A stretch of DNA of 64,000 bases. Source: Acidimicrobiales bacterium (GTDB taxonomy: Bacteria > Actinomycetota > Acidimicrobiia > Acidimicrobiales > Aldehydirespiratoraceae). The notes below the pieces were generated by a model that was given only the letters and a program-made list of their open reading frames with translations, did no database searches and had not been told where the DNA came from. The stretch lies in assembly GCA_965116665.1 (NCBI GenBank), contig OZ220709.1, positions 2,516,062-2,580,061 on the forward strand. The letters are read 5' to 3'. Below are positions 1-64,000 of this stretch, one piece after another (positions within the stretch are counted from its first letter, which is position 1; each line of letters starts with the position of its first letter). The position numbers and the translations under genes are program-made.

Positions 1-2323
1 GTTCACGCAGTGGGGTGCCGAGGACACCGAGTTCGGGTACCGGGCCTACACGATGGGCGGCCTGCTGGTACCGGCTCGGGACGCGCTGTGCTGGCACCAG
101 GGAGCGGGCGCCGCGCCGAGCGAGGACGAGTCGGACAGCCTCAAGCTCCAGCAGGCCAAGATCTCGCAGCTGATCGCTCACCACAGCTTCCGCGAGACCG
201 CCCCCGGGCGGAGCTTCGCCGTGCCCCAGTACGTGGTGACGGTCGAAGCCGGCGATGCCGACGACCAGATGGGTACGGCCGAACAGGTGCTGGCCAACGG
301 GATCCACGACCTTGTTGTGTGGATCGCGGAGCCCGATGCGGTCCGAAGACCCGAGCGGGAGAGAGTCCGCCGGCTGCTGGCCGGCGATCCGAGGGTGCGG
401 TTCGGGCCTTCCGGCGGTGCGCCGTCGACGATCCCGGCGGCGTCATTCCACATCTCGGTTCCCGCCGGGGCCGCGGTGAGATCCACCGTGGTGGCCCGGC
501 TGCGCCGGCAACTCGGCGATTCGGCGCGAGCCTCCATCAAGCTGCCCGACCGCATGGCGGCCGAGATAGTCCGGACGCGCGCTCTCAACCGGGCGGCCCG
601 CAGCGGCATCGGTATCGACGAGCACGCCCTCGACCCCCGCCGGCGTCTCAGACCCACACGATTCTCAGCCCTCCGCAAGCTGGGCCGCGTGGTCGCTCAC
701 ATGTTCACCGAGGGTCGACGGATCCGCAGCCTCCGCGAGGCCCGCGACCTCGCGGGCTGGTTCCTGTCGTGGTTGGGGCGGGCCGCGGAGTGGAGACTCC
801 GTCGAGTGCTCCGTTGGCTGTACTGGACGACGCGGCGCCTGCATCGCGCTCTCAAGCGGCTGGCGCGCCGGCTGTACTGGCAGCTACGCCGGCTGCTCCA
901 GGCCGCCCACCGGCTGCTCCGAAGGTCCGCGGGATTGGCATGGACCGACCGCAGCGGCGACGACGCAGTGGCCGCGGCCCAGTACCGGCTGGGTCCGGAG
1001 ATCGCCGCACGGGGTCCCCGAGCGGAGGCGGTGCTGGCTGCCTCGGGCCGCGTCGGCTCAACCGTCGGGGAACTCACCGAAGCAGTGATCGTGGATACGC
1101 CGGAGATGGCCGAAGACATCGCAGCCGGCACCGGGATCGGCATCTCGGTGCTGTCGCAGACGGATCCTCGTGCCTCCGTCGCCGCCTTCGATGCTGAGAG
1201 CATCAACCCGGTGGGCTGGACCCCCGATCACCGCGGCCATGCCGTCGCGCTCGGAACGCCCGACCACCTGCCCCAACAGAAGCGAGCCCGCCGGAGTGTC
1301 AGCATCGAGGCCCGTTCGGTGTGCCGGCGGGCCCACCATGTGCTCGACACGGCCGCCTTCCACACCGACGCCCTGGCCAGGGCGGGCGCGCTGGCCGCGC
1401 TGGCCGCCGCCGGCGCGGTGGTTCACATCGCCGACAAGGACGCCGAACTGCACCACCGCCTGGGCTCGGAGCTCTACGGCCTCATGGCCGACGAGTCCAC
1501 CCTGACCGCCGACGAGCATCAGCGGGAGGCCTTGAGCGTCGCTATGCGCCGCAGCGCGCTGCGGGACCACTCGCTGCGGGCCCGTGTCCGCCAGTTGCTG
1601 GCCCCGACCGGCTTCTGCGGCCCGCCGCTGCCGGCCGTCTCGATCCTGCTCGCCACTAGGCGCCCCGATCGGGTGGCCGCGGCCATCGACGCGGTGGCAG
1701 GCCAGACCTACCCCTGCCTCGAGCTGGTGCTGGCGCTCCACGGTGAAGGATTCGACCGCGCTGGTATCGACCTCCGGTTGCGCGGCCTGGACCATCCCTC
1801 CCGGGTTGTCGAGGCGCCCGGGCACCTCCCGCTGGGAGCGGTGCTCAACGCGGCCTCCGACGAGTCCTCAGGATCGCTTCTGACCAAGTTCGACGACGAC
1901 GACCTGTACGGGCCCGAGCACGTGTGGGACCTCGTCCTCGCCCACGAGTACTCCCGGGCCGGTCTGGTGGGCAAGGGCGCGGAGTTCGTCTACCTCGAGG
2001 GCTCCGACGTCACGCTGCACCGCTGGAGAGGTGCGGGCGAGCGCTACATCACCACCCAGAGCATCGCCGGCGGCGCGCTGATGATCAGCAGACACTGCTT
2101 CGATGCGGTGCTGGGCTGGCGGCCGATACCTCGAAGCGTCGACCAGGCCATCATCGCCGATGTGGTTGCTGCCGGTCACCGGGTCTACCGCACCCACGGG
2201 ATGGGCTACGTGCTGGTTCGCCACGGCGAGGGGCACACCTGGCAAGCCGACGACGAGTACTTCCTTGCTCAGGCAAACGAGACCCGGACCGGCTGCGACC
2301 TCGCCTTCGCCGGCGTCGCCTGA
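1..2323 (+). CDS. Two-domain family-2 glycosyltransferase (5' end lies outside the window)
   Basis: The frame of ORF 53..2323 stays open back to nt 2. Nt 2-52 read FTQWGAEDTEFGYRAY, the conserved C-terminal motif of a first GT2 domain. A second GT2 domain follows (VSILLATRRPDRV...QTYP..ELVLALHG...FDDDDLYGPEHVW). Confidence 0.7.
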   Translation, partial: FTQWGAEDTEFGYRAYTMGGLLVPARDALCWHQGAGAAPSEDESDSLKLQQAKISQLIAHHSFRETAPGRSFAVPQYVVTVEAGDADDQMGTAEQVLANGIHDLVVWIAEPDAVRRPERERVRRLLAGDPRVRFGPSGGAPSTIPAASFHISVPAGAAVRSTVVARLRRQLGDSARASIKLPDRMAAEIVRTRALNRAARSGIGIDEHALDPRRRLRPTRFSALRKLGRVVAHMFTEGRRIRSLREARDLAGWFLSWLGRAAEWRLRRVLRWLYWTTRRLHRALKRLARRLYWQLRRLLQAAHRLLRRSAGLAWTDRSGDDAVAAAQYRLGPEIAARGPRAEAVLAASGRVGSTVGELTEAVIVDTPEMAEDIAAGTGIGISVLSQTDPRASVAAFDAESINPVGWTPDHRGHAVALGTPDHLPQQKRARRSVSIEARSVCRRAHHVLDTAAFHTDALARAGALAALAAAGAVVHIADKDAELHHRLGSELYGLMADESTLTADEHQREALSVAMRRSALRDHSLRARVRQLLAPTGFCGPPLPAVSILLATRRPDRVAAAIDAVAGQTYPCLELVLALHGEGFDRAGIDLRLRGLDHPSRVVEAPGHLPLGAVLNAASDESSGSLLTKFDDDDLYGPEHVWDLVLAHEYSRAGLVGKGAEFVYLEGSDVTLHRWRGAGERYITTQSIAGGALMISRHCFDAVLGWRPIPRSVDQAIIADVVAAGHRVYRTHGMGYVLVRHGEGHTWQADDEYFLAQANETRTGCDLAFAGVA

Positions 2324-2342
2324 GGGCCGGACCGGGTGGGCC

Positions 2343-3680
2343 TCAGGCCTCCCGGCGGTGGGCGGCGTACTCGAGGCGGAGCAGCCCGCCCGCCACCAGT
2401 GAGCCGGCCAGCACTGCGGCCACCAGCGCCAACTCCACCCGCAGGAACGGCTCCAGGTCGAGATTGGCCGTGACCGCGAAGGCGGCGATCCCCGCAACCC
2501 ATCCTGCCACTGCCAGCCGGGTGTGACCCAGCGCGACCAGTCCCAGCGTCAGCGACAGCATCAGCATCAGACCCCCGCCGCTGGCCGCCAGCAACGCCAT
2601 GTCCGTGCGGCCGAGTTCGTCGCCGAACACGATCCGCACGGCCAGAGGTCCGATGGCCGCGGCCGCCACGGTCGTGGCCGCCGCGGCGGCACCCACCGCG
2701 GCCACGATCTTGATCTGCATGTTGCGGAACCCCACCAGATCGCCCTGGCCGGCCAGGGTGGCCAGGCTGGGCAGCAGGCTCGCCTTCACCGCCTGGAAGA
2801 AGAACAGCGGGATCCGGGCGATGAGCATGCCGTTGAGGAAGACGCCGGGAGCCTCGGGGCCCAGCTCGTCGCCTCCCGCGATGTCCACCGCCACCGGCCC
2901 GACGTTGAGGATGAACGCCTCGCCGATGCTGGCGATCAGCAGGAATCCCATGGCCGGTGTGAGTTCCCGGTACGAGGCCGGTGGTCCCGGTCTGACGAAG
3001 GGCCGGCGGCCGGCGGCCACCACCGCCGCGGCGACCAGCGCGAAGGCGATGGCCAGGCCGTAGGCGCCCACCGCGGCCACCCCGGCCACGGCCAGGCCCA
3101 CGGCCACGGCCATGCGGGTCCCTCCCTCGACCACGAAGTACCAGGCGTACCGGTCGAAGAGGTGGCGCCCGCCGAGGATGCCCCGCACCAGCTGGGTGCC
3201 GGCGAAGGCCCCGAGGGCCAGCACGAGGGCCAGGAGCAGCTCGAGCCGGTCGTCGAGCAGGCTGTCGAGTCCCAGCGGCCAGGCCACCAGCAGCCCGGCC
3301 GCGACCAGCATGAACTGGGCGGCACCGAGGACTCCGGCCCGGCGCAGCACCGGAGCGCTTCCCACTCCCCGGCTGGCCCGATCCGCGGTGGCCCGTGACA
3401 CCTCCTGCTCCAGGGGCTGGAACAGGCCGAAGCCGCCGATGTTGACGAGGGCCCACAGTACGGCCAAGCCTCCGTAGCCCTCGTCGCCCAGGGCATGCCC
3501 GGCTACGACAAGGTACCCGTAGGTCGTGAGCCCGTTGACCACGAGCCCCCAGAAGATCCCCGAGGTGCCGAGGGGCAGCAGGTTCACAATGCGCGCCCGG
3601 AGATCCTTCAAAAACTGTCCGATGGCGCTGTCCTTTGCTCCGCTGTTGTTCGCTTCGCTCACGGGGCCGCTGGGGGCCAC
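2343..3680 (-). CDS. Polysaccharide biosynthesis / MOP-type flippase-like integral membrane protein
   Basis: 445-aa ORF made almost entirely of hydrophobic helices, convergent with (tail-to-tail, opposite strand) the GT2 gene. The first ~15 codons (MAPSGPVSEANNSG) overlap intergenic-repeat copy A, so the true start may lie downstream. Confidence 0.6.
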   Translation of the reverse strand: MAPSGPVSEANNSGAKDSAIGQFLKDLRARIVNLLPLGTSGIFWGLVVNGLTTYGYLVVAGHALGDEGYGGLAVLWALVNIGGFGLFQPLEQEVSRATADRASRGVGSAPVLRRAGVLGAAQFMLVAAGLLVAWPLGLDSLLDDRLELLLALVLALGAFAGTQLVRGILGGRHLFDRYAWYFVVEGGTRMAVAVGLAVAGVAAVGAYGLAIAFALVAAAVVAAGRRPFVRPGPPASYRELTPAMGFLLIASIGEAFILNVGPVAVDIAGGDELGPEAPGVFLNGMLIARIPLFFFQAVKASLLPSLATLAGQGDLVGFRNMQIKIVAAVGAAAAATTVAAAAIGPLAVRIVFGDELGRTDMALLAASGGGLMLMLSLTLGLVALGHTRLAVAGWVAGIAAFAVTANLDLEPFLRVELALVAAVLAGSLVAGGLLRLEYAAHRREA

Positions 3681-3700
3681 GGCCTCGCCAACGCTCGGCG
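3638..3700 (-). repeat. Intercistronic repeat family 1, copy A
   Basis: Minus strand reads GCCGAGCGTTGGCGAGGCCGTGGCCCCCAGCGGCCCCGTGAGCGAAGCGAACAACAGCGGAG. This is near-identical to the copies at 4922, 24817 and 29928. Confidence 0.7.
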
Positions 3701-3749
3701 TAGCGGCGGCAGACCTCCCGGAGTCTAGGAGGCGGCGGGGCCGCCGGAG

Positions 3750-4916
3750 CTAGCTCTGCGAGACGGTCGGCATGCAGAGGCCGTCGAGTTCCCCGACCTG
3801 GATGCGGTCGCGGTTGTCGTAGGTGACCTCGTTGGATGGGTCGACCCGCAGCTTGAACTCGCGGAAGCTCATCTCCAGTGCATCGAAGGCCACCAGACGG
3901 CCCCGCAGCGAGTCCCCGACGCCGAGGATCAGCTTGAGGGCCTCCAGGGCCTGCACACTTCCGACGATGCCGGGCAGCACGCCCAGAACCCCGGCCTCGG
4001 CGCAGCTCGGAGCCATCTCCGGCGGCGGCGGCTCGGGCAGCATGTCGCGGTAGGTGGGCCCGTTGCGTGGATCGAACACCGTGATCTGACCCTCGAAGCG
4101 GAAGATCGACCCGTGCACCACCGGTATGCCGAGTTTCACCGAGGCGTCGTTGAGCAGGTAGCGGCTCGGGAAGTTGTCGGCCCCGTCCACGACCACGTCG
4201 TAGCCCTCGAGGATCTCCATGATGTTGTCGGCTCCCAGCCGGGTGTCGTAGGTGACCACGTTGACGTCGGGGTTCAGCGCGGTCAGCGTCTTCTTGGCCG
4301 AGTCCACCTTGCGGTCCCCCACCCGGTCGACGTTGTGGAGGATCTGGCGCTGCAGGTTGGACTCGTCCACCACGTCCATGTCGATGACGCCGATGGTGCC
4401 CACACCCGCGGCGGCCAGGTACAGCGCCGCCGGGGAGCCGAGCCCGCCCGCGCCGAGCAGCAGGACCTTGGCGTCGAGCAGCTTGAGCTGCCCCTCCTCG
4501 CCCACCTCCGGCACCAGCAGGTGGCGCTGGTAGCGGTTGCGCTGGTCCGGGGTCAGGGTCCGGGGACGCTCCCAGGCCCGGCACTCGTCCTTCCACTTGT
4601 TGAAGCCGCCGTCCATGGACACGACGTCGGTGTAGCCCATCTGCTCGAGAGTGACCGCCGCGAATGCGGAGCGCACGCCGCCGGCGCACATGGCCACCAC
4701 CGGGGTGGACCGGTCTGCGATCCGGTTCTCGATGCTCGACTCGAGCTGGCCCCGGGGGATGTGCACCGACCCGGCGATGGCGCCCTGCTCGTACTCGTCG
4801 GGCTCGCGCACGTCCAGGAGGATCCAACCCTCGGCCAGCAGCTGCTCGCCGGCCGCGGTGTCGACCTCGCGGATCTCGGACTTCGCCTGCTGAAGCAGTT
4901 CTCTGAAACTCGCCAT
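3750..4916 (-). CDS. Rhodanese-ThiF/MoeB-type adenylyltransferase/sulfurtransferase (MoeZ-like, rhodanese domain N-terminal)
   Basis: N-terminal rhodanese domain (LLDVREPDEYEQG...MCAGGVRS...GGFNKW). It is followed by a ThiF/MoeB domain (LLLGAGGLGSPAALYLAAAGVG, NLQRQILH, SCAEAGVLG). Confidence 0.85.
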   Translation of the reverse strand: MASFRELLQQAKSEIREVDTAAGEQLLAEGWILLDVREPDEYEQGAIAGSVHIPRGQLESSIENRIADRSTPVVAMCAGGVRSAFAAVTLEQMGYTDVVSMDGGFNKWKDECRAWERPRTLTPDQRNRYQRHLLVPEVGEEGQLKLLDAKVLLLGAGGLGSPAALYLAAAGVGTIGVIDMDVVDESNLQRQILHNVDRVGDRKVDSAKKTLTALNPDVNVVTYDTRLGADNIMEILEGYDVVVDGADNFPSRYLLNDASVKLGIPVVHGSIFRFEGQITVFDPRNGPTYRDMLPEPPPPEMAPSCAEAGVLGVLPGIVGSVQALEALKLILGVGDSLRGRLVAFDALEMSFREFKLRVDPSNEVTYDNRDRIQVGELDGLCMPTVSQS

Positions 4917-4921
4917 TGATA

Positions 4922-4973
4922 CCCGCTCCTGTTCGCTCCGCTCACGGGCCCCGGCCTCGCAAGCTCGGCCTCT
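4922..4973 (-). repeat. Intercistronic repeat family 1, copy B (shortened)
   Basis: Minus strand reads AGAGGCCGAGCTTGCGAGGCCGGGGCCCGTGAGCGGAGCGAACAGGAGCGGG and ends 5 nt before the ATG at 4916. Confidence 0.65.
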
Positions 4974-4977
4974 GGGC

Positions 4978-5007
4978 CTAAATCCTACCTGTCTTGTCAG
5001 GATTTAG
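4978..5007. terminator. AT-rich hairpin overlapping the sirtuin stop codon (9-bp stem, 12-nt loop)
   Basis: CTAAATCCT (4978-4986) pairs with AGGATTTAG (4999-5007). It sits between the stop of 5004..5786 and the next gene on the same strand. There is no U-tract. Confidence 0.4.
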
Positions 5008-5786
5008 CCACCCGAGCCGTCCATACGGCAGATCATGGGCAGGACATCACTGATGGAGGCGTTGACCAGTACGTCGGCCAGGGAGTCGAACTCGGTGGGC
5101 TCGCCGTTCACGATCACCAGCCGGGCCCCGGAGTGCACCGCGATCACCGCCGTCCGGTTGATGGGCGACACCGCCAGCGTGGTCCCCACCGCCAGGAACA
5201 GATCACATTCGGTCGAGGCCCGCTCGGCCCGGTCCAGGTCAACCGGGTTGAGGCTCTGCCCGAACGACACGGTGGCCGCCTTGAGGATCCAGCCGCACTC
5301 CGGGCACCCGGGGTCATCCTCGCCGGCCCTCACCCTCTCCAGGGCCACCTCGATGTCGTCGCGGTAGTCGCAGGCCAGGCACTGCACCTTGCGGGTGGTG
5401 CCGTGGATCTCCACCACACGCTCGGGGTCGCTGCCGGCCCGCTGGTGGAGTTCGTCCACGTTCTGGGTGATGAGCAGGTGGAGCTTGCCCCGCTCCTCCA
5501 GATGCACGAGCGCCTCATGTCCCCGGTTGGGCTCGACATCGCCCCACAGCGCGCCCGAGGCCCGGCGGGCCCAGTTGCTGCGGCGGACCTCGGGGTCCGA
5601 GACGTAGACATTGATGTTGGAGGCCCGCTCGGCCGCGGGGTCCCGCGTCCAAAGGCCCTTGGGCCCCCGGAAGTCCGGCAGGCCGCTGTCGGTGGAGATG
5701 CCCGCACCGGTGAGCACGGTCACCCGTTCGGCGGCGTCCACCAGCCGGCGGGCCGCGACCGCCGCGTCGGCGGCACCGGTGAGCAT
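5004..5786 (-). CDS. cobB: NAD-dependent protein deacylase, Sir2 family
   Basis: GAGISTDSGLPDFRGPKGLW, TQNVDELHQRAG, and Zn-ribbon cysteines (CLAC...CPEC). Confidence 0.85.
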   Translation of the reverse strand: MLTGAADAAVAARRLVDAAERVTVLTGAGISTDSGLPDFRGPKGLWTRDPAAERASNINVYVSDPEVRRSNWARRASGALWGDVEPNRGHEALVHLEERGKLHLLITQNVDELHQRAGSDPERVVEIHGTTRKVQCLACDYRDDIEVALERVRAGEDDPGCPECGWILKAATVSFGQSLNPVDLDRAERASTECDLFLAVGTTLAVSPINRTAVIAVHSGARLVIVNGEPTEFDSLADVLVNASISDVLPMICRMDGSGG

Positions 5787-5842
5787 CGAGCCAGCGTAGC
5801 GCCAGGGGTGGGGCCGGCTTGGCTCGTCGCCATTGGAGGCGC

Positions 5843-5948
5843 AAGACAGATACAGCAGCAGAATCGTATTTCAATTTCAGTTTGACTTACTGTAACTAAA
5901 AATCAATACTATTTCAGCAATACTTCCCCCTTCAGTTGCAACATTCGG
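5843..5948. promoter_or_regulatory. AT-rich divergent promoter region with reiterated (A)TTTCAG motifs
   Basis: By my count about one third G+C over 5861-5940, in an otherwise very GC-rich window. ATTTCA occurs at 5868, 5874 and 5911. TTCAG occurs at 5876, 5913 and 5931. Confidence 0.45.
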
Positions 5949-5981
5949 CGCTCGCGCGCGCTCTACTTCGGAGAGACTCCC

Positions 5982-6608
5982 ATGACCATCACCAGCAAGC
6001 ACCCTGCGACCATCATCGAGGCCGACGTGGTCACGCTCATTCCCTGGACGGACCACCGCAAGGACGTGTTCGGTCACGACCTCAGGTCGGCCTACGTCGA
6101 GCAGTTCTGGCTGCCGACGCTCGGGCCCTCCACCACCTGGTTCCTGCGGCATTGCGCGGCCGTGCTCGAAGACGCCGACGATGTGGCGGTCAACCTGCGA
6201 GAGACGGCCTGCGCGCTGGGCATCGGCTTCGAGGGCGGCTCCCGGAGCGCGATGGTCAAGACCGTCGCTCGCGCCTGCCGCTTCCGGGCGGCCCGAGCCG
6301 TGGGCTCCACGACGCTGGCCGTGCGCCTGCGCCTGCCTCAGCTCAGCCATCGCCAGCTGCAGCGCCTGCCTGCGTCGCTCCAGCAGCGCCACGGGGAATA
6401 CGTCGCCACCGGCGGAGGGACCGACGGCGTCAGGGAGCAGCTGCTGCGGGCCCGGCGGCTGGCCCTGGGTCTGGTGGAGTGCGGCGACACCCTCAGCGAG
6501 GCCGAGCGGCAGCTGAACCGGCTCAGGTTCCATCCAGCCATCGCGGCCGACGCCGTCCGCTGGGCATGGAGCCTCCATCACGGCCGGGTACCCCCCGAGG
6601 CGGCCTGA
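5982..6608 (+). CDS. Hypothetical protein
   Basis: 208-aa ATG-initiated ORF with GC-rich third positions. I recognise no family. Confidence 0.5.
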   Translation: MTITSKHPATIIEADVVTLIPWTDHRKDVFGHDLRSAYVEQFWLPTLGPSTTWFLRHCAAVLEDADDVAVNLRETACALGIGFEGGSRSAMVKTVARACRFRAARAVGSTTLAVRLRLPQLSHRQLQRLPASLQQRHGEYVATGGGTDGVREQLLRARRLALGLVECGDTLSEAERQLNRLRFHPAIAADAVRWAWSLHHGRVPPEAA

Positions 6609-6652
6609 GAGGGTGCGCGGGTTTGAAGTAGCGTCGGGGCTCCGGCCAGGGG

Positions 6653-7705
6653 GTGCACATGGAGCCAGCAATACCGGACGGCATCGACGGCATCGACGAC
6701 GACTGGCTCTCGCAGGCCATGGGTTCGTCCGTGCGGATCGCCCAAGTGGCCGACATCGGGACCGGGGTCGGGATGATCGGCGCCATCTACCGGGTCACGC
6801 TGGAGGGCGACTGCCCCGACACCGTGGTCATCAAGCTGCCCGGCCTCGACGAGACGGCCCGCTTCACGGCCCAGATCCTGCGCCTCAACATCCGCGAGGT
6901 CGGCTTCTACCGCGAGCTGGCCGCCGAGAGCCCCATCCGGGTCCCCCACTGCCACTTCGGCGCGGTCGACGGTGAGACCCACCAGTTCGTGCTGGTGCTC
7001 GAGGACGTCGGCTCGTACCGGGCGGTGAGCCAGGTCGACGGTATGGGCCCCGCCGACGCCGGGCAGGCCGTGGACGAGCTGGCCGCCTGGCACGCCCACT
7101 GGTGGGGCAAGGCCGGCCCGATCGTGGAGCGTGGCACCGCGATGGCGATCCACGACCCCATCTACCCGATGCTGTTGCCGCCGGTGTTCTCCGACGGCTG
7201 GGCCAAGGTCAGGGGGGCCATGAGCGTCCCCCCGGCGGTGGAGACGGTCGCCGACGGCTGGGTGGAGGCCCTCCCGGAGATGCTGGGGTCCCTGGCCACT
7301 ACCCCGAGCACCCTGGTCCACGGCGACTACCGGGCCGACAACATGTTCTTCGACGACGGCGGCCGGGTCGTGCTGCTCGACTTCCAGGTCATCGGCCAGT
7401 CCATGCCGGTGGGCGACCTGGCCTACTTCGTCACCGGGAGCCTCTCCCCCGCCACCGCCTCTGAGATCGAGCCGGGCCTGTATGGGCGCTGGCTGCAAGC
7501 GTTGGTGGCCGAGGGCGTGCCCGAGTCCGAACTCGACGGGATGTGGGACATCTACCGGGGGGCGGTGCTGTTCTGTGTCTGCTACCCGATGATCGCGGGA
7601 GCGGGCATGGACCTCACCGACGAGCGCCAGCGGGGTCTGCTGGAGGCCACCTTCGAGCGCTTCGAGCGGGCCGCCGACGAGCTGAGCCTGACCGACCTGC
7701 TCTGA
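6653..7705 (+). CDS. Phosphotransferase (APH/CHK-like kinase fold) family protein
   Basis: Catalytic-loop signature LVHGDYRADNMFF followed by VLLDFQ. Confidence 0.7.
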   Translation: MHMEPAIPDGIDGIDDDWLSQAMGSSVRIAQVADIGTGVGMIGAIYRVTLEGDCPDTVVIKLPGLDETARFTAQILRLNIREVGFYRELAAESPIRVPHCHFGAVDGETHQFVLVLEDVGSYRAVSQVDGMGPADAGQAVDELAAWHAHWWGKAGPIVERGTAMAIHDPIYPMLLPPVFSDGWAKVRGAMSVPPAVETVADGWVEALPEMLGSLATTPSTLVHGDYRADNMFFDDGGRVVLLDFQVIGQSMPVGDLAYFVTGSLSPATASEIEPGLYGRWLQALVAEGVPESELDGMWDIYRGAVLFCVCYPMIAGAGMDLTDERQRGLLEATFERFERAADELSLTDLL

Positions 7706-7735
7706 GCCGACGGGTGCCTCGGGACCGCCCGCCGG

Positions 7736-9202
7736 TCAGCGGGCCGCGCTGAACGTCGAGGCCAGCTCGATCAGGGTGCGCACTCCGAAGCCGGTGCCGC
7801 CCTTGGTGATCTCGGCGTCGTCGGACTCGGCCCGGGCCGGGCCGGCGATGTCGAGGTGGGCCCAACAGATGGCGTCGTCCACGAACTCCTTCAGGATCAG
7901 CCCCGCAGTCAGGGCTCCCCCGTGGTTGCCGCCGATGTTCTTGATGTCGGCCACGTTCGACTCGATCTGCTTGGCGTAGTCGGCCGGCAGCGGCAGCGGC
8001 CACACCCGCTCGCCGGCGCGGTCCGCCGCCGCCCGGACCTGGTCGATGAACGCCTCGTCGTTGCCCATCAGCCCGGCGATCGACGGTCCCAGAGCAACCA
8101 TGCAGGCGCCGGTGAGGGTGGCCAGGTCGACGATGGCGTCGGGCTCGTCCTCGCAGGCCAGGGCCAGTGCGTCGGCCAGGATCAGGCGGCCCTCGGCGTC
8201 GGTGTTGAGCACCTCGATGGTCTTGCCGCTGCGGGTGGTCAGCACGTCGCCGGGCCGGGTGGCGTCGCCGCCGAGCATGTTGTCGGTCATGGGCAGGTAA
8301 CCCTTGACCCGCACCGGCGCGCCCACGACGGGCAGCACCGACATGGCCCCGATAATGGCGGCCGCGCCGCACATGTCCATCTTCATGGCCATCATGCCCT
8401 GGGCGGTCTTGATGGACAGGCCCCCGGCGTCGAAGGTGATCCCCTTGCCCACGTACGCGAGCGTCGCCGCGGGGTCTGAATGGGGCTCGTAGGTCAGCTC
8501 CACGAAGCGGGGCGGCTGGCTGCTGCCCCGGTTGACGCCGAGCAATCCCCCGAGACGCTCCGCCCTGATCTCCGCCTCGGTCCAGACCTTGACCTCCAAG
8601 CCGGCCTGTTGGGCGACCTCTGCCGCCTTGTCAGCAAAGACGGGGGCGGTGAGCGAGCCGCCCGGCTCATTGGCGAGATCGCGGGCCACGCACACGCCGG
8701 CCGCGACGGCCGCGCCCCGGGCCACCGCGTCCTTGGCCGCGGCCGCGGCGCTGCCCACGATGTCGACCCGGGCCAGCTTGGCGGAGCCGTCGCCTCCGTT
8801 GTTCCCGCCGGTGGACGACTTGAAGGCGGTGTAGCGGTAGCCGCCGAGGATCACACCCTCGGCCAGGGCCCGGCGGGCCTCGGCCGACCGAACGGAGACG
8901 TCGCCGGGCAGGCTGACCGCGGCGCGGCCGTGGCGCGAGCACGAGCGGGCCAGCATGGCGCCGGCTCGCCGGAGGGTGGCCTCGGTCACCTCGGTGGCCG
9001 GGCCCAGCCCGACCAGCCCGGTGAAGCCGCCCTCGGCCGGCTGGAGGTGGACCTGGTCGGCCTTGCCCTCGAACCCGACGGCCTCGAGGACCGCGGCGTC
9101 GAAGCCGTCGACGCCGGAGGAGACCGCCTCTGAGCTGACCATGGCGATGCTGGCGGTGGCCGCCTTGGGGACCGAGCGGACTGCGTGAACGGTGATCGGC
9201 AT
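7736..9202 (-). CDS. pepA: Leucyl aminopeptidase (M17)
   Basis: M17 signature NTDAEGRLILADAL, plus GKGITFDAGGLSIK. Confidence 0.9.
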   Translation of the reverse strand: MPITVHAVRSVPKAATASIAMVSSEAVSSGVDGFDAAVLEAVGFEGKADQVHLQPAEGGFTGLVGLGPATEVTEATLRRAGAMLARSCSRHGRAAVSLPGDVSVRSAEARRALAEGVILGGYRYTAFKSSTGGNNGGDGSAKLARVDIVGSAAAAAKDAVARGAAVAAGVCVARDLANEPGGSLTAPVFADKAAEVAQQAGLEVKVWTEAEIRAERLGGLLGVNRGSSQPPRFVELTYEPHSDPAATLAYVGKGITFDAGGLSIKTAQGMMAMKMDMCGAAAIIGAMSVLPVVGAPVRVKGYLPMTDNMLGGDATRPGDVLTTRSGKTIEVLNTDAEGRLILADALALACEDEPDAIVDLATLTGACMVALGPSIAGLMGNDEAFIDQVRAAADRAGERVWPLPLPADYAKQIESNVADIKNIGGNHGGALTAGLILKEFVDDAICWAHLDIAGPARAESDDAEITKGGTGFGVRTLIELASTFSAAR

Positions 9203-9227
9203 CCGGCAAGGCTAACGGCCGGACATG

Positions 9228-10139
9228 TCAGCCCGGGGAGGGGGCGGGGAGGTCCTGCTCGAGCGTGAGCGTCGCCGCGAACAGGTCGCCGTGCTCCTCG
9301 ATCCGCTCCAGCACCTCAGCCGCCACGAATGTGAGCGGCTCACCGTCGGCACCGTCGGAGACCTCGTCCCAGGTGACCGGTGTCGATGCGGTGGGGCGGT
9401 CCATCCCCCGCAGCGAGTAGGGGGCGATGGTGGTCTTGAAGCGGGCATTCTGACCCCAGTCGATGAACACCTTGCCGGCCCGGAGACTCCGCTTCATGAT
9501 CGACACCACCTGGGCCGGCATGCGCTGCTCCAGCAGCTGGGCCACCGCCCGGGCGAAGCCCGCCGCATGGTCGTGGGTGTGGGGCCGGTTGAGGGGCACG
9601 TACAGCTGCAGCCCCTTGCTGCCTGAGGTCTTCGCCCAGGCGGCCAGGCTCACCGCTTCCAGGACCTCCCGGATGTGCAGCGCCACCCGGCAGCACTCGA
9701 TGATCGTGGCCGGCTTGCCCGGGTCGAGATCGAACACGACCATGTCGGGCGAGTCGATGTGGCCGCAGCGGGCCATGGGGGCGTGGATCTCCAGGGCGGC
9801 CAGGTTGGCCGACCATGCCAGCGACGCCACCGAGTCCAGCCGGCAGTAGTTGATCTGCCCTCCCCGGTCGCCCGGTCCGGCGCACGTACCCACCCACTCT
9901 GGGCGGTGGCTCGGGCACCGCTTCTCGAAGAACGACTCAGCGGTCACCCCGTCGGGCCAGCGCCTCAGAGTGATCCCCCGGTCGCGGATGTGGCCCAGCA
10001 TCACCGGCGCCACCCTCACGTAGTAGTCGATGACCTGCGCTTTGGTGAAGCCGACGAGCGGGTACATCACCTTGTCGAGGTTGCTCACCGACAGCTGCCG
10101 GCCGCCTACGGTGACCGCCACACGCTCGGGTGCGCTCAC
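9228..10139 (-). CDS. ligD: NHEJ primase-polymerase (stand-alone LigD polymerase domain)
   Basis: VSNLDKVMYP..GFTKAQVIDYY..V.P..L.H..DR..TL.R.PDG, and it lies next to Ku. Confidence 0.85.
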   Translation of the reverse strand: MSAPERVAVTVGGRQLSVSNLDKVMYPLVGFTKAQVIDYYVRVAPVMLGHIRDRGITLRRWPDGVTAESFFEKRCPSHRPEWVGTCAGPGDRGGQINYCRLDSVASLAWSANLAALEIHAPMARCGHIDSPDMVVFDLDPGKPATIIECCRVALHIREVLEAVSLAAWAKTSGSKGLQLYVPLNRPHTHDHAAGFARAVAQLLEQRMPAQVVSIMKRSLRAGKVFIDWGQNARFKTTIAPYSLRGMDRPTASTPVTWDEVSDGADGEPLTFVAAEVLERIEEHGDLFAATLTLEQDLPAPSPG

Positions 10140-10171
10140 CGCTGCTCGCCTTTCTTGGATCGTTGCGGCCG

Positions 10172-11071
10172 TCAGGCCGACCGGCGGACCTGCTCGGCCT
10201 CAGGCTCGGACGCCTCCCCGTCGGCGGAAGCCTCGCTGGGGGCAGGAGCGTTCTCGCCGGCCACGGCCGGATGGCGCTTGCGGGCCTCCTTGGCCGCCGC
10301 CACCGAGGCCTCCAGCGCGGCCATCAGGTCCACGACAGTGTCGGAGGACGGCGAGGGCGCGGCCACCGTAGCGGCCGTGTCGCCGGATGCCTTGCGCTCG
10401 ATGAGCTCCAGCAGGGCCTCCCGGTAGGAGTCGGTGTAGCGGCCGGGCTCGAATTCGGACTCGAGGGCGGCAATGAGCTGGCGGGCCATGGCCGTCTCCC
10501 GCTCGTCCACCGCTATGTCGCCCAGGGAGTCGAAGCCGCCGAGCTCATCGGGGGCCACCAGCTCGTCGGCGTACACCATCGTCGACAGCATCAGCCGGCC
10601 GTCGACCGGGCGGATGGCGGCCAGATGCTGCTTGGAGCGCATCACGAAGTGGCAGATGCCCACCTTGTTGGCCTCGGCCATGGCCTCGGCCAGCAGCTTG
10701 TAGGGCTTGGCCGTGGTCTCGTCGGGCACCAGGTGGTACGCGCTGTCGTAGAACACAGGATCGATGTCGGCGAGATCGATGAATGCGTCGATGTCGATGG
10801 TGCGGGCCGCGACGGGAGCCAGTTGCTCGAACTCGGCCTCGGTGACGGTCACGTAGCCACCCGAGGGCAGCTCGTAGCCCTTCACGATCCGCTCGGACGA
10901 CAGCTCCGAGTCGTCGGCCGACGACACCTTCTTGTACCGCACTCTGGCTCCGGTCTCGGCGTCGAGCTGGTTGAAGCGCACCGTCTTGCGGCTCACCGCA
11001 CTGAACAACTGCACGGGGATCGTCACCAATCCGAAGCTGATGGATCCCTTCCAGATCACTCTCGGCACCAC
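10172..11071 (-). CDS. ku: Ku DNA end-binding protein
   Basis: N-terminus IWKGSISFGLVTIPVQLFSAV. GAGGAGG lies upstream of the GTG start. Confidence 0.9.
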   Translation of the reverse strand: MVPRVIWKGSISFGLVTIPVQLFSAVSRKTVRFNQLDAETGARVRYKKVSSADDSELSSERIVKGYELPSGGYVTVTEAEFEQLAPVAARTIDIDAFIDLADIDPVFYDSAYHLVPDETTAKPYKLLAEAMAEANKVGICHFVMRSKQHLAAIRPVDGRLMLSTMVYADELVAPDELGGFDSLGDIAVDERETAMARQLIAALESEFEPGRYTDSYREALLELIERKASGDTAATVAAPSPSSDTVVDLMAALEASVAAAKEARKRHPAVAGENAPAPSEASADGEASEPEAEQVRRSA

Positions 11072-11146
11072 TGGCCTCCTCGCATCAGCGCGAGCCCGGT
11101 CAAGCCAGGTCTCGGCACGCAGGCCTCCGCACCGCCTGTGGACAGT

Positions 11147-12001
11147 TTATGGGGCGAGGAGGATTCGGGCCACCAGGTCCTGGCCGAAGGCGGTGACGAT
11201 GGCCAGGTACACCAGGCCGGTGGCGGCCATCACCGCCGAGTACTGGCGCTCACGCAGCGCGGCTCTGGCTACCGCCACCAGCAGCAGCGTCATGGCCGTG
11301 CAGCCGACCCAGAACCAGCCGAGGAGGCCGTTGTAGCCATCGTCGATGGTGCCACTGAGCACCGACACCATGCCTGTAGGCCACAGCATCACGATGGTCT
11401 CGGGCAGCCACAGTAGTCCGGCGGCCCGCACCATCTGCAGCAGCGGGCCGCGAGCCAGGCCGGGCTGCACCAGATACCAGTGGCCCAGCAGCATGGCGCT
11501 GAGCACCGCCCCGGTGAACAGGGCCCCGACCAGGGTGCGGGCCACCGATAGCCCGGCCGGGCCCTCCGCGGCGATCGCGCCCAGCAGGGTCGCCAGCAGG
11601 CCCACCGCCGCCGCGGCCAGGTCGAGACCGGGAGGGAACTCAGGCGCCGAGGCGTCGAATCGAGTCTCGGCACGGTCGATGCCGGTCATCCCGGCCACCC
11701 GGGCCGACCGGCGCTCGATCTGGGCCCGCTGGCCCCGGGTGCCGGCCGACCGGCGGGCCACCGACACCGCGTATGAGACCAGGCCGGCCCCGATGAAGAC
11801 CAGCGTCACTGCGTCCCGGGACCATGCCGGTTCGGTGGCGAAGGCCGCGACGAGCGATCCCGCGGCCAGGGCGAGGAAGATCCCCCGCATCAACCAGCCG
11901 TAGCCGAGCCCGACCTCGCGCCGGCGGGTGGTGACCCACAAGAAGAACCAGCCACCGGCGGCCCAGCCCACCAGAAGCGTGGCCGCGTGGAGCTCGATCA
12001 T
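11147..12001 (-). CDS. Integral membrane protein, unknown function
   Basis: 284 aa with several hydrophobic helices. It sits in the same-strand gene string. Confidence 0.55.
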   Translation of the reverse strand: MIELHAATLLVGWAAGGWFFLWVTTRRREVGLGYGWLMRGIFLALAAGSLVAAFATEPAWSRDAVTLVFIGAGLVSYAVSVARRSAGTRGQRAQIERRSARVAGMTGIDRAETRFDASAPEFPPGLDLAAAAVGLLATLLGAIAAEGPAGLSVARTLVGALFTGAVLSAMLLGHWYLVQPGLARGPLLQMVRAAGLLWLPETIVMLWPTGMVSVLSGTIDDGYNGLLGWFWVGCTAMTLLLVAVARAALRERQYSAVMAATGLVYLAIVTAFGQDLVARILLAP

Positions 12002-12019
12002 CGCGGCTGCACCAGCCGG

Positions 12020-13123
12020 TCAGGCGACGACGGCCAGGCGGTGATCGACGCGGTTGAGCGGGTCCGGACCGTCGGACGAGGCGACCACGATGTCCTCGAG
12101 GCGGGCCCCCCAGCGGCCGGGCACGTAGATGCCGGGCTCCACCGAGAAGGCGTTGCCCGCGGCCAGCGGCTCGCGGTTGCCCTCCACGATGTAGGGGTCC
12201 TCGTGCTCCTCGGTGCCGATCCCGTGGCCGGTGCGGTGAATGAAGTACTCGCCGTAGCCGGCCGAGGAGATCACCGACCGGGCGGCCCGGTCGACATCCT
12301 GGGCGGGGGTGCCCACCGCGGCCGCGGCCACGCCTGCGGCCTGAGCCTCGAACAGAACGTCGTAGAGCTCGTTGAACTCTGCCGGCGGCTCTCCGGTGTA
12401 GACGCATCGGGTGATGTCGGAGCAGTACCCCACCCCGTCGTCGCCGACCATGGTGCCCCCGAAGTCGCAGAGCACCACCTCGCCCTCGGAGATCACGTGC
12501 TGGCCCGCCTCGTGGTGGGGGCTGGCCGCATTGGCGCCGGCGGCGACGATGGCGAAGTTCACCCGGTCGTGGCCCTCGGCGAGGATCTGGCGGCCCAACT
12601 CGGCCGAGACCTCGGCCTCGGTCCGACCCACCAGCTCGATCCCGCCCCGCTGGAGCCGGCCCGCGATCCGGTCCACTGCCGCGCCCGCGGCCCGCAGGCG
12701 CTCGATCTCGGTCCTGTCCTTCACCGAGCGGATCGGCGCGGTCACCGCCGAGGCCCGCCGCCACGCCGCCGACGGCATGGCCCCCATCAGCTCGACCAGG
12801 AAGCGCGCCCACATCTGATCGCCGACCGCGGCCACTGCCGCGGCCCCGGCCAGTCCGGCGACGATGGCCACCGGGTCCTCGGTCTCGTCCCAGGGCCGGA
12901 TGTCGAACACCTCGGGACGCTCGGTCACCCGGGGCGCCTCCATGCGGGGCACGACCAGCGTCGCCTCGCCGTCGCGGGGCACCACCAGCATGGTGAGACG
13001 CTCCAGTGGCATGGCCTCGTACCCGCAGAAGTACGGCAGGTCCGCCCCCACCGACAGCAGCAGCACCTCGACGCCGTGCGCGGACATCAGTTCCCGGGCC
13101 CGGTCCAGACGCTCGACGAACAT
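12020..13123 (-). CDS. M24 family Xaa-Pro peptidase
   Basis: HRTGHGIGTEEHEDPYIVEGN and a creatinase-like N-terminal domain. Confidence 0.85.
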   Translation of the reverse strand: MFVERLDRARELMSAHGVEVLLLSVGADLPYFCGYEAMPLERLTMLVVPRDGEATLVVPRMEAPRVTERPEVFDIRPWDETEDPVAIVAGLAGAAAVAAVGDQMWARFLVELMGAMPSAAWRRASAVTAPIRSVKDRTEIERLRAAGAAVDRIAGRLQRGGIELVGRTEAEVSAELGRQILAEGHDRVNFAIVAAGANAASPHHEAGQHVISEGEVVLCDFGGTMVGDDGVGYCSDITRCVYTGEPPAEFNELYDVLFEAQAAGVAAAAVGTPAQDVDRAARSVISSAGYGEYFIHRTGHGIGTEEHEDPYIVEGNREPLAAGNAFSVEPGIYVPGRWGARLEDIVVASSDGPDPLNRVDHRLAVVA

Positions 13124-13133
13124 GCCCGCAAGC

Positions 13134-14882
13134 CTAGATTCGAACCGTTCCGGCCTCGACGGCGGCGGCGGCGTCGGCGGCCTGACGGGCGTGGTAGCTG
13201 GAGCGGGTCAGCGGCGAGGACTCCACATGGCCGATGCCCATCGCCTCGCCGATCTCCTTCCACCGCTCGAAGGCCTCCGGCGGCCACCAGCGGTCGACCG
13301 GCAGGTGGCGGGCGGACGGCCGCAGGTACTGGCCGATGGTCACGATGTCGGTACCTGCCGAGTGCAGGTCGGCGAGGGTCTGAACCACCTCGTCGTGGGT
13401 CTCGCCCATGCCCGCGATGATCGATGACTTGGTGGTCAGCCCAGCCCCGGCGGCCCTGGCCAGAACCGACAGGCTCCGGGCGTAGCCGGCCGACGGGCGG
13501 ACGGCCCGCTGCAGGCGGGCCACCGTCTCGATGTTGTGGTTCAGCACGTCCGGGCGGGCGTCGAACACGGTCTGCAGGGAGTCGGGATCCCCGCCGAGGT
13601 CGCTGATCAGGGTCTCCACCCGGGCATCGGGCAAACGGTGCCGCAATGCGGCCACCGTGGCGGCCACTGCGGCCGCACCGCCGTCAGCGAGGTCGTCGCG
13701 GGCCACCATCGTCACCACCACATGCCCGAGACCCATGCGGGCCGCGGCCTCGGCCACCCGGGCCGGCTCCCCGGGATCGGCGGGCAGCGGGCGGCGGGTG
13801 TCCACCATGCAGAAGCCGCAGGCCCGGGTGCAGCGCTCTCCCAGGATCATGAACGTGGCGGTGCCGTCGTTCCAGCACTCCGAGATGTTGGGGCAGCCCG
13901 CCTCCTCGCAGACCGTCACCAGGTCGTGGTCCCGCAGGGTGGAGCGGATCTGGTGGAACACCGGCCCGGTGCTCAGCGGGACTCGCATCCACTCGGGCTT
14001 GCGGGACCGCAGCGGCACCGGCTCGTGGCGGTCGCCTTCGAGCCGGGCGGACGACAGGCGTCCCAGCAATCGAGGCGACACCCCCTCGGCGGCGGCCCCG
14101 GCCGCATCACCATCCGGCACGATCCCGGTGTCCGCGCCGTTGGCGGCCTCCCGGGTGAACTGGGCCATGTCGGCCGGAGCGACGCGGTGGGCGACATCGG
14201 CCCGATCGACGCGGCCAACGGGAGCCCAACGTTCGGTGGCCCGCCGGGCCACGAGATCCACGACCTCGCGCATCGAAGCGCCGATGCCCTCCTCCGCCAG
14301 CGACGTGACGCCCAGGCCGGTTATGCCGCAGGGCACGATCCGACCGAACCAGCTGAGGTCGGGTTCCACGTTGAGGGCGAACCCGTGCATGGACCGGGCC
14401 CTGGACAGCCTCACGCCGATGGCCGCGATCTTGCGGGGCCGCGCGCCGTCAGGATCAACCCACACGCCGGTATGCCGGTCCAGGCGGCCCGCGGCCACGC
14501 CCAGATCACCCAGCACGTCGATCAGGAGCTGCTCCACGCCGCACACGTAGGCCGCGGTGTCGGCCATTCCGCCGCCCCGCCTTCCCGGCACGGTCAGGAT
14601 GGGATAGCCGACGAGCTGGCCGGGGCCGTGGTAGGTCACCTCGCCGCCCCGGTCGGTCTCCACCACCGTGCCGCCGAGCGCCTCGACATCGACCAGCAGG
14701 TGCTCGCGGCGCCCTCGGCGCCCCAGAGTCACCACATGGGGGTGCTCCAGCAGCAGGAGGTGATCGTCGCGCGAGTGGGTGTGGAGGCGGCGCTGGAGCG
14801 CCAGGGCGTCGTCGTAGGCGACCCGGCCGAGCCAGCGGATCCGAAGGGTCCGACCGTCCGAGGACTCCGGGGCGGCGCTCAG
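13134..14882 (-). CDS. lipB-lipA: Fused octanoyltransferase LipB - lipoyl synthase LipA
   Basis: The C-terminal half is LipA (CEEAGCPNISECW...CTRACGFC). The N-terminal half is LipB. My translation upstream of the track start (14735, a GTG) gives TLRIRWLGRVAYDDALALQRRLH...LLLLEHPHVVTLGRRG, the conserved LipB N-terminus. The only near-cognate start upstream is CTG at 14882-14880, which overlaps the E2 stop (CTGA). Confidence 0.75.
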   Translation of the reverse strand: MSAAPESSDGRTLRIRWLGRVAYDDALALQRRLHTHSRDDHLLLLEHPHVVTLGRRGRREHLLVDVEALGGTVVETDRGGEVTYHGPGQLVGYPILTVPGRRGGGMADTAAYVCGVEQLLIDVLGDLGVAAGRLDRHTGVWVDPDGARPRKIAAIGVRLSRARSMHGFALNVEPDLSWFGRIVPCGITGLGVTSLAEEGIGASMREVVDLVARRATERWAPVGRVDRADVAHRVAPADMAQFTREAANGADTGIVPDGDAAGAAAEGVSPRLLGRLSSARLEGDRHEPVPLRSRKPEWMRVPLSTGPVFHQIRSTLRDHDLVTVCEEAGCPNISECWNDGTATFMILGERCTRACGFCMVDTRRPLPADPGEPARVAEAAARMGLGHVVVTMVARDDLADGGAAAVAATVAALRHRLPDARVETLISDLGGDPDSLQTVFDARPDVLNHNIETVARLQRAVRPSAGYARSLSVLARAAGAGLTTKSSIIAGMGETHDEVVQTLADLHSAGTDIVTIGQYLRPSARHLPVDRWWPPEAFERWKEIGEAMGIGHVESSPLTRSSYHARQAADAAAAVEAGTVRI

Positions 14883-16300
14883 CGGATCTCCGTCTCCCAG
14901 TCGCGGGTCTCGATGAGCTCCTTGACCCGGTGGAGGAATGCGGCCGCGTACGCGCCGTCGAAGGCCCGGTGGTCCCAGGCCATGGCCAGCACGCCCACCG
15001 AGTGGACAGCGATGGACTCGTTGCCGAAGGAGTCGGTCACCACCACCGGCTTGCGGGAGACACCGTCGGTGCTGAGGATGGCGACCTGCGGCTGGTTGAT
15101 GATCGGGAATTGCATCATCGTGCCGTACTGGCCGGCGTTGGTGAGCGTGAACGTGCCTGCGGACAAGTCGTCGGGCGACAGCTTGCGGCTGCGGGCCCGG
15201 TTGGCGAGATCGACGATGTCGCGGGCGATCTGGCGGAGGCGCTTGCCGTCGGCTCCCTGGATCACCGGCGCCAGCAGTCCCTCGAAGTCGATGTCGACCG
15301 CGATCGCCAGGTTGACATTGGAATGCACGATGAGCTCGTCGTCGCCGAAGCTGGCATTGAGGTGCGGGTAGTCGCGCAGTGCGTCCACCACTGCCCGGGC
15401 GATGAACGGCAGGTAGGTGAGGCTGAAGCCCTCGGCGGCCTTCCAGGCCTGCTTCGACGCCCGCCGGACGGCCTCCACTCCCTCGTAGTCGACTTCGATG
15501 GCGGTGAGCACGTGCGGGGACGTCTGCTTCGACATCACCATGTGATCGGCGGTGCGGCGCCGGATCCGGTTGAGCGGCACAACGCTGTCGCCGCTGCGGG
15601 CCGCGGGCACCGGCAACACCGCCGGAGCCTGCCGTGACGGTGCGGGACCGGCCGGTTCGGGATCGGTGGGAGGCTCGGCCGCTGGAGTCTCGACTGCGGG
15701 CTCTCCGGGCGCAGCGACGGCCTCGTCGGCTGACGCGCTGGCGCGGGCCCGGATGGCCTGCTCCACATCTGAGCGGGTGATCCGGCCCGCTCGCCCTGTG
15801 CCGGTGATGGTGGCCGGGTCGATCCCGCTCTCCGCGATCAGCCGGCGAACCACGGGAGACAGCACCAGTCCCCTTCCCGCCGACTTGGCCGCCCCCGACA
15901 CCGGAGGCGCGGCCGCGGCGGGTGGCGGCTCCGGAGCGGGCGGCTCGGGCGCGGGGGGTTCAGGCTCCGGTTCGGGGGGTTCAGGCTCCGGAGCGGGCGC
16001 GGGGGGCGGTTCAGACACCGGGGGAGGCTCGGGCGCGGTGGGTTCTGCGGGCGCCGGGGCGGCGGCGTCGGAGCCGACGCGGGCCAGCACCTGCCCCACC
16101 TCCACCACGTCGCCCTCATTGGCCAGAATCTCCGTGAGCACCCCGGCCACCGGGGACGGCACCTCGGTGTCCACCTTGTCGGTGGACACCTCGAACAGCG
16201 CCTCGTCGAGGGCGATCTCGTCGCCCACCTGCTTGAACCAGCGTGTGACGGTTCCCTCCGTCACCGTCTCGCCCAGCTGGGGCATCATGATGTCAGCCAT
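14879..16300 (-). CDS. 2-oxoacid dehydrogenase E2 (dihydrolipoamide acyltransferase)
   Basis: Lipoyl domain (EVSTDKVDTEVPSP), a Pro/Ala linker, a peripheral subunit-binding domain, and the catalytic DHRAFDGAYAAAFL. Confidence 0.9.
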   Translation of the reverse strand: MADIMMPQLGETVTEGTVTRWFKQVGDEIALDEALFEVSTDKVDTEVPSPVAGVLTEILANEGDVVEVGQVLARVGSDAAAPAPAEPTAPEPPPVSEPPPAPAPEPEPPEPEPEPPAPEPPAPEPPPAAAAPPVSGAAKSAGRGLVLSPVVRRLIAESGIDPATITGTGRAGRITRSDVEQAIRARASASADEAVAAPGEPAVETPAAEPPTDPEPAGPAPSRQAPAVLPVPAARSGDSVVPLNRIRRRTADHMVMSKQTSPHVLTAIEVDYEGVEAVRRASKQAWKAAEGFSLTYLPFIARAVVDALRDYPHLNASFGDDELIVHSNVNLAIAVDIDFEGLLAPVIQGADGKRLRQIARDIVDLANRARSRKLSPDDLSAGTFTLTNAGQYGTMMQFPIINQPQVAILSTDGVSRKPVVVTDSFGNESIAVHSVGVLAMAWDHRAFDGAYAAAFLHRVKELIETRDWETEIR

Positions 16301-16321
16301 GCGAGGCCCTCCTTGCGAGTG

Positions 16322-17734
16322 TCAGCCGTGCAGCGAGCGTCCCGTCAGGGACAGGGCGGCCTCGCCGAACAGCTCGCTCATAGTGGGGTGGGGCTGGATC
16401 AGGCCCGCCACCTCGGCCGCGGTCGCCTCCCAGTTGACGGCAAGATAGGCCTGCCCGAGCTGTTCCGTGACCCACGGGCCGGCCATGTGGACACCCAGGA
16501 TCCGACCGCCGGTGCCGTCTGAGAGCTTCTCGGCGATCACCTTGACCAGGCCGTCGGCCTCGCCGAGGATCTGGGCACGGCCGTTGCCCATGAACCGGTG
16601 GGTCGACGTGACCACCTCGAATCCTGCGTCCACCGCGCTCTGCTCGGTGTGTCCGGCGAAGGCCACTTCGGGGTGGCTGTAGATACACCACGGCGTGCCG
16701 TGATAGTCGAGCGGGTCAGGATCCTCGCCGCAGATGTCGGAAATGGCGAGCATCCCCTCGGCGAAGGCGGTGTGGGCGAGCTGGGGCGTGTCGACCACGT
16801 CTCCCACCGCCCACACGCCCGGCACCGTGGTCCGGCATAGGGCGTCGACCTCGACGAATCCCCGGCTGTCGACCGCCACTCCGGCGGCGTCCAGCCCCAG
16901 GCCCGCGGTGCGGGGCCGCCGCCCCACCGCCACCACCACCAGGTCGACTTCGACCTGCTTGCCGTCACCGAAGGAGACCACCGTGCCGGCGCCTTCGGCC
17001 TGCGGCTCGTGGCCGTGCACGATCACGCCGGTATGCACCGCGATGCCTCGCTTGCGGAAGGAGCGGCGCACGACCTTGGCCACGTCGACATCGCATCCGG
17101 CGAGGATGCTTTCGAGCGCCTCCAGCACGGTCACGTCCACGCCGAGGTCGCCCATCATCGATGCGAACTCGCAACCGATGGCGCCCCCGCCGATGACCGC
17201 GGCCGATACCGGCAGGCGCTCCAGGAAGAACAGTTCGTCCGATGTCACCACGATGCGGCCGTCGACCTCGAAGCCGCTGATGGTTCGGGGGGTCGACCCT
17301 GTGGCCAGGATGATCGCTGGAGCGGACACCGTCATCGGGGGCTCCCCACCGCCGGGATCCACCTCCACCGTCCCGGGCCCGTTGAGGCTGCCCGAGCCGG
17401 AGTAGACGGTGACCTTACGGTGGCCCAGCAGCCCGGAGAGGCCCGTGGTGAGCTGATCGATGACCCGCTGTTTGCGGCCCAGCACCGCCGACCAGTCGAT
17501 GCCCGGCGCCGACGCCGTTACGCCGAACTCGCCGGCGCGGGCGACGGTGCGGTACACCGAGGCTGCCTCGAGCAGCTCCTTGGCCGGGATGCAACCGACA
17601 TGCAGGCAGGTTCCCCCGACCTTGTTGTTCTCAACGACGGCCACGTCGAGGCCGGCGCCCGCGCCGCGCAGGGCCGCGGCGTAGCCGCCGGGTCCTCCTC
17701 CGATGACGATTACGTCGTGGGTCGCGTCGCTCAC
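16322..17734 (-). CDS. lpd: Dihydrolipoyl dehydrogenase (E3)
   Basis: GGGPGGY, the redox-active GGTCLHVGCIPAK, and a C-terminal HPT.SE motif. Confidence 0.92.
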   Translation of the reverse strand: MSDATHDVIVIGGGPGGYAAALRGAGAGLDVAVVENNKVGGTCLHVGCIPAKELLEAASVYRTVARAGEFGVTASAPGIDWSAVLGRKQRVIDQLTTGLSGLLGHRKVTVYSGSGSLNGPGTVEVDPGGGEPPMTVSAPAIILATGSTPRTISGFEVDGRIVVTSDELFFLERLPVSAAVIGGGAIGCEFASMMGDLGVDVTVLEALESILAGCDVDVAKVVRRSFRKRGIAVHTGVIVHGHEPQAEGAGTVVSFGDGKQVEVDLVVVAVGRRPRTAGLGLDAAGVAVDSRGFVEVDALCRTTVPGVWAVGDVVDTPQLAHTAFAEGMLAISDICGEDPDPLDYHGTPWCIYSHPEVAFAGHTEQSAVDAGFEVVTSTHRFMGNGRAQILGEADGLVKVIAEKLSDGTGGRILGVHMAGPWVTEQLGQAYLAVNWEATAAEVAGLIQPHPTMSELFGEAALSLTGRSLHG

Positions 17735-17906
17735 ACAGCCTCCCTGATCGTCCGGTGACCCTACCGGGTCAGGGGGCCATGAGTACCTGCACGGTGAAGG
17801 CCACCAGGATGACCAGACCGCACACCAGCGCGGTGAGGATCAGCGCACGAGTGCTCACGGTTCGCAGCCCACCGCCATGCTCGCAACCGACCCGGACGCC
17901 ACGGCC

Positions 17907-18167
17907 TCAGCGGCGACGGCGACGCCTTCGCCGCACGAATCCGAACACTTCGTTGAGGACGGCGCCCGCGACCGCGGCCACCAGGATCACCACCCACAGA
18001 GGGCCGGTCATGTCGAAGACCAGCCATTCGAAGGCCACATCGTCGCCGTTCTGGACGACGAAGAAGATCAGTGCCACCACCAGCAGCACAGCCGCCGCCA
18101 GTCCCGGCGGGATGGACAGCTTCTTGGCGTCGGGCTTGGTTTCCGGTGGCTTGGGCTCTTCGTTCAC
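17907..18167 (-). CDS. Small LapA/DUF1049-like membrane protein
   Basis: This is the C-terminal part of track ORF 17907..18866. A GTG at 18167 is preceded by GGGAAG. It has two hydrophobic helices (LAAAVLLVVALIFFVV, GPLWVVILVAAVAGAVL) and a poly-Arg tail. Confidence 0.45.
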   Translation of the reverse strand: MNEEPKPPETKPDAKKLSIPPGLAAAVLLVVALIFFVVQNGDDVAFEWLVFDMTGPLWVVILVAAVAGAVLNEVFGFVRRRRRRRR

Positions 18168-18251
18168 TGCGCTTCCCGTCTGGAGGGCCGGTTCGCCGAT
18201 GCGGGGACCGGCGAGGGTCCCTCGATCACGTTGGGATGGTAGACCACAGCC

Positions 18252-19163
18252 ATGGCGAACCAGATGCGAATCGCAGTCACCGGGTCGACCGGCCTGATCG
18301 GGCGGGCGCTGGTCGAACGGCTGGAGGCCGGCGGACACCTGGTTGTGCGGGTCGTCCGGCCGGGAGGCTCGGAGGGCCTGACTCCCTCCATGTCGGTCGC
18401 GTGGAACCCGGCCGTCTCCCGGATCGACGCCGAGGGGCTCGACGCGGTGATCCACCTTGCCGGTGAACCGATCGCGGCCCGGCGCTGGTCGGCGGACCAG
18501 AAGGAACGCATCGCCCAGAGCCGAGTGCAGGGAACCGCGCTGCTGGCCCAGGCGCTGGCCCGGCTCGACGCTCCGCCGGCTGTGCTGATCTCCGCGTCGG
18601 CCATCGGGTACTACGGGGACCGCGGCGACGAGTCCCTGGACGAGTCGTCCAGCGGCGGCGACGACTTCCTGGCCCGGGTGTGCCGCGACTGGGAGGCGGC
18701 GGCCGAACCGGCCCGGGCCGCGGGCATCCGGGTGGCCCATCCCCGCACCGGTGTGGTGCTGAGCCGGTCGGGGGGCGCGCTGGCCGAGATGCTGCCGTTC
18801 TTCAGGCTCGGCATCGGTGGGCGCATTGGCAGCGGGCGTCAGTGGATGAGCTGGATCAGCCTGCACGACGAGGTCGAGGCACTGATGTGGCTGCTGGAGG
18901 CCGACGTGGAAGGCCCCGTCAACCTCACCGCTCCCGAGCCGGTCACCAACCGGGAGCTGACCGCGGCGCTCGGCCGGGCACTGCGCCGCCCCGCGGTGCT
19001 GCCCACCCCCAAGCCCGCCCTATGGGCCAAGCTGGGCCGCGAGCTCACCGAGGCCCTGCTCTACAGCAGCGCCCGGGTGGCCCCTGCGGTGCTGCAGCGG
19101 GGCGGCTTCACCTTCGCCCACCCCGACATCGCCACCGGCCTCACCGCGGTCCTGGACCGGTAG
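18252..19163 (+). CDS. TIGR01777-type NAD-dependent epimerase/SDR family protein
   Basis: MRIAVTGSTGLIGRAL Rossmann motif, with overall length and C-terminal domain typical of that family. Confidence 0.8.
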   Translation: MANQMRIAVTGSTGLIGRALVERLEAGGHLVVRVVRPGGSEGLTPSMSVAWNPAVSRIDAEGLDAVIHLAGEPIAARRWSADQKERIAQSRVQGTALLAQALARLDAPPAVLISASAIGYYGDRGDESLDESSSGGDDFLARVCRDWEAAAEPARAAGIRVAHPRTGVVLSRSGGALAEMLPFFRLGIGGRIGSGRQWMSWISLHDEVEALMWLLEADVEGPVNLTAPEPVTNRELTAALGRALRRPAVLPTPKPALWAKLGRELTEALLYSSARVAPAVLQRGGFTFAHPDIATGLTAVLDR

Positions 19164-19171
19164 CCCAAGCG

Positions 19172-19218
19172 GAACTGGCAGCGTTTTGCACGTATAGCGA
19201 GCATTCTGCTGCCAGTTC
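19172..19218. repeat. 47-nt palindromic repeat family 2, copy 1 (probable bidirectional terminator)
   Basis: GAACTGGCAGC-N25-GCTGCCAGTTC with perfect 11-bp arms, located between convergent genes. Confidence 0.65.
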
Positions 19219-19242
19219 AGTGGTGGCTCGGAGTGCCGGGGG

Positions 19243-19704
19243 CTAGGGGCCGCGGCGGGGGCGCTGGTCGGCGGCCGCGCCGGCGGCGAGCTGGTCGACG
19301 ATCTCGTTCCACTCGTCGCCGGAGTGGCCCTTGACCCATCGGAAGGAGATCTCCTCCGGCCGCGACAGGTACTCGCCGATCAGCGGCTCCCACAGGTCAC
19401 GGTTGGCGACCGGCTTGCGGTTCGAGTTGCGCCAGCCCCGCCGCAGCCAACCGTCGTACCACCGGTCGCGGAAACAGTTGACGACATAGGTCGAGTCCGA
19501 GACGACCTCCACCGGCCCGCTGACCTCTCGCAGAGCCTCCAGCACGGCCCGCAGCTCCATGCGCTGGTTGGTGGTGTGGGACTCCGCGCCGCAAGCCCAC
19601 GCGCCGCCCGGAACGGCCCAGCCCCAGCCGCCCGGACCGGGGTTCCCCAGGCAGGCGCCGTCGGTGTACACCACGGTTGCCTCGGTGGTTGCTTCGGCGG
19701 GCAT
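19243..19704 (-). CDS. rnhA: Ribonuclease HI
   Basis: YTDGACLGNPGPGGWG, TNQRMEL, WVKGHSG...NE.VD.LA. The internal ATG at 19704 is preferred over the track start at 19758. Confidence 0.85.
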   Translation of the reverse strand: MPAEATTEATVVYTDGACLGNPGPGGWGWAVPGGAWACGAESHTTNQRMELRAVLEALREVSGPVEVVSDSTYVVNCFRDRWYDGWLRRGWRNSNRKPVANRDLWEPLIGEYLSRPEEISFRWVKGHSGDEWNEIVDQLAAGAAADQRPRRGP

Positions 19705-19784
19705 CCTCTCGATCCTCGCGCACCGGCCGTAGGCGGGCGCGCATCGTTTCTGGCGCATGTTGCGTCGGTACCATCAGTAGGGCC

Positions 19785-22517
19785 ATGGCCGACAACTTCC
19801 TGCGCCAGCTGCCCGACACCGACTCGGCCGAGACCCAGGAGTGGATCGACTCGCTCGATGCCGTGGTGGCCGCCGGCGGGCGGGAGCGGGCCCGCTACAT
19901 CGTGGCCAAGCTGCTCGAGCGGTCCAACGAGCAGCAGCTGGGCGTCCCGCCCACCACATACACGCCCTACATCAACACCATCCCGGCGTCGGAGCAGCCC
20001 TTCTTCCCGGGCAACGAGCAGGTCGAGCGCCGCATCCGCCGCTTCATCCGCTGGAACGCGGCGGCCATGGTGATCAGGGCCAACAAGACCGCCGACGGGA
20101 TCGGCGGGCATCTGTCCACCTTCGCCTCATCGGCCTCGCTGTACGAGGTGGGCTTCAACCACTTCTTCAAGGGCAAGGACGACGGGCTGGTCGGCGACCA
20201 CATCTACTTCCAGGGTCACGCCGCTCCCGGCGTGTACGCCCGGGCCTACCTGGAGGGGCGCCTGTCGGAGCAGGAGCTCGACAACTTCAGGATGGAGGTG
20301 GGCGGCAACGGGCTGTCCAGCTACCCCCACCCCCGTCTGATGCCCGACTTCTGGGAATACCCGACGGTGTCGATGGGCCTCGGCCCGATCAACTCCATCT
20401 ACCACGCCCGCTTCAACCGCTACATCCACAACCGCCGCATCGATGACACCTCCGACAGCACGGTGTGGTGCTTCCTGGGTGACGGGGAGTGCGACGAGCC
20501 CGAGACGCTGGGCGCCATCTCGCTCGCCGGCCGCAACGGGCTGGACAACCTCAAATGGGTGGTCAACTGCAACCTGCAGCGCCTCGACGGGCCGGTGCGG
20601 GGCAACGGCAAGATCATCCAGGAGCTCGAGGGCGTGTTCCGGGGCGCGGGATGGAACGTGATCAAGGTGATCTGGGGCTCCAGGTGGGACGAGCTGCTGA
20701 TGCGCGACACCGACGGCGCGCTGCTCAACAAGATGGCCACCACCGTCGACGGCGAGTACCAGCGCTACGCGGTGGAGACGGGCGCCTACATCCGGGAGCA
20801 CTTCTTCGGGCCCGACCCCCGGCTGCGCAAGCTCGTCGAGCACCTCTCCGACGAGGACCTTCGAGTCCTGCCGAGGGGGGGCCACGACTACCAGAAGGTC
20901 TACGCCGCCTTCAAGGCCGCCACCGAGGTCAAGGACCAGCCCACCGTGATCCTGGCCAAGACGATCAAGGGATGGACCCTGGGAGAGGGTTTCGAGGGCC
21001 GCAACGCCACCCACCAGATCAAGAAGATGACCACCGCGCAGCTGATGGAGCTGCGGACCCGGCTGCACATGGAGGACGAGATCGCCACCGAGGACCTCTC
21101 CGACGGCATCCCCCCGTACTACCGGCCGGCTCCCGACTCCGAGGAGATCCGGTACATGATGGATCGCCGCCGGGCCCTCGACGGCGCGGTGCCCCGCCGG
21201 GTGGTCCGGGACCGCCGACCCGTCGTGCTGCCGGCCGACGGCCCCTTCCTGGACGTGCGCAAGGGATCGGGCGGGCGGAAGGTGTCCACCACCATGGCCT
21301 TCACCGGGCTGCTGCGCGACCTGCTGAGGGACCTGAACTTCGGCCCCCGCGTCGTTCCCATCGTCCCCGACGAGGCCCGGACCTTCGGCATGGACTCGCT
21401 GTTCCGGGAGTTCAAGATCTACGCCCCCCACGGCCAGCTGTACGAACCGGTCGACCACGACCTGCTGCTGAGCTACAGCGAGTCCTCGGACGGCCAGATC
21501 CTCGAGGAGGGCATCACCGAGTGCGGCTCGCTGGCCAGTTGGATGGCCGCGGCCACGTCCTACGCCAACCTCGGCGTGCCCATGGTGCCCTTCTACGCGT
21601 TCTACTCGATGTTCGGCTTTCAGCGGGTGGGCGACTCCATCTGGGCGGCGGCCGACGCCCGGGCCAGAGGCTTCCTCATCGGCGCCACCGCGGGGCGCAC
21701 GACGCTGCTGGGCGAGGGACTCCAGCATCAGGACGGCCACAGCCATGTGCTGGCGTCGACCGTCCCCGCCTGCGAGGCCTACGACCCGGCCTTCGCCTAC
21801 GAACTGGGGGCGGTCATCGACGACGGCCTGCGCCGGATGTGCCCGCCCGACGCCGGCGACGGTGCCGACGTCTTCTACTACATCACGATCTACAACGAGA
21901 ACTACGAGCAGCCGCCCCGGCCCGACCACGTGAGCGACGAGGACATCTGCAGCGGGCTCTACAAGTTCGACGACGGTCCGGGCGGCCGCGGGCGGTGCGC
22001 CACCATCCTGTTCTCGGGCGCGTCGGTGGGCGCCGCGCTCGAGGCCCAAGCAATGCTGGCCGCCGACCACGATGTGTCCGCCGAATTGTGGAGCGCCACG
22101 TCCTACCAGCGCCTGCGCCGGGAGGCCCTCGACGTCGAGCGCCGGAATCGCCTGAGCCCCGGAACAGATCCGACCGTGCCGCTCGTGACCCGGCGGCTGT
22201 CGGACTCCGACGGGCCGATCGTGGCCGTGACCGACTACATGACCCTGGTCCCCGATCAGATCGCCCGCTTCACGCCCAGGCCCCTGCACGTGCTGGGCAC
22301 CGACGGGTTCGGCCGCTCCGACACCCGCGAGGCGCTCCGGCGGTTCTTCGAGGTGGACGCGGACCACATCGTGGTGGCCGTGCTGTCGGCCCTGGCGGCC
22401 TCGGGCGAGGCCGAGCCGGACGAGGTGGCCGCGGCCATGGAGCGTTTCGGGATCGATGCGGAACGCGACGATCCGGGCCATCCCGACACCGGTGCACGGT
22501 TATGCTCCGATCGATGA
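19785..22517 (+). CDS. aceE: Pyruvate dehydrogenase E1 component (homodimeric type)
   Basis: MADNFLRQLPDTD..ETQEWIDSL N-terminus, a ThDP-binding region, ~910 aa. ATG at 19785. Confidence 0.92.
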   Translation: MADNFLRQLPDTDSAETQEWIDSLDAVVAAGGRERARYIVAKLLERSNEQQLGVPPTTYTPYINTIPASEQPFFPGNEQVERRIRRFIRWNAAAMVIRANKTADGIGGHLSTFASSASLYEVGFNHFFKGKDDGLVGDHIYFQGHAAPGVYARAYLEGRLSEQELDNFRMEVGGNGLSSYPHPRLMPDFWEYPTVSMGLGPINSIYHARFNRYIHNRRIDDTSDSTVWCFLGDGECDEPETLGAISLAGRNGLDNLKWVVNCNLQRLDGPVRGNGKIIQELEGVFRGAGWNVIKVIWGSRWDELLMRDTDGALLNKMATTVDGEYQRYAVETGAYIREHFFGPDPRLRKLVEHLSDEDLRVLPRGGHDYQKVYAAFKAATEVKDQPTVILAKTIKGWTLGEGFEGRNATHQIKKMTTAQLMELRTRLHMEDEIATEDLSDGIPPYYRPAPDSEEIRYMMDRRRALDGAVPRRVVRDRRPVVLPADGPFLDVRKGSGGRKVSTTMAFTGLLRDLLRDLNFGPRVVPIVPDEARTFGMDSLFREFKIYAPHGQLYEPVDHDLLLSYSESSDGQILEEGITECGSLASWMAAATSYANLGVPMVPFYAFYSMFGFQRVGDSIWAAADARARGFLIGATAGRTTLLGEGLQHQDGHSHVLASTVPACEAYDPAFAYELGAVIDDGLRRMCPPDAGDGADVFYYITIYNENYEQPPRPDHVSDEDICSGLYKFDDGPGGRGRCATILFSGASVGAALEAQAMLAADHDVSAELWSATSYQRLRREALDVERRNRLSPGTDPTVPLVTRRLSDSDGPIVAVTDYMTLVPDQIARFTPRPLHVLGTDGFGRSDTREALRRFFEVDADHIVVAVLSALAASGEAEPDEVAAAMERFGIDAERDDPGHPDTGARLCSDR

Positions 22518-23104
22518 CCCCGACCCGGACCGGAACTCTGGCGGTCACAGGAGACGAGGCCGCCGACCGGCTCGTGAACAAAGACCCGCTGGCACTGGTT
22601 CTGGGGATGCTGCTCGATCAGCAGATTCCCATGGAGTGGGCGTTCATGGGCCCCCACCGTCTGGCCGAACGGCTCGGCTCGGGGTTGGACGCCCACGACA
22701 TCTCCGAGCGTGACCCCGAGGCCTTCGCTGCGCTGGTGAGGACCAAGCCGGCCCTGCACCGGTTCCCCGGATCGATGGCCCAGCGGATGCAGGCCCTGTG
22801 CCGGCACGTCGCGGACTGCTACGCCGGAGACGCGGGCGCCATCTGGGCCGATGCCGGCACCGGCGAGGAACTATTCGAGCGACTGCGGGCCCTGCCCGGC
22901 TACGGCGACGAGAAGGCCCGGATCCTGACCGCCGTGCTGGCCAAGCGCTTCGGTGTGCGTCCGGAGGGCTGGCAGGCGCAGGCGGGGGCGTTCTCGGACG
23001 ACCAGCCCCGGTCGGTGGCCGACATCGACGGACCCGAGGCACTCCAGCGGGTTCGGGCGTGGAAGAAAGAACAGAAGGCTCGCGGCAAGAAGAAGGACCA
23101 GTGA
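22514..23104 (+). CDS. HhH-GPD-type base-excision-repair-like protein
   Basis: DPLALVLGMLLDQQIPMEWAF.GP..L..RLG and HRFPGSMA. Its ATG overlaps the aceE stop (ATGA). Confidence 0.65.
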   Translation: MTPTRTGTLAVTGDEAADRLVNKDPLALVLGMLLDQQIPMEWAFMGPHRLAERLGSGLDAHDISERDPEAFAALVRTKPALHRFPGSMAQRMQALCRHVADCYAGDAGAIWADAGTGEELFERLRALPGYGDEKARILTAVLAKRFGVRPEGWQAQAGAFSDDQPRSVADIDGPEALQRVRAWKKEQKARGKKKDQ

Positions 23105-23688
23105 AGCTCCGACCCATCGTCCTCGCCGCGGCCCTGGTGCTCGTGGCCGCGGCTTGCGGGGCCGACGACCCCCCGACCGTCGCCGAGCCTGCGGCCACGG
23201 AGCCCGCCGCCACCGAAGCCGCGGACCAGACCGGCGCTGAGGGCACCGTCGACGAGAGCGCCGCGGCTACCGGCCCGGGAGATGTGCCGGACCTCGACAT
23301 GATCAACGTGCACACCGACGAGGCCGTCAACCTCCAAGCGGTCGTCGACGGGTCCACTCCCCTGCTGTTCTGGTTCTGGGCGCCCCATTGACCGGTCTGT
23401 CAGAGGGAGGGCCCTCTGCTTGAGCAGTTTGCTCAGGACAACTCCGACACCGTGACAGTGGTAGGAATCGGCGCTCAGGACGATCTTGCCTTCGCCGAGC
23501 GGTTCGTATCGCAGACCGGAACCACCTTCACCATGCTGTGGAGCGACTCCAACGAGTCCTGGCGCCACTTCGGTGTGCGCCGGAATTCCACGGTGATGCT
23601 GCTCGACCGCGGCGGAAACGTCGTGGAGGGAAGCGCCGGCAGCTACGACCCGGACAGCCTCATCGGGCAGCTGGCCACCCTGACCTGA
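23101..23688 (+). CDS. Thioredoxin-fold (TlpA/ResA-like) lipoprotein, candidate selenoprotein. In-frame TGA at 23389-23391 read as Sec (U-P-V-C)
   Basis: GTG at 23101 overlaps the upstream stop (GTGA). Lipobox LVLVAAAC. The sequence LLFWFWAPH-TGA-PVCQREGPLLEQFAQ continues in the same frame into track ORF 23452..23688, which encodes the rest of the redoxin fold. Confidence 0.6.
23401..23437 (+). promoter_or_regulatory. SECIS-like hairpins downstream of the TGA at 23389
   Basis: CAGAGGG-AGGG-CCCTCTG (23401-23418) starts 9 nt after the TGA. A second hairpin lies at 23419-23437 (cuUGAGC-AGUUU-GCUCAgg). Confidence 0.45.
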
Positions 23689-23691
23689 GCG

Positions 23692-24816
23692 ATGAGGATG
23701 CCTCGCCGATTCCGAGTTGCCGTGGCGCTCTTTGCCGCGGCCCTGCTGGCCTCAGCCTGCGGAACCGACGGGGAGCCGAGTCCGGACGACGGCGCCGCGG
23801 TGGTGACGCCCACGACCGGCGCCGCGGCTGAGGCCGCGCTCGACGAAGCCCAAGCGGAAGCCGATGCCGCCGCCGCCGAGGCCGAAGCAGCCCAAGCTCT
23901 AGCAGCCGAAGCCGAGGCCGAAGCCCAAGCAGCCGCCGCCGAAGCAGCCCAGGCCGAAGCCGAGGCCCAAGCAGCCGCCGAAGCAGCCGACGCCGCGCAG
24001 GCGGCCGCCGAAGCAGCCGCCGAAGCCCAGGCCGAAGCCGAGGAACACGCAGCCGCCGAAGCCGAGGCCCAAGAGGCCGCCGAAGCGGCCGCCCAAGCAG
24101 CCGCCGAAGCCGAAGCCGCCGCCCAAGCAGCCGCCGAGGCCGAAGCCCAAGCCGCCGCGCAAGCCGAAGCCGAGGCAGAAGCGCAGGCCGCCGCCCAGGC
24201 AGCCGCCGAAGCCGCCGCGCAGGCCGAAGCAGAAGCTCAGGCAGCCGCCGAAGCCGAGGCCGAGGCGCAGGCAGCTGCTGAGGCCGCGCCCACCACCGCC
24301 GCCGCGCCCACGACCACCGCCCCACCCGCAAGCACCGCCGCACCCACCACCACCGCAGCGCCCACCACCACCGCAGCGCCCACGACCACGGCCGCACCCA
24401 CCGTCGAGATTGATGTCCCGGCTCAGGACATGACCGACCTGCGCACCGGCGCGACGGTCAACCTGCGGGACCTAGCGGACGGTTCAACGCCCCTGCTGCT
24501 GTGGTTCTGGGCGCCCCATTGACCGATCTGCCGGCGAGAGGCATCGTCGGTCGAGCAGTTCGCTCGAGTCAACGAAGGCAAGGTCATCGTCATAGGCGTG
24601 GGCGGCGCGGACAGCCTGGCCCAGGCCGAGAGCTTCACAGCCTCCGCCGGCGGTCCTCCCCACATGCTGTGGAGCAACTCCTACGAGGCGTGGACTCACT
24701 ACGAAGCCGGCAACCCCAACCTGATACTGCTCGACGGCGCGGGCGTGAACGTCGTTGAGAGAGTCGGCAGCTTCAGCCAGAGCCGCCTCCAGGACGCTCT
24801 GGACGGCCTCAGCTAG
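23692..24816 (+). CDS. Thioredoxin-fold lipoprotein paralog with a long Ala/Glu/Gln stalk, candidate selenoprotein. In-frame TGA at 24520-24522 (U-P-I-C)
   Basis: Lipobox LLASAC. The sequence LLLWFWAPH-TGA-PICRREASSVEQFAR continues in the same frame into track ORF 24598..24816. Confidence 0.6.
23818..24402 (+). repeat. Coding low-complexity region: Ala/Glu/Gln-rich segment (23818-24288) followed by a Pro/Thr/Ala linker (24289-24402)
   Basis: Translation is AEAEAQAAA-type degenerate repeats followed by (APTTT)n. Confidence 0.7.
24521..24567 (+). promoter_or_regulatory. SECIS-like hairpins downstream of the TGA at 24520
   Basis: GACCGA..UGCC-GGCGAGA-GGCA..UCGGUC (24521-24552). A conserved second hairpin UCGAGC-AGUUC-GCUCGA lies at 24551-24567. 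Confidence 0.4.
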
Positions 24817-24914
24817 AGGCCGAGCGACCGCGACTGCGAATGGCACGACTCCTGGAGGTGGCGAGCGAGGCCGTGGCCCGAGCGGCCCGTGAGCGCAGCG
24901 AACAAGAGCGGGAA
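24817..24914 (+). repeat. Intercistronic repeat family 1, copy C
   Basis: Starts at the TAG stop (TAGAGGCCGAGC...). Core is GAGGCCGTGGCCCGAGCGGCCCGTGAGCGCAGCGAACAAGAGCGGGAA at 24867-24914. Confidence 0.7.
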
Positions 24915-24923
24915 GCCTAGACA

Positions 24924-24966
24924 ATTCACCTTCCGTTCACCGGTGTTCACTTGAGGTTCACGGCTT
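24924..24966 (+). promoter_or_regulatory. PHO-box-like array: four direct repeats of (G/A)TTCAC at 11/10/11-nt spacing, upstream of pstS
   Basis: ATTCACCTTCC GTTCACCGGT GTTCACTTGAG GTTCACGGCTT. This resembles the actinobacterial PhoP direct-repeat unit GTTCACC. Confidence 0.6.
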
Positions 24967-25055
24967 CCGAAGCCTTGTGAAACCTTGCCCCTTCTAGGTT
25001 GCTGCTCGACCCGCGGGGCGCGGGCTTGCCAGCCATTTCGTGGAGGGTCCAAGAG

Positions 25056-26036
25056 GTGCGTCGGTCACGACAACGGCTCCTGTCTATTCCGGTGATGCTG
25101 AGCCTGTCGCTGGTGGCTGCCGCGTGCGGCGGCGACGAGAACGAAGAAGAGACGGCCGCGGTCTCGGGCGAGGTGAACATCTCGGGTTCGTCGACGGTTG
25201 AGCCGATCTCGATCCGGGTGGCTGAGCTGTTCGAGGACGTGAACCCGGATGTGTCGGTGACTGTGGACGGGCCCGGCACCGGCGACGGCTTCAAGCTGTT
25301 CTGCGAAGGCGCGACCGACATCTCCGACGCCTCACGCCAGATCAAGGACGCCGAGAAGGAGGACTGCTTCGAGGCCGGCATCACCAACATCGTCGAACTC
25401 AAAGTGGCCGTGGACGGCATCGCGGTGATGACCAACGCCGGCAATGACGCCGTCGAGTGCCTGAGCTTCCACCAGCTCTTCGACCTCATCGGCCCCAACG
25501 GCGAGGGCACCAGCACCTGGGCCGAGGCCGCCGCGGGCCTGCCCGCCGCGCCGCTGGACATCTTCGGGCCCGGCGAGGAGTCAGGCACCTTCGACTCCTT
25601 CATCGAGATCGTCATCGAGCACCTCGCCGGGGAAGCCGGCACCGACGCCACCACCCGCACCGACTACAGCCCCTCCGGCGACGACAACGTCATCCTGCAG
25701 GGCATCCAGTCCAGCGACACCAGCCTGGGCTGGGTCGGCTTCGCCTTCGCCGTCAACGCCTCGGGCGTGAAGCTGCTCGAGGTCGACGGCGGCGACGGAT
25801 GCGTGCATCCGACCGAGGACACCATCGCCTCCAACCAGTACCCGATCAGCCGGGACCTGTGGATCTACGTCGACGCGGACAAGGCCGCAGCCAACCCCGC
25901 CATCGCCGCCTACCTCGACTTCTACGTCTCCGACGCTCTCACCCAGGCCGTCAGCGAGGTCGGCTACGTGCCCCTCACCGAGGCAGCCCACACCGAGACC
26001 GCCGACCGCTGGCACAACCGCACCCTCATCACCTAG
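25056..26036 (+). CDS. pstS: Phosphate ABC transporter substrate-binding lipoprotein
   Basis: Lipobox LVAAAC and ISGSSTVEPI...GPGTGDGF..FC.G..DISDASR. GTG at 25056 is preceded by GGAGGG. Confidence 0.9.
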   Translation: MRRSRQRLLSIPVMLSLSLVAAACGGDENEEETAAVSGEVNISGSSTVEPISIRVAELFEDVNPDVSVTVDGPGTGDGFKLFCEGATDISDASRQIKDAEKEDCFEAGITNIVELKVAVDGIAVMTNAGNDAVECLSFHQLFDLIGPNGEGTSTWAEAAAGLPAAPLDIFGPGEESGTFDSFIEIVIEHLAGEAGTDATTRTDYSPSGDDNVILQGIQSSDTSLGWVGFAFAVNASGVKLLEVDGGDGCVHPTEDTIASNQYPISRDLWIYVDADKAAANPAIAAYLDFYVSDALTQAVSEVGYVPLTEAAHTETADRWHNRTLIT

Positions 26037-26085
26037 AGCACCGGCCAGCCAGGCCCGGACCTGACCAGGAAGCCCCTTCGGCCGA

Positions 26086-27237
26086 ATGACCGACACGAGC
26101 GTCGCACACCCAGAACTCCTCACCGTTGATCAGCTTCAGATCGCGCCTTCCCGCAGGCACCGCGAAGTGATAATCCGCTACAGCCTCCTGGTGACGGCCC
26201 TCGTGTCGGTCCTGGTCAGCACGCTGATCGTGTGGAGCCTCCTGCGTGAGGCATGGACCTTCATCACCGGTGTGGTCTGGGCCGACACCTGGGGACAGCA
26301 GGGCTGGTTCCCCCGGCGGGGCCTCTATGACATTCCCACGATCGTCGTTCCCTCGCTGATCGTCACCGGAATCGCCATGGTGGTGGCCGGCCCGCTCGGG
26401 CTGGGGGCCGCGGTGTACCTGTCGGAGTACGCCAACCGGAAGACCCGGGCCTGGCTGAAGCCCGCGCTGGAGATCCTGGCCGGCATCCCCTCGGTCGTCC
26501 TGGGGTTCTTCGCGCTCACCTGGATCGCGCCCAACATCGTGGGACGCATCGGCAAGACCACGTTCCTGGTGTTGGGTGCGGTCATACTGCTCGGATACGC
26601 GGTGATCTCCGCGGGAATCGCACGATCCAAGATCAAGCAGTACCGGGAGGGCGCCGCCGACCCCTCGGCCCGCATCTCGGCGGTGCTGTCAATAGCCGTG
26701 CTGGTGGTCGTCTTCGCCCTGGCGGCGGCCTGGACCCTCAACGTGTGGCTGAACTTCGCGCCCAACAACGCCGGGTCGCTGGCCGCAGCCGGCATCGGCG
26801 TGGGAATCCTGACGATCCCGCTGGTGGCCTCGATCTCCGAGGACGCCATGGCAGCCGTGCCCGATTCGCTGCGAGAGGCCTCGGCCGGGCTCGGGGCCCG
26901 CAAGATGGCCACCGCCGCCACGGTTGTGCTGCCTGCGGCCATCTCCGGCATCGTGGCCGCCTTCATCGTGGCCATATCCAGGGCCATCGGCGAGACCATG
27001 GTGGTCTTCATGGCCGCCGGCGCCGCCGACGCGGCCCGGTGGACCTACACCCCCTTCGAAGGAGGCCTGACCATGACCGCGGCCATGGCCTCACTGGCCT
27101 CGGGCACCGACAGCGTCGTGGGCGAGGGCCTGACGTTCCAGAGCCTCTACTTCGTCGGTCTGCTGCTGTTCCTGATCACGTTGAGCCTCAACATCGTCGC
27201 GTCGCGTTTCGTGTCGAAGGTCCGGGAGGCCTACTAG
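26086..27237 (+). CDS. pstC: Phosphate ABC transporter permease
   Basis: Multi-helix permease containing the EAA-like loop (SLREASAGLGARKM), positioned between pstS and pstA. Confidence 0.9.
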   Translation: MTDTSVAHPELLTVDQLQIAPSRRHREVIIRYSLLVTALVSVLVSTLIVWSLLREAWTFITGVVWADTWGQQGWFPRRGLYDIPTIVVPSLIVTGIAMVVAGPLGLGAAVYLSEYANRKTRAWLKPALEILAGIPSVVLGFFALTWIAPNIVGRIGKTTFLVLGAVILLGYAVISAGIARSKIKQYREGAADPSARISAVLSIAVLVVVFALAAAWTLNVWLNFAPNNAGSLAAAGIGVGILTIPLVASISEDAMAAVPDSLREASAGLGARKMATAATVVLPAAISGIVAAFIVAISRAIGETMVVFMAAGAADAARWTYTPFEGGLTMTAAMASLASGTDSVVGEGLTFQSLYFVGLLLFLITLSLNIVASRFVSKVREAY

Positions 27238-27285
27238 TGGGACCGGGCCGATGATCAGCGAGGCACTGGTCTGCGAGGGCGCAAG

Positions 27286-28248
27286 ATGATCAGTCGCCTC
27301 TCGGATGACCGGTCCCGGGCCGCCATCGCCGCCTCGATCGAGCGGCGCCGGGTAGACACCCGGGGCCTGCTGTTCAAGACGCTGCTCCAGTCATGCCTGC
27401 TGATCACGCTGGCCCTGCTCGCCGTGCTGCTGATGACCGTCGCGTTGGACAGCACCGACCAGCTCGGCACCCGGCTGTGGGACTTCCTCCAGGGCACGCT
27501 GCGGTCCCGGTCCACCGACGAGCGGCTCGGCATCCACCAGGGCATGTACGGCTCGCTGTGGATCGCCATCATCGTGGCCGTGCTGGCCTTCCCCATCGGG
27601 ATAGGCGCCGCGGTCTACCTCGAGGAGTATGCGCCCAGAAACCGCTTCACCTCGTTCATCGAGGTCAACATCCGCAACCTGGCCGGTGTCCCGTCGGTGG
27701 TGTACGGCCTGCTCGGTCTGGCTCTGCTGCTGAACGGCCAGATCTTCGGCCTCGACCGCCTCACCGGCGGGAGCTCGGCCCTGTCGGGCGGGATCACCCT
27801 GGCCATCCTCGTGCTGCCGATAGTGGTGATCACCTCCGGCGAGGCCTTCCGGGCGGTGCCCACCGAGCTGCGGGAGGGCGCCTACGGCGTCGGGGCCACC
27901 AAGTGGGAGATGATCCGGACCCAGGTGCTGCCCTACGCGGCACCGGGAATCCTCACCGGCACGCTGCTGTCGATGGCCCGGGCGGTGGGCGAGGCCGCCC
28001 CGCTGATCCTGGTGGGCGCCATCTCCGGGCGGCTCGGAGACAATCCCGGGCTCTTCGACATCAGCGCCCTCACCGATCAATTCACCGCCCTGCCCATCGT
28101 CATAACGAGCTGGACCGTGCAGTCGGGCCGGGACGCCGGCTTCACCACGGCCGCAGCCGCAGCCATCGTCGTGCTGCTCGTGTTCGTGCTAATGATGAAC
28201 TCCGCCGCGATCCTGCTACGTAACCGGTTCGAGAAAAAGAGAGGCTGA
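27286..28248 (+). CDS. pstA: Phosphate ABC transporter permease
   Basis: [17 protein letters not shown] permease loop; position in the operon. Confidence 0.9.
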
Positions 28249-28249
28249 A

Positions 28250-29155
28250 GTGTCGATGACGGACGACTCTCCCCGAGTGACAGACGACGCTCCCCGGCTG
28301 ATCGAGCGGCCCGTGGCGGCCGCGCCCCAGTCCGGCGTCGACGGCGACGGTGCCGGCCCGGTCGTCGCCACCAGCCGCGACACCGTGTTCAGCTCGCGCG
28401 ACGTGAGCGTCCACTACGGCACTTTCCGGGCAGTGCGCGACGTCACCTTCGACGTGTACCGCAACGAGATCATGGCCCTCATCGGCCCGTCGGGCTGCGG
28501 CAAGTCGACCGTGCTGCGCTGCTACAACCGCATGAACGACCTGATCAAGGAAGCCCGGGTGAGCGGCACGATCACCTACCGGGGCACCGACCTCTACGAC
28601 GAAAGGGTCGACCCGGTCGAGGTTCGCCGCCGCATCGGGATGGTGTTCCAGAAGCCCAACCCGTTCCCCAAGTCGATCTACGACAACGTCGCCTACGGAC
28701 CCAGGGTGGCCGGCCAGAAGAAGGGCCTCGACGACATCGTCGAGAACTCACTGCGCAAGGCGGCCCTGTGGGAGGAGGTCAACGATCGCCTCAAGGACTC
28801 GGCTCTGAGCCTCTCAGGCGGTCAGCAGCAGAGGCTGTGCATCGCCCGGGCCATCGCGGTGGGTCCTGACGTGTTGCTGATGGACGAGCCGTGCTCAGCA
28901 CTCGACCCGATCGCCACCGCCCGCATCGAGGATCTCATGCAGGAGATCAAGCAGGACTACACGATCATGATCGTGACCCACAACATGCAGCAGGCGGCCC
29001 GGGTCAGCGACACCACCGCCTTCTTCACGGCCGACATCCGCTCCGAAGGCGACACCCGAACCGGCATCCTGGTGGAGGTAGACACAACCCAGAAGATCTT
29101 CTCCAACCCCTCCGACGAGCGCACCGAGAACTACGTCACCGGACGGTTCGGGTGA
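28250..29155 (+). CDS. pstB: Phosphate ABC transporter ATP-binding protein
   Basis: Walker [10 protein letters not shown], signature LSGGQQQRL, Walker B LLMDEP. Carries a ~40-aa N-terminal extension. Confidence 0.92.
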
Positions 29156-29165
29156 GGCTTCGAGC

Positions 29166-29927
29166 ATGACCGAGCAGATACGCAAGTCATTCCACGCCGA
29201 GATGGACGAGATCAGCGGCTTGATCGTGCAGCTCGCGGCCCGGGCCGGGGACTCGGTCGCCCGGGCCACCGACGCGCTGTTGCGCTACGACCTGGTGGAG
29301 GCCCAGCAGATCATCGACGACGACGACGTCATCGACATGGCCTCTCTCGAGGTCGAGGAGAAGTGTCAGAGCCTCCTGGCCCTCCAGCAGCCCATGGCCG
29401 GCGACCTCCGCCAGATACTGGCCGCCATGTGGATCACCGCGGAGCTGGAGCGAACCGGCGGGCTGGCCTGCAACATCTGCAAGGGAGCCCGCCGGATGTT
29501 CCCCGCTGAGCTGCCCCCGAAGCTGAGGGGTCTGATCTCGGAGATGAGCGAAGAGGCGATCCGGCTCATCCGCCTGTCGGTGGATTCCTACTCCGAGCAC
29601 GACGCCGGCCTGGCCAGCGCCCTCGACGACATCGACGACCGGCTCGACAGCCTCCACCGCGTGTTCGTGCGCAACCTCCTGGAGGTGAGCCGGTCCAGAG
29701 ATCTGGACGTGCAGCCCGCCATGCAGCTGGCCCTGATCGCCCGCTACTACGAGCGCATAGGCGACCACGCCGTCAACGTCAGCGACCGGGTCCGCTACAT
29801 GGTGTCCGGCGTCATGCCGTGGCGGGACAAGATGACCCGCCACCCGACCCGGGAGCAGCGCGTCGTCCACGAACCCGGATCGGATCCGGCCGAGATGTCC
29901 CCCAACGGCGAGGACACGGCGGGCTAG
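29166..29927 (+). CDS. phoU: Phosphate signalling complex protein PhoU
   Basis: Two PhoU repeats (E..ERIGDHA-type motifs), immediately after pstB. Confidence 0.9.
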   Translation: MTEQIRKSFHAEMDEISGLIVQLAARAGDSVARATDALLRYDLVEAQQIIDDDDVIDMASLEVEEKCQSLLALQQPMAGDLRQILAAMWITAELERTGGLACNICKGARRMFPAELPPKLRGLISEMSEEAIRLIRLSVDSYSEHDAGLASALDDIDDRLDSLHRVFVRNLLEVSRSRDLDVQPAMQLALIARYYERIGDHAVNVSDRVRYMVSGVMPWRDKMTRHPTREQRVVHEPGSDPAEMSPNGEDTAG

Positions 29928-30017
29928 GAGGCCGAGCAAGTAGACGGGACAATGCGACCCATACGGCGTGAGGCCGTGGCCCGAGCGGCCCGTGAGCGAA
30001 GCGAACGAGAGCGGGAA
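29928..30017 (+). repeat. Intercistronic repeat family 1, copy D
   Basis: Starts at the phoU TAG (TAGGAGGCCGAGC...). Core is GAGGCCGTGGCCCGAGCGGCCCGTGAGCGAAGCGAACGAGAGCGGGAA at 29970-30017. Confidence 0.7.
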
Positions 30018-30078
30018 TGACCACTCTGTGCCGCGATGGGCTGCCCAGCAACGGCGCTGGCTCTAGGGTCGAGCCCCG

Positions 30079-31287
30079 ATGACGACGCTGATCGTCGCCG
30101 TTCTGATGGTGGTAAGCGGCGCGATCGTAGGCATCGCACTGGACCGGGCCCGGCTCCGTCGCTGGCTCCAGGCGCTGTCACCGCAGGACCGGTCGAGCCC
30201 GGAGGCTCCGAAGTCGGCTCGCGGGTTCATCGAAGCCGTCCAGAGGCGCGAGGATCTCGCCGAAGCCGGACGGGTCTCGGCCGAGACCGCGGCCCGCCGG
30301 CTCGAGGCGAGTCTGGACGGACTCCAGTCGGGGCTGGTGGTGTGCGACCGCAGCGGGAGCGTGGTAGCCCAGAATTCCGCCGCGGAGCAGTTCCTTCAAG
30401 CCCGTCACGGCGAGGCGCTGGTCGGCCGCGAGGTCAAGGACCTGCTCGAGCGGGCCCAGGCCGGCGAGCGGGTGACGACCACCGTCGAGTTGCACACCGA
30501 GCCCCGTCGCAGCTACGAGGTGGAGGCCGGTCCGATCGAGCGTGACGGCGTGACGCTCGGAGCGGTCGCGCTGGTGTACGACATCACCGAACACCACCGC
30601 ATCGACTCAGTCCGGCGCGACTTCGTCGCCAACGTGAGCCACGAGCTCAAGACGCCGATCGGTGCGCTGAGCCTGCTGGCCGACTCGCTGTCCTCCGGCG
30701 CCACACCCGAGGTCGCGGCCCGCCTCTCGAGCCGCATGCAAATTGAGATCCAGCGGGTGGCCGACACCATCGACGACCTGCTGACGCTGGCGATGCTGGA
30801 GGACGAGAGCGGCCGGTCCGACGAGCAAGTCGACATCGGTGCCGTCATCGCGGCCGCCGCGGACCGGATCTCCCAGCCGGCCGAGCAGCGAGACATCAAA
30901 GTGGTCGTCTCGGGCGACCAGGACGCCGCACCGATCCGGGGGTCCCGGCGGCAACTCGAGTCGGCGGTGTTCAACCTGCTCGACAACGCGGTGAAGTTCA
31001 GCGAGCTCGGCGGCCGGGTGAACATCGGCGTGGAGGCCGACGACACGATCCTGAAGCTGTCGGTGACCGACGAGGGAATCGGAATCCCGGTCGCGGAGCG
31101 ATCGCGCATCTTCGAACGCTTCTACCGGGTGGACCGGGCCCGGAGCCGCAACACGGGAGGCACGGGCCTGGGTCTGTCCATCGTGCGGCACGTCGCCCTG
31201 AACCACGGCGGCGACGTGAATGTGACGTCGCGGGAGGGCTACGGGTCGCAGTTCACCATCACCCTGCCGATCGACAGCGCCGACTGA
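30079..31287 (+). CDS. Sensor histidine kinase (SenX3/PhoR-like)
   Basis: N-terminal TM helix, a PAS-like segment, H-box SHELKTPIGAL, and N/G boxes (LDNAVKF, GGTGLGLSIV). Confidence 0.85.
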   Translation: MTTLIVAVLMVVSGAIVGIALDRARLRRWLQALSPQDRSSPEAPKSARGFIEAVQRREDLAEAGRVSAETAARRLEASLDGLQSGLVVCDRSGSVVAQNSAAEQFLQARHGEALVGREVKDLLERAQAGERVTTTVELHTEPRRSYEVEAGPIERDGVTLGAVALVYDITEHHRIDSVRRDFVANVSHELKTPIGALSLLADSLSSGATPEVAARLSSRMQIEIQRVADTIDDLLTLAMLEDESGRSDEQVDIGAVIAAAADRISQPAEQRDIKVVVSGDQDAAPIRGSRRQLESAVFNLLDNAVKFSELGGRVNIGVEADDTILKLSVTDEGIGIPVAERSRIFERFYRVDRARSRNTGGTGLGLSIVRHVALNHGGDVNVTSREGYGSQFTITLPIDSAD

Positions 31288-31327
31288 GGTCCAGTCGGTC
31301 GGAGCGGGCGTTCCGGACGCCGCCCGC

Positions 31328-31374
31328 GAACTGGCAGCAGAACGCACGCATACCGTGCATAACGCTGCCAATTC
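31328..31374. repeat. 47-nt palindromic repeat family 2, copy 2 (inverted relative to copy 1)
   Basis: GAACTGGCAGC-N25-GCTGCCAATTC between convergent genes. The reverse complement of its loop matches the copy-1 loop at 18 of 25 positions. Confidence 0.6.
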
Positions 31375-31386
31375 CTCCGGTCGGTG

Positions 31387-32190
31387 CTAGAAGCTGGAGT
31401 TCCGGTCGCCAGCCCCGGCAGCCGAGGCCAGCAGCGACCGGCGCTGGCGCTCGAGCCATCCGAGCAGCACGGCCACCGCTCGGGGATCGTGGCGGAGATG
31501 GTGGCCGGCGCCGCTGATGATCCTAAGGTCGGCGCCCGGGTGGGCGTCGGCCAACACCCGGGCGTCGAAGACGGGCACGGTCTCGTCATCGCTGCCGTGA
31601 AGAACGAGGAGCGACCGGTCCGCCAGCGACTCCGCGGCCTGGACGGCCCGCACCGACCGGATCTCCGCAGCCCATCGATCGAACCGCTCCGGGAACTCCG
31701 GATCGCTCACCACCCCCACCTCCCGGGCCCACACCAGCAGCTTGCGGGGATTGCGGGCCCAGTCCTCGAAATCGGCGGGAGCGGCCACCGCGGCCACACC
31801 CCGGACCCGCGCGTCGGTGCTGGCCACCACCACGGCCAGCGCGCCACCGGTTCCGAATCCGATGAGCCAGATCCCGTCGCAGCTCACCTCCGAGGCGAGG
31901 AAGTCGACCGCGCCGGCGAGGTCGCGCCGCCAGCCGTCGAGCGAGAAGTCGCCCGCGGATTCGGCCACTCCCCTCGCCGCGTAGGTCAGGGCGGCGAACC
32001 CGGTCTCGGCCGCGATCAGGTCGGCGAGCGCCGGCATCGTCCGCGTCGAGTTGATGCCGCCCCCCGCCTCGGTGGGAAAGCCGTGGACTATCACCGCCGC
32101 CGGCTGTACCGCGGGAGCGCGTGCGGGGCGGGCCAGATGGGCGGTCAGCGTGTTCGAGTCGACGGTGAACCGGCCCTCCATCGGGGTCAC
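31387..32190 (-). CDS. Alpha/beta hydrolase family protein
   Basis: HGFP oxyanion region and nucleophile-elbow-like GFGTGG. Confidence 0.65.
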   Translation of the reverse strand: MTPMEGRFTVDSNTLTAHLARPARAPAVQPAAVIVHGFPTEAGGGINSTRTMPALADLIAAETGFAALTYAARGVAESAGDFSLDGWRRDLAGAVDFLASEVSCDGIWLIGFGTGGALAVVVASTDARVRGVAAVAAPADFEDWARNPRKLLVWAREVGVVSDPEFPERFDRWAAEIRSVRAVQAAESLADRSLLVLHGSDDETVPVFDARVLADAHPGADLRIISGAGHHLRHDPRAVAVLLGWLERQRRSLLASAAGAGDRNSSF

Positions 32191-32214
32191 GGTAACGCGG
32201 TGTGCGGGCGCGAG

Positions 32215-32243
32215 GTGGGGCGGGCCTCAGAGACCCGCCCCAC
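32215..32243. other. Perfect 10-bp GC-rich hairpin (GTGGGGCGGG-N9-CCCGCCCCAC)
   Basis: Read directly from the sequence. It lies 25 nt upstream of the start of the minus-strand hydrolase gene, inside a 450-nt divergent intergenic region. Confidence 0.5.
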
Positions 32244-32640
32244 TTCATCGTTAGTTGCCGGAAATCCCGGGTCGAGCCTTGTGGCACCGCGACAAGAGCC
32301 ACACATGCCGCGCCGGATGTGACTAGGTCCGGCGACTCGATCCGGGGGTGGAGCTGGCGGGGATTCGCCAGTCGGTCCAGCTTGCCGTAGCTAGCGGCCA
32401 GCCACCTCCAAGGTCACAAAGCATAAAGCACTCAGTTGGACCACCTCCTTTCCTTGGTGACACCAGTCAACCACAATCCAGCCCCCAAGCCAAGCATCGG
32501 GCCGCCCCTTTCACGTTGGGGGCAAGCCCTTCCGCCGGCTTTGCTGTCGGCGGTCTGGCGCTAGGGATGCAGTTGAATCAGCGGAGGCGAGTGAACTAGA
32601 ACAACCGGGCGCATGTAACGCCACCGGTGGGGGTCGTGGA

Positions 32641-34824
32641 ATGAGGAGGTGGGCTGTGGCCGCCGTTGCGTGCGTCGTGGCTGTCGTTGTCGCAGCTTCG
32701 GGCGCAGCCGCGGCCGCCCAGAGCCCGCGGTTCTCTGACGTGCCCGCTGACCACTACGCCTTCGAGGCGATCGAGTGGGCGGCCGAGGCCGGGGTGACCG
32801 CCGGCTACGGCGACGGCACCTTCAGGCCACAGGTGCCCCTCAAAGAGAGCCACGCAGCGTTGTTCATGGCGAGCTTCTACGACGGCATCCTCGGAGCCGA
32901 CCAGTCCGAGGACTTCACCCGCGGCGACATGATGGTCCTGCTCAAAGCCATCAACGACGGCACCCTGCGCGGCGCCGCACCGGCGCCAGGCCCAGCCGCG
33001 GACACCCAGAGCCCGCGGTTCTTTGACGTGCCACTGGACCACTACGCCTTCGAGGCGGTGGAGTGGGCGGCCGAGGCCGGGGTGACCGCCGGCTACGGCG
33101 ACGGCGCCTTCAGGCCACAGGTGCCCCTCAAGAAGCGCCACGCAGTGTTGTTCATGGCGAGCTTCTACGACGGCATCCTCGGAGCCGACCAGTCCGAGGA
33201 CTTCACCCGCGGCGACATGATGATCCTGCTCAAAGCCATCAACGACGGCACCCTCCGCAACACCGGCGCTGACGCCGCGCCGGTGTTGCCTGCGGGTGCT
33301 TGCGGGGGTGCCAGCGACGATGATGTGGTTCGGTGGGTCGCGTCCAACAGTGCGAAAGACGTCTCGTGGTCGCCCGATTGCACACGGGTGGCCTTCATTC
33401 ACCGCGGCGATCTGTGGCTCATGACCAGCGGGGGCCGCTCGTATCGCCTTGTCGTGGACGACCAGGATGCCTGGCTTCATTCTGCGGCCTGGTCCCCCGA
33501 CGGCACCCGGATCGCATACGGACGCGATCACCAGAAGGACGGGGACTGGGTCTCCCATATCTGGACCGTGTCGCCCGACGGCGGTGCAGCGAGGCAGATC
33601 ACCGACGGTGACGCTCGCGACAGGTGGCCGGCGTGGTCACCGGACGGTTCCAGGATCGCGTTCGCTCGTCTTGTTGACAACGACCGCTTCATCGTCTTGA
33701 TGGACAGCGACGGAGGCCGCCAGCAGCCGCTCACGGCGGGGGGCCGCTGGGAGCAGACGCCGGCGTGGTCACCGGACGGGGCCCGGCTCGCCTACATTGC
33801 CGACGACGAGGTGATCGTGGCCGGCGCCGACGGCACCGGCGCCCGAGCCGTCTTCGGCGGCGTTGCGTGGGATGGCGGACTGTCATGGTCGCCCGACGGC
33901 AGCCGGGTCGCGTTCGTGCGTGACCGCGGTACCGGGACAGCCCTGCATGTGAGCGCCCTCGACGGCACCGGCGAGAGGATGGTCGCCGAGTCGGACGGAA
34001 AGGTGCTGATCCCGAAGTGGTCCCCTGACGGCCGGCGCATCGCCTTCCACCTAAGGAGCGACACCGCCGAACGGCTCTATGTCAGCGGCATCGACGCCAC
34101 CGGCTTCATCGAGGCGGAGCCCGCCCGGCCGATCCCGCCGGCCGGAACGGCCCCGGTCGCCGAGCCGCCCGCCGCGTTGGGCCTCGACCCGTTCTACACC
34201 AAGCACGTGGACGGCGCCCTGCCGGTGGTCGGGTCCTCGGAGGTCTCCGATGAGGCGCTGAGGCGTGCGGCTCTGGTTATGGGGCAGATCGTCGCCAACC
34301 GCCCCGACATCGTCCGGGTGCTCGCCCAGCACCGTGTCCGGGTAGCGGTCTACGCGATCACCGAGACGATCACGGACCTGCCGGAGGTCGCTGCGACGTG
34401 GCCCGATCTCGACCCCAACGCAGTCGGGCTCGGCCCGGGGCCCGGATTCCCCGTTGTTGTGACCTCAGAGGCCAACCTGCTGTGCGATGGATATTCCTCG
34501 GTGACAGTTCACGAGGGCGGCCACGCCGTGGACTACGCGCTCTGGCTGCTCCGCGACCACGACTTCCAGAACCGCCTTGACACCGCCTATGACAAGGCAA
34601 TGGCCCAAGGACTCTGGGAAGGCAGCTACACCGCCACCAACGCGGCCGAGTATTGGGCCGAGGGCGTCCTGTGGTTCATGAACGGGTCCGACGAGCGGGA
34701 AATCCCCCACCCCGGGGTCAACACCCGCGACGAACTGCAGGACTACGACCCGGCGCTGCACGAGCTGGTCCTCGACGTGCTCGGCGACGTCGAGGCCACC
34801 GCCTCCTGCTACGGCAAGCAGTAA
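32641..34824 (+). CDS. Secreted multidomain protein: signal peptide, 2 x SLH, PD40/TolB-like beta-propeller repeats, C-terminal HExxH domain
   Basis: FSDVPADHYAFEAIEWAAEAGVTAGYGDGTFRP occurs twice. At least five WSPDG(S/T/A/R)R(I/L/V)A(F/Y) repeats. HEGGHAVDY near the C-terminus. Confidence 0.75.
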   Translation: MRRWAVAAVACVVAVVVAASGAAAAAQSPRFSDVPADHYAFEAIEWAAEAGVTAGYGDGTFRPQVPLKESHAALFMASFYDGILGADQSEDFTRGDMMVLLKAINDGTLRGAAPAPGPAADTQSPRFFDVPLDHYAFEAVEWAAEAGVTAGYGDGAFRPQVPLKKRHAVLFMASFYDGILGADQSEDFTRGDMMILLKAINDGTLRNTGADAAPVLPAGACGGASDDDVVRWVASNSAKDVSWSPDCTRVAFIHRGDLWLMTSGGRSYRLVVDDQDAWLHSAAWSPDGTRIAYGRDHQKDGDWVSHIWTVSPDGGAARQITDGDARDRWPAWSPDGSRIAFARLVDNDRFIVLMDSDGGRQQPLTAGGRWEQTPAWSPDGARLAYIADDEVIVAGADGTGARAVFGGVAWDGGLSWSPDGSRVAFVRDRGTGTALHVSALDGTGERMVAESDGKVLIPKWSPDGRRIAFHLRSDTAERLYVSGIDATGFIEAEPARPIPPAGTAPVAEPPAALGLDPFYTKHVDGALPVVGSSEVSDEALRRAALVMGQIVANRPDIVRVLAQHRVRVAVYAITETITDLPEVAATWPDLDPNAVGLGPGPGFPVVVTSEANLLCDGYSSVTVHEGGHAVDYALWLLRDHDFQNRLDTAYDKAMAQGLWEGSYTATNAAEYWAEGVLWFMNGSDEREIPHPGVNTRDELQDYDPALHELVLDVLGDVEATASCYGKQ
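32719..33255 (+). repeat. Near-identical 288-nt tandem duplication encoding the two SLH modules
   Basis: CAGAGCCCGCGGTTC... recurs at 32719 and 33007, with only scattered substitutions over ~250 nt. Confidence 0.85.
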
Positions 34825-34836
34825 CACCGCAGCCAT

Positions 34837-34866
34837 ACCGGAGCACCGCGCCGGAGGCGCTCCGGT
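34837..34866 (+). terminator. Hairpin after the SLH-protein gene (8-bp stem ACCGGAGC/GCTCCGGT)
   Basis: Lies 13 nt after the stop codon. No U-tract. Confidence 0.35.
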
Positions 34867-34886
34867 CACAGCCACTCTCTGCCACG

Positions 34887-34985
34887 TCGGGCAGGTGGTG
34901 GGCCACGTAGTCGACGGCTGCGGCCAGCCGGTAGACCGACGGGGCGGTCTCGTGCTCCAGGCGTCCGACCGCGATCCCCACCGAC
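34887..34985 (-). repeat. 99-bp direct repeat R1: a duplicated fragment (codons ~20-52) of gene 36468..36914
   Basis: 97 of 99 nt identical to 36760..36858. It translates on the minus strand as GIAVGRLEHETAPSVYRLAAAVDYVA. Confidence 0.85.
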
Positions 34986-35639
34986 GATCCCGCGCCCGGC
35001 GCCAGCCACTACCTGGTCAGCGGCTTCCAGGACTGCACGTACACGTTCGACAACAGCCCTGACGGCAGCCGCTCGTCCAGCGTTTGCTCAGAACGCACCG
35101 AGACGCCCTCGATCACGCTCGGCGAAGCCAGGAACCATCTTGTAGCAGGACGATCATATGAGATCACCGTCTTCGCCTGTGGTGAGGGCTTCGGGGAGGT
35201 CCGGCATCAGTGGCCCGACGCCGAAGACTGCTTCGCCTACGGCACAACGACCATCGACGCGCAGGCTCGGGGCCTCGAAGTCGTGAGGTTCACACTCATC
35301 GACGACTGCTTCTGGTTCGAGGAGGATGCAGACCCCGACACTGCAGATCCGGCCGGACCGTGCTACCTCGCGGAATGGGCGCCGAGTCCGGGCGCTACCA
35401 CCTACGACGCCGTCGCCTGGCCGTGTCCCAACGAGGAAGAGCCGTGCCGTGGAGAAGGCTTCGGGGCATATGACGGAAGCTACTCCATCTCGGACACCAA
35501 GGTCACCGCGGAACTCGGCTTGGAGTACGGGAAGCGTTATGAGGTGACGGTCGACGTCAACTGCGGGGGACCAGCCAATGCGGCCACATGCTTCCGCTAT
35601 GCGCGTGGCTGGGTGACAGTTCCAGCCCGCGGGAGTTGA
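34986..35639 (+). pseudogene. 5'-truncated Cys-rich protein gene (a residual ORF could start at GTG 35283)
   Basis: The frame is open and looks coding from the R1 junction (HYLVSGFQDCTYTFDNSPDG...), but there is no ATG/GTG/TTG before 35283. Confidence 0.4.
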
Positions 35640-35704
35640 CCCTTGCTGGAATCGCCTGCTGGGGGAAGAAACCTAGCAGATCTGCAAAAGAAATTGCTAG
35701 AATA

Positions 35705-35716
35705 TTCTGTACAGAA
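35705..35716. promoter_or_regulatory. Perfect 12-bp palindrome TTCTGTACAGAA in the AT-rich region upstream of the antitoxin (candidate operator)
   Basis: Read directly. It sits 25 nt upstream of the ATG at 35741. Confidence 0.45.
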
Positions 35717-35740
35717 ATCTGCGAGTGGTATGGGGAAGCG

Positions 35741-36010
35741 ATGACCGACGAGACGAGGACCATTCCGGCGGGCCAGTTCCGGGAGCAGTGCCTGAGGCTC
35801 ATGGACGAGGTGAACGCCACCGGCTCGAAGCTGATCGTCACCAAGCACGGACGGCCCGTCGCCGCGCTCGTTCCGGTGTCCGAGCAGGGCCCGTCGGGCA
35901 TCGTCGGGTGGTGCGAGCAGATCCGCATCCATGATGACTTGAGCGAGCCCGCCGTGCCCGCAGACGACTGGAACGTCGTGTCGGACCCGGCCAGCATCCT
36001 CGGCAGCTGA
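35741..36010 (+). CDS. Type II antitoxin, Phd/YefM family
   Basis: IPAGQFREQCLRLMDEV...LIVTKHGRPVAALVP. ATG at 35741 follows GGGGAAG. Confidence 0.8.
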   Translation: MTDETRTIPAGQFREQCLRLMDEVNATGSKLIVTKHGRPVAALVPVSEQGPSGIVGWCEQIRIHDDLSEPAVPADDWNVVSDPASILGS

Positions 36011-36031
36011 CCGGCCACGGTCACGGCTGGA

Positions 36032-36454
36032 ATGGACCTAATGCTCGACACCGACGCCCTGCTGTGGATGTCGCAGGGCAGCCCCAGACTCGGTCCCCGC
36101 GCCGCGTCGGCCATAGAGACGGCCGCCCGAGACGGTTCCCTGCGGTTCTCGGCCATATCGATGCTGGAGGTCGCCCGCCTCCACCACGGCGGCAGGATCG
36201 AACTGCCGTCGGTTCCCGAGCTGTGGCACCGCGACCTGCTTGCGGCCGGGGTGCGGGAGATTCCGGTCACCTCCGAGACGGCCATGCTGGCCGCCTCGCT
36301 GCACGCCAACCACGGCTTCCACTCCGACCCCGCCGATCAGCTGGTCACAGCCTCGGCCATTGTCACCAAGCGCCCGCTGGTCACCTCCGACCGCAAGATC
36401 CTCGACTGGGCCTCGGCGCGGGCCGCGCCCGAGTGTCTCGACGCCTGCGCCTGA
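36032..36454 (+). CDS. vapC: Type II toxin, VapC (PIN domain)
   Basis: LDTDALLW, ISMLEV, DPADQLVTASA, and it lies immediately after the antitoxin. Confidence 0.85.
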   Translation: MDLMLDTDALLWMSQGSPRLGPRAASAIETAARDGSLRFSAISMLEVARLHHGGRIELPSVPELWHRDLLAAGVREIPVTSETAMLAASLHANHGFHSDPADQLVTASAIVTKRPLVTSDRKILDWASARAAPECLDACA

Positions 36455-36467
36455 CCCCTTCGAACTC

Positions 36468-36914
36468 TCAGGTGGGAGGCTCCCCGGCGCTGAGGGCTCC
36501 GATCTCGTCCAGGTAGGCGAGCTGGGCCTCGAGGATGCACACCACGTCGACCGGGTCGGGGCCGCCCTCGGACAGCGATCGGGCCACCACCGCGTCGGTG
36601 GCCGCGTCGGTGTCGGCCACCGCCATGCCGTCCACGGCCACCGCGGGGTCGCCGAGCTCCTGGCCGTGGGAGGTGGCCAGGCCCACCGACGCGAACCAGT
36701 CGAGGTGCCAGCCCAGCACCGTGCCCACATCGTCGTAACTGATCCTGGCCGTCACCTCTTCGGGCAGGTGGTCGGCCACGTAGTCGACGGCTGCGGCCAG
36801 CCGGTAGACCGACGGGGCGGTCTCGTGCTCCAGGCGTCCGACTGCGATCCCCACCGACACGAACGCGATGGCAACCACCGCGGCGAGCCCGACCGCGGCG
36901 ATCAGCCAGATCAC
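36468..36914 (-). CDS. Hypothetical membrane-anchored protein
   Basis: 148 aa with an N-terminal helix (IWLIAAVGLAAVVAIAFVSVGIAV). Contains repeat R2. Confidence 0.55.
   Translation of the reverse strand: MIWLIAAVGLAAVVAIAFVSVGIAVGRLEHETAPSVYRLAAAVDYVADHLPEEVTARISYDDVGTVLGWHLDWFASVGLATSHGQELGDPAVAVDGMAVADTDAATDAVVARSLSEGGPDPVDVVCILEAQLAYLDEIGALSAGEPPT
36760..36858 (-). repeat. 99-bp direct repeat R2 (inside the intact gene)
   Basis: Partner of R1, with 2 mismatches. Confidence 0.85.
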
Positions 36915-36939
36915 AGCGCCGGCCAGCCGGGGTGCAACG

Positions 36940-36987
36940 AACTAGGTGTGACTTTTCCACCTCTACGGTGGAAAACTGACACTAGTT
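36940..36987. terminator. Long imperfect inverted repeat (22/21-nt arms, 5-nt spacer), AT-rich
   Basis: AACTAGGTGTGACTTTTCCACC-TCTAC-GGTGGAAAACTGACACTAGTT. It sits between the acyl-CoA dehydrogenase stop and the start of the next minus-strand gene. Confidence 0.45.
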
Positions 36988-37015
36988 CGCTCTGGGCCGG
37001 TGCCGACACAGGGCG

Positions 37016-38131
37016 CTAGAGGCCGATGCGCTGGGCGAGGAGCTCCCGGTGATAAGTGGGGTCGCCGAAGAGGAGCTCGGAGCTCTTGGCCCGCTTGAAA
37101 TAGAGGTGCGCGGGGTGCTCCCAGGTGAAGCCGATCCCGCCGTGGATCTGGATGTTCTCAGCCGCCGCGTGGAAGTAGGCCTCCGAGCAGTAGCTCTTGG
37201 CCAGGGATGCCACCTGGGCCAGCTCCTCGTTCATCTCGGCCGCGCACCAGCCCGCGTAGTAGGCGGCCGACTTGGCCGACTCCACCTCCAGCAGCATGTC
37301 GGCGCACTTGTGCTTGATGGCCTGGAACGAGCCGATGGGCCGTCCGAACTGCACCCGGACCTTGGCGTACTCGACCGACATGTCCAAGCAGCGCTGGGCC
37401 CCGCCCACCTGCTCGGCGGCCAGGGCCACCGAGGCCAGGTCGAGCACGCTCTCCAGCACCGGCCATCCCTGGCCCTCGGTGCCGACGAGCGCGGCCTCCA
37501 CCCCCTCGAAGGTGAGCTTGGCCTGCTTGCGGGTCTGGTCCATGGTTGACAGCGCGGTGCGGGTCAGCCCGGCCGCGGCCGGATCCACCGTGAACAGGGA
37601 GACGCCGCCGCTGGTGCGGGCCGCCACGATGATCAGGTCGGCGGTGTGCCCGTCGAGGACGTACATCTTGACACCGTCCAGCCTCCAGGAGCCGTTGTCC
37701 GCCGTCGCGGCCATCGTGATGCCGGGTTCGTCCCAGCGGCCGTTCTGCTCGGTGAAGGCCAGCGTGCCCCGCGTCTCGCCCGAGGCGATACCGGGCAGGT
37801 GGGCCTCTTTGGCCGACTCGTCGCTGCTGAGCATCAGCGTGTTGGCGGCCATCACGGCCGACGAGAAGTAGGGGGCGCAAAGCAGGGACCGCCCCATCTC
37901 CTCGAGCACCACGACCTGCTCTATGCGGGTGAAGCCCTGGCCGCCGTAGTCCTCGGGTATGGTCAGCGCGGGCAGGCCCATCTGCTCGGACATCTGGGCC
38001 CACACGTCGGGGTCGAAGCCCTGCTCGGTGTCCATCTGCTCGCGGACCGCGGACTCGGGCGACTTCTCCTCCAGAAAGCTGCGGACGAAGTCTCGGAGCT
38101 GCTCCTGCTCATCGGTGAATGCGAAGTTCAC
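37016..38131 (-). CDS. Acyl-CoA dehydrogenase
   Basis: VNFAFTDEQEQLRDFVRSF N-terminus and a C-terminal ...IHGGIGFTWEH. GTG at 38131 follows GGAGAT. The track's 629-aa extension is antisense to sufC. Confidence 0.88.
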   Translation of the reverse strand: MNFAFTDEQEQLRDFVRSFLEEKSPESAVREQMDTEQGFDPDVWAQMSEQMGLPALTIPEDYGGQGFTRIEQVVVLEEMGRSLLCAPYFSSAVMAANTLMLSSDESAKEAHLPGIASGETRGTLAFTEQNGRWDEPGITMAATADNGSWRLDGVKMYVLDGHTADLIIVAARTSGGVSLFTVDPAAAGLTRTALSTMDQTRKQAKLTFEGVEAALVGTEGQGWPVLESVLDLASVALAAEQVGGAQRCLDMSVEYAKVRVQFGRPIGSFQAIKHKCADMLLEVESAKSAAYYAGWCAAEMNEELAQVASLAKSYCSEAYFHAAAENIQIHGGIGFTWEHPAHLYFKRAKSSELLFGDPTYHRELLAQRIGL

Positions 38132-38236
38132 GGTGGGGATCTCCTGCGAGTTGCGTGCGACGGCCAAGCTATCGGGCCGATTCAGGGCTGGGACGGGCCG
38201 TAGTGCCAGCACCGGCTCGGCCGTAGGATCAGGACC

Positions 38237-38995
38237 GTGCCCGCAGCACCGCTCTTCGAGATCGACGGCCTGCATGTGGCCACCGCGGACGGCGGCGTCG
38301 AGATACTGCGCGGCGTCGACCTGGTGGTCGGCGCGGGCGAGCTGCACGCTCTCATGGGTCCCAACGGTTCGGGCAAGTCCACCCTGGCCGCCACCCTGCT
38401 CGGCAGCCCCGAATACGAGGTGACCGGCGGCTCGATCCGCTTCAAGGGCGAGGACATCACCGCCTGGCCCCCGGAGGTGCGGGGCAAGGCCGGCCTGTTC
38501 CTGGCGTTCCAGTATCCCCAGGAGATCCCGGGCGTGTCGGTGCGCAACTTCCTCACCCAGGCCCTGCAGGCCCGCAAGGGCACCGAAGTCAGCTCCATCG
38601 AGACCTACATGACGATGGTCGAATGGATGGAGCGCCTGGCCATCGACTCGCAGTTGATGGACCGGCACCTCAACGAGAAGTTCTCCGGCGGGGAGAAGAA
38701 GCGCAACGAGATACTCCAGATGGCGGTGCTGGAGCCCGAGATGGCCATCCTCGACGAGACCGACACCGGCCTCGACATCGACGCCCTGCGCATCGTCGCC
38801 ACCGGGTTGAAGGAGGTCCGGTCGGAGAGACCGGAGCTGGGGGTGCTGGCCATCACCCACTTCCAGCGCATCCTCACCGCCGGCCTCGAGCCCGACCGGG
38901 TGCATGTGATCATGGGCGGCCGCATCACCACCAGCGGCGGCCCCGAGCTGGCCGACCAGCTCGAGCGCGAGGGTTACGAGCGGTTGGCGTCGTGA
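38237..38995 (+). CDS. sufC: Fe-S assembly ATPase SufC (copy linked to sufS-sufU)
   Basis: GPNGSGKSTL, FSGGEKKRNEILQ, ILDETDTGLDIDAL. Confidence 0.9.
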   Translation: MPAAPLFEIDGLHVATADGGVEILRGVDLVVGAGELHALMGPNGSGKSTLAATLLGSPEYEVTGGSIRFKGEDITAWPPEVRGKAGLFLAFQYPQEIPGVSVRNFLTQALQARKGTEVSSIETYMTMVEWMERLAIDSQLMDRHLNEKFSGGEKKRNEILQMAVLEPEMAILDETDTGLDIDALRIVATGLKEVRSERPELGVLAITHFQRILTAGLEPDRVHVIMGGRITTSGGPELADQLEREGYERLAS

Positions 38996-40236
38996 GCGGC
39001 GAGGGCGGCGACCGGCTCGGGGCAGGCACCCGTGCGGACTTCCCGCTCCTGGGGCGGGAGATGCGCGGCCGGCCCATCGTCTACCTCGACTCGGCTGCCT
39101 CGTCGCAGAAGCCCCGGTGCGTTCTCGACGCCATGAACAGCTACTACGAGACCATAAACGCCAACGTCCACCGGGGCGCCTACGAGATCGCGGCCCACGC
39201 CACCGAGGCCATGGAGGCGGCCCGGGCCGCCGTCGCGCGGTTCGTGAACGCGCCCTCGGCCGACGAGATCGTGTTCACCAAGAACGTCACCGAGGCCATC
39301 AACCTGGTCGCCCGATCCTGGGGCGGGGCCAACCTCGGGCCCGGCGACGCGGTGGTCATCACCGAGATGGAGCACCACGCCAACATCGTCCCGTGGCACA
39401 TCATGGCGGCCGAGAAGGGCTTCGAGCTGCGCTGGATCGGTGTCGGCGCCGACGGGCAGCTCGATCTCGGCAACCTGGACCGGCTGCTCGACGGGGCCAA
39501 GCTGCTGGGCGTCACCGCGATGAGCAACGTGCTGGGCACGCTCAACCCGATCCGCCGGCTGGCCGACGCCGCCCACGACGCCGGAGCGCTGCTTCTGGTG
39601 GACGCAGCCCAGTACGTCCCCCACCTGCCCACCGACGTGCAGGCGCTCGGCGCCGACTTCCTGGGCTTCACCGGGCACAAGATGTGCGGTCCCACCGGGA
39701 TAGGGGTGCTGTGGGCCAGGGCCGAGCTGCTGGAGGCCATGCCGCCGTTCCTCGGGGGCGGAGAGATGATCCTCGACGTTCGCAAGGACGGCTTCCTTCC
39801 CAACAACATCCCCCACAAGTTCGAGGCGGGAACCCCGCCCATCGCCGAGATCGTCGGCCTCGGCGCGGCGGTGGGCTATCTCGAGGGCCTGGGCATGGAC
39901 CGGGTGCGCGAGCACGAGGTGAGCCTCACCGCCTACGCGCTGCGCACGCTCCAGGACCGCTACGGCCCGGACCTCGCGGTGCACGGACCGTCGGAGCCGG
40001 CCTGCCGGGGCGGAGTCCTGTCGATGAGCTTCCGCGACATCCACCCCCACGACCTGTCCCAGGTGCTCGACGACCGGGGCGTGTGCGTGCGGGCCGGGCA
40101 CCATTGTGCCAAGCCGCTCATGCACCACCTCGGGGTCCCGGCCACCGCCCGGGCCTCGCTGTACGTCTACAACGACACCTCCGATGTGGACGCCCTCGCT
40201 GACGCCCTCGGCGCGGCCGGCGAGTTCTTCGGGTAG
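38992..40236 (+). CDS. sufS: Cysteine desulfurase SufS
   Basis: YLDSAASSQKP, NANVHRG, the PLP lysine context FTGHKM.GPTGIG, and GHHCA. The GTG overlaps the sufC stop (GTGA). Confidence 0.9.
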   Translation: MSGEGGDRLGAGTRADFPLLGREMRGRPIVYLDSAASSQKPRCVLDAMNSYYETINANVHRGAYEIAAHATEAMEAARAAVARFVNAPSADEIVFTKNVTEAINLVARSWGGANLGPGDAVVITEMEHHANIVPWHIMAAEKGFELRWIGVGADGQLDLGNLDRLLDGAKLLGVTAMSNVLGTLNPIRRLADAAHDAGALLLVDAAQYVPHLPTDVQALGADFLGFTGHKMCGPTGIGVLWARAELLEAMPPFLGGGEMILDVRKDGFLPNNIPHKFEAGTPPIAEIVGLGAAVGYLEGLGMDRVREHEVSLTAYALRTLQDRYGPDLAVHGPSEPACRGGVLSMSFRDIHPHDLSQVLDDRGVCVRAGHHCAKPLMHHLGVPATARASLYVYNDTSDVDALADALGAAGEFFG

Positions 40237-40248
40237 GCGGGGTCGGTC

Positions 40249-40746
40249 GTGGCCGGTCTGGAGGACCTCTACCGGGAGATCATCCTCGACCACTACCGCA
40301 ACCCCCGAAACCGCGGCGAGCTCGAGGTGCCTCCCGCGGTGCAGGCCGTGGGCTTCAACCCGCTGTGCGGGGACGAGGTGATCGTCTACCTGGAGGTGAG
40401 CGACGGCGTGATCACCGATGTGTCCACCGGCGGCCAGGGCTGCTCGATCAGCCAGTCGTCGGCGTCGATGATGTCCACTGCGATCAAGGGCCGCACGGTC
40501 GCGGAGGTGCGGCGGCTGGTCCGGTCCTTCAAGCGGATGATGTCCATCCACGGCAGCGGGATCGGCGGCACCGACGACGAACTCGACGACGAACCCGAGG
40601 CCGGCAACGGCACCGGTGGCACCGGTGAGGTGAAGCTCGGGGATCTCGAGGCCCTGCGCGGTGTGGTGAAGTTCCCGGTGCGCATCAAGTGCGCCACCCT
40701 GTCGTGGAACACCCTGGTCCAAGCCATCGACGAGACCCTCGCCTGA
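40249..40746 (+). CDS. sufU: Fe-S scaffold / sulfur acceptor SufU
   Basis: LYREIILDHYRNPRN, NPLCGDEV, GQGCSISQSSASMM, RIKCATLSW. It carries an acidic/Gly-rich insert. Confidence 0.88.
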   Translation: MAGLEDLYREIILDHYRNPRNRGELEVPPAVQAVGFNPLCGDEVIVYLEVSDGVITDVSTGGQGCSISQSSASMMSTAIKGRTVAEVRRLVRSFKRMMSIHGSGIGGTDDELDDEPEAGNGTGGTGEVKLGDLEALRGVVKFPVRIKCATLSWNTLVQAIDETLA

Positions 40747-40759
40747 GTTCCCAGGCGCC

Positions 40760-40987
40760 CTAACGCAGGCCGAGGCGCTCCAGCAGATCCTCGACGCTGA
40801 TCCCGTGGTGGGTCGCGACGCTCTTGAGAATGCTCGACAAGGTCTTGACCTTGATCGGGTCATGCATCGGAATAACCTCGTGATGCTCGCCGTTGACCTG
40901 CGTCGTCACGCGCACATGCGAACCGCGCTGCCGGGTGGGCCGGTAGCCGAGGGACCGGAGTGCCCTCGCAAGATCGGCGCCGCGCAT
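40760..40987 (-). CDS. hicA: HicA-family toxin (mRNA interferase)
   Basis: LRSLGY...RQRGSHVRV pattern in a 75-aa protein. Confidence 0.75.
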   Translation of the reverse strand: MRGADLARALRSLGYRPTRQRGSHVRVTTQVNGEHHEVIPMHDPIKVKTLSSILKSVATHHGISVEDLLERLGLR

Positions 40988-41002
40988 GTCGCGCGGCGCC
41001 TC

Positions 41003-41224
41003 TCACAGCGTCAGAACCTCGTCACGGACGAAGTGCAGGCGAATCACGCCGGGCCGAGCGGAGCCGTCATCGAAGTAGCACTCGACGGCCTCCCGAACGT
41101 TGTGGCGGACCTCGTCGATCGTCTCGCCCTCAGTGTGGATGCCATACCCGAGAGCACTGGCGGAGTATCCACCGTCAATCTCGTCTTCACTGACCTCGAA
41201 GATGATCTCAGACAAGCTGGACAT
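41003..41224 (-). CDS. hicB: HicB-like antitoxin (short form with no obvious DNA-binding domain)
   Basis: 73 aa with ...DGGYSASALGYGIHTEGETIDEVRHNVREAVECYF. Its ATG overlaps the helicase stop by 1 nt (TGATG). Confidence 0.7.
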   Translation of the reverse strand: MSSLSEIIFEVSEDEIDGGYSASALGYGIHTEGETIDEVRHNVREAVECYFDDGSARPGVIRLHFVRDEVLTL

Positions 41225-44172
41225 CAGGGGTCCTCCCCGGTTGCCGGCATGGATTCTTCTCGTCTGTCTCCCTGACTCTGCACAATACCGGCCAGGAGAG
41301 GCTTGAGGGCCTCGCCGTAAGCGGCCAGCTTGGCAGGGCCGATGCCACTTACTGCCAACAGGCCCGCGTCCGTGACCGGCCGCTGCCGGGCCAACTGTCG
41401 GAGGGTGGCGTCGGAGAAGACAACGAAGGCGGGCACTTCATCGGCCTTGCTGCGCTCCAGCCGCCACTGCCTCAGACGCTGGAATGCCATCGCGGCCTGA
41501 GGATCATCGATCAGATCGTTCTTGGACTTCGACGCGGGCGCCGGCTTGGTCGTCTCGGCACGGGAAGGAGGGTCAAGCCACCATTGGGCGTCGGAAGCCC
41601 TAGTTCGTCGAGATGGTTTGGGCGTCTCGCGTCGGTGGGAACGGGCGGGCTCCGCGGCGAGGGCCGCTGGTTCGAGCTTGGAGCGCCACTGCATCTCGGT
41701 GATGAACGGCGACTTGGGGCCGTCGGCGATTACCAGTACCGACTCCGAGCCGCGGGTGACGGCGACGTGGAAGACGCGGCGCTCCTCCTCCAAGTCGCCG
41801 GCCAGCCGATGGGGCATGAGTCCCTCTGTGGCCGACAGGACGATCACGTGGGGCCACTCCAGCCCCTTGACCCGGTGCACCGTGGCCAGCCGCACCCCCC
41901 GTCCCCACGACGGGCGTCCGGCGCGGGAGTCGCCCTCGCCGCCGTAGCGGCTGCCCTCGGTGAGCCGGGTGGACAGCCAGTGCTCGAACTCTCCGGGGTC
42001 GGGGCAGTGGGGCGCCACCGACAGCAGCGCCCTCAGGTCGTCGCCGTGAGCGGAGCGGTCAAGGGATCGACGGGACGCGTCGAGGCGCTCGTCGAGGGTC
42101 GCGCCCAGCTGGGTGCCGTGCTGGATCGCCTCCAGCAGACGCAGGGTGTCGGCGCCGTCGCGGGCCAGGTCGCCCACCCGTTCAACATCGTCAACGAAGT
42201 CTGACACCCGCTCCGCGGTCCGCTCGTCAGAGATGCGGCTCGCCAGCCGCCTGAGCGCACCGACGTTGTGCTGCTCCGCGATCCACTCCACCACACGGGG
42301 AGAGATGCCCCGGGGCGGGCGCCGGGCTGCCATGGCCAGGGCGGCGGCAGGCAGCCGGGCCGTCGCGGACGTGGCCAGCCGCAGCCAGGCCAGCATCGAG
42401 GCGACGCCGGTGCGTTCCAGGAACCAGGGTCCGACGGGGGCCATGCAGTCGATCCGGGCCTCCGACAGCAGGATCTGGGGCGCCAGCAGCGTGCTGTTGA
42501 CCCTGGTCAGCACCGCGATGTCACGCTCCCCGGCTCCGGCGCCCATGAGGCCCCGCACATGCTCGACCACGGCCAGGCCGCCGTCGGCGGCGACCTGGAC
42601 CGTCAAGGACCGGACCGAGGGCTCGTCCTGGCCGGTCTCGCCGCCATCTGGCCGGACCGCACCGAGCGCAGCCTCACCGGGCCCGTCAGTGTCCGGCGAG
42701 GCGACGTCGGGGACGCTGACTGGCCGGGGCGAAATGTCCTTGGGGATTCGATGGCGGTTGTGTGAGAGCAGGTTGGAGGCGGCCTCCACGACCTCGGGCG
42801 GGCAGCGGTAGTTGACGCCCAGCAGATGTCGGGCCGCGCCGGGGAAGAAGCGCTCGTATTCGATCAACCAGCGGGGCGACGCCCCCGAGTACCCGTAGAT
42901 GGTCTGGTCGTCGTCGCCCACCCCGAAGACATCGGCCCTCGGGCCGGCCAGCAGGCGGATCATGAGCAGATGGGCTGGGGTCAGGTCCTGGAACTCGTCC
43001 ACCAGCAGCACGCCGCACACCCGGCGGGCCGCGGCCCTTGCCGCGGGGTCGGTGAGCAGCACCTCGATGGCCTTCACGATCTGGTGATCGAAGTCGACCA
43101 CGCCCCGCTCCGACAGCGCTTCGGCGTAGGCCGGGGCCAGTTCTGCGAAGCCCTCGACATCGGGGGCGTAGTCCCGCTCGACCTCGGCCGGATCACGCAG
43201 CCCGAGGCGGGACGCGCTGAGGGCCTCCACCCACGGCGCCAGCGGATCGGTCATGGCCCGCCGGCGCCTCCGGGGAGCGCGCTCCCCCACCAGGCCGTGC
43301 AGCAGATCCCGCACCTCCGGCTCGTCGATCACCTCGATCCGGCCGTGCCGGGCCGGACGGGCGAACGGACCGGTGCCGTTGCACACCGCCAGCGCCAGGC
43401 TGTTGAAGGTGCGGACCTCCAATCCGGCAAGGTCGGCGGTGCGCTCCTGCATCTCGGCCCGAGCCCTCACGTTGTAGGCCACCAGGCACACCGCGGCCGG
43501 GGCCACGCCCAGATCGCGGACCAGCCATCGGGCCCGCTCGGTGAGCACCCGGGTCTTGCCCGACCCGGCCGGGGCCACGATGCATGCACCCCCGCCGAGA
43601 TGGCCCACCGCCCGCCGCTGGTCGGGCGCCAGATCGGCCTCGGGATCGTTGGGCCGCGTCACCCCCAACTCGCCCACGGCGAGGTTGGCGACCGGGATCA
43701 GTCCGGCCCCCTGTAGCTCACCGTCACCGAACGTGTCCAGAGGCCCGCCGTCGCACCATGCGGGTCCGCAGCCCGGCAACACGACATCACTCCCCTCGCC
43801 GGAAGCGGCGGCCCGGGCACCCAGAGCGATAGCCCGATCCCGGGGAGCGAACCGCAACTGCGCGGGATCCCGGGCGTCCACCGCGTTGGCGGTCAGGAGA
43901 TGGCTCCAAACCTCATCGGTCAGGGTCAGGCCGGGTCCCCAGTCCCACCAGGACTGATGCAGCACGGGCTCGCTGTCCGGCAGCGGGCCGTCGACCTCGA
44001 TCACCAACCGCTCGCGCTCGTGCCAGGCCCGCCGGAGCCGTCGCCCCGCCGTCGCGTCCGGCGACCCGGTGTTCACGGCGATCCGGGGGTACCGCTCCCA
44101 CAGCCCGGGCGCACGCTGTCCCGGCGACACCAGCACGCTGCGGCCGAGGCAGTCGGGCCCGGCGAGATTCAC
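41224..44172 (-). CDS. UvrD/Rep-family DNA helicase with a C-terminal HRDC domain
   Basis: Walker A APAGSGKTRVL, VLLVDEFQDLTP, TVHRVKGLEW, and an HRDC-like tail (FQRLRQWRLERSK...VFSDATLRQLA). The chosen GTG at 44172 overlaps the upstream stop (GTGA). Confidence 0.8.
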   Translation of the reverse strand: MNLAGPDCLGRSVLVSPGQRAPGLWERYPRIAVNTGSPDATAGRRLRRAWHERERLVIEVDGPLPDSEPVLHQSWWDWGPGLTLTDEVWSHLLTANAVDARDPAQLRFAPRDRAIALGARAAASGEGSDVVLPGCGPAWCDGGPLDTFGDGELQGAGLIPVANLAVGELGVTRPNDPEADLAPDQRRAVGHLGGGACIVAPAGSGKTRVLTERARWLVRDLGVAPAAVCLVAYNVRARAEMQERTADLAGLEVRTFNSLALAVCNGTGPFARPARHGRIEVIDEPEVRDLLHGLVGERAPRRRRRAMTDPLAPWVEALSASRLGLRDPAEVERDYAPDVEGFAELAPAYAEALSERGVVDFDHQIVKAIEVLLTDPAARAAARRVCGVLLVDEFQDLTPAHLLMIRLLAGPRADVFGVGDDDQTIYGYSGASPRWLIEYERFFPGAARHLLGVNYRCPPEVVEAASNLLSHNRHRIPKDISPRPVSVPDVASPDTDGPGEAALGAVRPDGGETGQDEPSVRSLTVQVAADGGLAVVEHVRGLMGAGAGERDIAVLTRVNSTLLAPQILLSEARIDCMAPVGPWFLERTGVASMLAWLRLATSATARLPAAALAMAARRPPRGISPRVVEWIAEQHNVGALRRLASRISDERTAERVSDFVDDVERVGDLARDGADTLRLLEAIQHGTQLGATLDERLDASRRSLDRSAHGDDLRALLSVAPHCPDPGEFEHWLSTRLTEGSRYGGEGDSRAGRPSWGRGVRLATVHRVKGLEWPHVIVLSATEGLMPHRLAGDLEEERRVFHVAVTRGSESVLVIADGPKSPFITEMQWRSKLEPAALAAEPARSHRRETPKPSRRTRASDAQWWLDPPSRAETTKPAPASKSKNDLIDDPQAAMAFQRLRQWRLERSKADEVPAFVVFSDATLRQLARQRPVTDAGLLAVSGIGPAKLAAYGEALKPLLAGIVQSQGDRREESMPATGEDP

Positions 44173-44942
44173 GGGCCTTGAGACACGGCGAGTCGCCGGA
44201 TCGCTGCCTGTACCCGGTCGGGCCGGTGGCAACGGCCGTAATCGAAGCCGGACCGCAGGCATATCTCCAGCAGCTCGTCGTGCTGGTCGGTCTGCTTCCA
44301 GGGCAGCGGCAGGTAGATGGGCAGCCCGAAGGCCCGTAGGTCGTCGAGGCTCTCGTAGACCCGCTTCTGGTACCGGTAGCGGTCGGCCCATTCCCAGTCG
44401 GGTGGCCCGAAGCCGGTTCCGGGGTCGAGGATCAGCCGGTGCCGCTCAATGCCGGCCCCCTCCCAGCGCGGCAGCGAGCGGCGGAACCATGCGCAGATCG
44501 TCTCGGCCGGATCACCGGTCACATGCCGGGAGGCCTTGGGATCGGCACCCCACACGAACGGCACCACCACCGGCACGTCCCGCCCGGCCGCGAGGCGGAC
44601 CGTGGCGGGGTTCTGGAGCCCGTCGGCCGCGTTGATCATGGTGGCGCCGCAGTCGAGGGCACGCCGCATGATCTCCGGCTGCCAGGAGTCCACCGACAGC
44701 ACCGCTCCCCGGTCTGCGCACAACCCGGCGAGGGCCTGGACCTTGCCGTCGAGGCGCTCCCACTCGACCTCGACGTCCACCCGAGCGGCGAACTGCGTGG
44801 AACCGGCTCCGCCGAGGTCGATGCCGGCACAGCCGGCGTCGAGCAGCTCGCTGGCCCGGGCCACCGCGCCCTCGACCGTGGTCGCCACCGAGAAGTCGGC
44901 CAGCGAGTCCGGCGAGGCGTTGATCACGCCATGCAGCCTCAT
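44169..44942 (-). CDS. Dihydropteroate-synthase-like (pterin-binding, FolP2-like) protein
   Basis: MRLHGVINASPDS...DLGG.ST...INA fold pattern. It lies downstream of gpgS, matching the mycobacterial gpgS/folP2 pairing. Confidence 0.7.
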   Translation of the reverse strand: MRLHGVINASPDSLADFSVATTVEGAVARASELLDAGCAGIDLGGAGSTQFAARVDVEVEWERLDGKVQALAGLCADRGAVLSVDSWQPEIMRRALDCGATMINAADGLQNPATVRLAAGRDVPVVVPFVWGADPKASRHVTGDPAETICAWFRRSLPRWEGAGIERHRLILDPGTGFGPPDWEWADRYRYQKRVYESLDDLRAFGLPIYLPLPWKQTDQHDELLEICLRSGFDYGRCHRPDRVQAAIRRLAVSQGP

Positions 44943-44967
44943 CGAGCCGTTGCGGGTCGCCGGCTGC

Positions 44968-46164
44968 TCACTCCGGGGCACGGAGCGCCTCGACGAGCAG
45001 CGGCCCGACCTCAGGAGCCTGCTGGTGCACTTGCTGCCACGACGGGTTGAGTGAATCCTCCCGGGGATTGTTCCGGCACCGCGCCACCCCGTCGGCAACG
45101 CTGCGGGCGAACACCTCAGCAGTGGCCTGCTCGGCCGCGACATCCACGATGTAGCCGTTGAGTTCCGCGTCGTTGGCGTAGTGGCGGACCAGGTTCCGGG
45201 CCGCGGCCAGGTATGCCTCGCACAGGCCGTCGGCACCGTCGACCACCTCCGGGCCGAGGCGGCGGATCATGGTGGTGGTCACGTCGATGCTCATGCGCCT
45301 CAGGCCTGCGGTCGGATCGTCGGCCGAGAGGTCCTGGTGCTTGTGGTCGTAGGCGTCGGCTACCGACACCTGGCAGATGCTGGACGGATCGCACCGCGTA
45401 TAGACATCGGAGAGGATGCCGATGTCCATGCCCCAATGGCCGGGAATCCGCAGGCTCGCAGCCACCTGAGCGGTCATGGCGGTCTCCCCGGCCAGCGGGT
45501 ACCGGAATGCCTCCAGGAAGCGCAGGTACTGGTGGTCGCCGGCCTCGGCCCGGAGCGCCCGCACCAGCGGCGCCACCAGCAGCCGGGTCACCCGCCCGCC
45601 GAAGCGGCCTTCGGTCACGCGGTGGTAGTAACCCTTGGCGAAGGCGTAGCCGAAGCTCGGGTGGGCGACCGGATACACCAGGCGGGCCGGCAGCGCACGG
45701 CTGTAGCCCACGATGTCGGCGTCGTGCATGGCGATCACCTGGGCCGACCCGCCCGCCAGCACCGCGCCCAGGCAGTACCACACGTTGCGGCCCTTGCCCC
45801 GGCTGCGGGGGGCCAGTCCCCGGTCCCGCAGCCGCTGCTCGACCGCGGTCATGGCATCGCTGTCGTTCCACAGCACATCGCAGCGCTGCGGCAGCCGTTC
45901 CAGCAGGCCGAGGGCCCGCCGGCAGTCGTGCTCGCCGGCCTCGTCGAGACCCACCACGATGTGGGTCAGCCAGTCCGCGCCGGCCAACTCCGCGACCATC
46001 CTCTCGAAGGCCTCCGCACCCACGTCCGACGCCAGGCAGGGGATGATCAGCGCCACAGGCCGATCGGCGGACCAGGCCCGGAGATCGCGTTCCAGGTCGG
46101 CGGTGTGGCGGTGGCCCAAGTCGTGCAGCGTCGGCACGACGCCCGCCTGGCTGAAGTCCGCCAC
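44968..46164 (-). CDS. gpgS: Glucosyl-3-phosphoglycerate synthase-like GT81 glycosyltransferase (start uncertain, track start 46269)
   Basis: ALIIPCL, RGKGRNVW, the DxD motif in AMHDADIVGY, and FGGRVTRL. The track start would overlap the divergent gene at 46238. Confidence 0.7.
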   Translation of the reverse strand: MADFSQAGVVPTLHDLGHRHTADLERDLRAWSADRPVALIIPCLASDVGAEAFERMVAELAGADWLTHIVVGLDEAGEHDCRRALGLLERLPQRCDVLWNDSDAMTAVEQRLRDRGLAPRSRGKGRNVWYCLGAVLAGGSAQVIAMHDADIVGYSRALPARLVYPVAHPSFGYAFAKGYYHRVTEGRFGGRVTRLLVAPLVRALRAEAGDHQYLRFLEAFRYPLAGETAMTAQVAASLRIPGHWGMDIGILSDVYTRCDPSSICQVSVADAYDHKHQDLSADDPTAGLRRMSIDVTTTMIRRLGPEVVDGADGLCEAYLAAARNLVRHYANDAELNGYIVDVAAEQATAEVFARSVADGVARCRNNPREDSLNPSWQQVHQQAPEVGPLLVEALRAPE

Positions 46165-46237
46165 GCCCGGCAGTGTCGCACGGCAAGGGCCGCATCCCAC
46201 CCCTGCCGGCAAGATCGTCGGGTTAGAGTCGCTGGCC

Positions 46238-47230
46238 GTGACCGACCTGCCACCGGCCGACTGGTACACCGACCCCGAGGACGAGTCGCAGTACCGCTAC
46301 TGGGACGGATCGTCCTGGACCCAGCACCGCGCCCCCCGCCTCGCCGACCCGGACGGCGAGCCCGGCGCTGCCGCCGGCGGTCTGCGCGGCCCGTCTCGGC
46401 TGGTCGCGGACACGTTCTCGCTAGCCGGCCGGCGGTGGCGACCGTTGGTTGCCGTGGCCGTGATCTTCATCCTGAGCCAGGTCGCCGCGGGCGTCCTGCT
46501 GATCGTCTCCGCCGGCGACATCCTCATGGGAGAACTCGGCGAGATCTACGACAGGGCCTCCCAGCCCGGATTCGACCCGTCGGAGCCCCAACATGAGGCC
46601 TATTTCGAATCGCTGGAACTCGACCTGGCGCCCATCAACTTCGTGCCCGCCCTGCTGGGCCTGCTGGCCCTGTGGGTCGCGAGCAACGTGATGCAGGCGG
46701 CGGTCACTAGGATTGCTCTCAGCGACCTGCACGGCCGGGCTCCGACCACATCCGACAGCCTCAGACAGGCTCTGCGGCGAGTGCCCCGGTTGATGGGCCT
46801 GGATCTCATCGTCACGGCGATCCTCCTGCTTGCACTGGTCGGCATGGTCGTGGCGGTAATCGGCGCGCCGCTGCTGCTGATTCCACTGGTTCCGGCCGTG
46901 ATCGTGGGCGCCGTCTATGCGACTGTCGTCGTCACGATGGCCTACGCGGTCGCCTCGGTCGGACCACGCACATGGTCGCTCCCCTACGGGGCCCGGCTCG
47001 TACGGGGACGGTTCTGGGCGACGTTGGGACGCCTGCTGCTCGTTGTCCTATTGCTGTTCGCCGCGAGCCTCGCGGTGGGGCTCGTGTTCACGATCGCGGC
47101 GACCTCAGGAGGAACGGCGCTCGAACTGGTCTCGCAAGTGGTTCAAACGGTGGTGGGCGCAGGGCTGGCGGTGGTGTGGATCGTCGCCTCCGCGATCCTC
47201 TACGACGACCTCGGGGGCGAGTCGGACTGA
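46238..47230 (+). CDS. Membrane protein with an N-terminal DUF2510-like motif
   Basis: WYTDPEDESQYRYWDGSSWTQH followed by several hydrophobic helices. GTG at 46238. Confidence 0.6.
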   Translation: MTDLPPADWYTDPEDESQYRYWDGSSWTQHRAPRLADPDGEPGAAAGGLRGPSRLVADTFSLAGRRWRPLVAVAVIFILSQVAAGVLLIVSAGDILMGELGEIYDRASQPGFDPSEPQHEAYFESLELDLAPINFVPALLGLLALWVASNVMQAAVTRIALSDLHGRAPTTSDSLRQALRRVPRLMGLDLIVTAILLLALVGMVVAVIGAPLLLIPLVPAVIVGAVYATVVVTMAYAVASVGPRTWSLPYGARLVRGRFWATLGRLLLVVLLLFAASLAVGLVFTIAATSGGTALELVSQVVQTVVGAGLAVVWIVASAILYDDLGGESD

Positions 47231-47245
47231 GAGCGCCCGGGCCCG

Positions 47246-47536
47246 TCAGCCGCCGGCCACGTCGACACGTTCGACGAAGTCGCGGTCGCGGGCCGACAGA
47301 CCCCCGACGTCGTGGCTGGTGATGGCCAACTCGACCCGGTTGTAGACATTGGACCATTCCGGGTGGTGGAAGAGCCGCTCGGCGATGAGGGCCACATGGG
47401 TCATGAAGGCGAAGGCCGCCCTGAAGTCGGCGAACTGGTACGAGCGGCGCAGCACATCGCCGTCCCGCCTCCACTGCGGGTGGGCCTCGAGCAGGTCGGC
47501 GATCTCGGCGTCGTTCAGCAGGTCATCGTTGCTCAT
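47246..47536 (-). CDS. 4a-hydroxytetrahydrobiopterin dehydratase
   Basis: F.F.DF..AF.FM..VAL.AE...HHPEW.NVYN.V...L.THD pattern. Confidence 0.85.
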   Translation of the reverse strand: MSNDDLLNDAEIADLLEAHPQWRRDGDVLRRSYQFADFRAAFAFMTHVALIAERLFHHPEWSNVYNRVELAITSHDVGGLSARDRDFVERVDVAGG

Positions 47537-47545
47537 GGCCCGATG

Positions 47546-48337
47546 CTACGCCAGCAGGTCGGCGAAGGGATCCCCGAAGGGGTCGGTGAAGGGTGCGGCC
47601 TCGGGCCCGGGCCCCGCCGGGGTCCAGCGCTCGTAGCCCTCGGCCTCCAGCTCCTCGGCCAGTTCCGCCCCGCCGGACTCCTGTATGCGCCCTCCGGCGA
47701 AGACATGCACCGCGTCGGGCCTGAGATGGTCGAACACCCGGCTGGAGTGGGTGATGGCCAGCACCCCCAGCCCGTCATGCTCGGTGGCGTCCTCGATCCG
47801 GTCGCCCACGAATCGCAGGGCGTCGACGTCGAGGCCGGAGTCGAGCTCGTCGACCACCGCGAACGCGGGCTTCAGCACGCCGAGCTGCAGGGCCTCGTTG
47901 CGTTTGCGCTCGCCGCCCGACAGGTCGACGTTCACGGGCCGCGCCAGGAATTTCTCGTCGAAGCCGATCCGGTCGGCCTCCTCGCGCATCCGCTCGGCCA
48001 CCGCGGCTCCCTCGGCGGTGCACACCGACTCGGTCAGCATGTCGAGCAGCGACACGCCCGGAACCTCGGTCGGGTACTGCATGGCCAGGAACAGGCCGGC
48101 CTCGGCCCGACGCCACGCAGGCAGCTCCAGCAGCTCGGTGCCGTCGAGACGGACCGACCCCTCCGACACGTCGTAGCCGTGGCGACCGGCGATCACATGG
48201 GCCAGGGTCGACTTGCCCGAACCGTTGGGTCCCATCACCGCGTGAACCTCGCCCGCGGACACCTCCAGGTCGACGCCGGTCAGGATCTCCCGGCCGGCCA
48301 CCGAGGCCCGCAGTCCCTCGATGACAAGCGTGCTCAC
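47546..48337 (-). CDS. sufC: Fe-S assembly ATPase SufC (copy linked to sufB-sufD)
   Basis: GPNGSGKSTLAHVIAG, LSGGERKRNEALQ, VDELDSGLDVDAL. Confidence 0.9.
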   Translation of the reverse strand: MSTLVIEGLRASVAGREILTGVDLEVSAGEVHAVMGPNGSGKSTLAHVIAGRHGYDVSEGSVRLDGTELLELPAWRRAEAGLFLAMQYPTEVPGVSLLDMLTESVCTAEGAAVAERMREEADRIGFDEKFLARPVNVDLSGGERKRNEALQLGVLKPAFAVVDELDSGLDVDALRFVGDRIEDATEHDGLGVLAITHSSRVFDHLRPDAVHVFAGGRIQESGGAELAEELEAEGYERWTPAGPGPEAAPFTDPFGDPFADLLA

Positions 48338-48669
48338 GAAGCGCCCTCCGAGTCGTCACCGAGGCTCAGCACGACCCGGCCGTCCACGACGGAGACGTCA
48401 TAGGCGGGCACGGCCCGGGTAGCCGGAAGGGACAGAGGCTCACCCGTCTCGAGGTCGAACATGGCTCCATGGGCGACGCACTCGATGGCGCAGTCGTCGG
48501 GCTCCACCCAACCCTCCGACAGCGACACCTCGGCGTGGCTGCACGTGTCGCCGATGGCGTACACGTCGTCGCCGATGCGCACGACCGCGATGTCGCGGCC
48601 GGCCACCTCGACGCGCCGGGCCGAGTCGGGCGCCAGGTCGTCGAGGGAGAACAGATCGTGGGTCGTCAT
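48334..48669 (-). CDS. Rieske [2Fe-2S] ferredoxin-like protein
   Basis: CSH...(17)...CVAHG Rieske ligand pattern, lying between sufD and sufC. Confidence 0.85.
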   Translation of the reverse strand: MTTHDLFSLDDLAPDSARRVEVAGRDIAVVRIGDDVYAIGDTCSHAEVSLSEGWVEPDDCAIECVAHGAMFDLETGEPLSLPATRAVPAYDVSVVDGRVVLSLGDDSEGAS

Positions 48670-48714
48670 CTCGCTACTCCGGTCTCCGAGGGACTGCTCG
48701 GTCGTTCATCGTCC

Positions 48715-50004
48715 TCACACCGCCTGGCTCAACATCTGGTTGAGCTTCATGGACAGCGCCTGCCTGACTCCCTCCTCGACCGACTGGACGGGGAGCTCGT
48801 CGATCACCTCGTCGAAGAACCCGGCCACGATGAGGCGCTCGGCCACCGGGGTGGGGACCCCCCGGCTCTCCAGGTAGAAGACCTGGTCGGGGTCCACGGG
48901 CCCCACCGCGGAGGCGTGGCTGCACCGGACGTCGTTGTTCTCGATCTCCAGGTTCGGCACCGACTCGGCCCAGGCGTCCTCGCTGAGCTTCAGATTCCTG
49001 TTGGTCTGGAAGGCGTTGGTGCCCCTGGCGTCGGGCCTGACCCGGATGAGGCCGGTGTACACGCTGCGGGCCGAGTCGCCCACCGCGCCCTTGTAGAGCA
49101 GGTTGGACGTGGTGTCGGGGGCGGCGTGGTCCTGGTAGGTGCGGAAGTCGAGGATCTGATCACCGGCACCGAAGTAGACCGAGAGCAGGTCTCCGCTGGC
49201 TCCCCGCCCCACAAGGCGGGTGTCGGCCCGGGTGCGGGCATAGCCGCCTCCGAGTGCGACCGAGGCGGCCACCAGGGAGGCGTCGCGCTCAACCCGGGCG
49301 GTGTGGGCCGCGATCTGCCAGGCCCGCGGATCGTGCTGCTGCAGGTTCAGGTAGCCGAGCCGGCCTGCGGGGCCCACGTCCAGTTCCACCACCGGCACCA
49401 CCAGCGCCGGCCCGCCCGAGTGCTGAACATCGAGCACGGTCGCCTGCGCGCCGCGGCCCACCCGAACCACCAGCCGTGGGAAGCTGGCCGCGCCGGCCTC
49501 GCGGGCGTGATGACGCACCACGATCACCCCGTCGAGGACCGCTCCATCGGGCACGTCCACCACCAGAGGCACGGGGGTGAAGGCGTCGTTCAGCACGGTG
49601 AAGTAGTCCGACGCCGCGTCCGACACCGAGCCCAGCAACGCTTCCGCGCCGGCCGCCTCGGACAGCGGACCGACGAACGCGCCCGCAGCCGCGAGCCTGG
49701 CGGTCCCGTCGACCGCCACCACCTGACCGTCGACCACGTCCACGACTGCCGCGGCCGCGGTCTCGTCGCCGAGGCCGACGATGTCGCCGGCACGGGAGCC
49801 GGTGGTCGCCGCGGCGGCTCCGGCTCCGTTGGCGAGGCGGTAGGAGGCGAGATCGAAGTCGGCGATCGCGCTGTAGCGCCACTCCTCCGCGGCGTTCGTG
49901 GGAGGCTCCGCGGCCGCGAAGCGCTCGGCGGCTTGCGCCCGGCGCTCAGCCAGCCAGCGGGGGCCCGACAGGCTCCGGGCGGCGTCGACAGTGAACTGGT
50001 TCAT
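48715..50004 (-). CDS. sufD: Fe-S assembly protein SufD
   Basis: C-terminal ...L.F.TNR.L.LS..A...S.P.LEI..NDV.CSH...VG..D..Q.FYL.SRG pattern and position in the operon. Confidence 0.88.
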   Translation of the reverse strand: MNQFTVDAARSLSGPRWLAERRAQAAERFAAAEPPTNAAEEWRYSAIADFDLASYRLANGAGAAAATTGSRAGDIVGLGDETAAAAVVDVVDGQVVAVDGTARLAAAGAFVGPLSEAAGAEALLGSVSDAASDYFTVLNDAFTPVPLVVDVPDGAVLDGVIVVRHHAREAGAASFPRLVVRVGRGAQATVLDVQHSGGPALVVPVVELDVGPAGRLGYLNLQQHDPRAWQIAAHTARVERDASLVAASVALGGGYARTRADTRLVGRGASGDLLSVYFGAGDQILDFRTYQDHAAPDTTSNLLYKGAVGDSARSVYTGLIRVRPDARGTNAFQTNRNLKLSEDAWAESVPNLEIENNDVRCSHASAVGPVDPDQVFYLESRGVPTPVAERLIVAGFFDEVIDELPVQSVEEGVRQALSMKLNQMLSQAV

Positions 50005-50008
50005 GAAG

Positions 50009-50440
50009 TTATCGGCCGTCGCGATACCGCCTGCGGAACCGCTCGCCCAGCCCGCCTGAAGCAGGGCCGCCCTTGCCCTTGCCTCTGCCCTTGGACTTGC
50101 CGCCCTTGGCCCGGCTCCTCGAGCCCCGGCGCTTGCGCCGCTCGGCCTCCACGTCGGCTATCACATCGGGGGCGGCCGCGTTCACGATGTCCTCCGCCGC
50201 GTCGAGCAGCGCCCCGATGCTGTCGTCGCTGCCCAGGCTCTCGGGCTCCGGAGGGGTCTCAGGGGTGACGAGGGTGCCGTAACTCCAGTTGACGTCGGCC
50301 AGGCGACGGGTGTACTTGGGGCAGTCGTCGGGACAGCGCCACGGAGCTTCGGGGGCCAGGTCCAGGTCGCACTTGCGCACGGTCTCGCCGTTGGGGTAGG
50401 TGCGCGACTCGAAGTACTTGCAGTCCTGGCGCATCGGCAT
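50009..50440 (-). CDS. Hypothetical 4-Cys protein with a Lys/Arg/Gly-rich tail, inserted between sufB and sufD
   Basis: ATG follows GTGAGG. Third positions are GC-rich. Cys pattern C7-X16-C24-X12-C37-X3-C41. Tail is RRKRRGSRSRAKGGKSKGRGKGKGG. Confidence 0.55.
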   Translation of the reverse strand: MPMRQDCKYFESRTYPNGETVRKCDLDLAPEAPWRCPDDCPKYTRRLADVNWSYGTLVTPETPPEPESLGSDDSIGALLDAAEDIVNAAAPDVIADVEAERRKRRGSRSRAKGGKSKGRGKGKGGPASGGLGERFRRRYRDGR

Positions 50441-50495
50441 GCCTCACATTGTGGCATCCCGCCGACCCTTCGCGTCGCGGCCAGAGGGAGGAACG

Positions 50496-53120
50496 TCAGC
50501 CGACGCTGCCCTCCATCTGGAGTTCGATGAGGCGGCTCCACTCCACCGCGTACTCCATGGGCAGGGTACGGGTGACCGGCTCGATGAAGCCGTTGACGAT
50601 CAGGCCCATGGCCTGCTCCTCGGTGAGGCCCCGGCTCTGCAGGTAGAAGAGCTGGTCGTCGGCCACCTTGGACACGGTGGCCTCGTGGCCGATCACCGCG
50701 TCGCCCGAGCCGACCTCCATGTAGGGATAGGTGTCCGACACCGAGTCCTCGTCGAGGATCAGAGCGTCGCACTGCACATGGCTCTTGCAGCCATGGGCGT
50801 CGTCCTCGACCCGCACCAGGCCCCGGTAGGAGGTGCGACCGCCGCCCGAGGAGATCGACTTGGACACGATCTTCGAGGTGGTCTCAGGAGCGGCGTGGGT
50901 CATCTTGGCCCCGGTGTCCTGGTGCTGGCCCGGCCCGCCGTAGGCCACCGACAGCACCTCGCCCGACGCCTTCGGCCCCACCATCACCACCGCCGGGTAT
51001 TTCATCGTGAGCTTGGAGTTGTGGACGATGAAGCCCTCGGACACGAAGTTGCCGGTTCCTTCCACTTCGATGTCCCAGGTGGGCACAACCTCGGTGTCGG
51101 CGCCCACGTCGACGTCGCGGATCTCGACGCTGGACGGCAGCTCGATCTGCGACCGACCCACCCGCCGGAAGTGGCGGAGAGTCGGCTCGGGCTGGCGGGC
51201 TGCCGCATCGCGCAGTTCGGCCGACACAATCGACAACAGCCTCGGGTCGGCCGGGAACTCCAACCGGTGCGAGCCGCGGGCGGTGGCGGTGTAGTCGAGG
51301 ATCTGCACTCGCCGCTCGCCCTCGAACTCGGTTTGGAGTCGGGACGAGATGCCGAGGCTGGTGAGAACGTCGCCGACTCCTTCGAGCAGTTCGCGGTTGA
51401 CGGACTTGATGGAGAAGCCGCGCCTGCCTGCGGGGGCGCAGCCGTCGGAGTCCAGATAGCCGGCCACGAACGCCAGCCGCTGCGACTCGGGCAGGTCCAG
51501 CACCCAGGCCGGCACCCGCTTGCGGAGAGCGCCGGTCACGAAGCCGTTGCTCTCAAGCAGATCGGCCAGATCGACGCTGTTCCAGACCAGGGTCACTCCG
51601 TCGGCCCGCTCAGTCGGCTCAGTGGTTGGCATGATCCGGCCCATCACGTCGACGAGGCGTGCCCGAGCCCTGTCCGCGCTGGGCACGGAGAACACGACCT
51701 TGGCCCAGCGGTGCCCGCCCGAATCAGCTGCGACGGAGTCGATGGAGCCGTCCCCGGTGAACAGGCCGAACAGCCACATCATCTCGTCAGTGGTGGTCTC
51801 GCCCACCGCGAGCCGGTTCGGCCGCGGCCGCTCAGCGACGAATCCCTCGCTGTGCTGATTGCTGCTGGCGAACACCGACACCGTCTCGGGCAGCTCTAGC
51901 TTGTGGGGCTCGCCGTAGTCGAGGCTGGAGATGGGCACGATGGCCTTCTCCAGTTGGTCGGCCCGCACGTAAGCCAGGTTGTACCGGCCCAGCTTCTTGG
52001 GCCGCGAAGCGTCGTAGGCGTAGGAGTAGAACGGGTGGTTGTCGGTCACCCGCAGACGGCGGGACCCGACCCGAACGTCGCGCACCGGCTGCTCGCCGGA
52101 GAAGCGCTTGGCCGTGACCCGGCGCCAGCACAGCGACCCGGCGGCCTCGTCGTAGGACAGCACCTCGTCGCCGGGCATCACCAACTCGATCGGCTTGGTG
52201 CCGCCCGGAGTGGTCACACGTGAGCCCTCGGCCAGGCACCCGATGTTGCCGTCGATCCACTCCATGTGGCCCTCGGCCTCCACCCGGGCCCGCTTGGTGA
52301 CCAGGTTGTAGACGTTGTCGGACCAGTTCTGGATGGTGGTGTAGGTCACCCTGGCCGAGCGGCCCACCACGATCTCCACCACCGCGGAGTGCAGCGAGTC
52401 GGTGGAGTAGGTGGGCGCGGAGCAGCCCTCGATGTAGTGGACCTTGGAGCCCTCGTCGGCGATGATCAGCGTGCGCTCGAACTGGCCCATGTTCTCGGCG
52501 TTGATCCGGAAGTAGGCCTGCAGCGGCGCCTCCACCTCCACGCCGGGCGGCACGTAGATGAACGACCCGCCCGACCACACCGCGGAGTTGAGGGCCGAGA
52601 ACTTGTTGTCGTTGGGCGGGATGACCGTGCCGAAGTGCTTCTTGACCAGCTGCGGGTACTCCCGCAGGGCGGTGTCCATGTCGCTGAACAGCACTCCCTG
52701 GGCTTCGAGGTCCTCGCGGTTGCGGTGGTAGACGACCTCGCTCTCGTACTGGGCGGTCACGCCGGCCAGGTACTTGCGCTCGGCCTCGGGGATGCCGAGG
52801 CGCTCGTAGGTGTTCTTGATCGACTCGGGGACCATGTCCCAGTCGTTGGCCAGCGTGTCGGTCGGCTTGATGTAGTAGTAGATGTCGTCGAAGTTGATCC
52901 CGGTGGTGTCGCCGCCCCACGTCGGGCGGGGCCGGCGCTCGAAGCGGCGGTGCGACTTGAGGCGGAAGTCGAGCATCCACTGGGGCTCGCCCTTGAGCCA
53001 CGACATCTCGCTGATGATGTCGTCGTTGAGTCCCTTCTTGGGCTTGAAGACGTAGTCCTCCTCGTCGCTCCAGCCGAGCTGGTAGCGGCTGAGATCGACG
53101 CCGATGTCCGCAGTGGTCAT
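50496..53120 (-). CDS. sufB: Fe-S assembly protein SufB, interrupted by an intein
   Basis: Exteins match SufB (YRLGWSDEEDYVF, FYLQSRGL.EE.A). ATG at 53120 follows GGGAGA. The exteins total ~467 aa. Confidence 0.92.
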   Translation of the reverse strand: MTTADIGVDLSRYQLGWSDEEDYVFKPKKGLNDDIISEMSWLKGEPQWMLDFRLKSHRRFERRPRPTWGGDTTGINFDDIYYYIKPTDTLANDWDMVPESIKNTYERLGIPEAERKYLAGVTAQYESEVVYHRNREDLEAQGVLFSDMDTALREYPQLVKKHFGTVIPPNDNKFSALNSAVWSGGSFIYVPPGVEVEAPLQAYFRINAENMGQFERTLIIADEGSKVHYIEGCSAPTYSTDSLHSAVVEIVVGRSARVTYTTIQNWSDNVYNLVTKRARVEAEGHMEWIDGNIGCLAEGSRVTTPGGTKPIELVMPGDEVLSYDEAAGSLCWRRVTAKRFSGEQPVRDVRVGSRRLRVTDNHPFYSYAYDASRPKKLGRYNLAYVRADQLEKAIVPISSLDYGEPHKLELPETVSVFASSNQHSEGFVAERPRPNRLAVGETTTDEMMWLFGLFTGDGSIDSVAADSGGHRWAKVVFSVPSADRARARLVDVMGRIMPTTEPTERADGVTLVWNSVDLADLLESNGFVTGALRKRVPAWVLDLPESQRLAFVAGYLDSDGCAPAGRRGFSIKSVNRELLEGVGDVLTSLGISSRLQTEFEGERRVQILDYTATARGSHRLEFPADPRLLSIVSAELRDAAARQPEPTLRHFRRVGRSQIELPSSVEIRDVDVGADTEVVPTWDIEVEGTGNFVSEGFIVHNSKLTMKYPAVVMVGPKASGEVLSVAYGGPGQHQDTGAKMTHAAPETTSKIVSKSISSGGGRTSYRGLVRVEDDAHGCKSHVQCDALILDEDSVSDTYPYMEVGSGDAVIGHEATVSKVADDQLFYLQSRGLTEEQAMGLIVNGFIEPVTRTLPMEYAVEWSRLIELQMEGSVG
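51018..52238 (-). mobile_element. Intein (407 aa) with a LAGLIDADG homing-endonuclease domain inside SufB
   Basis: Starts GNIG|CLAEGSRV. Has a TxxH block (VTDNHPF). Two LAGLIDADG motifs (LFGLFTGDGSI, FVAGYLDSDGCA). Ends FIVHN|SKLT. Confidence 0.85.
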
Positions 53121-53175
53121 GCAGGTCTCCCGATGCGCTGGCGCTTGCATCCCAATCTACCGCGGGGAGCGGCGA

Positions 53176-53694
53176 TCAGTCGATACGGCGCTGCTCGGCC
53201 CGGTAGTTGTGGCCCCGCTGGGCGTAGATGTCGGCGTTCTGCTGGTTGTGACCGGGCTCGACCGCGTCCTCGCGGATCCGGGCCGGTGTTCCCAGCGCCA
53301 TGGCCCCCGGGGGCACCACGGTCCCGCCGGTCACGGTCGCATTGGCGCCCACCAGAGCGTGAGGGCCGATACGGGCGTCGTGCATCACCACCGAGCCGAC
53401 TCCGATGAGCGAGTCGTCGTGCACCGTGCATCCCTCGAGGTGAGCCTGGTGGCCGATGGTGCAGTCGTCGCCGACGATGGTGGGGTGCGACGGCGTGCAG
53501 TGGATGACCGCGCTGTCCTGGACATTGCTGCGGGCGCCGACACGGATCACGCCGTCGTCGCCCCGCAGCACCGCGTAGGGCCACACGGAGGCCTCCGGCC
53601 CCAACTCGACGTTTCCGATCACCACCGCCAGCGGGTGCACGTAGGCGGTGGGGTCGATCCGCGGCTCGCTGTCCCCCAATGCGTATATCGCCAT
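53176..53694 (-). CDS. Gamma-carbonic-anhydrase-like hexapeptide-repeat protein
   Basis: Left-handed beta-helix repeats with a typical N-terminus (P.I....YV.P.A.VIG.V.LG...S.WP.AVLRGD). Confidence 0.85.
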   Translation of the reverse strand: MAIYALGDSEPRIDPTAYVHPLAVVIGNVELGPEASVWPYAVLRGDDGVIRVGARSNVQDSAVIHCTPSHPTIVGDDCTIGHQAHLEGCTVHDDSLIGVGSVVMHDARIGPHALVGANATVTGGTVVPPGAMALGTPARIREDAVEPGHNQQNADIYAQRGHNYRAEQRRID

Positions 53695-54204
53695 TTAGAG
53701 ACCCGAGACCCGGCCGTAGCCGCCCTTGAGGAAGATGAGCGGACCCGACTCCGGTTCGCCGGCGGTGCCGAGGGCCACGACGCGGCCCACCACGATGTCG
53801 TGGTCGCCCGCGGTGTGCACCGCCTCGACACGGCAGTCGATCCAGGCCAGGCAGCCCTCGATGACCGGGGCTCCAGTGGCCTCGACCCGCGTGGCCAGAC
53901 CCTCGAAGCGGTCGTCGGTCTTGCTGGCGAACGTCGTGGACACATCGGCCTGGTGATCGCCGAGCACGTTCACGCAGAAGCTGCCCACTCCGCGCATCCG
54001 GACCCATGAGTCCGAGTCCTGGCTGGGACAGAACGACACCAGCGGCGGGTCCAGCGAGACGCTGGTGAACGATCCGATGGTCATGCCCTCGGGTCCGCCG
54101 GGACAGGCCGCGGTGACGACGGTGACACCGGTCGGGTAGTGGCCCAGCACCCGGCGGAACTCCTGACCGTTGATCGGTTCGTTTCCGTCGCTGCTGCTCA
54201 CCAT
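53695..54204 (-). CDS. Flavin reductase (HpaC/NADH:FMN oxidoreductase family)
   Basis: FRRVLGHYPTGVTVVT...GMT..SFTSVSLDPPLV.FC. ATG at 54204. Confidence 0.8.
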   Translation of the reverse strand: MVSSSDGNEPINGQEFRRVLGHYPTGVTVVTAACPGGPEGMTIGSFTSVSLDPPLVSFCPSQDSDSWVRMRGVGSFCVNVLGDHQADVSTTFASKTDDRFEGLATRVEATGAPVIEGCLAWIDCRVEAVHTAGDHDIVVGRVVALGTAGEPESGPLIFLKGGYGRVSGL

Positions 54205-54235
54205 CGCATCGCGAGGGTAACAGTGGCACAATCGC

Positions 54236-55693
54236 ATGATGAGTTCCGACCTCCCCTCGGCGCCGCCGCTGCCCGACGGGCTGGTGGCGGTGGTCAAGCG
54301 CGACTGCCCCACCTGCGAGCTGGTGGCGCCCGTGCTCAGCGACCTCCATGACCGGGCCGGGCTGACGGTGATAACCCAGGACGATCCGCTCTTCCCTGCC
54401 GACGCCGGCTGGGTGCATCACGACGCCGACCTGGCCCTGTCGTGGCACCACGGCATCGAGACGGTGCCCACCCTGCTGCGGGTGTCCGCGGGCGCGGAGC
54501 AGCAGCGCACCGTCGGCTGGTCGAGGGCCGAGTGGGAGCAGTTCACAGAACTGGACGGGTTGGGCGAGGGCCTGCCCGACTGGCGGCCGGGCTGCGGGTC
54601 GCTCAGCGTCGACCCCGCCCACGCGGATGAGCTTGCGGTGCGATTCTCGGGCTCGGGGCTGCGGAGCCGGCGGGTGGAACTAGCAGCCCTGGAAGACGAG
54701 TGGGAGTCGAGTTGGGACCGGGGCTGGTCAGACGGACTACCGGTGGTGCCCCCCACCGAGGCGAGGGTGCTGCGGATGCTGGAGGGCGCCACCCGGGACC
54801 CGTCCGATCTGGTCGCAGTCGTGCCGCCGGCCCTGGTGGAGTGCAGCGTCGAGAAGGTGGCCGTCAACGCGGTGATGGCCGGATGCGCGCCCGAGCACCT
54901 GCCGGTGGTGATCGCCGCGCTGGAGGCGGCCTGCACCGACGAGTTCAACATGCACGGCGTGCTGGCCACCACGATGAGTGTCGGGCCCGTGCTGGTGGTC
55001 AATGGACCGGTGGCCGAGCGCATCGGCATGAACAGCGGGCTCAACGCGCTGGGCCAGGGCAACCGGGCCAACTCGACCATCGGTCGGGCCCTTCAGCTGG
55101 TGGTGCGCAACGTCGGGGGCGGGCGACCCGGCGGCGTCGACCGGGCCACCTTCGGCTCGCCGGCCAAGGTGGGGTTCTGCTTCGCCGAGGACGGGGCCGG
55201 ATCACCGTGGACGTCGCTGGCCGAGAGCCGAGGCTGGCGGGCAGACCAGTCCACAGTCACGGTGTTCGCGGGCGAGTCGCCGCGGATCTTCGCCGACGAG
55301 CGCTCCCGCAGCCCCGAGTCGCTGACCAGGCACCTGGCCCAGGCGCTCCAGGCCACCGTGTCGCCCCGGATGATGCTGGGGGTGGACGCCATGCTGGTGC
55401 TGTCGCCCGAGCACATGGCCCGCTACGCCGACGCGGGCTGGAGCCGGGACCGGTTCATGGACGAGCTGTCCGCCGAGCTGCTGTGCGATGCCGACGAGTT
55501 GCTGGCCGGTGTCAGGGGCGTCGCCGCGGGCCTGCCGGCGGATGCCGCGGGCCAGAAGGTCCCCAAGTTCCGCCCCGGCGGGCTGCTGGTGGCCCATGCC
55601 GGCGGGAGGGCCGGACTGTTCTCAGCCATCATCGGCGGCTGGGCCAACGGCCCGCGGGGCAGCGACCCCGTCACCCGCGAGATCAAGCCGTAG
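54236..55693 (+). CDS. Thioredoxin-like (CPTC) N-terminal domain fused to a ~370-aa domain of unknown function
   Basis: VVKRDCPTCELVAPVL...TVPTLL thioredoxin-fold signature. I do not recognise the remainder. Confidence 0.65.
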   Translation: MMSSDLPSAPPLPDGLVAVVKRDCPTCELVAPVLSDLHDRAGLTVITQDDPLFPADAGWVHHDADLALSWHHGIETVPTLLRVSAGAEQQRTVGWSRAEWEQFTELDGLGEGLPDWRPGCGSLSVDPAHADELAVRFSGSGLRSRRVELAALEDEWESSWDRGWSDGLPVVPPTEARVLRMLEGATRDPSDLVAVVPPALVECSVEKVAVNAVMAGCAPEHLPVVIAALEAACTDEFNMHGVLATTMSVGPVLVVNGPVAERIGMNSGLNALGQGNRANSTIGRALQLVVRNVGGGRPGGVDRATFGSPAKVGFCFAEDGAGSPWTSLAESRGWRADQSTVTVFAGESPRIFADERSRSPESLTRHLAQALQATVSPRMMLGVDAMLVLSPEHMARYADAGWSRDRFMDELSAELLCDADELLAGVRGVAAGLPADAAGQKVPKFRPGGLLVAHAGGRAGLFSAIIGGWANGPRGSDPVTREIKP

Positions 55694-55736
55694 GACACCT
55701 GCTCGACTACCCTCGCCCTGGCAAGGAGGCCAGCTG

Positions 55737-56252
55737 ATGACCACCCTTCTCGACCCCACCTCTGAACAGACACCGGCGGCCCGGGAGCGGGCCACCCGTC
55801 CCGAGTCCCTGGCCGGTCTGACCGTCGGCCTGCTCGACATCTCCAAGCCCCGGGGCAATGTGTTCCTCGACCGGGTCTCGGAGCGGCTCGTCACCCTCGG
55901 CGCCACCGTCAACCGTTACACCAAGCCGACCTTCACCAAGCCGGCGCCGGTGGATCTGCGCCACGAGATCGCCACCGAGTGCGACGCGGTGATCGAGGCG
56001 CTGGCCGATTGAGGCTCCTGCGTGTCGTGCAGTGTGCACGACATCAGCGACATCGAGCGGCGCGGCCTGCCCGGCGTGTTCGTGTCCACGGTCCACTTCG
56101 CCGCCGCGGTGGCCGCCCAGTCGGAGTCGCTCGGCTTCGACGCAGCGTCTGTGCTCACCCGCCACCCCATCCAGGACCGCACCGACGACGAGATGACCGA
56201 GATCGCCGACGCCGCCTTCGACGACCTGGTCAAGGCCCTGGTAGGCCCCTAG
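55737..56252 (+). CDS. UGSC-motif protein, candidate selenoprotein. In-frame TGA at 56010-56012 (U-G-S-C)
   Basis: ATG follows AAGGAGG. The sequence ...AVIEALAD-TGA-GSCVSCSVHD continues in the same frame into track ORF 56022..56252. Confidence 0.65.
56022..56044 (+). promoter_or_regulatory. SECIS-like hairpin downstream of the TGA at 56010
   Basis: UGUCGUGCA-GUG-UGCACGACA, a 9-bp perfect stem plus a closing G-U. It starts 10 nt after the TGA. Confidence 0.5.
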
Positions 56253-56387
56253 CATGGAAGCCCTCTATTGCCGAATGGAGCCCTGAACTAGTCGTTTACC
56301 CAAACCGTTGTGACGGGCGGGGGAGACGGGTTAGGATCGTTTCCGTCGGCTAGCCCGACGCGAGGGACCCAGAGCGGGGTTCCCCTG

Positions 56388-56426
56388 GTCCCCTTCCAGA
56401 ACCGCCCTAGTCCCCTTCCAGAACCG
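56388..56426 (+). repeat. Two copies of the 17-mer GTCCCCTTCCAGAACCG at a 22-nt period
   Basis: Read directly, at 56388-56404 and 56410-56426. It lies at the inner edge of the accessory island. Confidence 0.8.
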
Positions 56427-56623
56427 ATGGGGAGCTTCGCTCCGGGCCTTACTTTCCACCGTACACTACGCCGCCGCGCGACTGGTTGCCACCTCGGTTG
56501 CAAGGTTCAGCCGGCTCGCACGCTGGTGACGGTGGCAGAGTCAGGGGCCTGCGTCCAGACCCGTTCCACGGCGGCGGCTCGGCGGTCCATCGCCGCGAAC
56601 AGCGCGTCCATGTCGGCCGTGGG

Positions 56624-56857
56624 CTATGTGGATGTGTCGGGGCCGTAACGGGCCGCTGGGGCGCCCATCTCGTTGTCGGCCGCGGCCCAGGTGTCGTCGT
56701 CGGCGCAGTAGACCGGCCCCGTGTCGGTTGTCAGTGGTCTGCCCTGCGGGTCAGAGCCCGACTCCGCTTGGCGCTCCTCGAAGGTGGGAGCGGTGGGGCC
56801 GCTGCAAGCGACGACGGCGATGCAGGCCACCACGACAACGGCGAGCAGGCAGAGCAT
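56624..56857 (-). CDS. Possible small lipoprotein
   Basis: MLCLLAVVVVACIAVVACSG signal/lipobox. The start is uncertain (the track ORF extends to 56983). Confidence 0.35.
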   Translation of the reverse strand: MLCLLAVVVVACIAVVACSGPTAPTFEERQAESGSDPQGRPLTTDTGPVYCADDDTWAAADNEMGAPAARYGPDTST

Positions 56858-57231
56858 GAGCCCGAGCCTGAACGCCCTGGATGCGAAGACGTCCAATCCG
56901 GCCTCGACCTTAGTGGCGGTCAGCTTGCGGACTCCGCAGTTGGGGGGCAGGTCTTGGCGTTGGCAGCGACGGGCTGGCCGCACTCGCGGCAGTCTTTGAC
57001 GGGGTCCCCCTCATTGGCGCTACCGCGTGGCTCTGGCGCGAGACGCATCCCGAGACAATCGATCTCGCGCCGAGTCACAACTTGTCACACCTAGCACCTA
57101 GCGTTATCGCTGGGTCGGCGTTCCCCGCTCTCGAACTGCCCAAGATCTACGACAAGGCAGGAGGCGGAGCATGGCCCAGTGCAGTGATTGGGTTGCGTAG
57201 GCTCCCTTTGGGACGCAGCGAAGGAGGAGGC

Positions 57232-58281
57232 GTGGTAGCGGAGAAGGCTGGACACGGCGGAAGGTGGTCGCTGTTTCGGGGCGACGCTCTCGACGCTTAC
57301 GCCCAGTGGCCCGCACCCGCTGCCATTATCTCCGATGGCGCCTATGGCGTTGGCGGGTTTCCCGGCGATCCCCGCACCGCTGATGGGTTGGCCGAGTGGT
57401 ACGAGCCTCATATCGAGTCTTGGGCGAAGCATGCGCGACCGTCCTCAACCCTGTGGTTCTGGAACACCGAACTGGGCTGGGCGACGGTGCACCCTGTTCT
57501 GATCCGCCACGGGTGGGAATACGTGCAGACCATCGTCTGGGACAAGGGCGTAGCACACATTGCCGGGAACGTGAACGGCGAGACAATCAGGCGATTTCCG
57601 GTCGTGACGGAGGTTTGCGTGTTCTACCGGCGCCGCCTGGAGTTCCCGACTCCCGACGGAGTGATGCCGGCCAAGCAGTGGCTGCGCTACGAGTGGCAGC
57701 GCGCCGGCCTACGACTGCAGGCCGCCAACGAGGCTTGTGGGGTGGCGAACGCGGCCACGCGCAAGTATCTGACGCAGGACTGGCTGTGGTACTTTCCTCC
57801 ACCCGAGATGATGCGCCGCCTCGTGCTCTACGCCAACCAGCACGGCCGACCGGACGGTGCCCCGTACTATTCGCTGGACGGCAGGGCGCCAGTCAGCGCT
57901 GAGGAGTGGGACTCGCTGCGGTACGTGTGGAGCCATACCCACGGGATCACCAATGTGTGGGCGGCGCCCCCCCTCAACGGAAATGAGCGCTACAAGGGCA
58001 ACCGAGTCCGATCAGCGCCGCGGGTGTATCGACCGGGCCGCAACGCTGCCGTTCATCTCAACCAGAAGCCGCTGGAGTTCATGCGCCGGATCATCACGGC
58101 CGCGACCCGTCCCGGCGACATCGTGTGGGAGCCCTTCGGCGGGCTGTGCAGCGGCATCGTCGCCGCAACGAAGTCCGGGCGCGATGGATATGCAGCCGAA
58201 CTGGTTGAGCACTTCGCGGACCTAGCCGTCGAGAGACTCCAGAGCGTGGCCGGCGTTTCACAGGCTGAGATCGCGACGTGA
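57232..58281 (+). CDS. DNA methyltransferase (N4/N6, beta-class motif order)
   Basis: Motif I near the C-terminus (DIVWEPFGGLCSG) preceded by NQKPLEFMRRII. At the motif IV position the sequence is AIISDGAYG instead of (D/S)PPY. GTG at 57232 follows AAGGAGGAGG (the track ORF starts at 57082). Confidence 0.75.
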   Translation: MVAEKAGHGGRWSLFRGDALDAYAQWPAPAAIISDGAYGVGGFPGDPRTADGLAEWYEPHIESWAKHARPSSTLWFWNTELGWATVHPVLIRHGWEYVQTIVWDKGVAHIAGNVNGETIRRFPVVTEVCVFYRRRLEFPTPDGVMPAKQWLRYEWQRAGLRLQAANEACGVANAATRKYLTQDWLWYFPPPEMMRRLVLYANQHGRPDGAPYYSLDGRAPVSAEEWDSLRYVWSHTHGITNVWAAPPLNGNERYKGNRVRSAPRVYRPGRNAAVHLNQKPLEFMRRIITAATRPGDIVWEPFGGLCSGIVAATKSGRDGYAAELVEHFADLAVERLQSVAGVSQAEIAT

Positions 58282-59057
58282 CCGCGCCGCCCCCAGAGCC
58301 AGTTGCTCCCACGCTGGATCAGACAGACCCCCGCACCCTGCTTGTGGGCCGTGTGAAGGAAGCGCTCATGGCTCTTCCGGGCTACTTCAACTCGACCACG
58401 AACATCGAGGGAATCGACGCCAGCGACCTGTTCGCTCTAAACACGATGCTCGGGACCACGATCGAGGTACAGGTAGTCAACACCCTGAACCGGATACGGG
58501 ATGTCTGGGATCCAGACGATGAGTGGCCGCTGTACCGGTTCGACCGCCAGGCTCAGACCTTCCCCGATGTCCTCTTACGACGGCAACTCGACTCCGGAGA
58601 CTTCGATGTGGCACTGGGGATCGAACTCAAGGGATGGTACGTGCTTTCCAAGGAAGCAGAACCCAGCTTCAGGTATTCGGTCACGCCAGCGGCCTGTACA
58701 GACTGGGATCTGCTGGCAGTCGTGCCTTGGCATCTGTCCAACGTGCTGTCCGGAATCCCACGAGTGGACTCGCCTGGCCTCTGGTCGGCGAGACACGCGG
58801 CCGAGCATCGCAACTACTGGTGGCAGCACATCCGCGACACCGAGGCCGACCGGTCCATCGTCTCGCCGGAGATCGAGGAGCCGTACCGGCAGCGCAGCAA
58901 TACATCCGACCGACCGGCCTACGACGGAGGGGGCAATTTCGGCCGGATCGCTCGAATCGGCATCATGAACGACTGGACCACGGAGATCCTCAACCGGCGT
59001 CTCGCTGGAATCCCGGCTCGCGGCTGGATCGAATTCCTCAAGAGCCAAGCCTCTTAG
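58278..59057 (+). CDS. Candidate restriction endonuclease (PD-(D/E)xK-like)
   Basis: FPDVLL...DVALGIELKGW fits PD...ExK. The GTG overlaps the methyltransferase stop (GTGA). Confidence 0.45.
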   Translation: MTAPPPEPVAPTLDQTDPRTLLVGRVKEALMALPGYFNSTTNIEGIDASDLFALNTMLGTTIEVQVVNTLNRIRDVWDPDDEWPLYRFDRQAQTFPDVLLRRQLDSGDFDVALGIELKGWYVLSKEAEPSFRYSVTPAACTDWDLLAVVPWHLSNVLSGIPRVDSPGLWSARHAAEHRNYWWQHIRDTEADRSIVSPEIEEPYRQRSNTSDRPAYDGGGNFGRIARIGIMNDWTTEILNRRLAGIPARGWIEFLKSQAS

Positions 59058-59126
59058 CTTCGCCACGCCGAACGCTCACTAGGCAAGCCGCCGGATGCTT
59101 TCGAAGTAGAGGTGACGGTGAAGTAG

Positions 59127-59465
59127 GTGCCTGATTTGAGTCCGCGTGTTGTGGGTCTGATCCCCCAAGGATGGGAGGATGACCACAATGAAGCGGAGAC
59201 GGCATACTTGGAGCAGGCGGTTCGCAGGGTCCGCGAGGGTGAGCGGATGCTGGGCGCCGGCAGCGACCTCACCGAGGTTCTGCGGCACTTGGAGATCACC
59301 GAGTCGACTTGGCACCGACGGCGGCGCGCCTATGCGGGTATGAGCGCCAGCGACGCGAAAAGGCTCAAGGAGCTGGAGGCTGAGAACGCCCGGTTGAAGA
59401 AGCTGTCGGCGGAGGCGGAGCTGGACAAGGCGATGCTCAAGGAACTGGCCGAGGGAAAATCGTGA
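59127..59465 (+). CDS. IS3-family transposase OrfA (start uncertain)
   Basis: SDAKRLKELEAENARLKKL..AEAELDKAMLKE leucine-zipper region and an HTH (LEITESTWHRRR). Confidence 0.7.
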   Translation: MPDLSPRVVGLIPQGWEDDHNEAETAYLEQAVRRVREGERMLGAGSDLTEVLRHLEITESTWHRRRRAYAGMSASDAKRLKELEAENARLKKLSAEAELDKAMLKELAEGKS

Positions 59466-60143
59466 CCCCGGACCGCCGCCGCATAGCCGTTGAGCGGCTC
59501 CAGGTGCGGTTCGGGGTGTCGCAGCGGCGGGCGTGCCGGGTGGTGGGCCAGCACCGCTCGACCCAGCGCCGGCCCAAAGCGCCGATGACAGCGGCCGAGC
59601 AACAGCTGCGCGAGCATCTGCGGGACTTCGCGCGGTGCCATCCCCGCCTGGGGTGGCGCAAGGCGCATGCGGTGGCTCACCGCGAGGGCCTGGTCACCCC
59701 AAGCGCACCCGGCGACTGTGGCGCGATGAGGGCCTTCAGCGGCCTCCCCAGCGACGAGCCAAGCGCCGACGCCTCACCGATGGCACCGCGCCGCGACTGC
59801 GGGCCAGTGGCCCCAACGACGTGTGGGCGTTGGACTTCCAGTTCGACGAGACCGCTGATCTGCGCCGCATCAAGCTGCTGAATGTCGTCGACGAGTTCAC
59901 CCGCGAGGCACTGGCCATCGACGCCGCCCACCGCATCGACTCAGACGGCGTAGTCGCCACCGTCGAGCGTCTCGTCGCCTCAAGGGGTGCGCCGGCGCAC
60001 CTTCGCATGGACAACGGCCCCGAGCTCACCGCAGCCGCGCTGCGGGACTGGTGCCGCATCTGGGCCGCCCACACCGCCTACATCGAGCCCGGATCCCCCT
60101 AGGAGACCCCCTTCGTGGAGTCCTTCAACAGACGCCTACGCGA
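59462..60143 (+). pseudogene. IS3-family transposase OrfB, disrupted (further fragments at 61490-61588 and 62981-63048)
   Basis: Frameshift near 59695 (track ORFs 59462.. and 59533.. are in different frames). TAG at 60100 falls where W is expected (PGSP*ETPFVESFN). It is then split by IS110 and ISL3. After removing the insertions the C-terminus reads ECLNIEDF...YNNYRPHQSLSGLTPAAYA. Confidence 0.8.
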
Positions 60144-60195
60144 AACACAGGGCACACCAGACCCTCCAGGAATACCAGGGTGCCTCTGTGTGTTG

Positions 60196-61251
60196 TCAAG
60201 CGGCTCGGTGAGCGAGGGTGTCGGGGCAGGCGGATTGTTGTTCGTCGGCGAGCATGACCCACCAGACGCGGCCGGCGATCTTGCGTTTGAGGCAGCGCAT
60301 GGCCTCTTTGTGGGTCTTGCCCTGGTCGATCTTGCGGTCGTAGTAGCGGCGGCCCTCGCTGTTGGGCATGCGGACCTGGGTCACCGCTACGAGGTGCAGC
60401 GCTGAGTTGAGTTTGCGGTCGCCGCTGCGTGAGAGCCGGTGCCGGATCCGTTCGCCGCTGGAGGCCTCCACCGGGGCGGTGCCGGCGTAGCTGGCGAACG
60501 CTTCCGCTGTCGGGAACCGCGAGGCCCGGCCACAGCGGCCGATGAGCCGAGCCGCCAGGACCGGGCCCACGCCGTCGATGTCCACCAGCCCGCTGGGGCG
60601 GGCCTCGAGCGCCTCGACCATGCGCTTCGTGATCGACTCCAGCGACGTGTCCAGGGCCCGGATCTCGCGCACCAGGTCCCACGCCAGCTGCTTGCGGGCG
60701 CGCTGCACCGTGGTGGCTGGGCGCATCCTGCGCAGCAGTGCCGCCGCACCGGCGGCTGTGAGCGCGGTGGGCGCCCCGCCGGCCACCAGATCCCGCAGCA
60801 GCGCATGGAGCTGGTTGACCGAGCGCACGCGCTGAGCCGTCAGACTCCCGCGACGCTCCTCCAACAGCGCGAACACCACGGTGTCATCATCAACACCTAC
60901 GGGGGCCGCGTCGCCCTGCAGCGCGGCCACGCTCGCCGCGGCCGACGCGTCGATCACGTCGTTCTTGCGGCGACCGCCCCTCGACAGCTCACGCACCCGT
61001 GCCGTCGCCGCAGTCGAGACGTCCAGCACAACCTCGCCGTGTGCGACCAGCCACTGCGCCAGATGACAACCCAGGCCCTTGGCGTTCTCCACCGCCCAGC
61101 GCCGCTGATCGAACTGCTCGGCCCAGCCCAGCAGCCGCCGATAGCCCGCTGCGCCGGCAGCGACCCGAATCGACGCCACCGCTGTGTTGGTGGCCGCATC
61201 CACCGCCGTGGCGGTGTGGGACGACTTGTGGGGATCCACTCCGATGATCAT
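60196..61251 (-). CDS. IS110-family transposase (DEDD)
   Basis: MIIGVDPHKSSHTA N-terminus, ...NDVIDA..., and a C-terminal ...Y.G..P...SSG...HRLSR.G.R.LN.AL. Confidence 0.9.
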   Translation of the reverse strand: MIIGVDPHKSSHTATAVDAATNTAVASIRVAAGAAGYRRLLGWAEQFDQRRWAVENAKGLGCHLAQWLVAHGEVVLDVSTAATARVRELSRGGRRKNDVIDASAAASVAALQGDAAPVGVDDDTVVFALLEERRGSLTAQRVRSVNQLHALLRDLVAGGAPTALTAAGAAALLRRMRPATTVQRARKQLAWDLVREIRALDTSLESITKRMVEALEARPSGLVDIDGVGPVLAARLIGRCGRASRFPTAEAFASYAGTAPVEASSGERIRHRLSRSGDRKLNSALHLVAVTQVRMPNSEGRRYYDRKIDQGKTHKEAMRCLKRKIAGRVWWVMLADEQQSACPDTLAHRAA

Positions 61252-61489
61252 GACTCAGTCCTTGACTCGACAGCAGTTGCAAACCACGGCCAGCACGCCG
61301 ACTTTGAGACCCACCACGGGATCACGCCTCTGTTGGCCAGACCACAGCCGGCCGTCAACCGGGTCGCACACCCTGGCAGAGCCAACCGAAGCGGCAGGCG
61401 GTTCACGAGCCAACCCGGTCAACGACCTACCGGACGCTACGACCTCTCAGCCACACCGACCGGATGCTCACATACAAGTCGGCGGTTCA
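61252..61489 (-). ncRNA. Non-coding left end of IS110 (candidate bridge/guide RNA region)
   Basis: ~238 nt between the element end and the transposase ATG, with no convincing ORF. Assigned only by analogy to published IS110 bridge RNAs. Confidence 0.3.
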
Positions 61490-61588
61490 GAGTGCCTCAA
61501 CATCGAGGACTTCGCCAACATCACCGAAGCCAAAGTGATCCTCAAGGACCGGCGAACTGAGTACAACAACTACCGGCCCCACCAATCT

Positions 61589-62980
61589 GGCTCTCCGCGT
61601 TTCAGGTCGGAGTGCCGGTGTCGAGCAGTGTCCAGTTGGGTCTGCCGGCGTAGAGCAGGGCGCGGATGCGGTAGTTGGCGAAGTTGGTGAACCGAACGCG
61701 GCGCGTTTGACGCGTTTGATGAGGTTGTTGGCGGCCTCGGCAGCGGCGTTGGTGACTCGGGCGGTGTGCCAGTTGGAGATCTGGTGTCTCCAGCGCTCGA
61801 TGGTGCGGCCGAGCCGGTTGACCTCAGGCGGCATGCCGGGGTCCTGGAGGTCTGAGGCGAGCTGTTCTACGGTGGCTGCGCCCACTTCGGTGTCGTCTAT
61901 GTCATAGATCGAGCGGAGGGTCTCTTTGGCGTGCCAGGCGTCGCGGACCTCGCCGTAGGAGTCGCCGGCGTCGAGCAGGCCCCGCAGCCGGACCCGTCCG
62001 GCGTCGGTGATCTTCTCAGACGCCGACACCAGCAGCTTGCGGGCCCGATACAGCGGGTCGTGCTTGCGGCCGCGGTGCCCGAGGGTCTGCTGCTGCACTC
62101 TGCGGCGCGCCTCGTCGAGGGCGTCGTTGCCCAACCGCACGACGTGGAACGGGTCCGCGACCTGGCTGGCATCAGGCACTGCTGCGTCGAACGCTGAGCG
62201 GTAGGGGCCTGAGAGGTCCAGCACAGCCCAGCGGATGCCGGCGAGCCAGCGGCGGGGACGGCCAAGCAGCCACTGTGTGGGCCCATGGGCGGTGCGGCCT
62301 GGGACTATGTCCAGAAGCTGGCCTGCGCCGACGTCGACGATGCCGGTCGCCCAGGCCTTGGCCCGGAACCGGCCGCGGCGCCACATCAGGTGCTCGTCGA
62401 GGCCGAGCGCGGCGACATCTGAGATGCGCTCGGTGTCGGCTTCGAGCAGCGCAGAGCCCCAGCGCCGCACCGAGGCGTTCACCGGGTGCCAGCTGCACCC
62501 GAGCTCGTCGGCGACCTCCGCCACGGTGCGGCCCAGCCCGGCCTGGCGCGTCGCCCAGCGGCCCGCTCTTGTGGTCAGTCTCTCGCGCTCGGGCGCGATC
62601 TGCGGGTCCTGCTCAGTCACAGTCCCCGCATCGCCACCGCCGCTTGTGCCACACCAGCCGCACCGGCCGCCCGAACGCCGGCAGGTCCACCAGCTCCACC
62701 AAGCTGTCGCCGTCTGACCACAGCCGCCCGCCACAGCCCACGCAGCCCGACCTCGGCACCCGCAGCCGGACATGCACCCGCAGCGGCGCGCCCGCCTCGC
62801 CGCCGACACCGAGCACCTCCACATCGCCCAATCCCAACATCAACTCGCACACACGCGCAGGGTCAACCTCCACAGGGATCCCCCAGATCTCGGCTGTTGC
62901 GAAGCCCCGATTCTGGGGGATCCCTCGCGTTCAGCCGCGGACCCCTACCGCCCCCACTCCGACCTGAAACGCGAAGCGCC
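61589..62980 (-). mobile_element. ISL3-family insertion sequence with an 8-bp target duplication
   Basis: Inverted repeats GGCTCTCCGCGTTTCAGGTCGGAGTG (61589) and CACTCCGACCTGAAACGCGAAGCGCC (ends at 62980). Flanking direct repeats ACCAATCT (61581-61588) and ACCAATCC (62981-62988). Confidence 0.85.
61602..62873 (-). pseudogene. ISL3-family transposase, frameshifted
   Basis: The N-terminal zinc-finger part is in track ORF 62613..62873 and the body is in 61487..62824, a different frame. A further 1-nt deletion after ...IKRVKRAAFG loses the FTNFANYRIRALLYAG tail frame. Confidence 0.8.
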
Positions 62981-63096
62981 ACCAATCCCTCAGCGGGCTC
63001 ACCCCCGCCGCATACGCTTCCCACTGGAACCAACACCAACACCCATAGCACCCGGACTCACAAACGGGTCCCCCTAATAGTTCTTCGGGAGGCGGA

Positions 63097-63621
63097 ATGG
63101 CAGCACAGCTCTCGGGCACCAAGGGCCGCCGGTTCGACAGCGCTCGCAGCCTCAGCGTTATCTCCATACTGATCGCCGCTGGCGCGCTGGCCGGGTTCAC
63201 CCTCATGGCCTACGAAGACATCAAACCTACGCTCGTTGTGTCTTTTGACGTGTACGATGAGTCCGATACGCGCGACAGGGCCGAACGCATCTTCTTTCGT
63301 GCAACGGTCTCCAACACGGGCCGCAGGGCGGCCCGTGATGTTCAAATCAGAATCAACATAGCGAACATTTGTCAACAGACCTATCGACTAGGGTACATCC
63401 CTCCAGGGCACAGTGCTCTTCCTTATCCGCCGCACTGCGAATTCGAGATCCCCGATGCGCCGATCCTAGAAGAACACATGAACGAAGCAATGGAGCGTTT
63501 CGAATGGATGACGGTCGATGTCAAATATACTTGGGAGATATCCGCCTTCTCCATCACCTACGACATCAGCGAAACAATCACACCAGCCAACTATCACTCA
63601 GTCGATATGCGACTCCATTGA
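63097..63621 (+). CDS. Hypothetical membrane-anchored protein, visibly lower G+C
   Basis: ATG follows GGGAGG. One hydrophobic helix (VISILIAAGALAGFTLMA). Codon usage is unlike the rest of the window. Confidence 0.5.
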   Translation: MAAQLSGTKGRRFDSARSLSVISILIAAGALAGFTLMAYEDIKPTLVVSFDVYDESDTRDRAERIFFRATVSNTGRRAARDVQIRINIANICQQTYRLGYIPPGHSALPYPPHCEFEIPDAPILEEHMNEAMERFEWMTVDVKYTWEISAFSITYDISETITPANYHSVDMRLH

Positions 63622-63781
63622 ATCATTTCGATCTCTAAGCAGGCAACGCTCACGCCACCACCAGAGACATCCGCAAATGACGAGCGCACGCCTGACAGAT
63701 CGAGCGACGAGTCGGCTCTCGTGGCATCCGCCCCTGGTGCCTCGTCTGCGGGCGTTGAGGCTCAGTCCGGCACTTGGTCCC

Positions 63782-64000
63782 CTATGACCAGGCGGCGAGG
63801 GCCACTGCGGTGGTGCTGGCGTAGAGCACTCTGCGGTTGCTGGCCGCGCTCAGGAACATCCCGTTGGCCACCCGCGAGCCGGTGGCGACGCGGTCGATGA
63901 GGGCGCCGGTGGCGATGTCCACCACCACCAGATCATCCGAGGGTGGACCGCCGCCGTCCTCCGGCGTGAAGTCGTTGATGACCAGCTCACCGGAGTCGGG
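63782..64000 (-). CDS. 3' end of a hypothetical gene that continues beyond the window
   Basis: Open minus-strand frame from the window edge to TAG (63782-63784) with GC-rich third positions. It reads ...VVVDIATGALIDRVATGSRVANGMFLSAASNRRVLYASTTAVALAAWS*. Confidence 0.4.
   Translation of the reverse strand, partial: PDSGELVINDFTPEDGGGPPSDDLVVVDIATGALIDRVATGSRVANGMFLSAASNRRVLYASTTAVALAAWS

Follow-up and report, generated by a model that had tools for sequence, protein, structure and literature searches.

Bacterial MITEs (as defined in PMC3184786) derived from IS5-type insertion sequences are the closest described relatives of the repeat family considered here. Those with partners of the IS1031/IS427 kind, such as IS1237 and ISLxx6 of Leifsonia xyli (PMC2516522), share with it a length below 200 bp, the lack of a transposase gene, TIRs matching those of a ~960-bp IS with a transposase of the IS5 family, duplication of a T-rich trinucleotide (TTA or TAA) at the target, ends starting GAGG or GGGG, and a large number of scattered copies at sites that are filled in some relatives and empty in others. 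Within IS5, the IS1031 subgroup has the target TNA (PMC1676026). In actinobacteria, IS1237 and ISLxx6 show ends of the form GAGGTGG... and duplicate TTA or TAA (PMC2516522). A second point of comparison is the MIRU (Supply et al. 1997, summarised in PMC3184786), which resembles our repeat in its 40-140-nt units lying between genes of the same direction, in overlapping stop codons, and in having short flanking direct repeats, imperfect TIRs, variable tandem arrays and small internal ORFs. MIRUs, with their short direct repeats and imperfect TIRs, may themselves be MITE-like (Delihas 2011, PMC3184786).

Here we analyse this repeat in an Acidimicrobiales bacterium, starting from a window that comprises the whole 64,000-nt stretch of contig OZ220709.1 under study. 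From its sequence, the family very probably consists of non-autonomous MITEs derived from, or moved by, a TNA-duplicating IS5-family IS.

Four copies in the window and a genome-wide family

The sequence-only reading described a family of four MIRU-like copies. Searching the window with the core pattern GGCCCGTGAGCGNAGCGAAC, allowing up to 3 mismatches, gave exactly four matches, at 3648-3667 and 4931-4950 on the minus strand and 24884-24903 and 29987-30006 on the plus strand, against a mean of 0.05 in shuffled sequence. A family of four thus describes the window, but not the genome, which holds many more copies: nhmmer found 140 core matches in the 3.91-Mb genome (129 scoring at least 20 bits), representing 106 loci and split about equally over both strands. 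Furthermore, 33 of 36 congeners carry from 4 to about 400 core copies each, and the identical core is found in genomes titled Ca. Poriferisodalis, Microthrixaceae and Ca. Aldehydirespirator. No description of this repeat family was found in the literature searched.

Copy D (29928-30063, plus strand) is a full-length element of 136 nt situated between phoU and a PAS histidine-kinase gene. A hairpin arm connects its 5' TIR (GAGGCCGAGCAAGTAGACG) to the 49-nt core (29969-30017), beyond which come a tail and a 3' TIR; the element can be aligned with 43 other long copies, all 44 running end to end with common boundaries. As reported, it begins directly after the phoU stop codon, the TAG at 29925-29927, which is also its left target-site duplication. 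The end at 30017 given previously proved to be wrong, since the element continues to 30063 and is followed by the right target-site duplication, a second TAG at 30064-30066 (plus strand, as the first). Copy C (24816-24913, plus strand) is a short form: a 5' TIR (GAGGCCGAGCG) is followed by 38 nt of unique sequence and then the core, with neither tail nor 3' TIR. It does start on a stop codon, GAGGCC running from 24816 and its first G completing the TAG (24814-24816) of an upstream 72-aa ORF; a PstS-type gene lies downstream.

Copies A and B are short forms in which the 5' end is joined almost straight to the core. Copy B (4922-4973, minus strand) is a mini form consisting of AGAGGCCGAGCTT fused to a core without 9 nt. 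Both distances claimed for it hold, as it starts 31 nt after the stop codon of the Sir2 (sirtuin) gene and ends 5 nt ahead of the ATG (4916) of a ThiF/rhodanese gene. Its position separates the native SD of that gene (AGGTAGGA) from the ATG, and the element itself has an AGGAG 9-10 nt upstream of the start. Copy A (3638-3700, minus strand) is a decayed mini form whose 5' end is cut down to CGCCGAGCGTT and whose core (3688-3638) contains several substitutions and two 1-nt insertions. Its neighbours are the ThiF/rhodanese gene on one side and, on the other, a gene for a 445-aa membrane protein, previously called a flippase, whose longest-ORF start (3680) it overlaps as described.

Genome-wide, 14 loci are arrays, 38 loci lack the 3' TIR and 18 lack both ends, and core-only units measure 43-44 nt. 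Another small element was found inserted specifically inside copies of the repeat. A single reading frame can be followed across the entire element without a stop, and in one case the repeat lies in frame within a conserved DUF5318 gene (G000, this genome, 3772394-3772954), whose frame continues across the element and whose profile is matched in two stretches. These two properties are shared with the Rickettsia palindromic elements (RPE); in contrast to RPE, in-frame copies are here the exception, most copies being intergenic, and an IS partner is recognisable.

Element ends, target duplication and the partner insertion sequence

The full element measures 136-139 nt and is built from a ~20-nt 5' TIR (GAGGCCGAGCG[A/G]ATAGGCGAG), a short arm, the 49-nt centre, a ~45-nt tail and a 3' TIR (...CTCGCCTATCCGCGTGGCCCC). 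It contains no transposase gene, its only open frame being a stop-free read-through without a conserved start. The 5' end, GAGGCCGAGCGAATAGGCGAG, pairs with the 3' end (reverse complement GGGGCCACGCGGATAGGCGAG) in 72.5% of cells, as against 37-47% when the partners are slid. Full elements are flanked by a 3-nt target duplication of TTA, TAA or TAG; several copies have TTA/TTA or TAA/TAA, and copy D has TAG. In ten long copies, direct repeats ending at +99 or +100 from the core start read TTA, CTTA, CTAA, CTAG and others. Flanking direct repeats of 9-13 nt were considered as an unusual target duplication and rejected: they are identical to the 3' end of the element, and are therefore remnants of head-to-tail doublets. 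Against an IS5-type reading, the trinucleotide preceding GAGGCC is TNA at 22 of 84 loci and CNA at 36.

Five congeners (G003, G046, G035, G007 and G011) contain an IS of 957-963 bp that has TTA or TAA on its flanks and ends in GGGGCCGCGCGGATAGGTGAC, GAGGCCGCGCGGATTGAC or GAGCGCGCGCAAATAGGYG. Aligned in register, the repeat ends and the IS ends are identical at 12-18 of 21 positions, the best matches being up to 18/21 to the IS of G003 and 15-16/21 to the right end of that of G046; random 21-mers from the genome match at a mean of 6.1 positions, with a probability of 2.6e-4 for 14 or more. The transposase of the G007 IS belongs to the IS5 family (NF033580, 155.5 bits against a cut-off of 110) and has DUF4096 and DDE_Tnp_1 domains, with scores of 51.5 bits for PF13340 and 42 bits for PF01609. 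A genome search gave NF033580 scores of 126-154 bits for the transposases of the partner IS in other congeners. Transposases of this type exceed the cut-off in 9 congeners, every one of which has at least 59 core copies, and in 0 of the 7 whose copy number is below 30. Taken together, the TIRs, the 3-nt target duplication and the match of the ends to a congener IS5-family IS mean that the repeats are better filed as an IS5-type MITE than as a MIRU.

Several observations sit less easily with this assignment. The partner IS5_3 transposase was not found in the organism's own genome (best tblastn E = 0.88; PF13586, no match), where NF033580 gave weak matches only, to another IS. Matches to PF01609 in this genome were rejected as candidates for the partner, as they belong to other IS. 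An IS with matching ends was likewise not found there among about 18 IS families and the smaller repeats checked. Unlike in known IS5-derived MITEs, the partner IS is thus absent here and also from most congeners with hundreds of repeat copies; nevertheless, the genome contains a subfamily of 15 or more nearly identical copies. Two further differences concern the interior, which has no counterpart in the partner IS, and the 49-nt centre, which is better conserved than the ends.

The abundance, G+C-richness, intergenic location, modular or mosaic layout and nested small element recall the REP/BIME and ERIC repeats of enterobacteria. Spread of a REP/BIME-type element by a RAYT (Y1) transposase would account for high copy number, intergenic placement, short G+C-rich hairpins and composite arrays. 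It can scarcely be entertained here, given that Y1_Tnp (PF01797) had 0 matches in the genome in a search that was positive in 6 of 14 control genomes, so that no RAYT gene accompanies the repeat. Nor was the conserved tetranucleotide-plus-hairpin unit of REPs seen, and the inverted-repeat ends, with their 3-nt target duplication, match a DDE-type IS.

Mobility is further indicated by comparison with relatives, since all four window loci have relatives with empty sites or another unit number. Site D is empty in G018, G017 and G007, which read ...gacTAG-GGC/AAT...ATG where our genome has ...ggCTAG, the 136-nt element and TAG-GGT. Site C is nearly empty in G001, where the gap measures 11 nt versus 102 nt; it is shorter in G003, and in G010 it is filled. 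Site B is empty in G016, G017, G003, G011 and G015 (AGGTAGGATTTAGCC joined directly to ATG), and holds one unit in G018, two in G001 and G010 and about two in G008; in G002 and G004 it is occupied by variant or incomplete forms. Site A is empty in G018, G010, G003 and G015 (CCTGG joined to AAGGAC) and occupied in G016, G017, G008, G011 (2 units) and G002. Unit number does vary between relatives, with 0, 1 or 2 units at site B alone.

A mechanism consistent with the IS5-type MITE reading can be proposed. A transposase provided in trans by the ~960-bp IS would bind both element ends, and insertion would take place at a T-rich trinucleotide, TTA, TAA or TAG, which would then be duplicated. In a genome of 69% G+C, such T-rich sites would be expected to persist chiefly outside coding frames, and the duplication would regenerate the stop codon, so that many surviving copies would abut stops, on either strand. 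Truncation could then give rise to short forms, deletion between GAGCGG motifs to 43-44-nt core-only units, and tandem duplication to arrays whose unit number varies between species. In appearance, the short forms, the 43-nt core-only units and the tandem arrays all fit products of truncation, deletion or duplication. The many copies without one or both ends, and the tandem amplification of core units, set this family apart from described IS5-derived MITEs.

Orientation, stop codons and the conserved centre

All four window copies point in the direction of the flanking genes, as the sequence-only reading claimed for every copy, but this uniformity does not extend to the genome: copies in co-directional gaps number 49 in the same and 25 in the opposite orientation, and many others lie in convergent or divergent gaps. 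Such a mild orientation bias with transcription is a further departure from IS5-derived MITEs. At 16 of 84 loci the 5' end coincides with the upstream stop codon, and at 23 of 84 (27%) either end lies on a stop, approximately a two-fold excess over the 13.4% expected. Neither this excess nor the 49:25 bias is predicted by transposase targeting alone.

Both are what one would look for in a MIRU-type intercistronic device, in which the host keeps the element as a translation relay, its mini-ORFs overlapping the upstream stop and supplying an SD or start for the next gene. Variable unit number in arrays and the position of the site B element between native SD and ATG, with AGGAG 9-10 nt before the start, fit this proposal. 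So do the ATG mini-ORFs ending ...EAVARAARERSE(Q/R)ERE that had been noted in copies C and D and are present in both, and similar traits are given for MIRUs (PMC3184786). We nevertheless regard such a device as very improbable. The reading frames do differ from copy to copy, as previously stated, and a small conserved protein was rejected: ATG is absent at the expected place in 44 of 85 copies with a long 5' arm, the remainder being distributed over frames 22/12/7. A role as SD donor for downstream genes was also rejected, as the AGGAG variant is not enriched by starts (3/15 versus 7/89, p = 0.16); at site B, AGGAG probably reflects one inherited orthologous copy. Moreover, a third of copies in co-directional gaps face the opposite way, many occupy convergent or divergent gaps, and element-free orthologous sites are common among congeners, while TIRs, target duplication and an IS partner are present. 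The likeness to MIRUs drawn by the sequence-only reading consequently stands for short length, intergenic location, stop contact, variable arrays and filled and empty sites, and fails for uniform orientation and mini-ORFs. None of the findings named beforehand as refuting the observation was obtained: the motif is spread over the genome, shows a mild orientation bias and matches no Rfam family. Unlike MIRUs, the present repeats have mini-ORFs without a conserved start or frame, a 2:1 orientation and a nameable cognate IS with matching ends; they also belong to another phylogenetic group, the host being an Acidimicrobiia MAG, and the likeness is one of traits, with no sequence similarity claimed.

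Might the 49-nt centre instead be a functional RNA or protein-binding module acting in the transcript, for example as a processing, stability or regulatory signal, with the transposon ends serving only to disperse it? Across 28 diverse copies the centre hardly varies, in contrast to ends, arm and tail; among copies found by their TIR alone, the core is intact in 77 of 82 and otherwise missing; core-only units are co-oriented with genes by 11:2; and the exact core recurs in the Ca. Poriferisodalis, Microthrixaceae and Ca. Aldehydirespirator genomes. Set against this, the motif matches no Rfam family at the gathering threshold or at E ≤ 1. The proposed tests for covariation and RNA structure gave no support. 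RNAalifold gave a covariation term of -0.25 kcal/mol, with 1 of 23 pairs compensatory; a hand-drawn structure scored 0.149 against 0.135 when shuffled (22/500); and there was no excess folding stability (z of -1.1 for each strand, and +0.46 when the core was folded by itself). Invariant G/C columns swamped an all-pairs scan for covariation, and a duplex test of the outer stem, own versus other, gave a weak difference (-15.75 versus -14.75 kcal/mol, p = 0.01). A structured RNA was rejected, as RNAalifold, pair counts and folding z-scores all failed to support it. In addition, orthologous copies at fixed sites do gain substitutions and indels (at site A our own copy, at site B those of G010 and G001). 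A transcript-acting module spread by transposon ends is, on this evidence, very improbable.

It is tempting to speculate that, within a MITE of IS5 type, the centre is a functional module in its own right, for example a transcript signal or a place where a protein of the host or of the element binds, which is needed for spread or retention, selected for orientation and able to disperse and amplify as a 43-nt unit without transposon ends. We think this unlikely; if true, the exact core in genomes titled as two sponge-symbiont families (Ca. Poriferisodalis and Ca. Aldehydirespirator) would speak for function together with horizontal spread among host-sharing bacteria.

Consequences for annotation and strain comparison

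Much of the odd intergenic sequence in related Acidimicrobiia MAGs, many of whose records derive from sponge metagenomes according to isolate names and PMC11706023, is explained by this repeat family. It accounts for apparent mini-ORFs, displaced SDs, extended or clipped gene ends and in-frame inserts, and annotators should mask it. Its filled and empty sites and variable arrays are ready strain markers for uncultured symbionts. The family adds another case to a familiar class of element, and stands out by how strongly its 49-base centre is conserved. A MITE at hundreds of copies, with a transposase that is mostly missing and an interior better conserved than its ends, presents a modest but real puzzle of maintenance and exchange.

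Copies, forms and arrays of the repeat

The core pattern is matched four times in the window against 0.05 expected, and the four copies, A (3638-3700, minus strand), B (4922-4973, minus strand), C (24816-24913, plus strand) and D (29928-30063, plus strand), are present, non-random and in agreement with the sequences described in the sequence-only reading. Their distances from neighboring stop and start codons, and the mini-ORFs of copies C and D, are likewise as described there; contrary to that reading, however, copy D extends to 30063 as a full 136-nt element. Our own gene calls (3,472 genes, 89% of the genome) together with Pfam place the copies in the order Sir2, copy B, ThiF-rhodanese, copy A and a 445-aa membrane protein on the minus strand; on the plus strand, copy C lies between a 72-aa ORF and a PstS-type binding protein, and copy D between PhoU and a PAS histidine kinase. 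Elsewhere in the window, 61582-62988 is a copy of a ~1.42-kb IS with at least eight copies in the genome, and 59119-60143 is a 1-kb segment with one further copy; the genome holds ~70 repeated regions of this kind, representing several IS families.

The host genome (G000) is a single contig (C1) of 3.91 Mb with 69% G+C, in which nhmmer with a 53-nt core-region profile found 140 matches (68 plus, 72 minus). Of these, 129 scored at least 20 bits and fall into 106 loci: 92 single, 6 double, 7 triple and 1 quadruple. All-against-all alignment, from which copy boundaries were taken, divides the loci into a long form with ~45 nt 5' and ~50 nt 3' of the core (46 loci), a short form comprising 5' end, middle segment and core (38 loci), a core-only form (18 loci) and a tail without the 5' end (4 loci). 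Tandem arrays show periods of 139, 138, 104, 96, 94, 92, 64 and 43-44 nt; one, at G000:C1:2166226-2166312, combines a 5' end with three core units of 43 nt. In ~15 copies TCAGGTCG replaces GTGAGCG, such that the core reads GGCCC-TCAGGTCG-CAGCGAAC rather than the usual GGCCC-GTGAGCG-CAGCGAAC; examples lie at G000:C1 204781, 290857, 1014988, 1026293-1026421 and 3849335, and these variant copies include a 3 x 64-nt array.

Insertion sites and a putative partner insertion sequence

Comparison with congeners indicates that copy D is a clean insertion. In three of them (G018, G017 and G007) the empty site runs from ...gacTAG directly into GGC/AAT...ATG; in the host genome ...ggCTAG is followed by the element (GAGGCC...GGCTC), then by TAG and GGT...ATG. 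At site B, five congeners lack the element and have AGGTAGGATTTAGCC directly abutting ATG; G018 has a single unit there, G001 and G010 have two each and G008 about two, and the forms in G002 and G004 are variant or partial. Site A is occupied in five congeners and empty in four, and site C is occupied in G010 and nearly empty in G001. The orthologues of window 29925-30070 in G002, G001, G016 and G003 (loci L123-L126) carry unrelated 46-68-nt inserts at the phoU stop, which likewise end ...TAG and in some cases repeat 9-10 nt of the gene end; the phoU stop codon is probably an insertion hot spot.

Direct repeats flanking ten long copies (TTA, CTTA, CTAA, CTAG and others) end exactly at position +99 or +100, counted from the start of the core. 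Three longer direct repeats, of 9-13 nt, are identical to the element's own 3' end, and we interpret them as what is left of head-to-tail doublets, comparable to the 3 x 139 array. The core can itself be interrupted: at G000:C1:939073-939166 (locus L169) a second, AT-richer element of ~90 nt (...CTCCAAATATGTGCGGGTCTTGCTTCTATATGACGGGTTTCTCTAC...) lies within the 49-nt core, with GTGAG duplicated, and related ends adjoin core fragments at G000 22765, 936751, 1022280, 2594776 and 3338972. This second element seems to target the core. The 939073 copy has no Rfam match, and no transposase was seen beside the ends at the two sites examined (22765 and 3338972).

Within the host genome, no matching ends were found among its many IS copies, nor was a RAYT or an IS427/IS1031-type domain found; the flanks alone pointed to a possible IS5/TNA link. 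In congeners, by comparison, there is an IS of 957-963 bp bordered by TTA or TAA. NCBIfam and Pfam assign the 308-aa transposase of the G007 copy to the IS5 family; against the same NCBIfam model, the related copies of other congeners reach 126-154 bits. The IS ends are GGGGCCGCGCGGATAGGTGAC in G003, GAGGCCGCGCGGATTGAC in G046 and G035, and GAGCGCGCGCAAATAGGYG in G007 and G011. In register, repeat ends and IS ends share 12-18 of 21 positions, against a mean of 6.1 matches for random 21-mers (P = 2.6e-4 for 14 or more); no core-like sequence was found in the IS interior. The putative IS5 link was checked independently here.

The IS5-type transposase is above cut-off in 11 of the 61 genomes searched, nine of them in the genus, and is absent from the host genome (best tblastn E = 0.88). 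All nine transposase-bearing congeners have at least 59 core copies, and the seven congeners whose count is below 30 all lack the transposase; this co-occurrence supports the partnership weakly, because the genomes are related. Published work is in agreement on the type of IS: the IS1031 subgroup prefers TNA (PMC1676026), and GAGGTGG... ends with TTA/TAA duplications are described for actinobacterial IS1237 and ISLxx6 (PMC2516522).

Coding potential, RNA structure and the conserved core

The frame ...ARPWPERPVSAANKSG... is stop-free along the entire element. Among the 85 copies with a long 5' arm, however, 44 lack the ATG at its expected place, those that have it use all three frames (22/12/7), and no conservation of the mini-ORF was found apart from one in-frame copy. 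That full long-form copy, akin to an RPE, lies within a DUF5318 gene (G000:C1:3772394-3772954; locus L170:95-655) that scores 97 bits, the profile being matched as two stretches with the insert between the CxxC and VTYVFG parts. ORFs that enter the element do so by 12-30 nt, mostly 16 nt, reaching its internal TAG. That the mini-ORFs are incidental was likewise checked independently.

The evidence is also against the element being a structured RNA, for which the sequence-only reading had proposed a check. Neither the window nor the element has a match in Rfam, and covariation gave no support: run on a set of 28 diverse long copies drawn from many genomes, RNAalifold returned a covariation term of -0.25 kcal/mol, with compensatory change in one of 23 pairs. 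Folding was no better than in shuffles (z-scores of -1.14 and -1.15 for the two strands of the element, and +0.46 for the core alone). A structure drawn by eye has 72.5% of cells paired, against 37-47% with partners slid, and marginal covariation (0.149 versus 0.135 shuffled; 22/500), which is the outcome expected of conserved inverted-repeat ends.

In copies ascertained by their terminal inverted repeats (TIRs) alone, the core is intact in 77 of 82 and otherwise wholly missing. Orthologous copies at fixed sites decay (copy A of the host genome; at site B, those of G010 and G001), and core invariance thus seems to characterize the active lineage and not each locus.

Genomic context, distribution and nature of the family

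By our own gene calls, 49 copies in co-directional gaps share the orientation of the genes and 25 oppose it (p = 0.007), with same:opposite ratios of 18:10 for long, 18:11 for short and 11:2 for core-only forms. Stop codons make up 13.4% of usable non-coding TNA/TAG sites, and 23 of 84 TIR-bearing loci (27%) have an end on a stop codon (p = 5e-4); many solo 5' ends, ascertained by TIR, directly follow one. The stop-codon habit was thereby checked independently here. At G000:C1:2224624 and 1328994, where solo 5' ends immediately follow a stop codon, the downstream gene appears to begin at the long-5'-arm ATG, which follows an SD-like GGAGG or AGGCAG. The trinucleotide preceding GAGGCC, the 5' start of the element, is CNA at 36 and TNA at 22 of the 84 loci; the CNA excess may stem from old target duplications having decayed by T>C change in a G+C-rich genome, with the T of stop codons spared.

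Core copies occur in 33 of 36 congeners, at 4 to ~400 each; in 24 genomes sampled from the order's other families there were none. The exact core also turns up in genomes whose titles name Ca. Poriferisodalis (21-55 copies) or Microthrixaceae (19 copies). Since Poriferisodalaceae and Aldehydirespiratoraceae are treated as separate sponge-symbiont clades (PMC11706023), this distribution hints at horizontal spread.

The proposed analogy with mycobacterial interspersed repetitive units is fair for the look of the copies in operons, but not for what they are. From their ends, flanks and empty sites, the repeats are best described as an IS5-type MITE family, together with its truncated and tandemly amplified derivatives.
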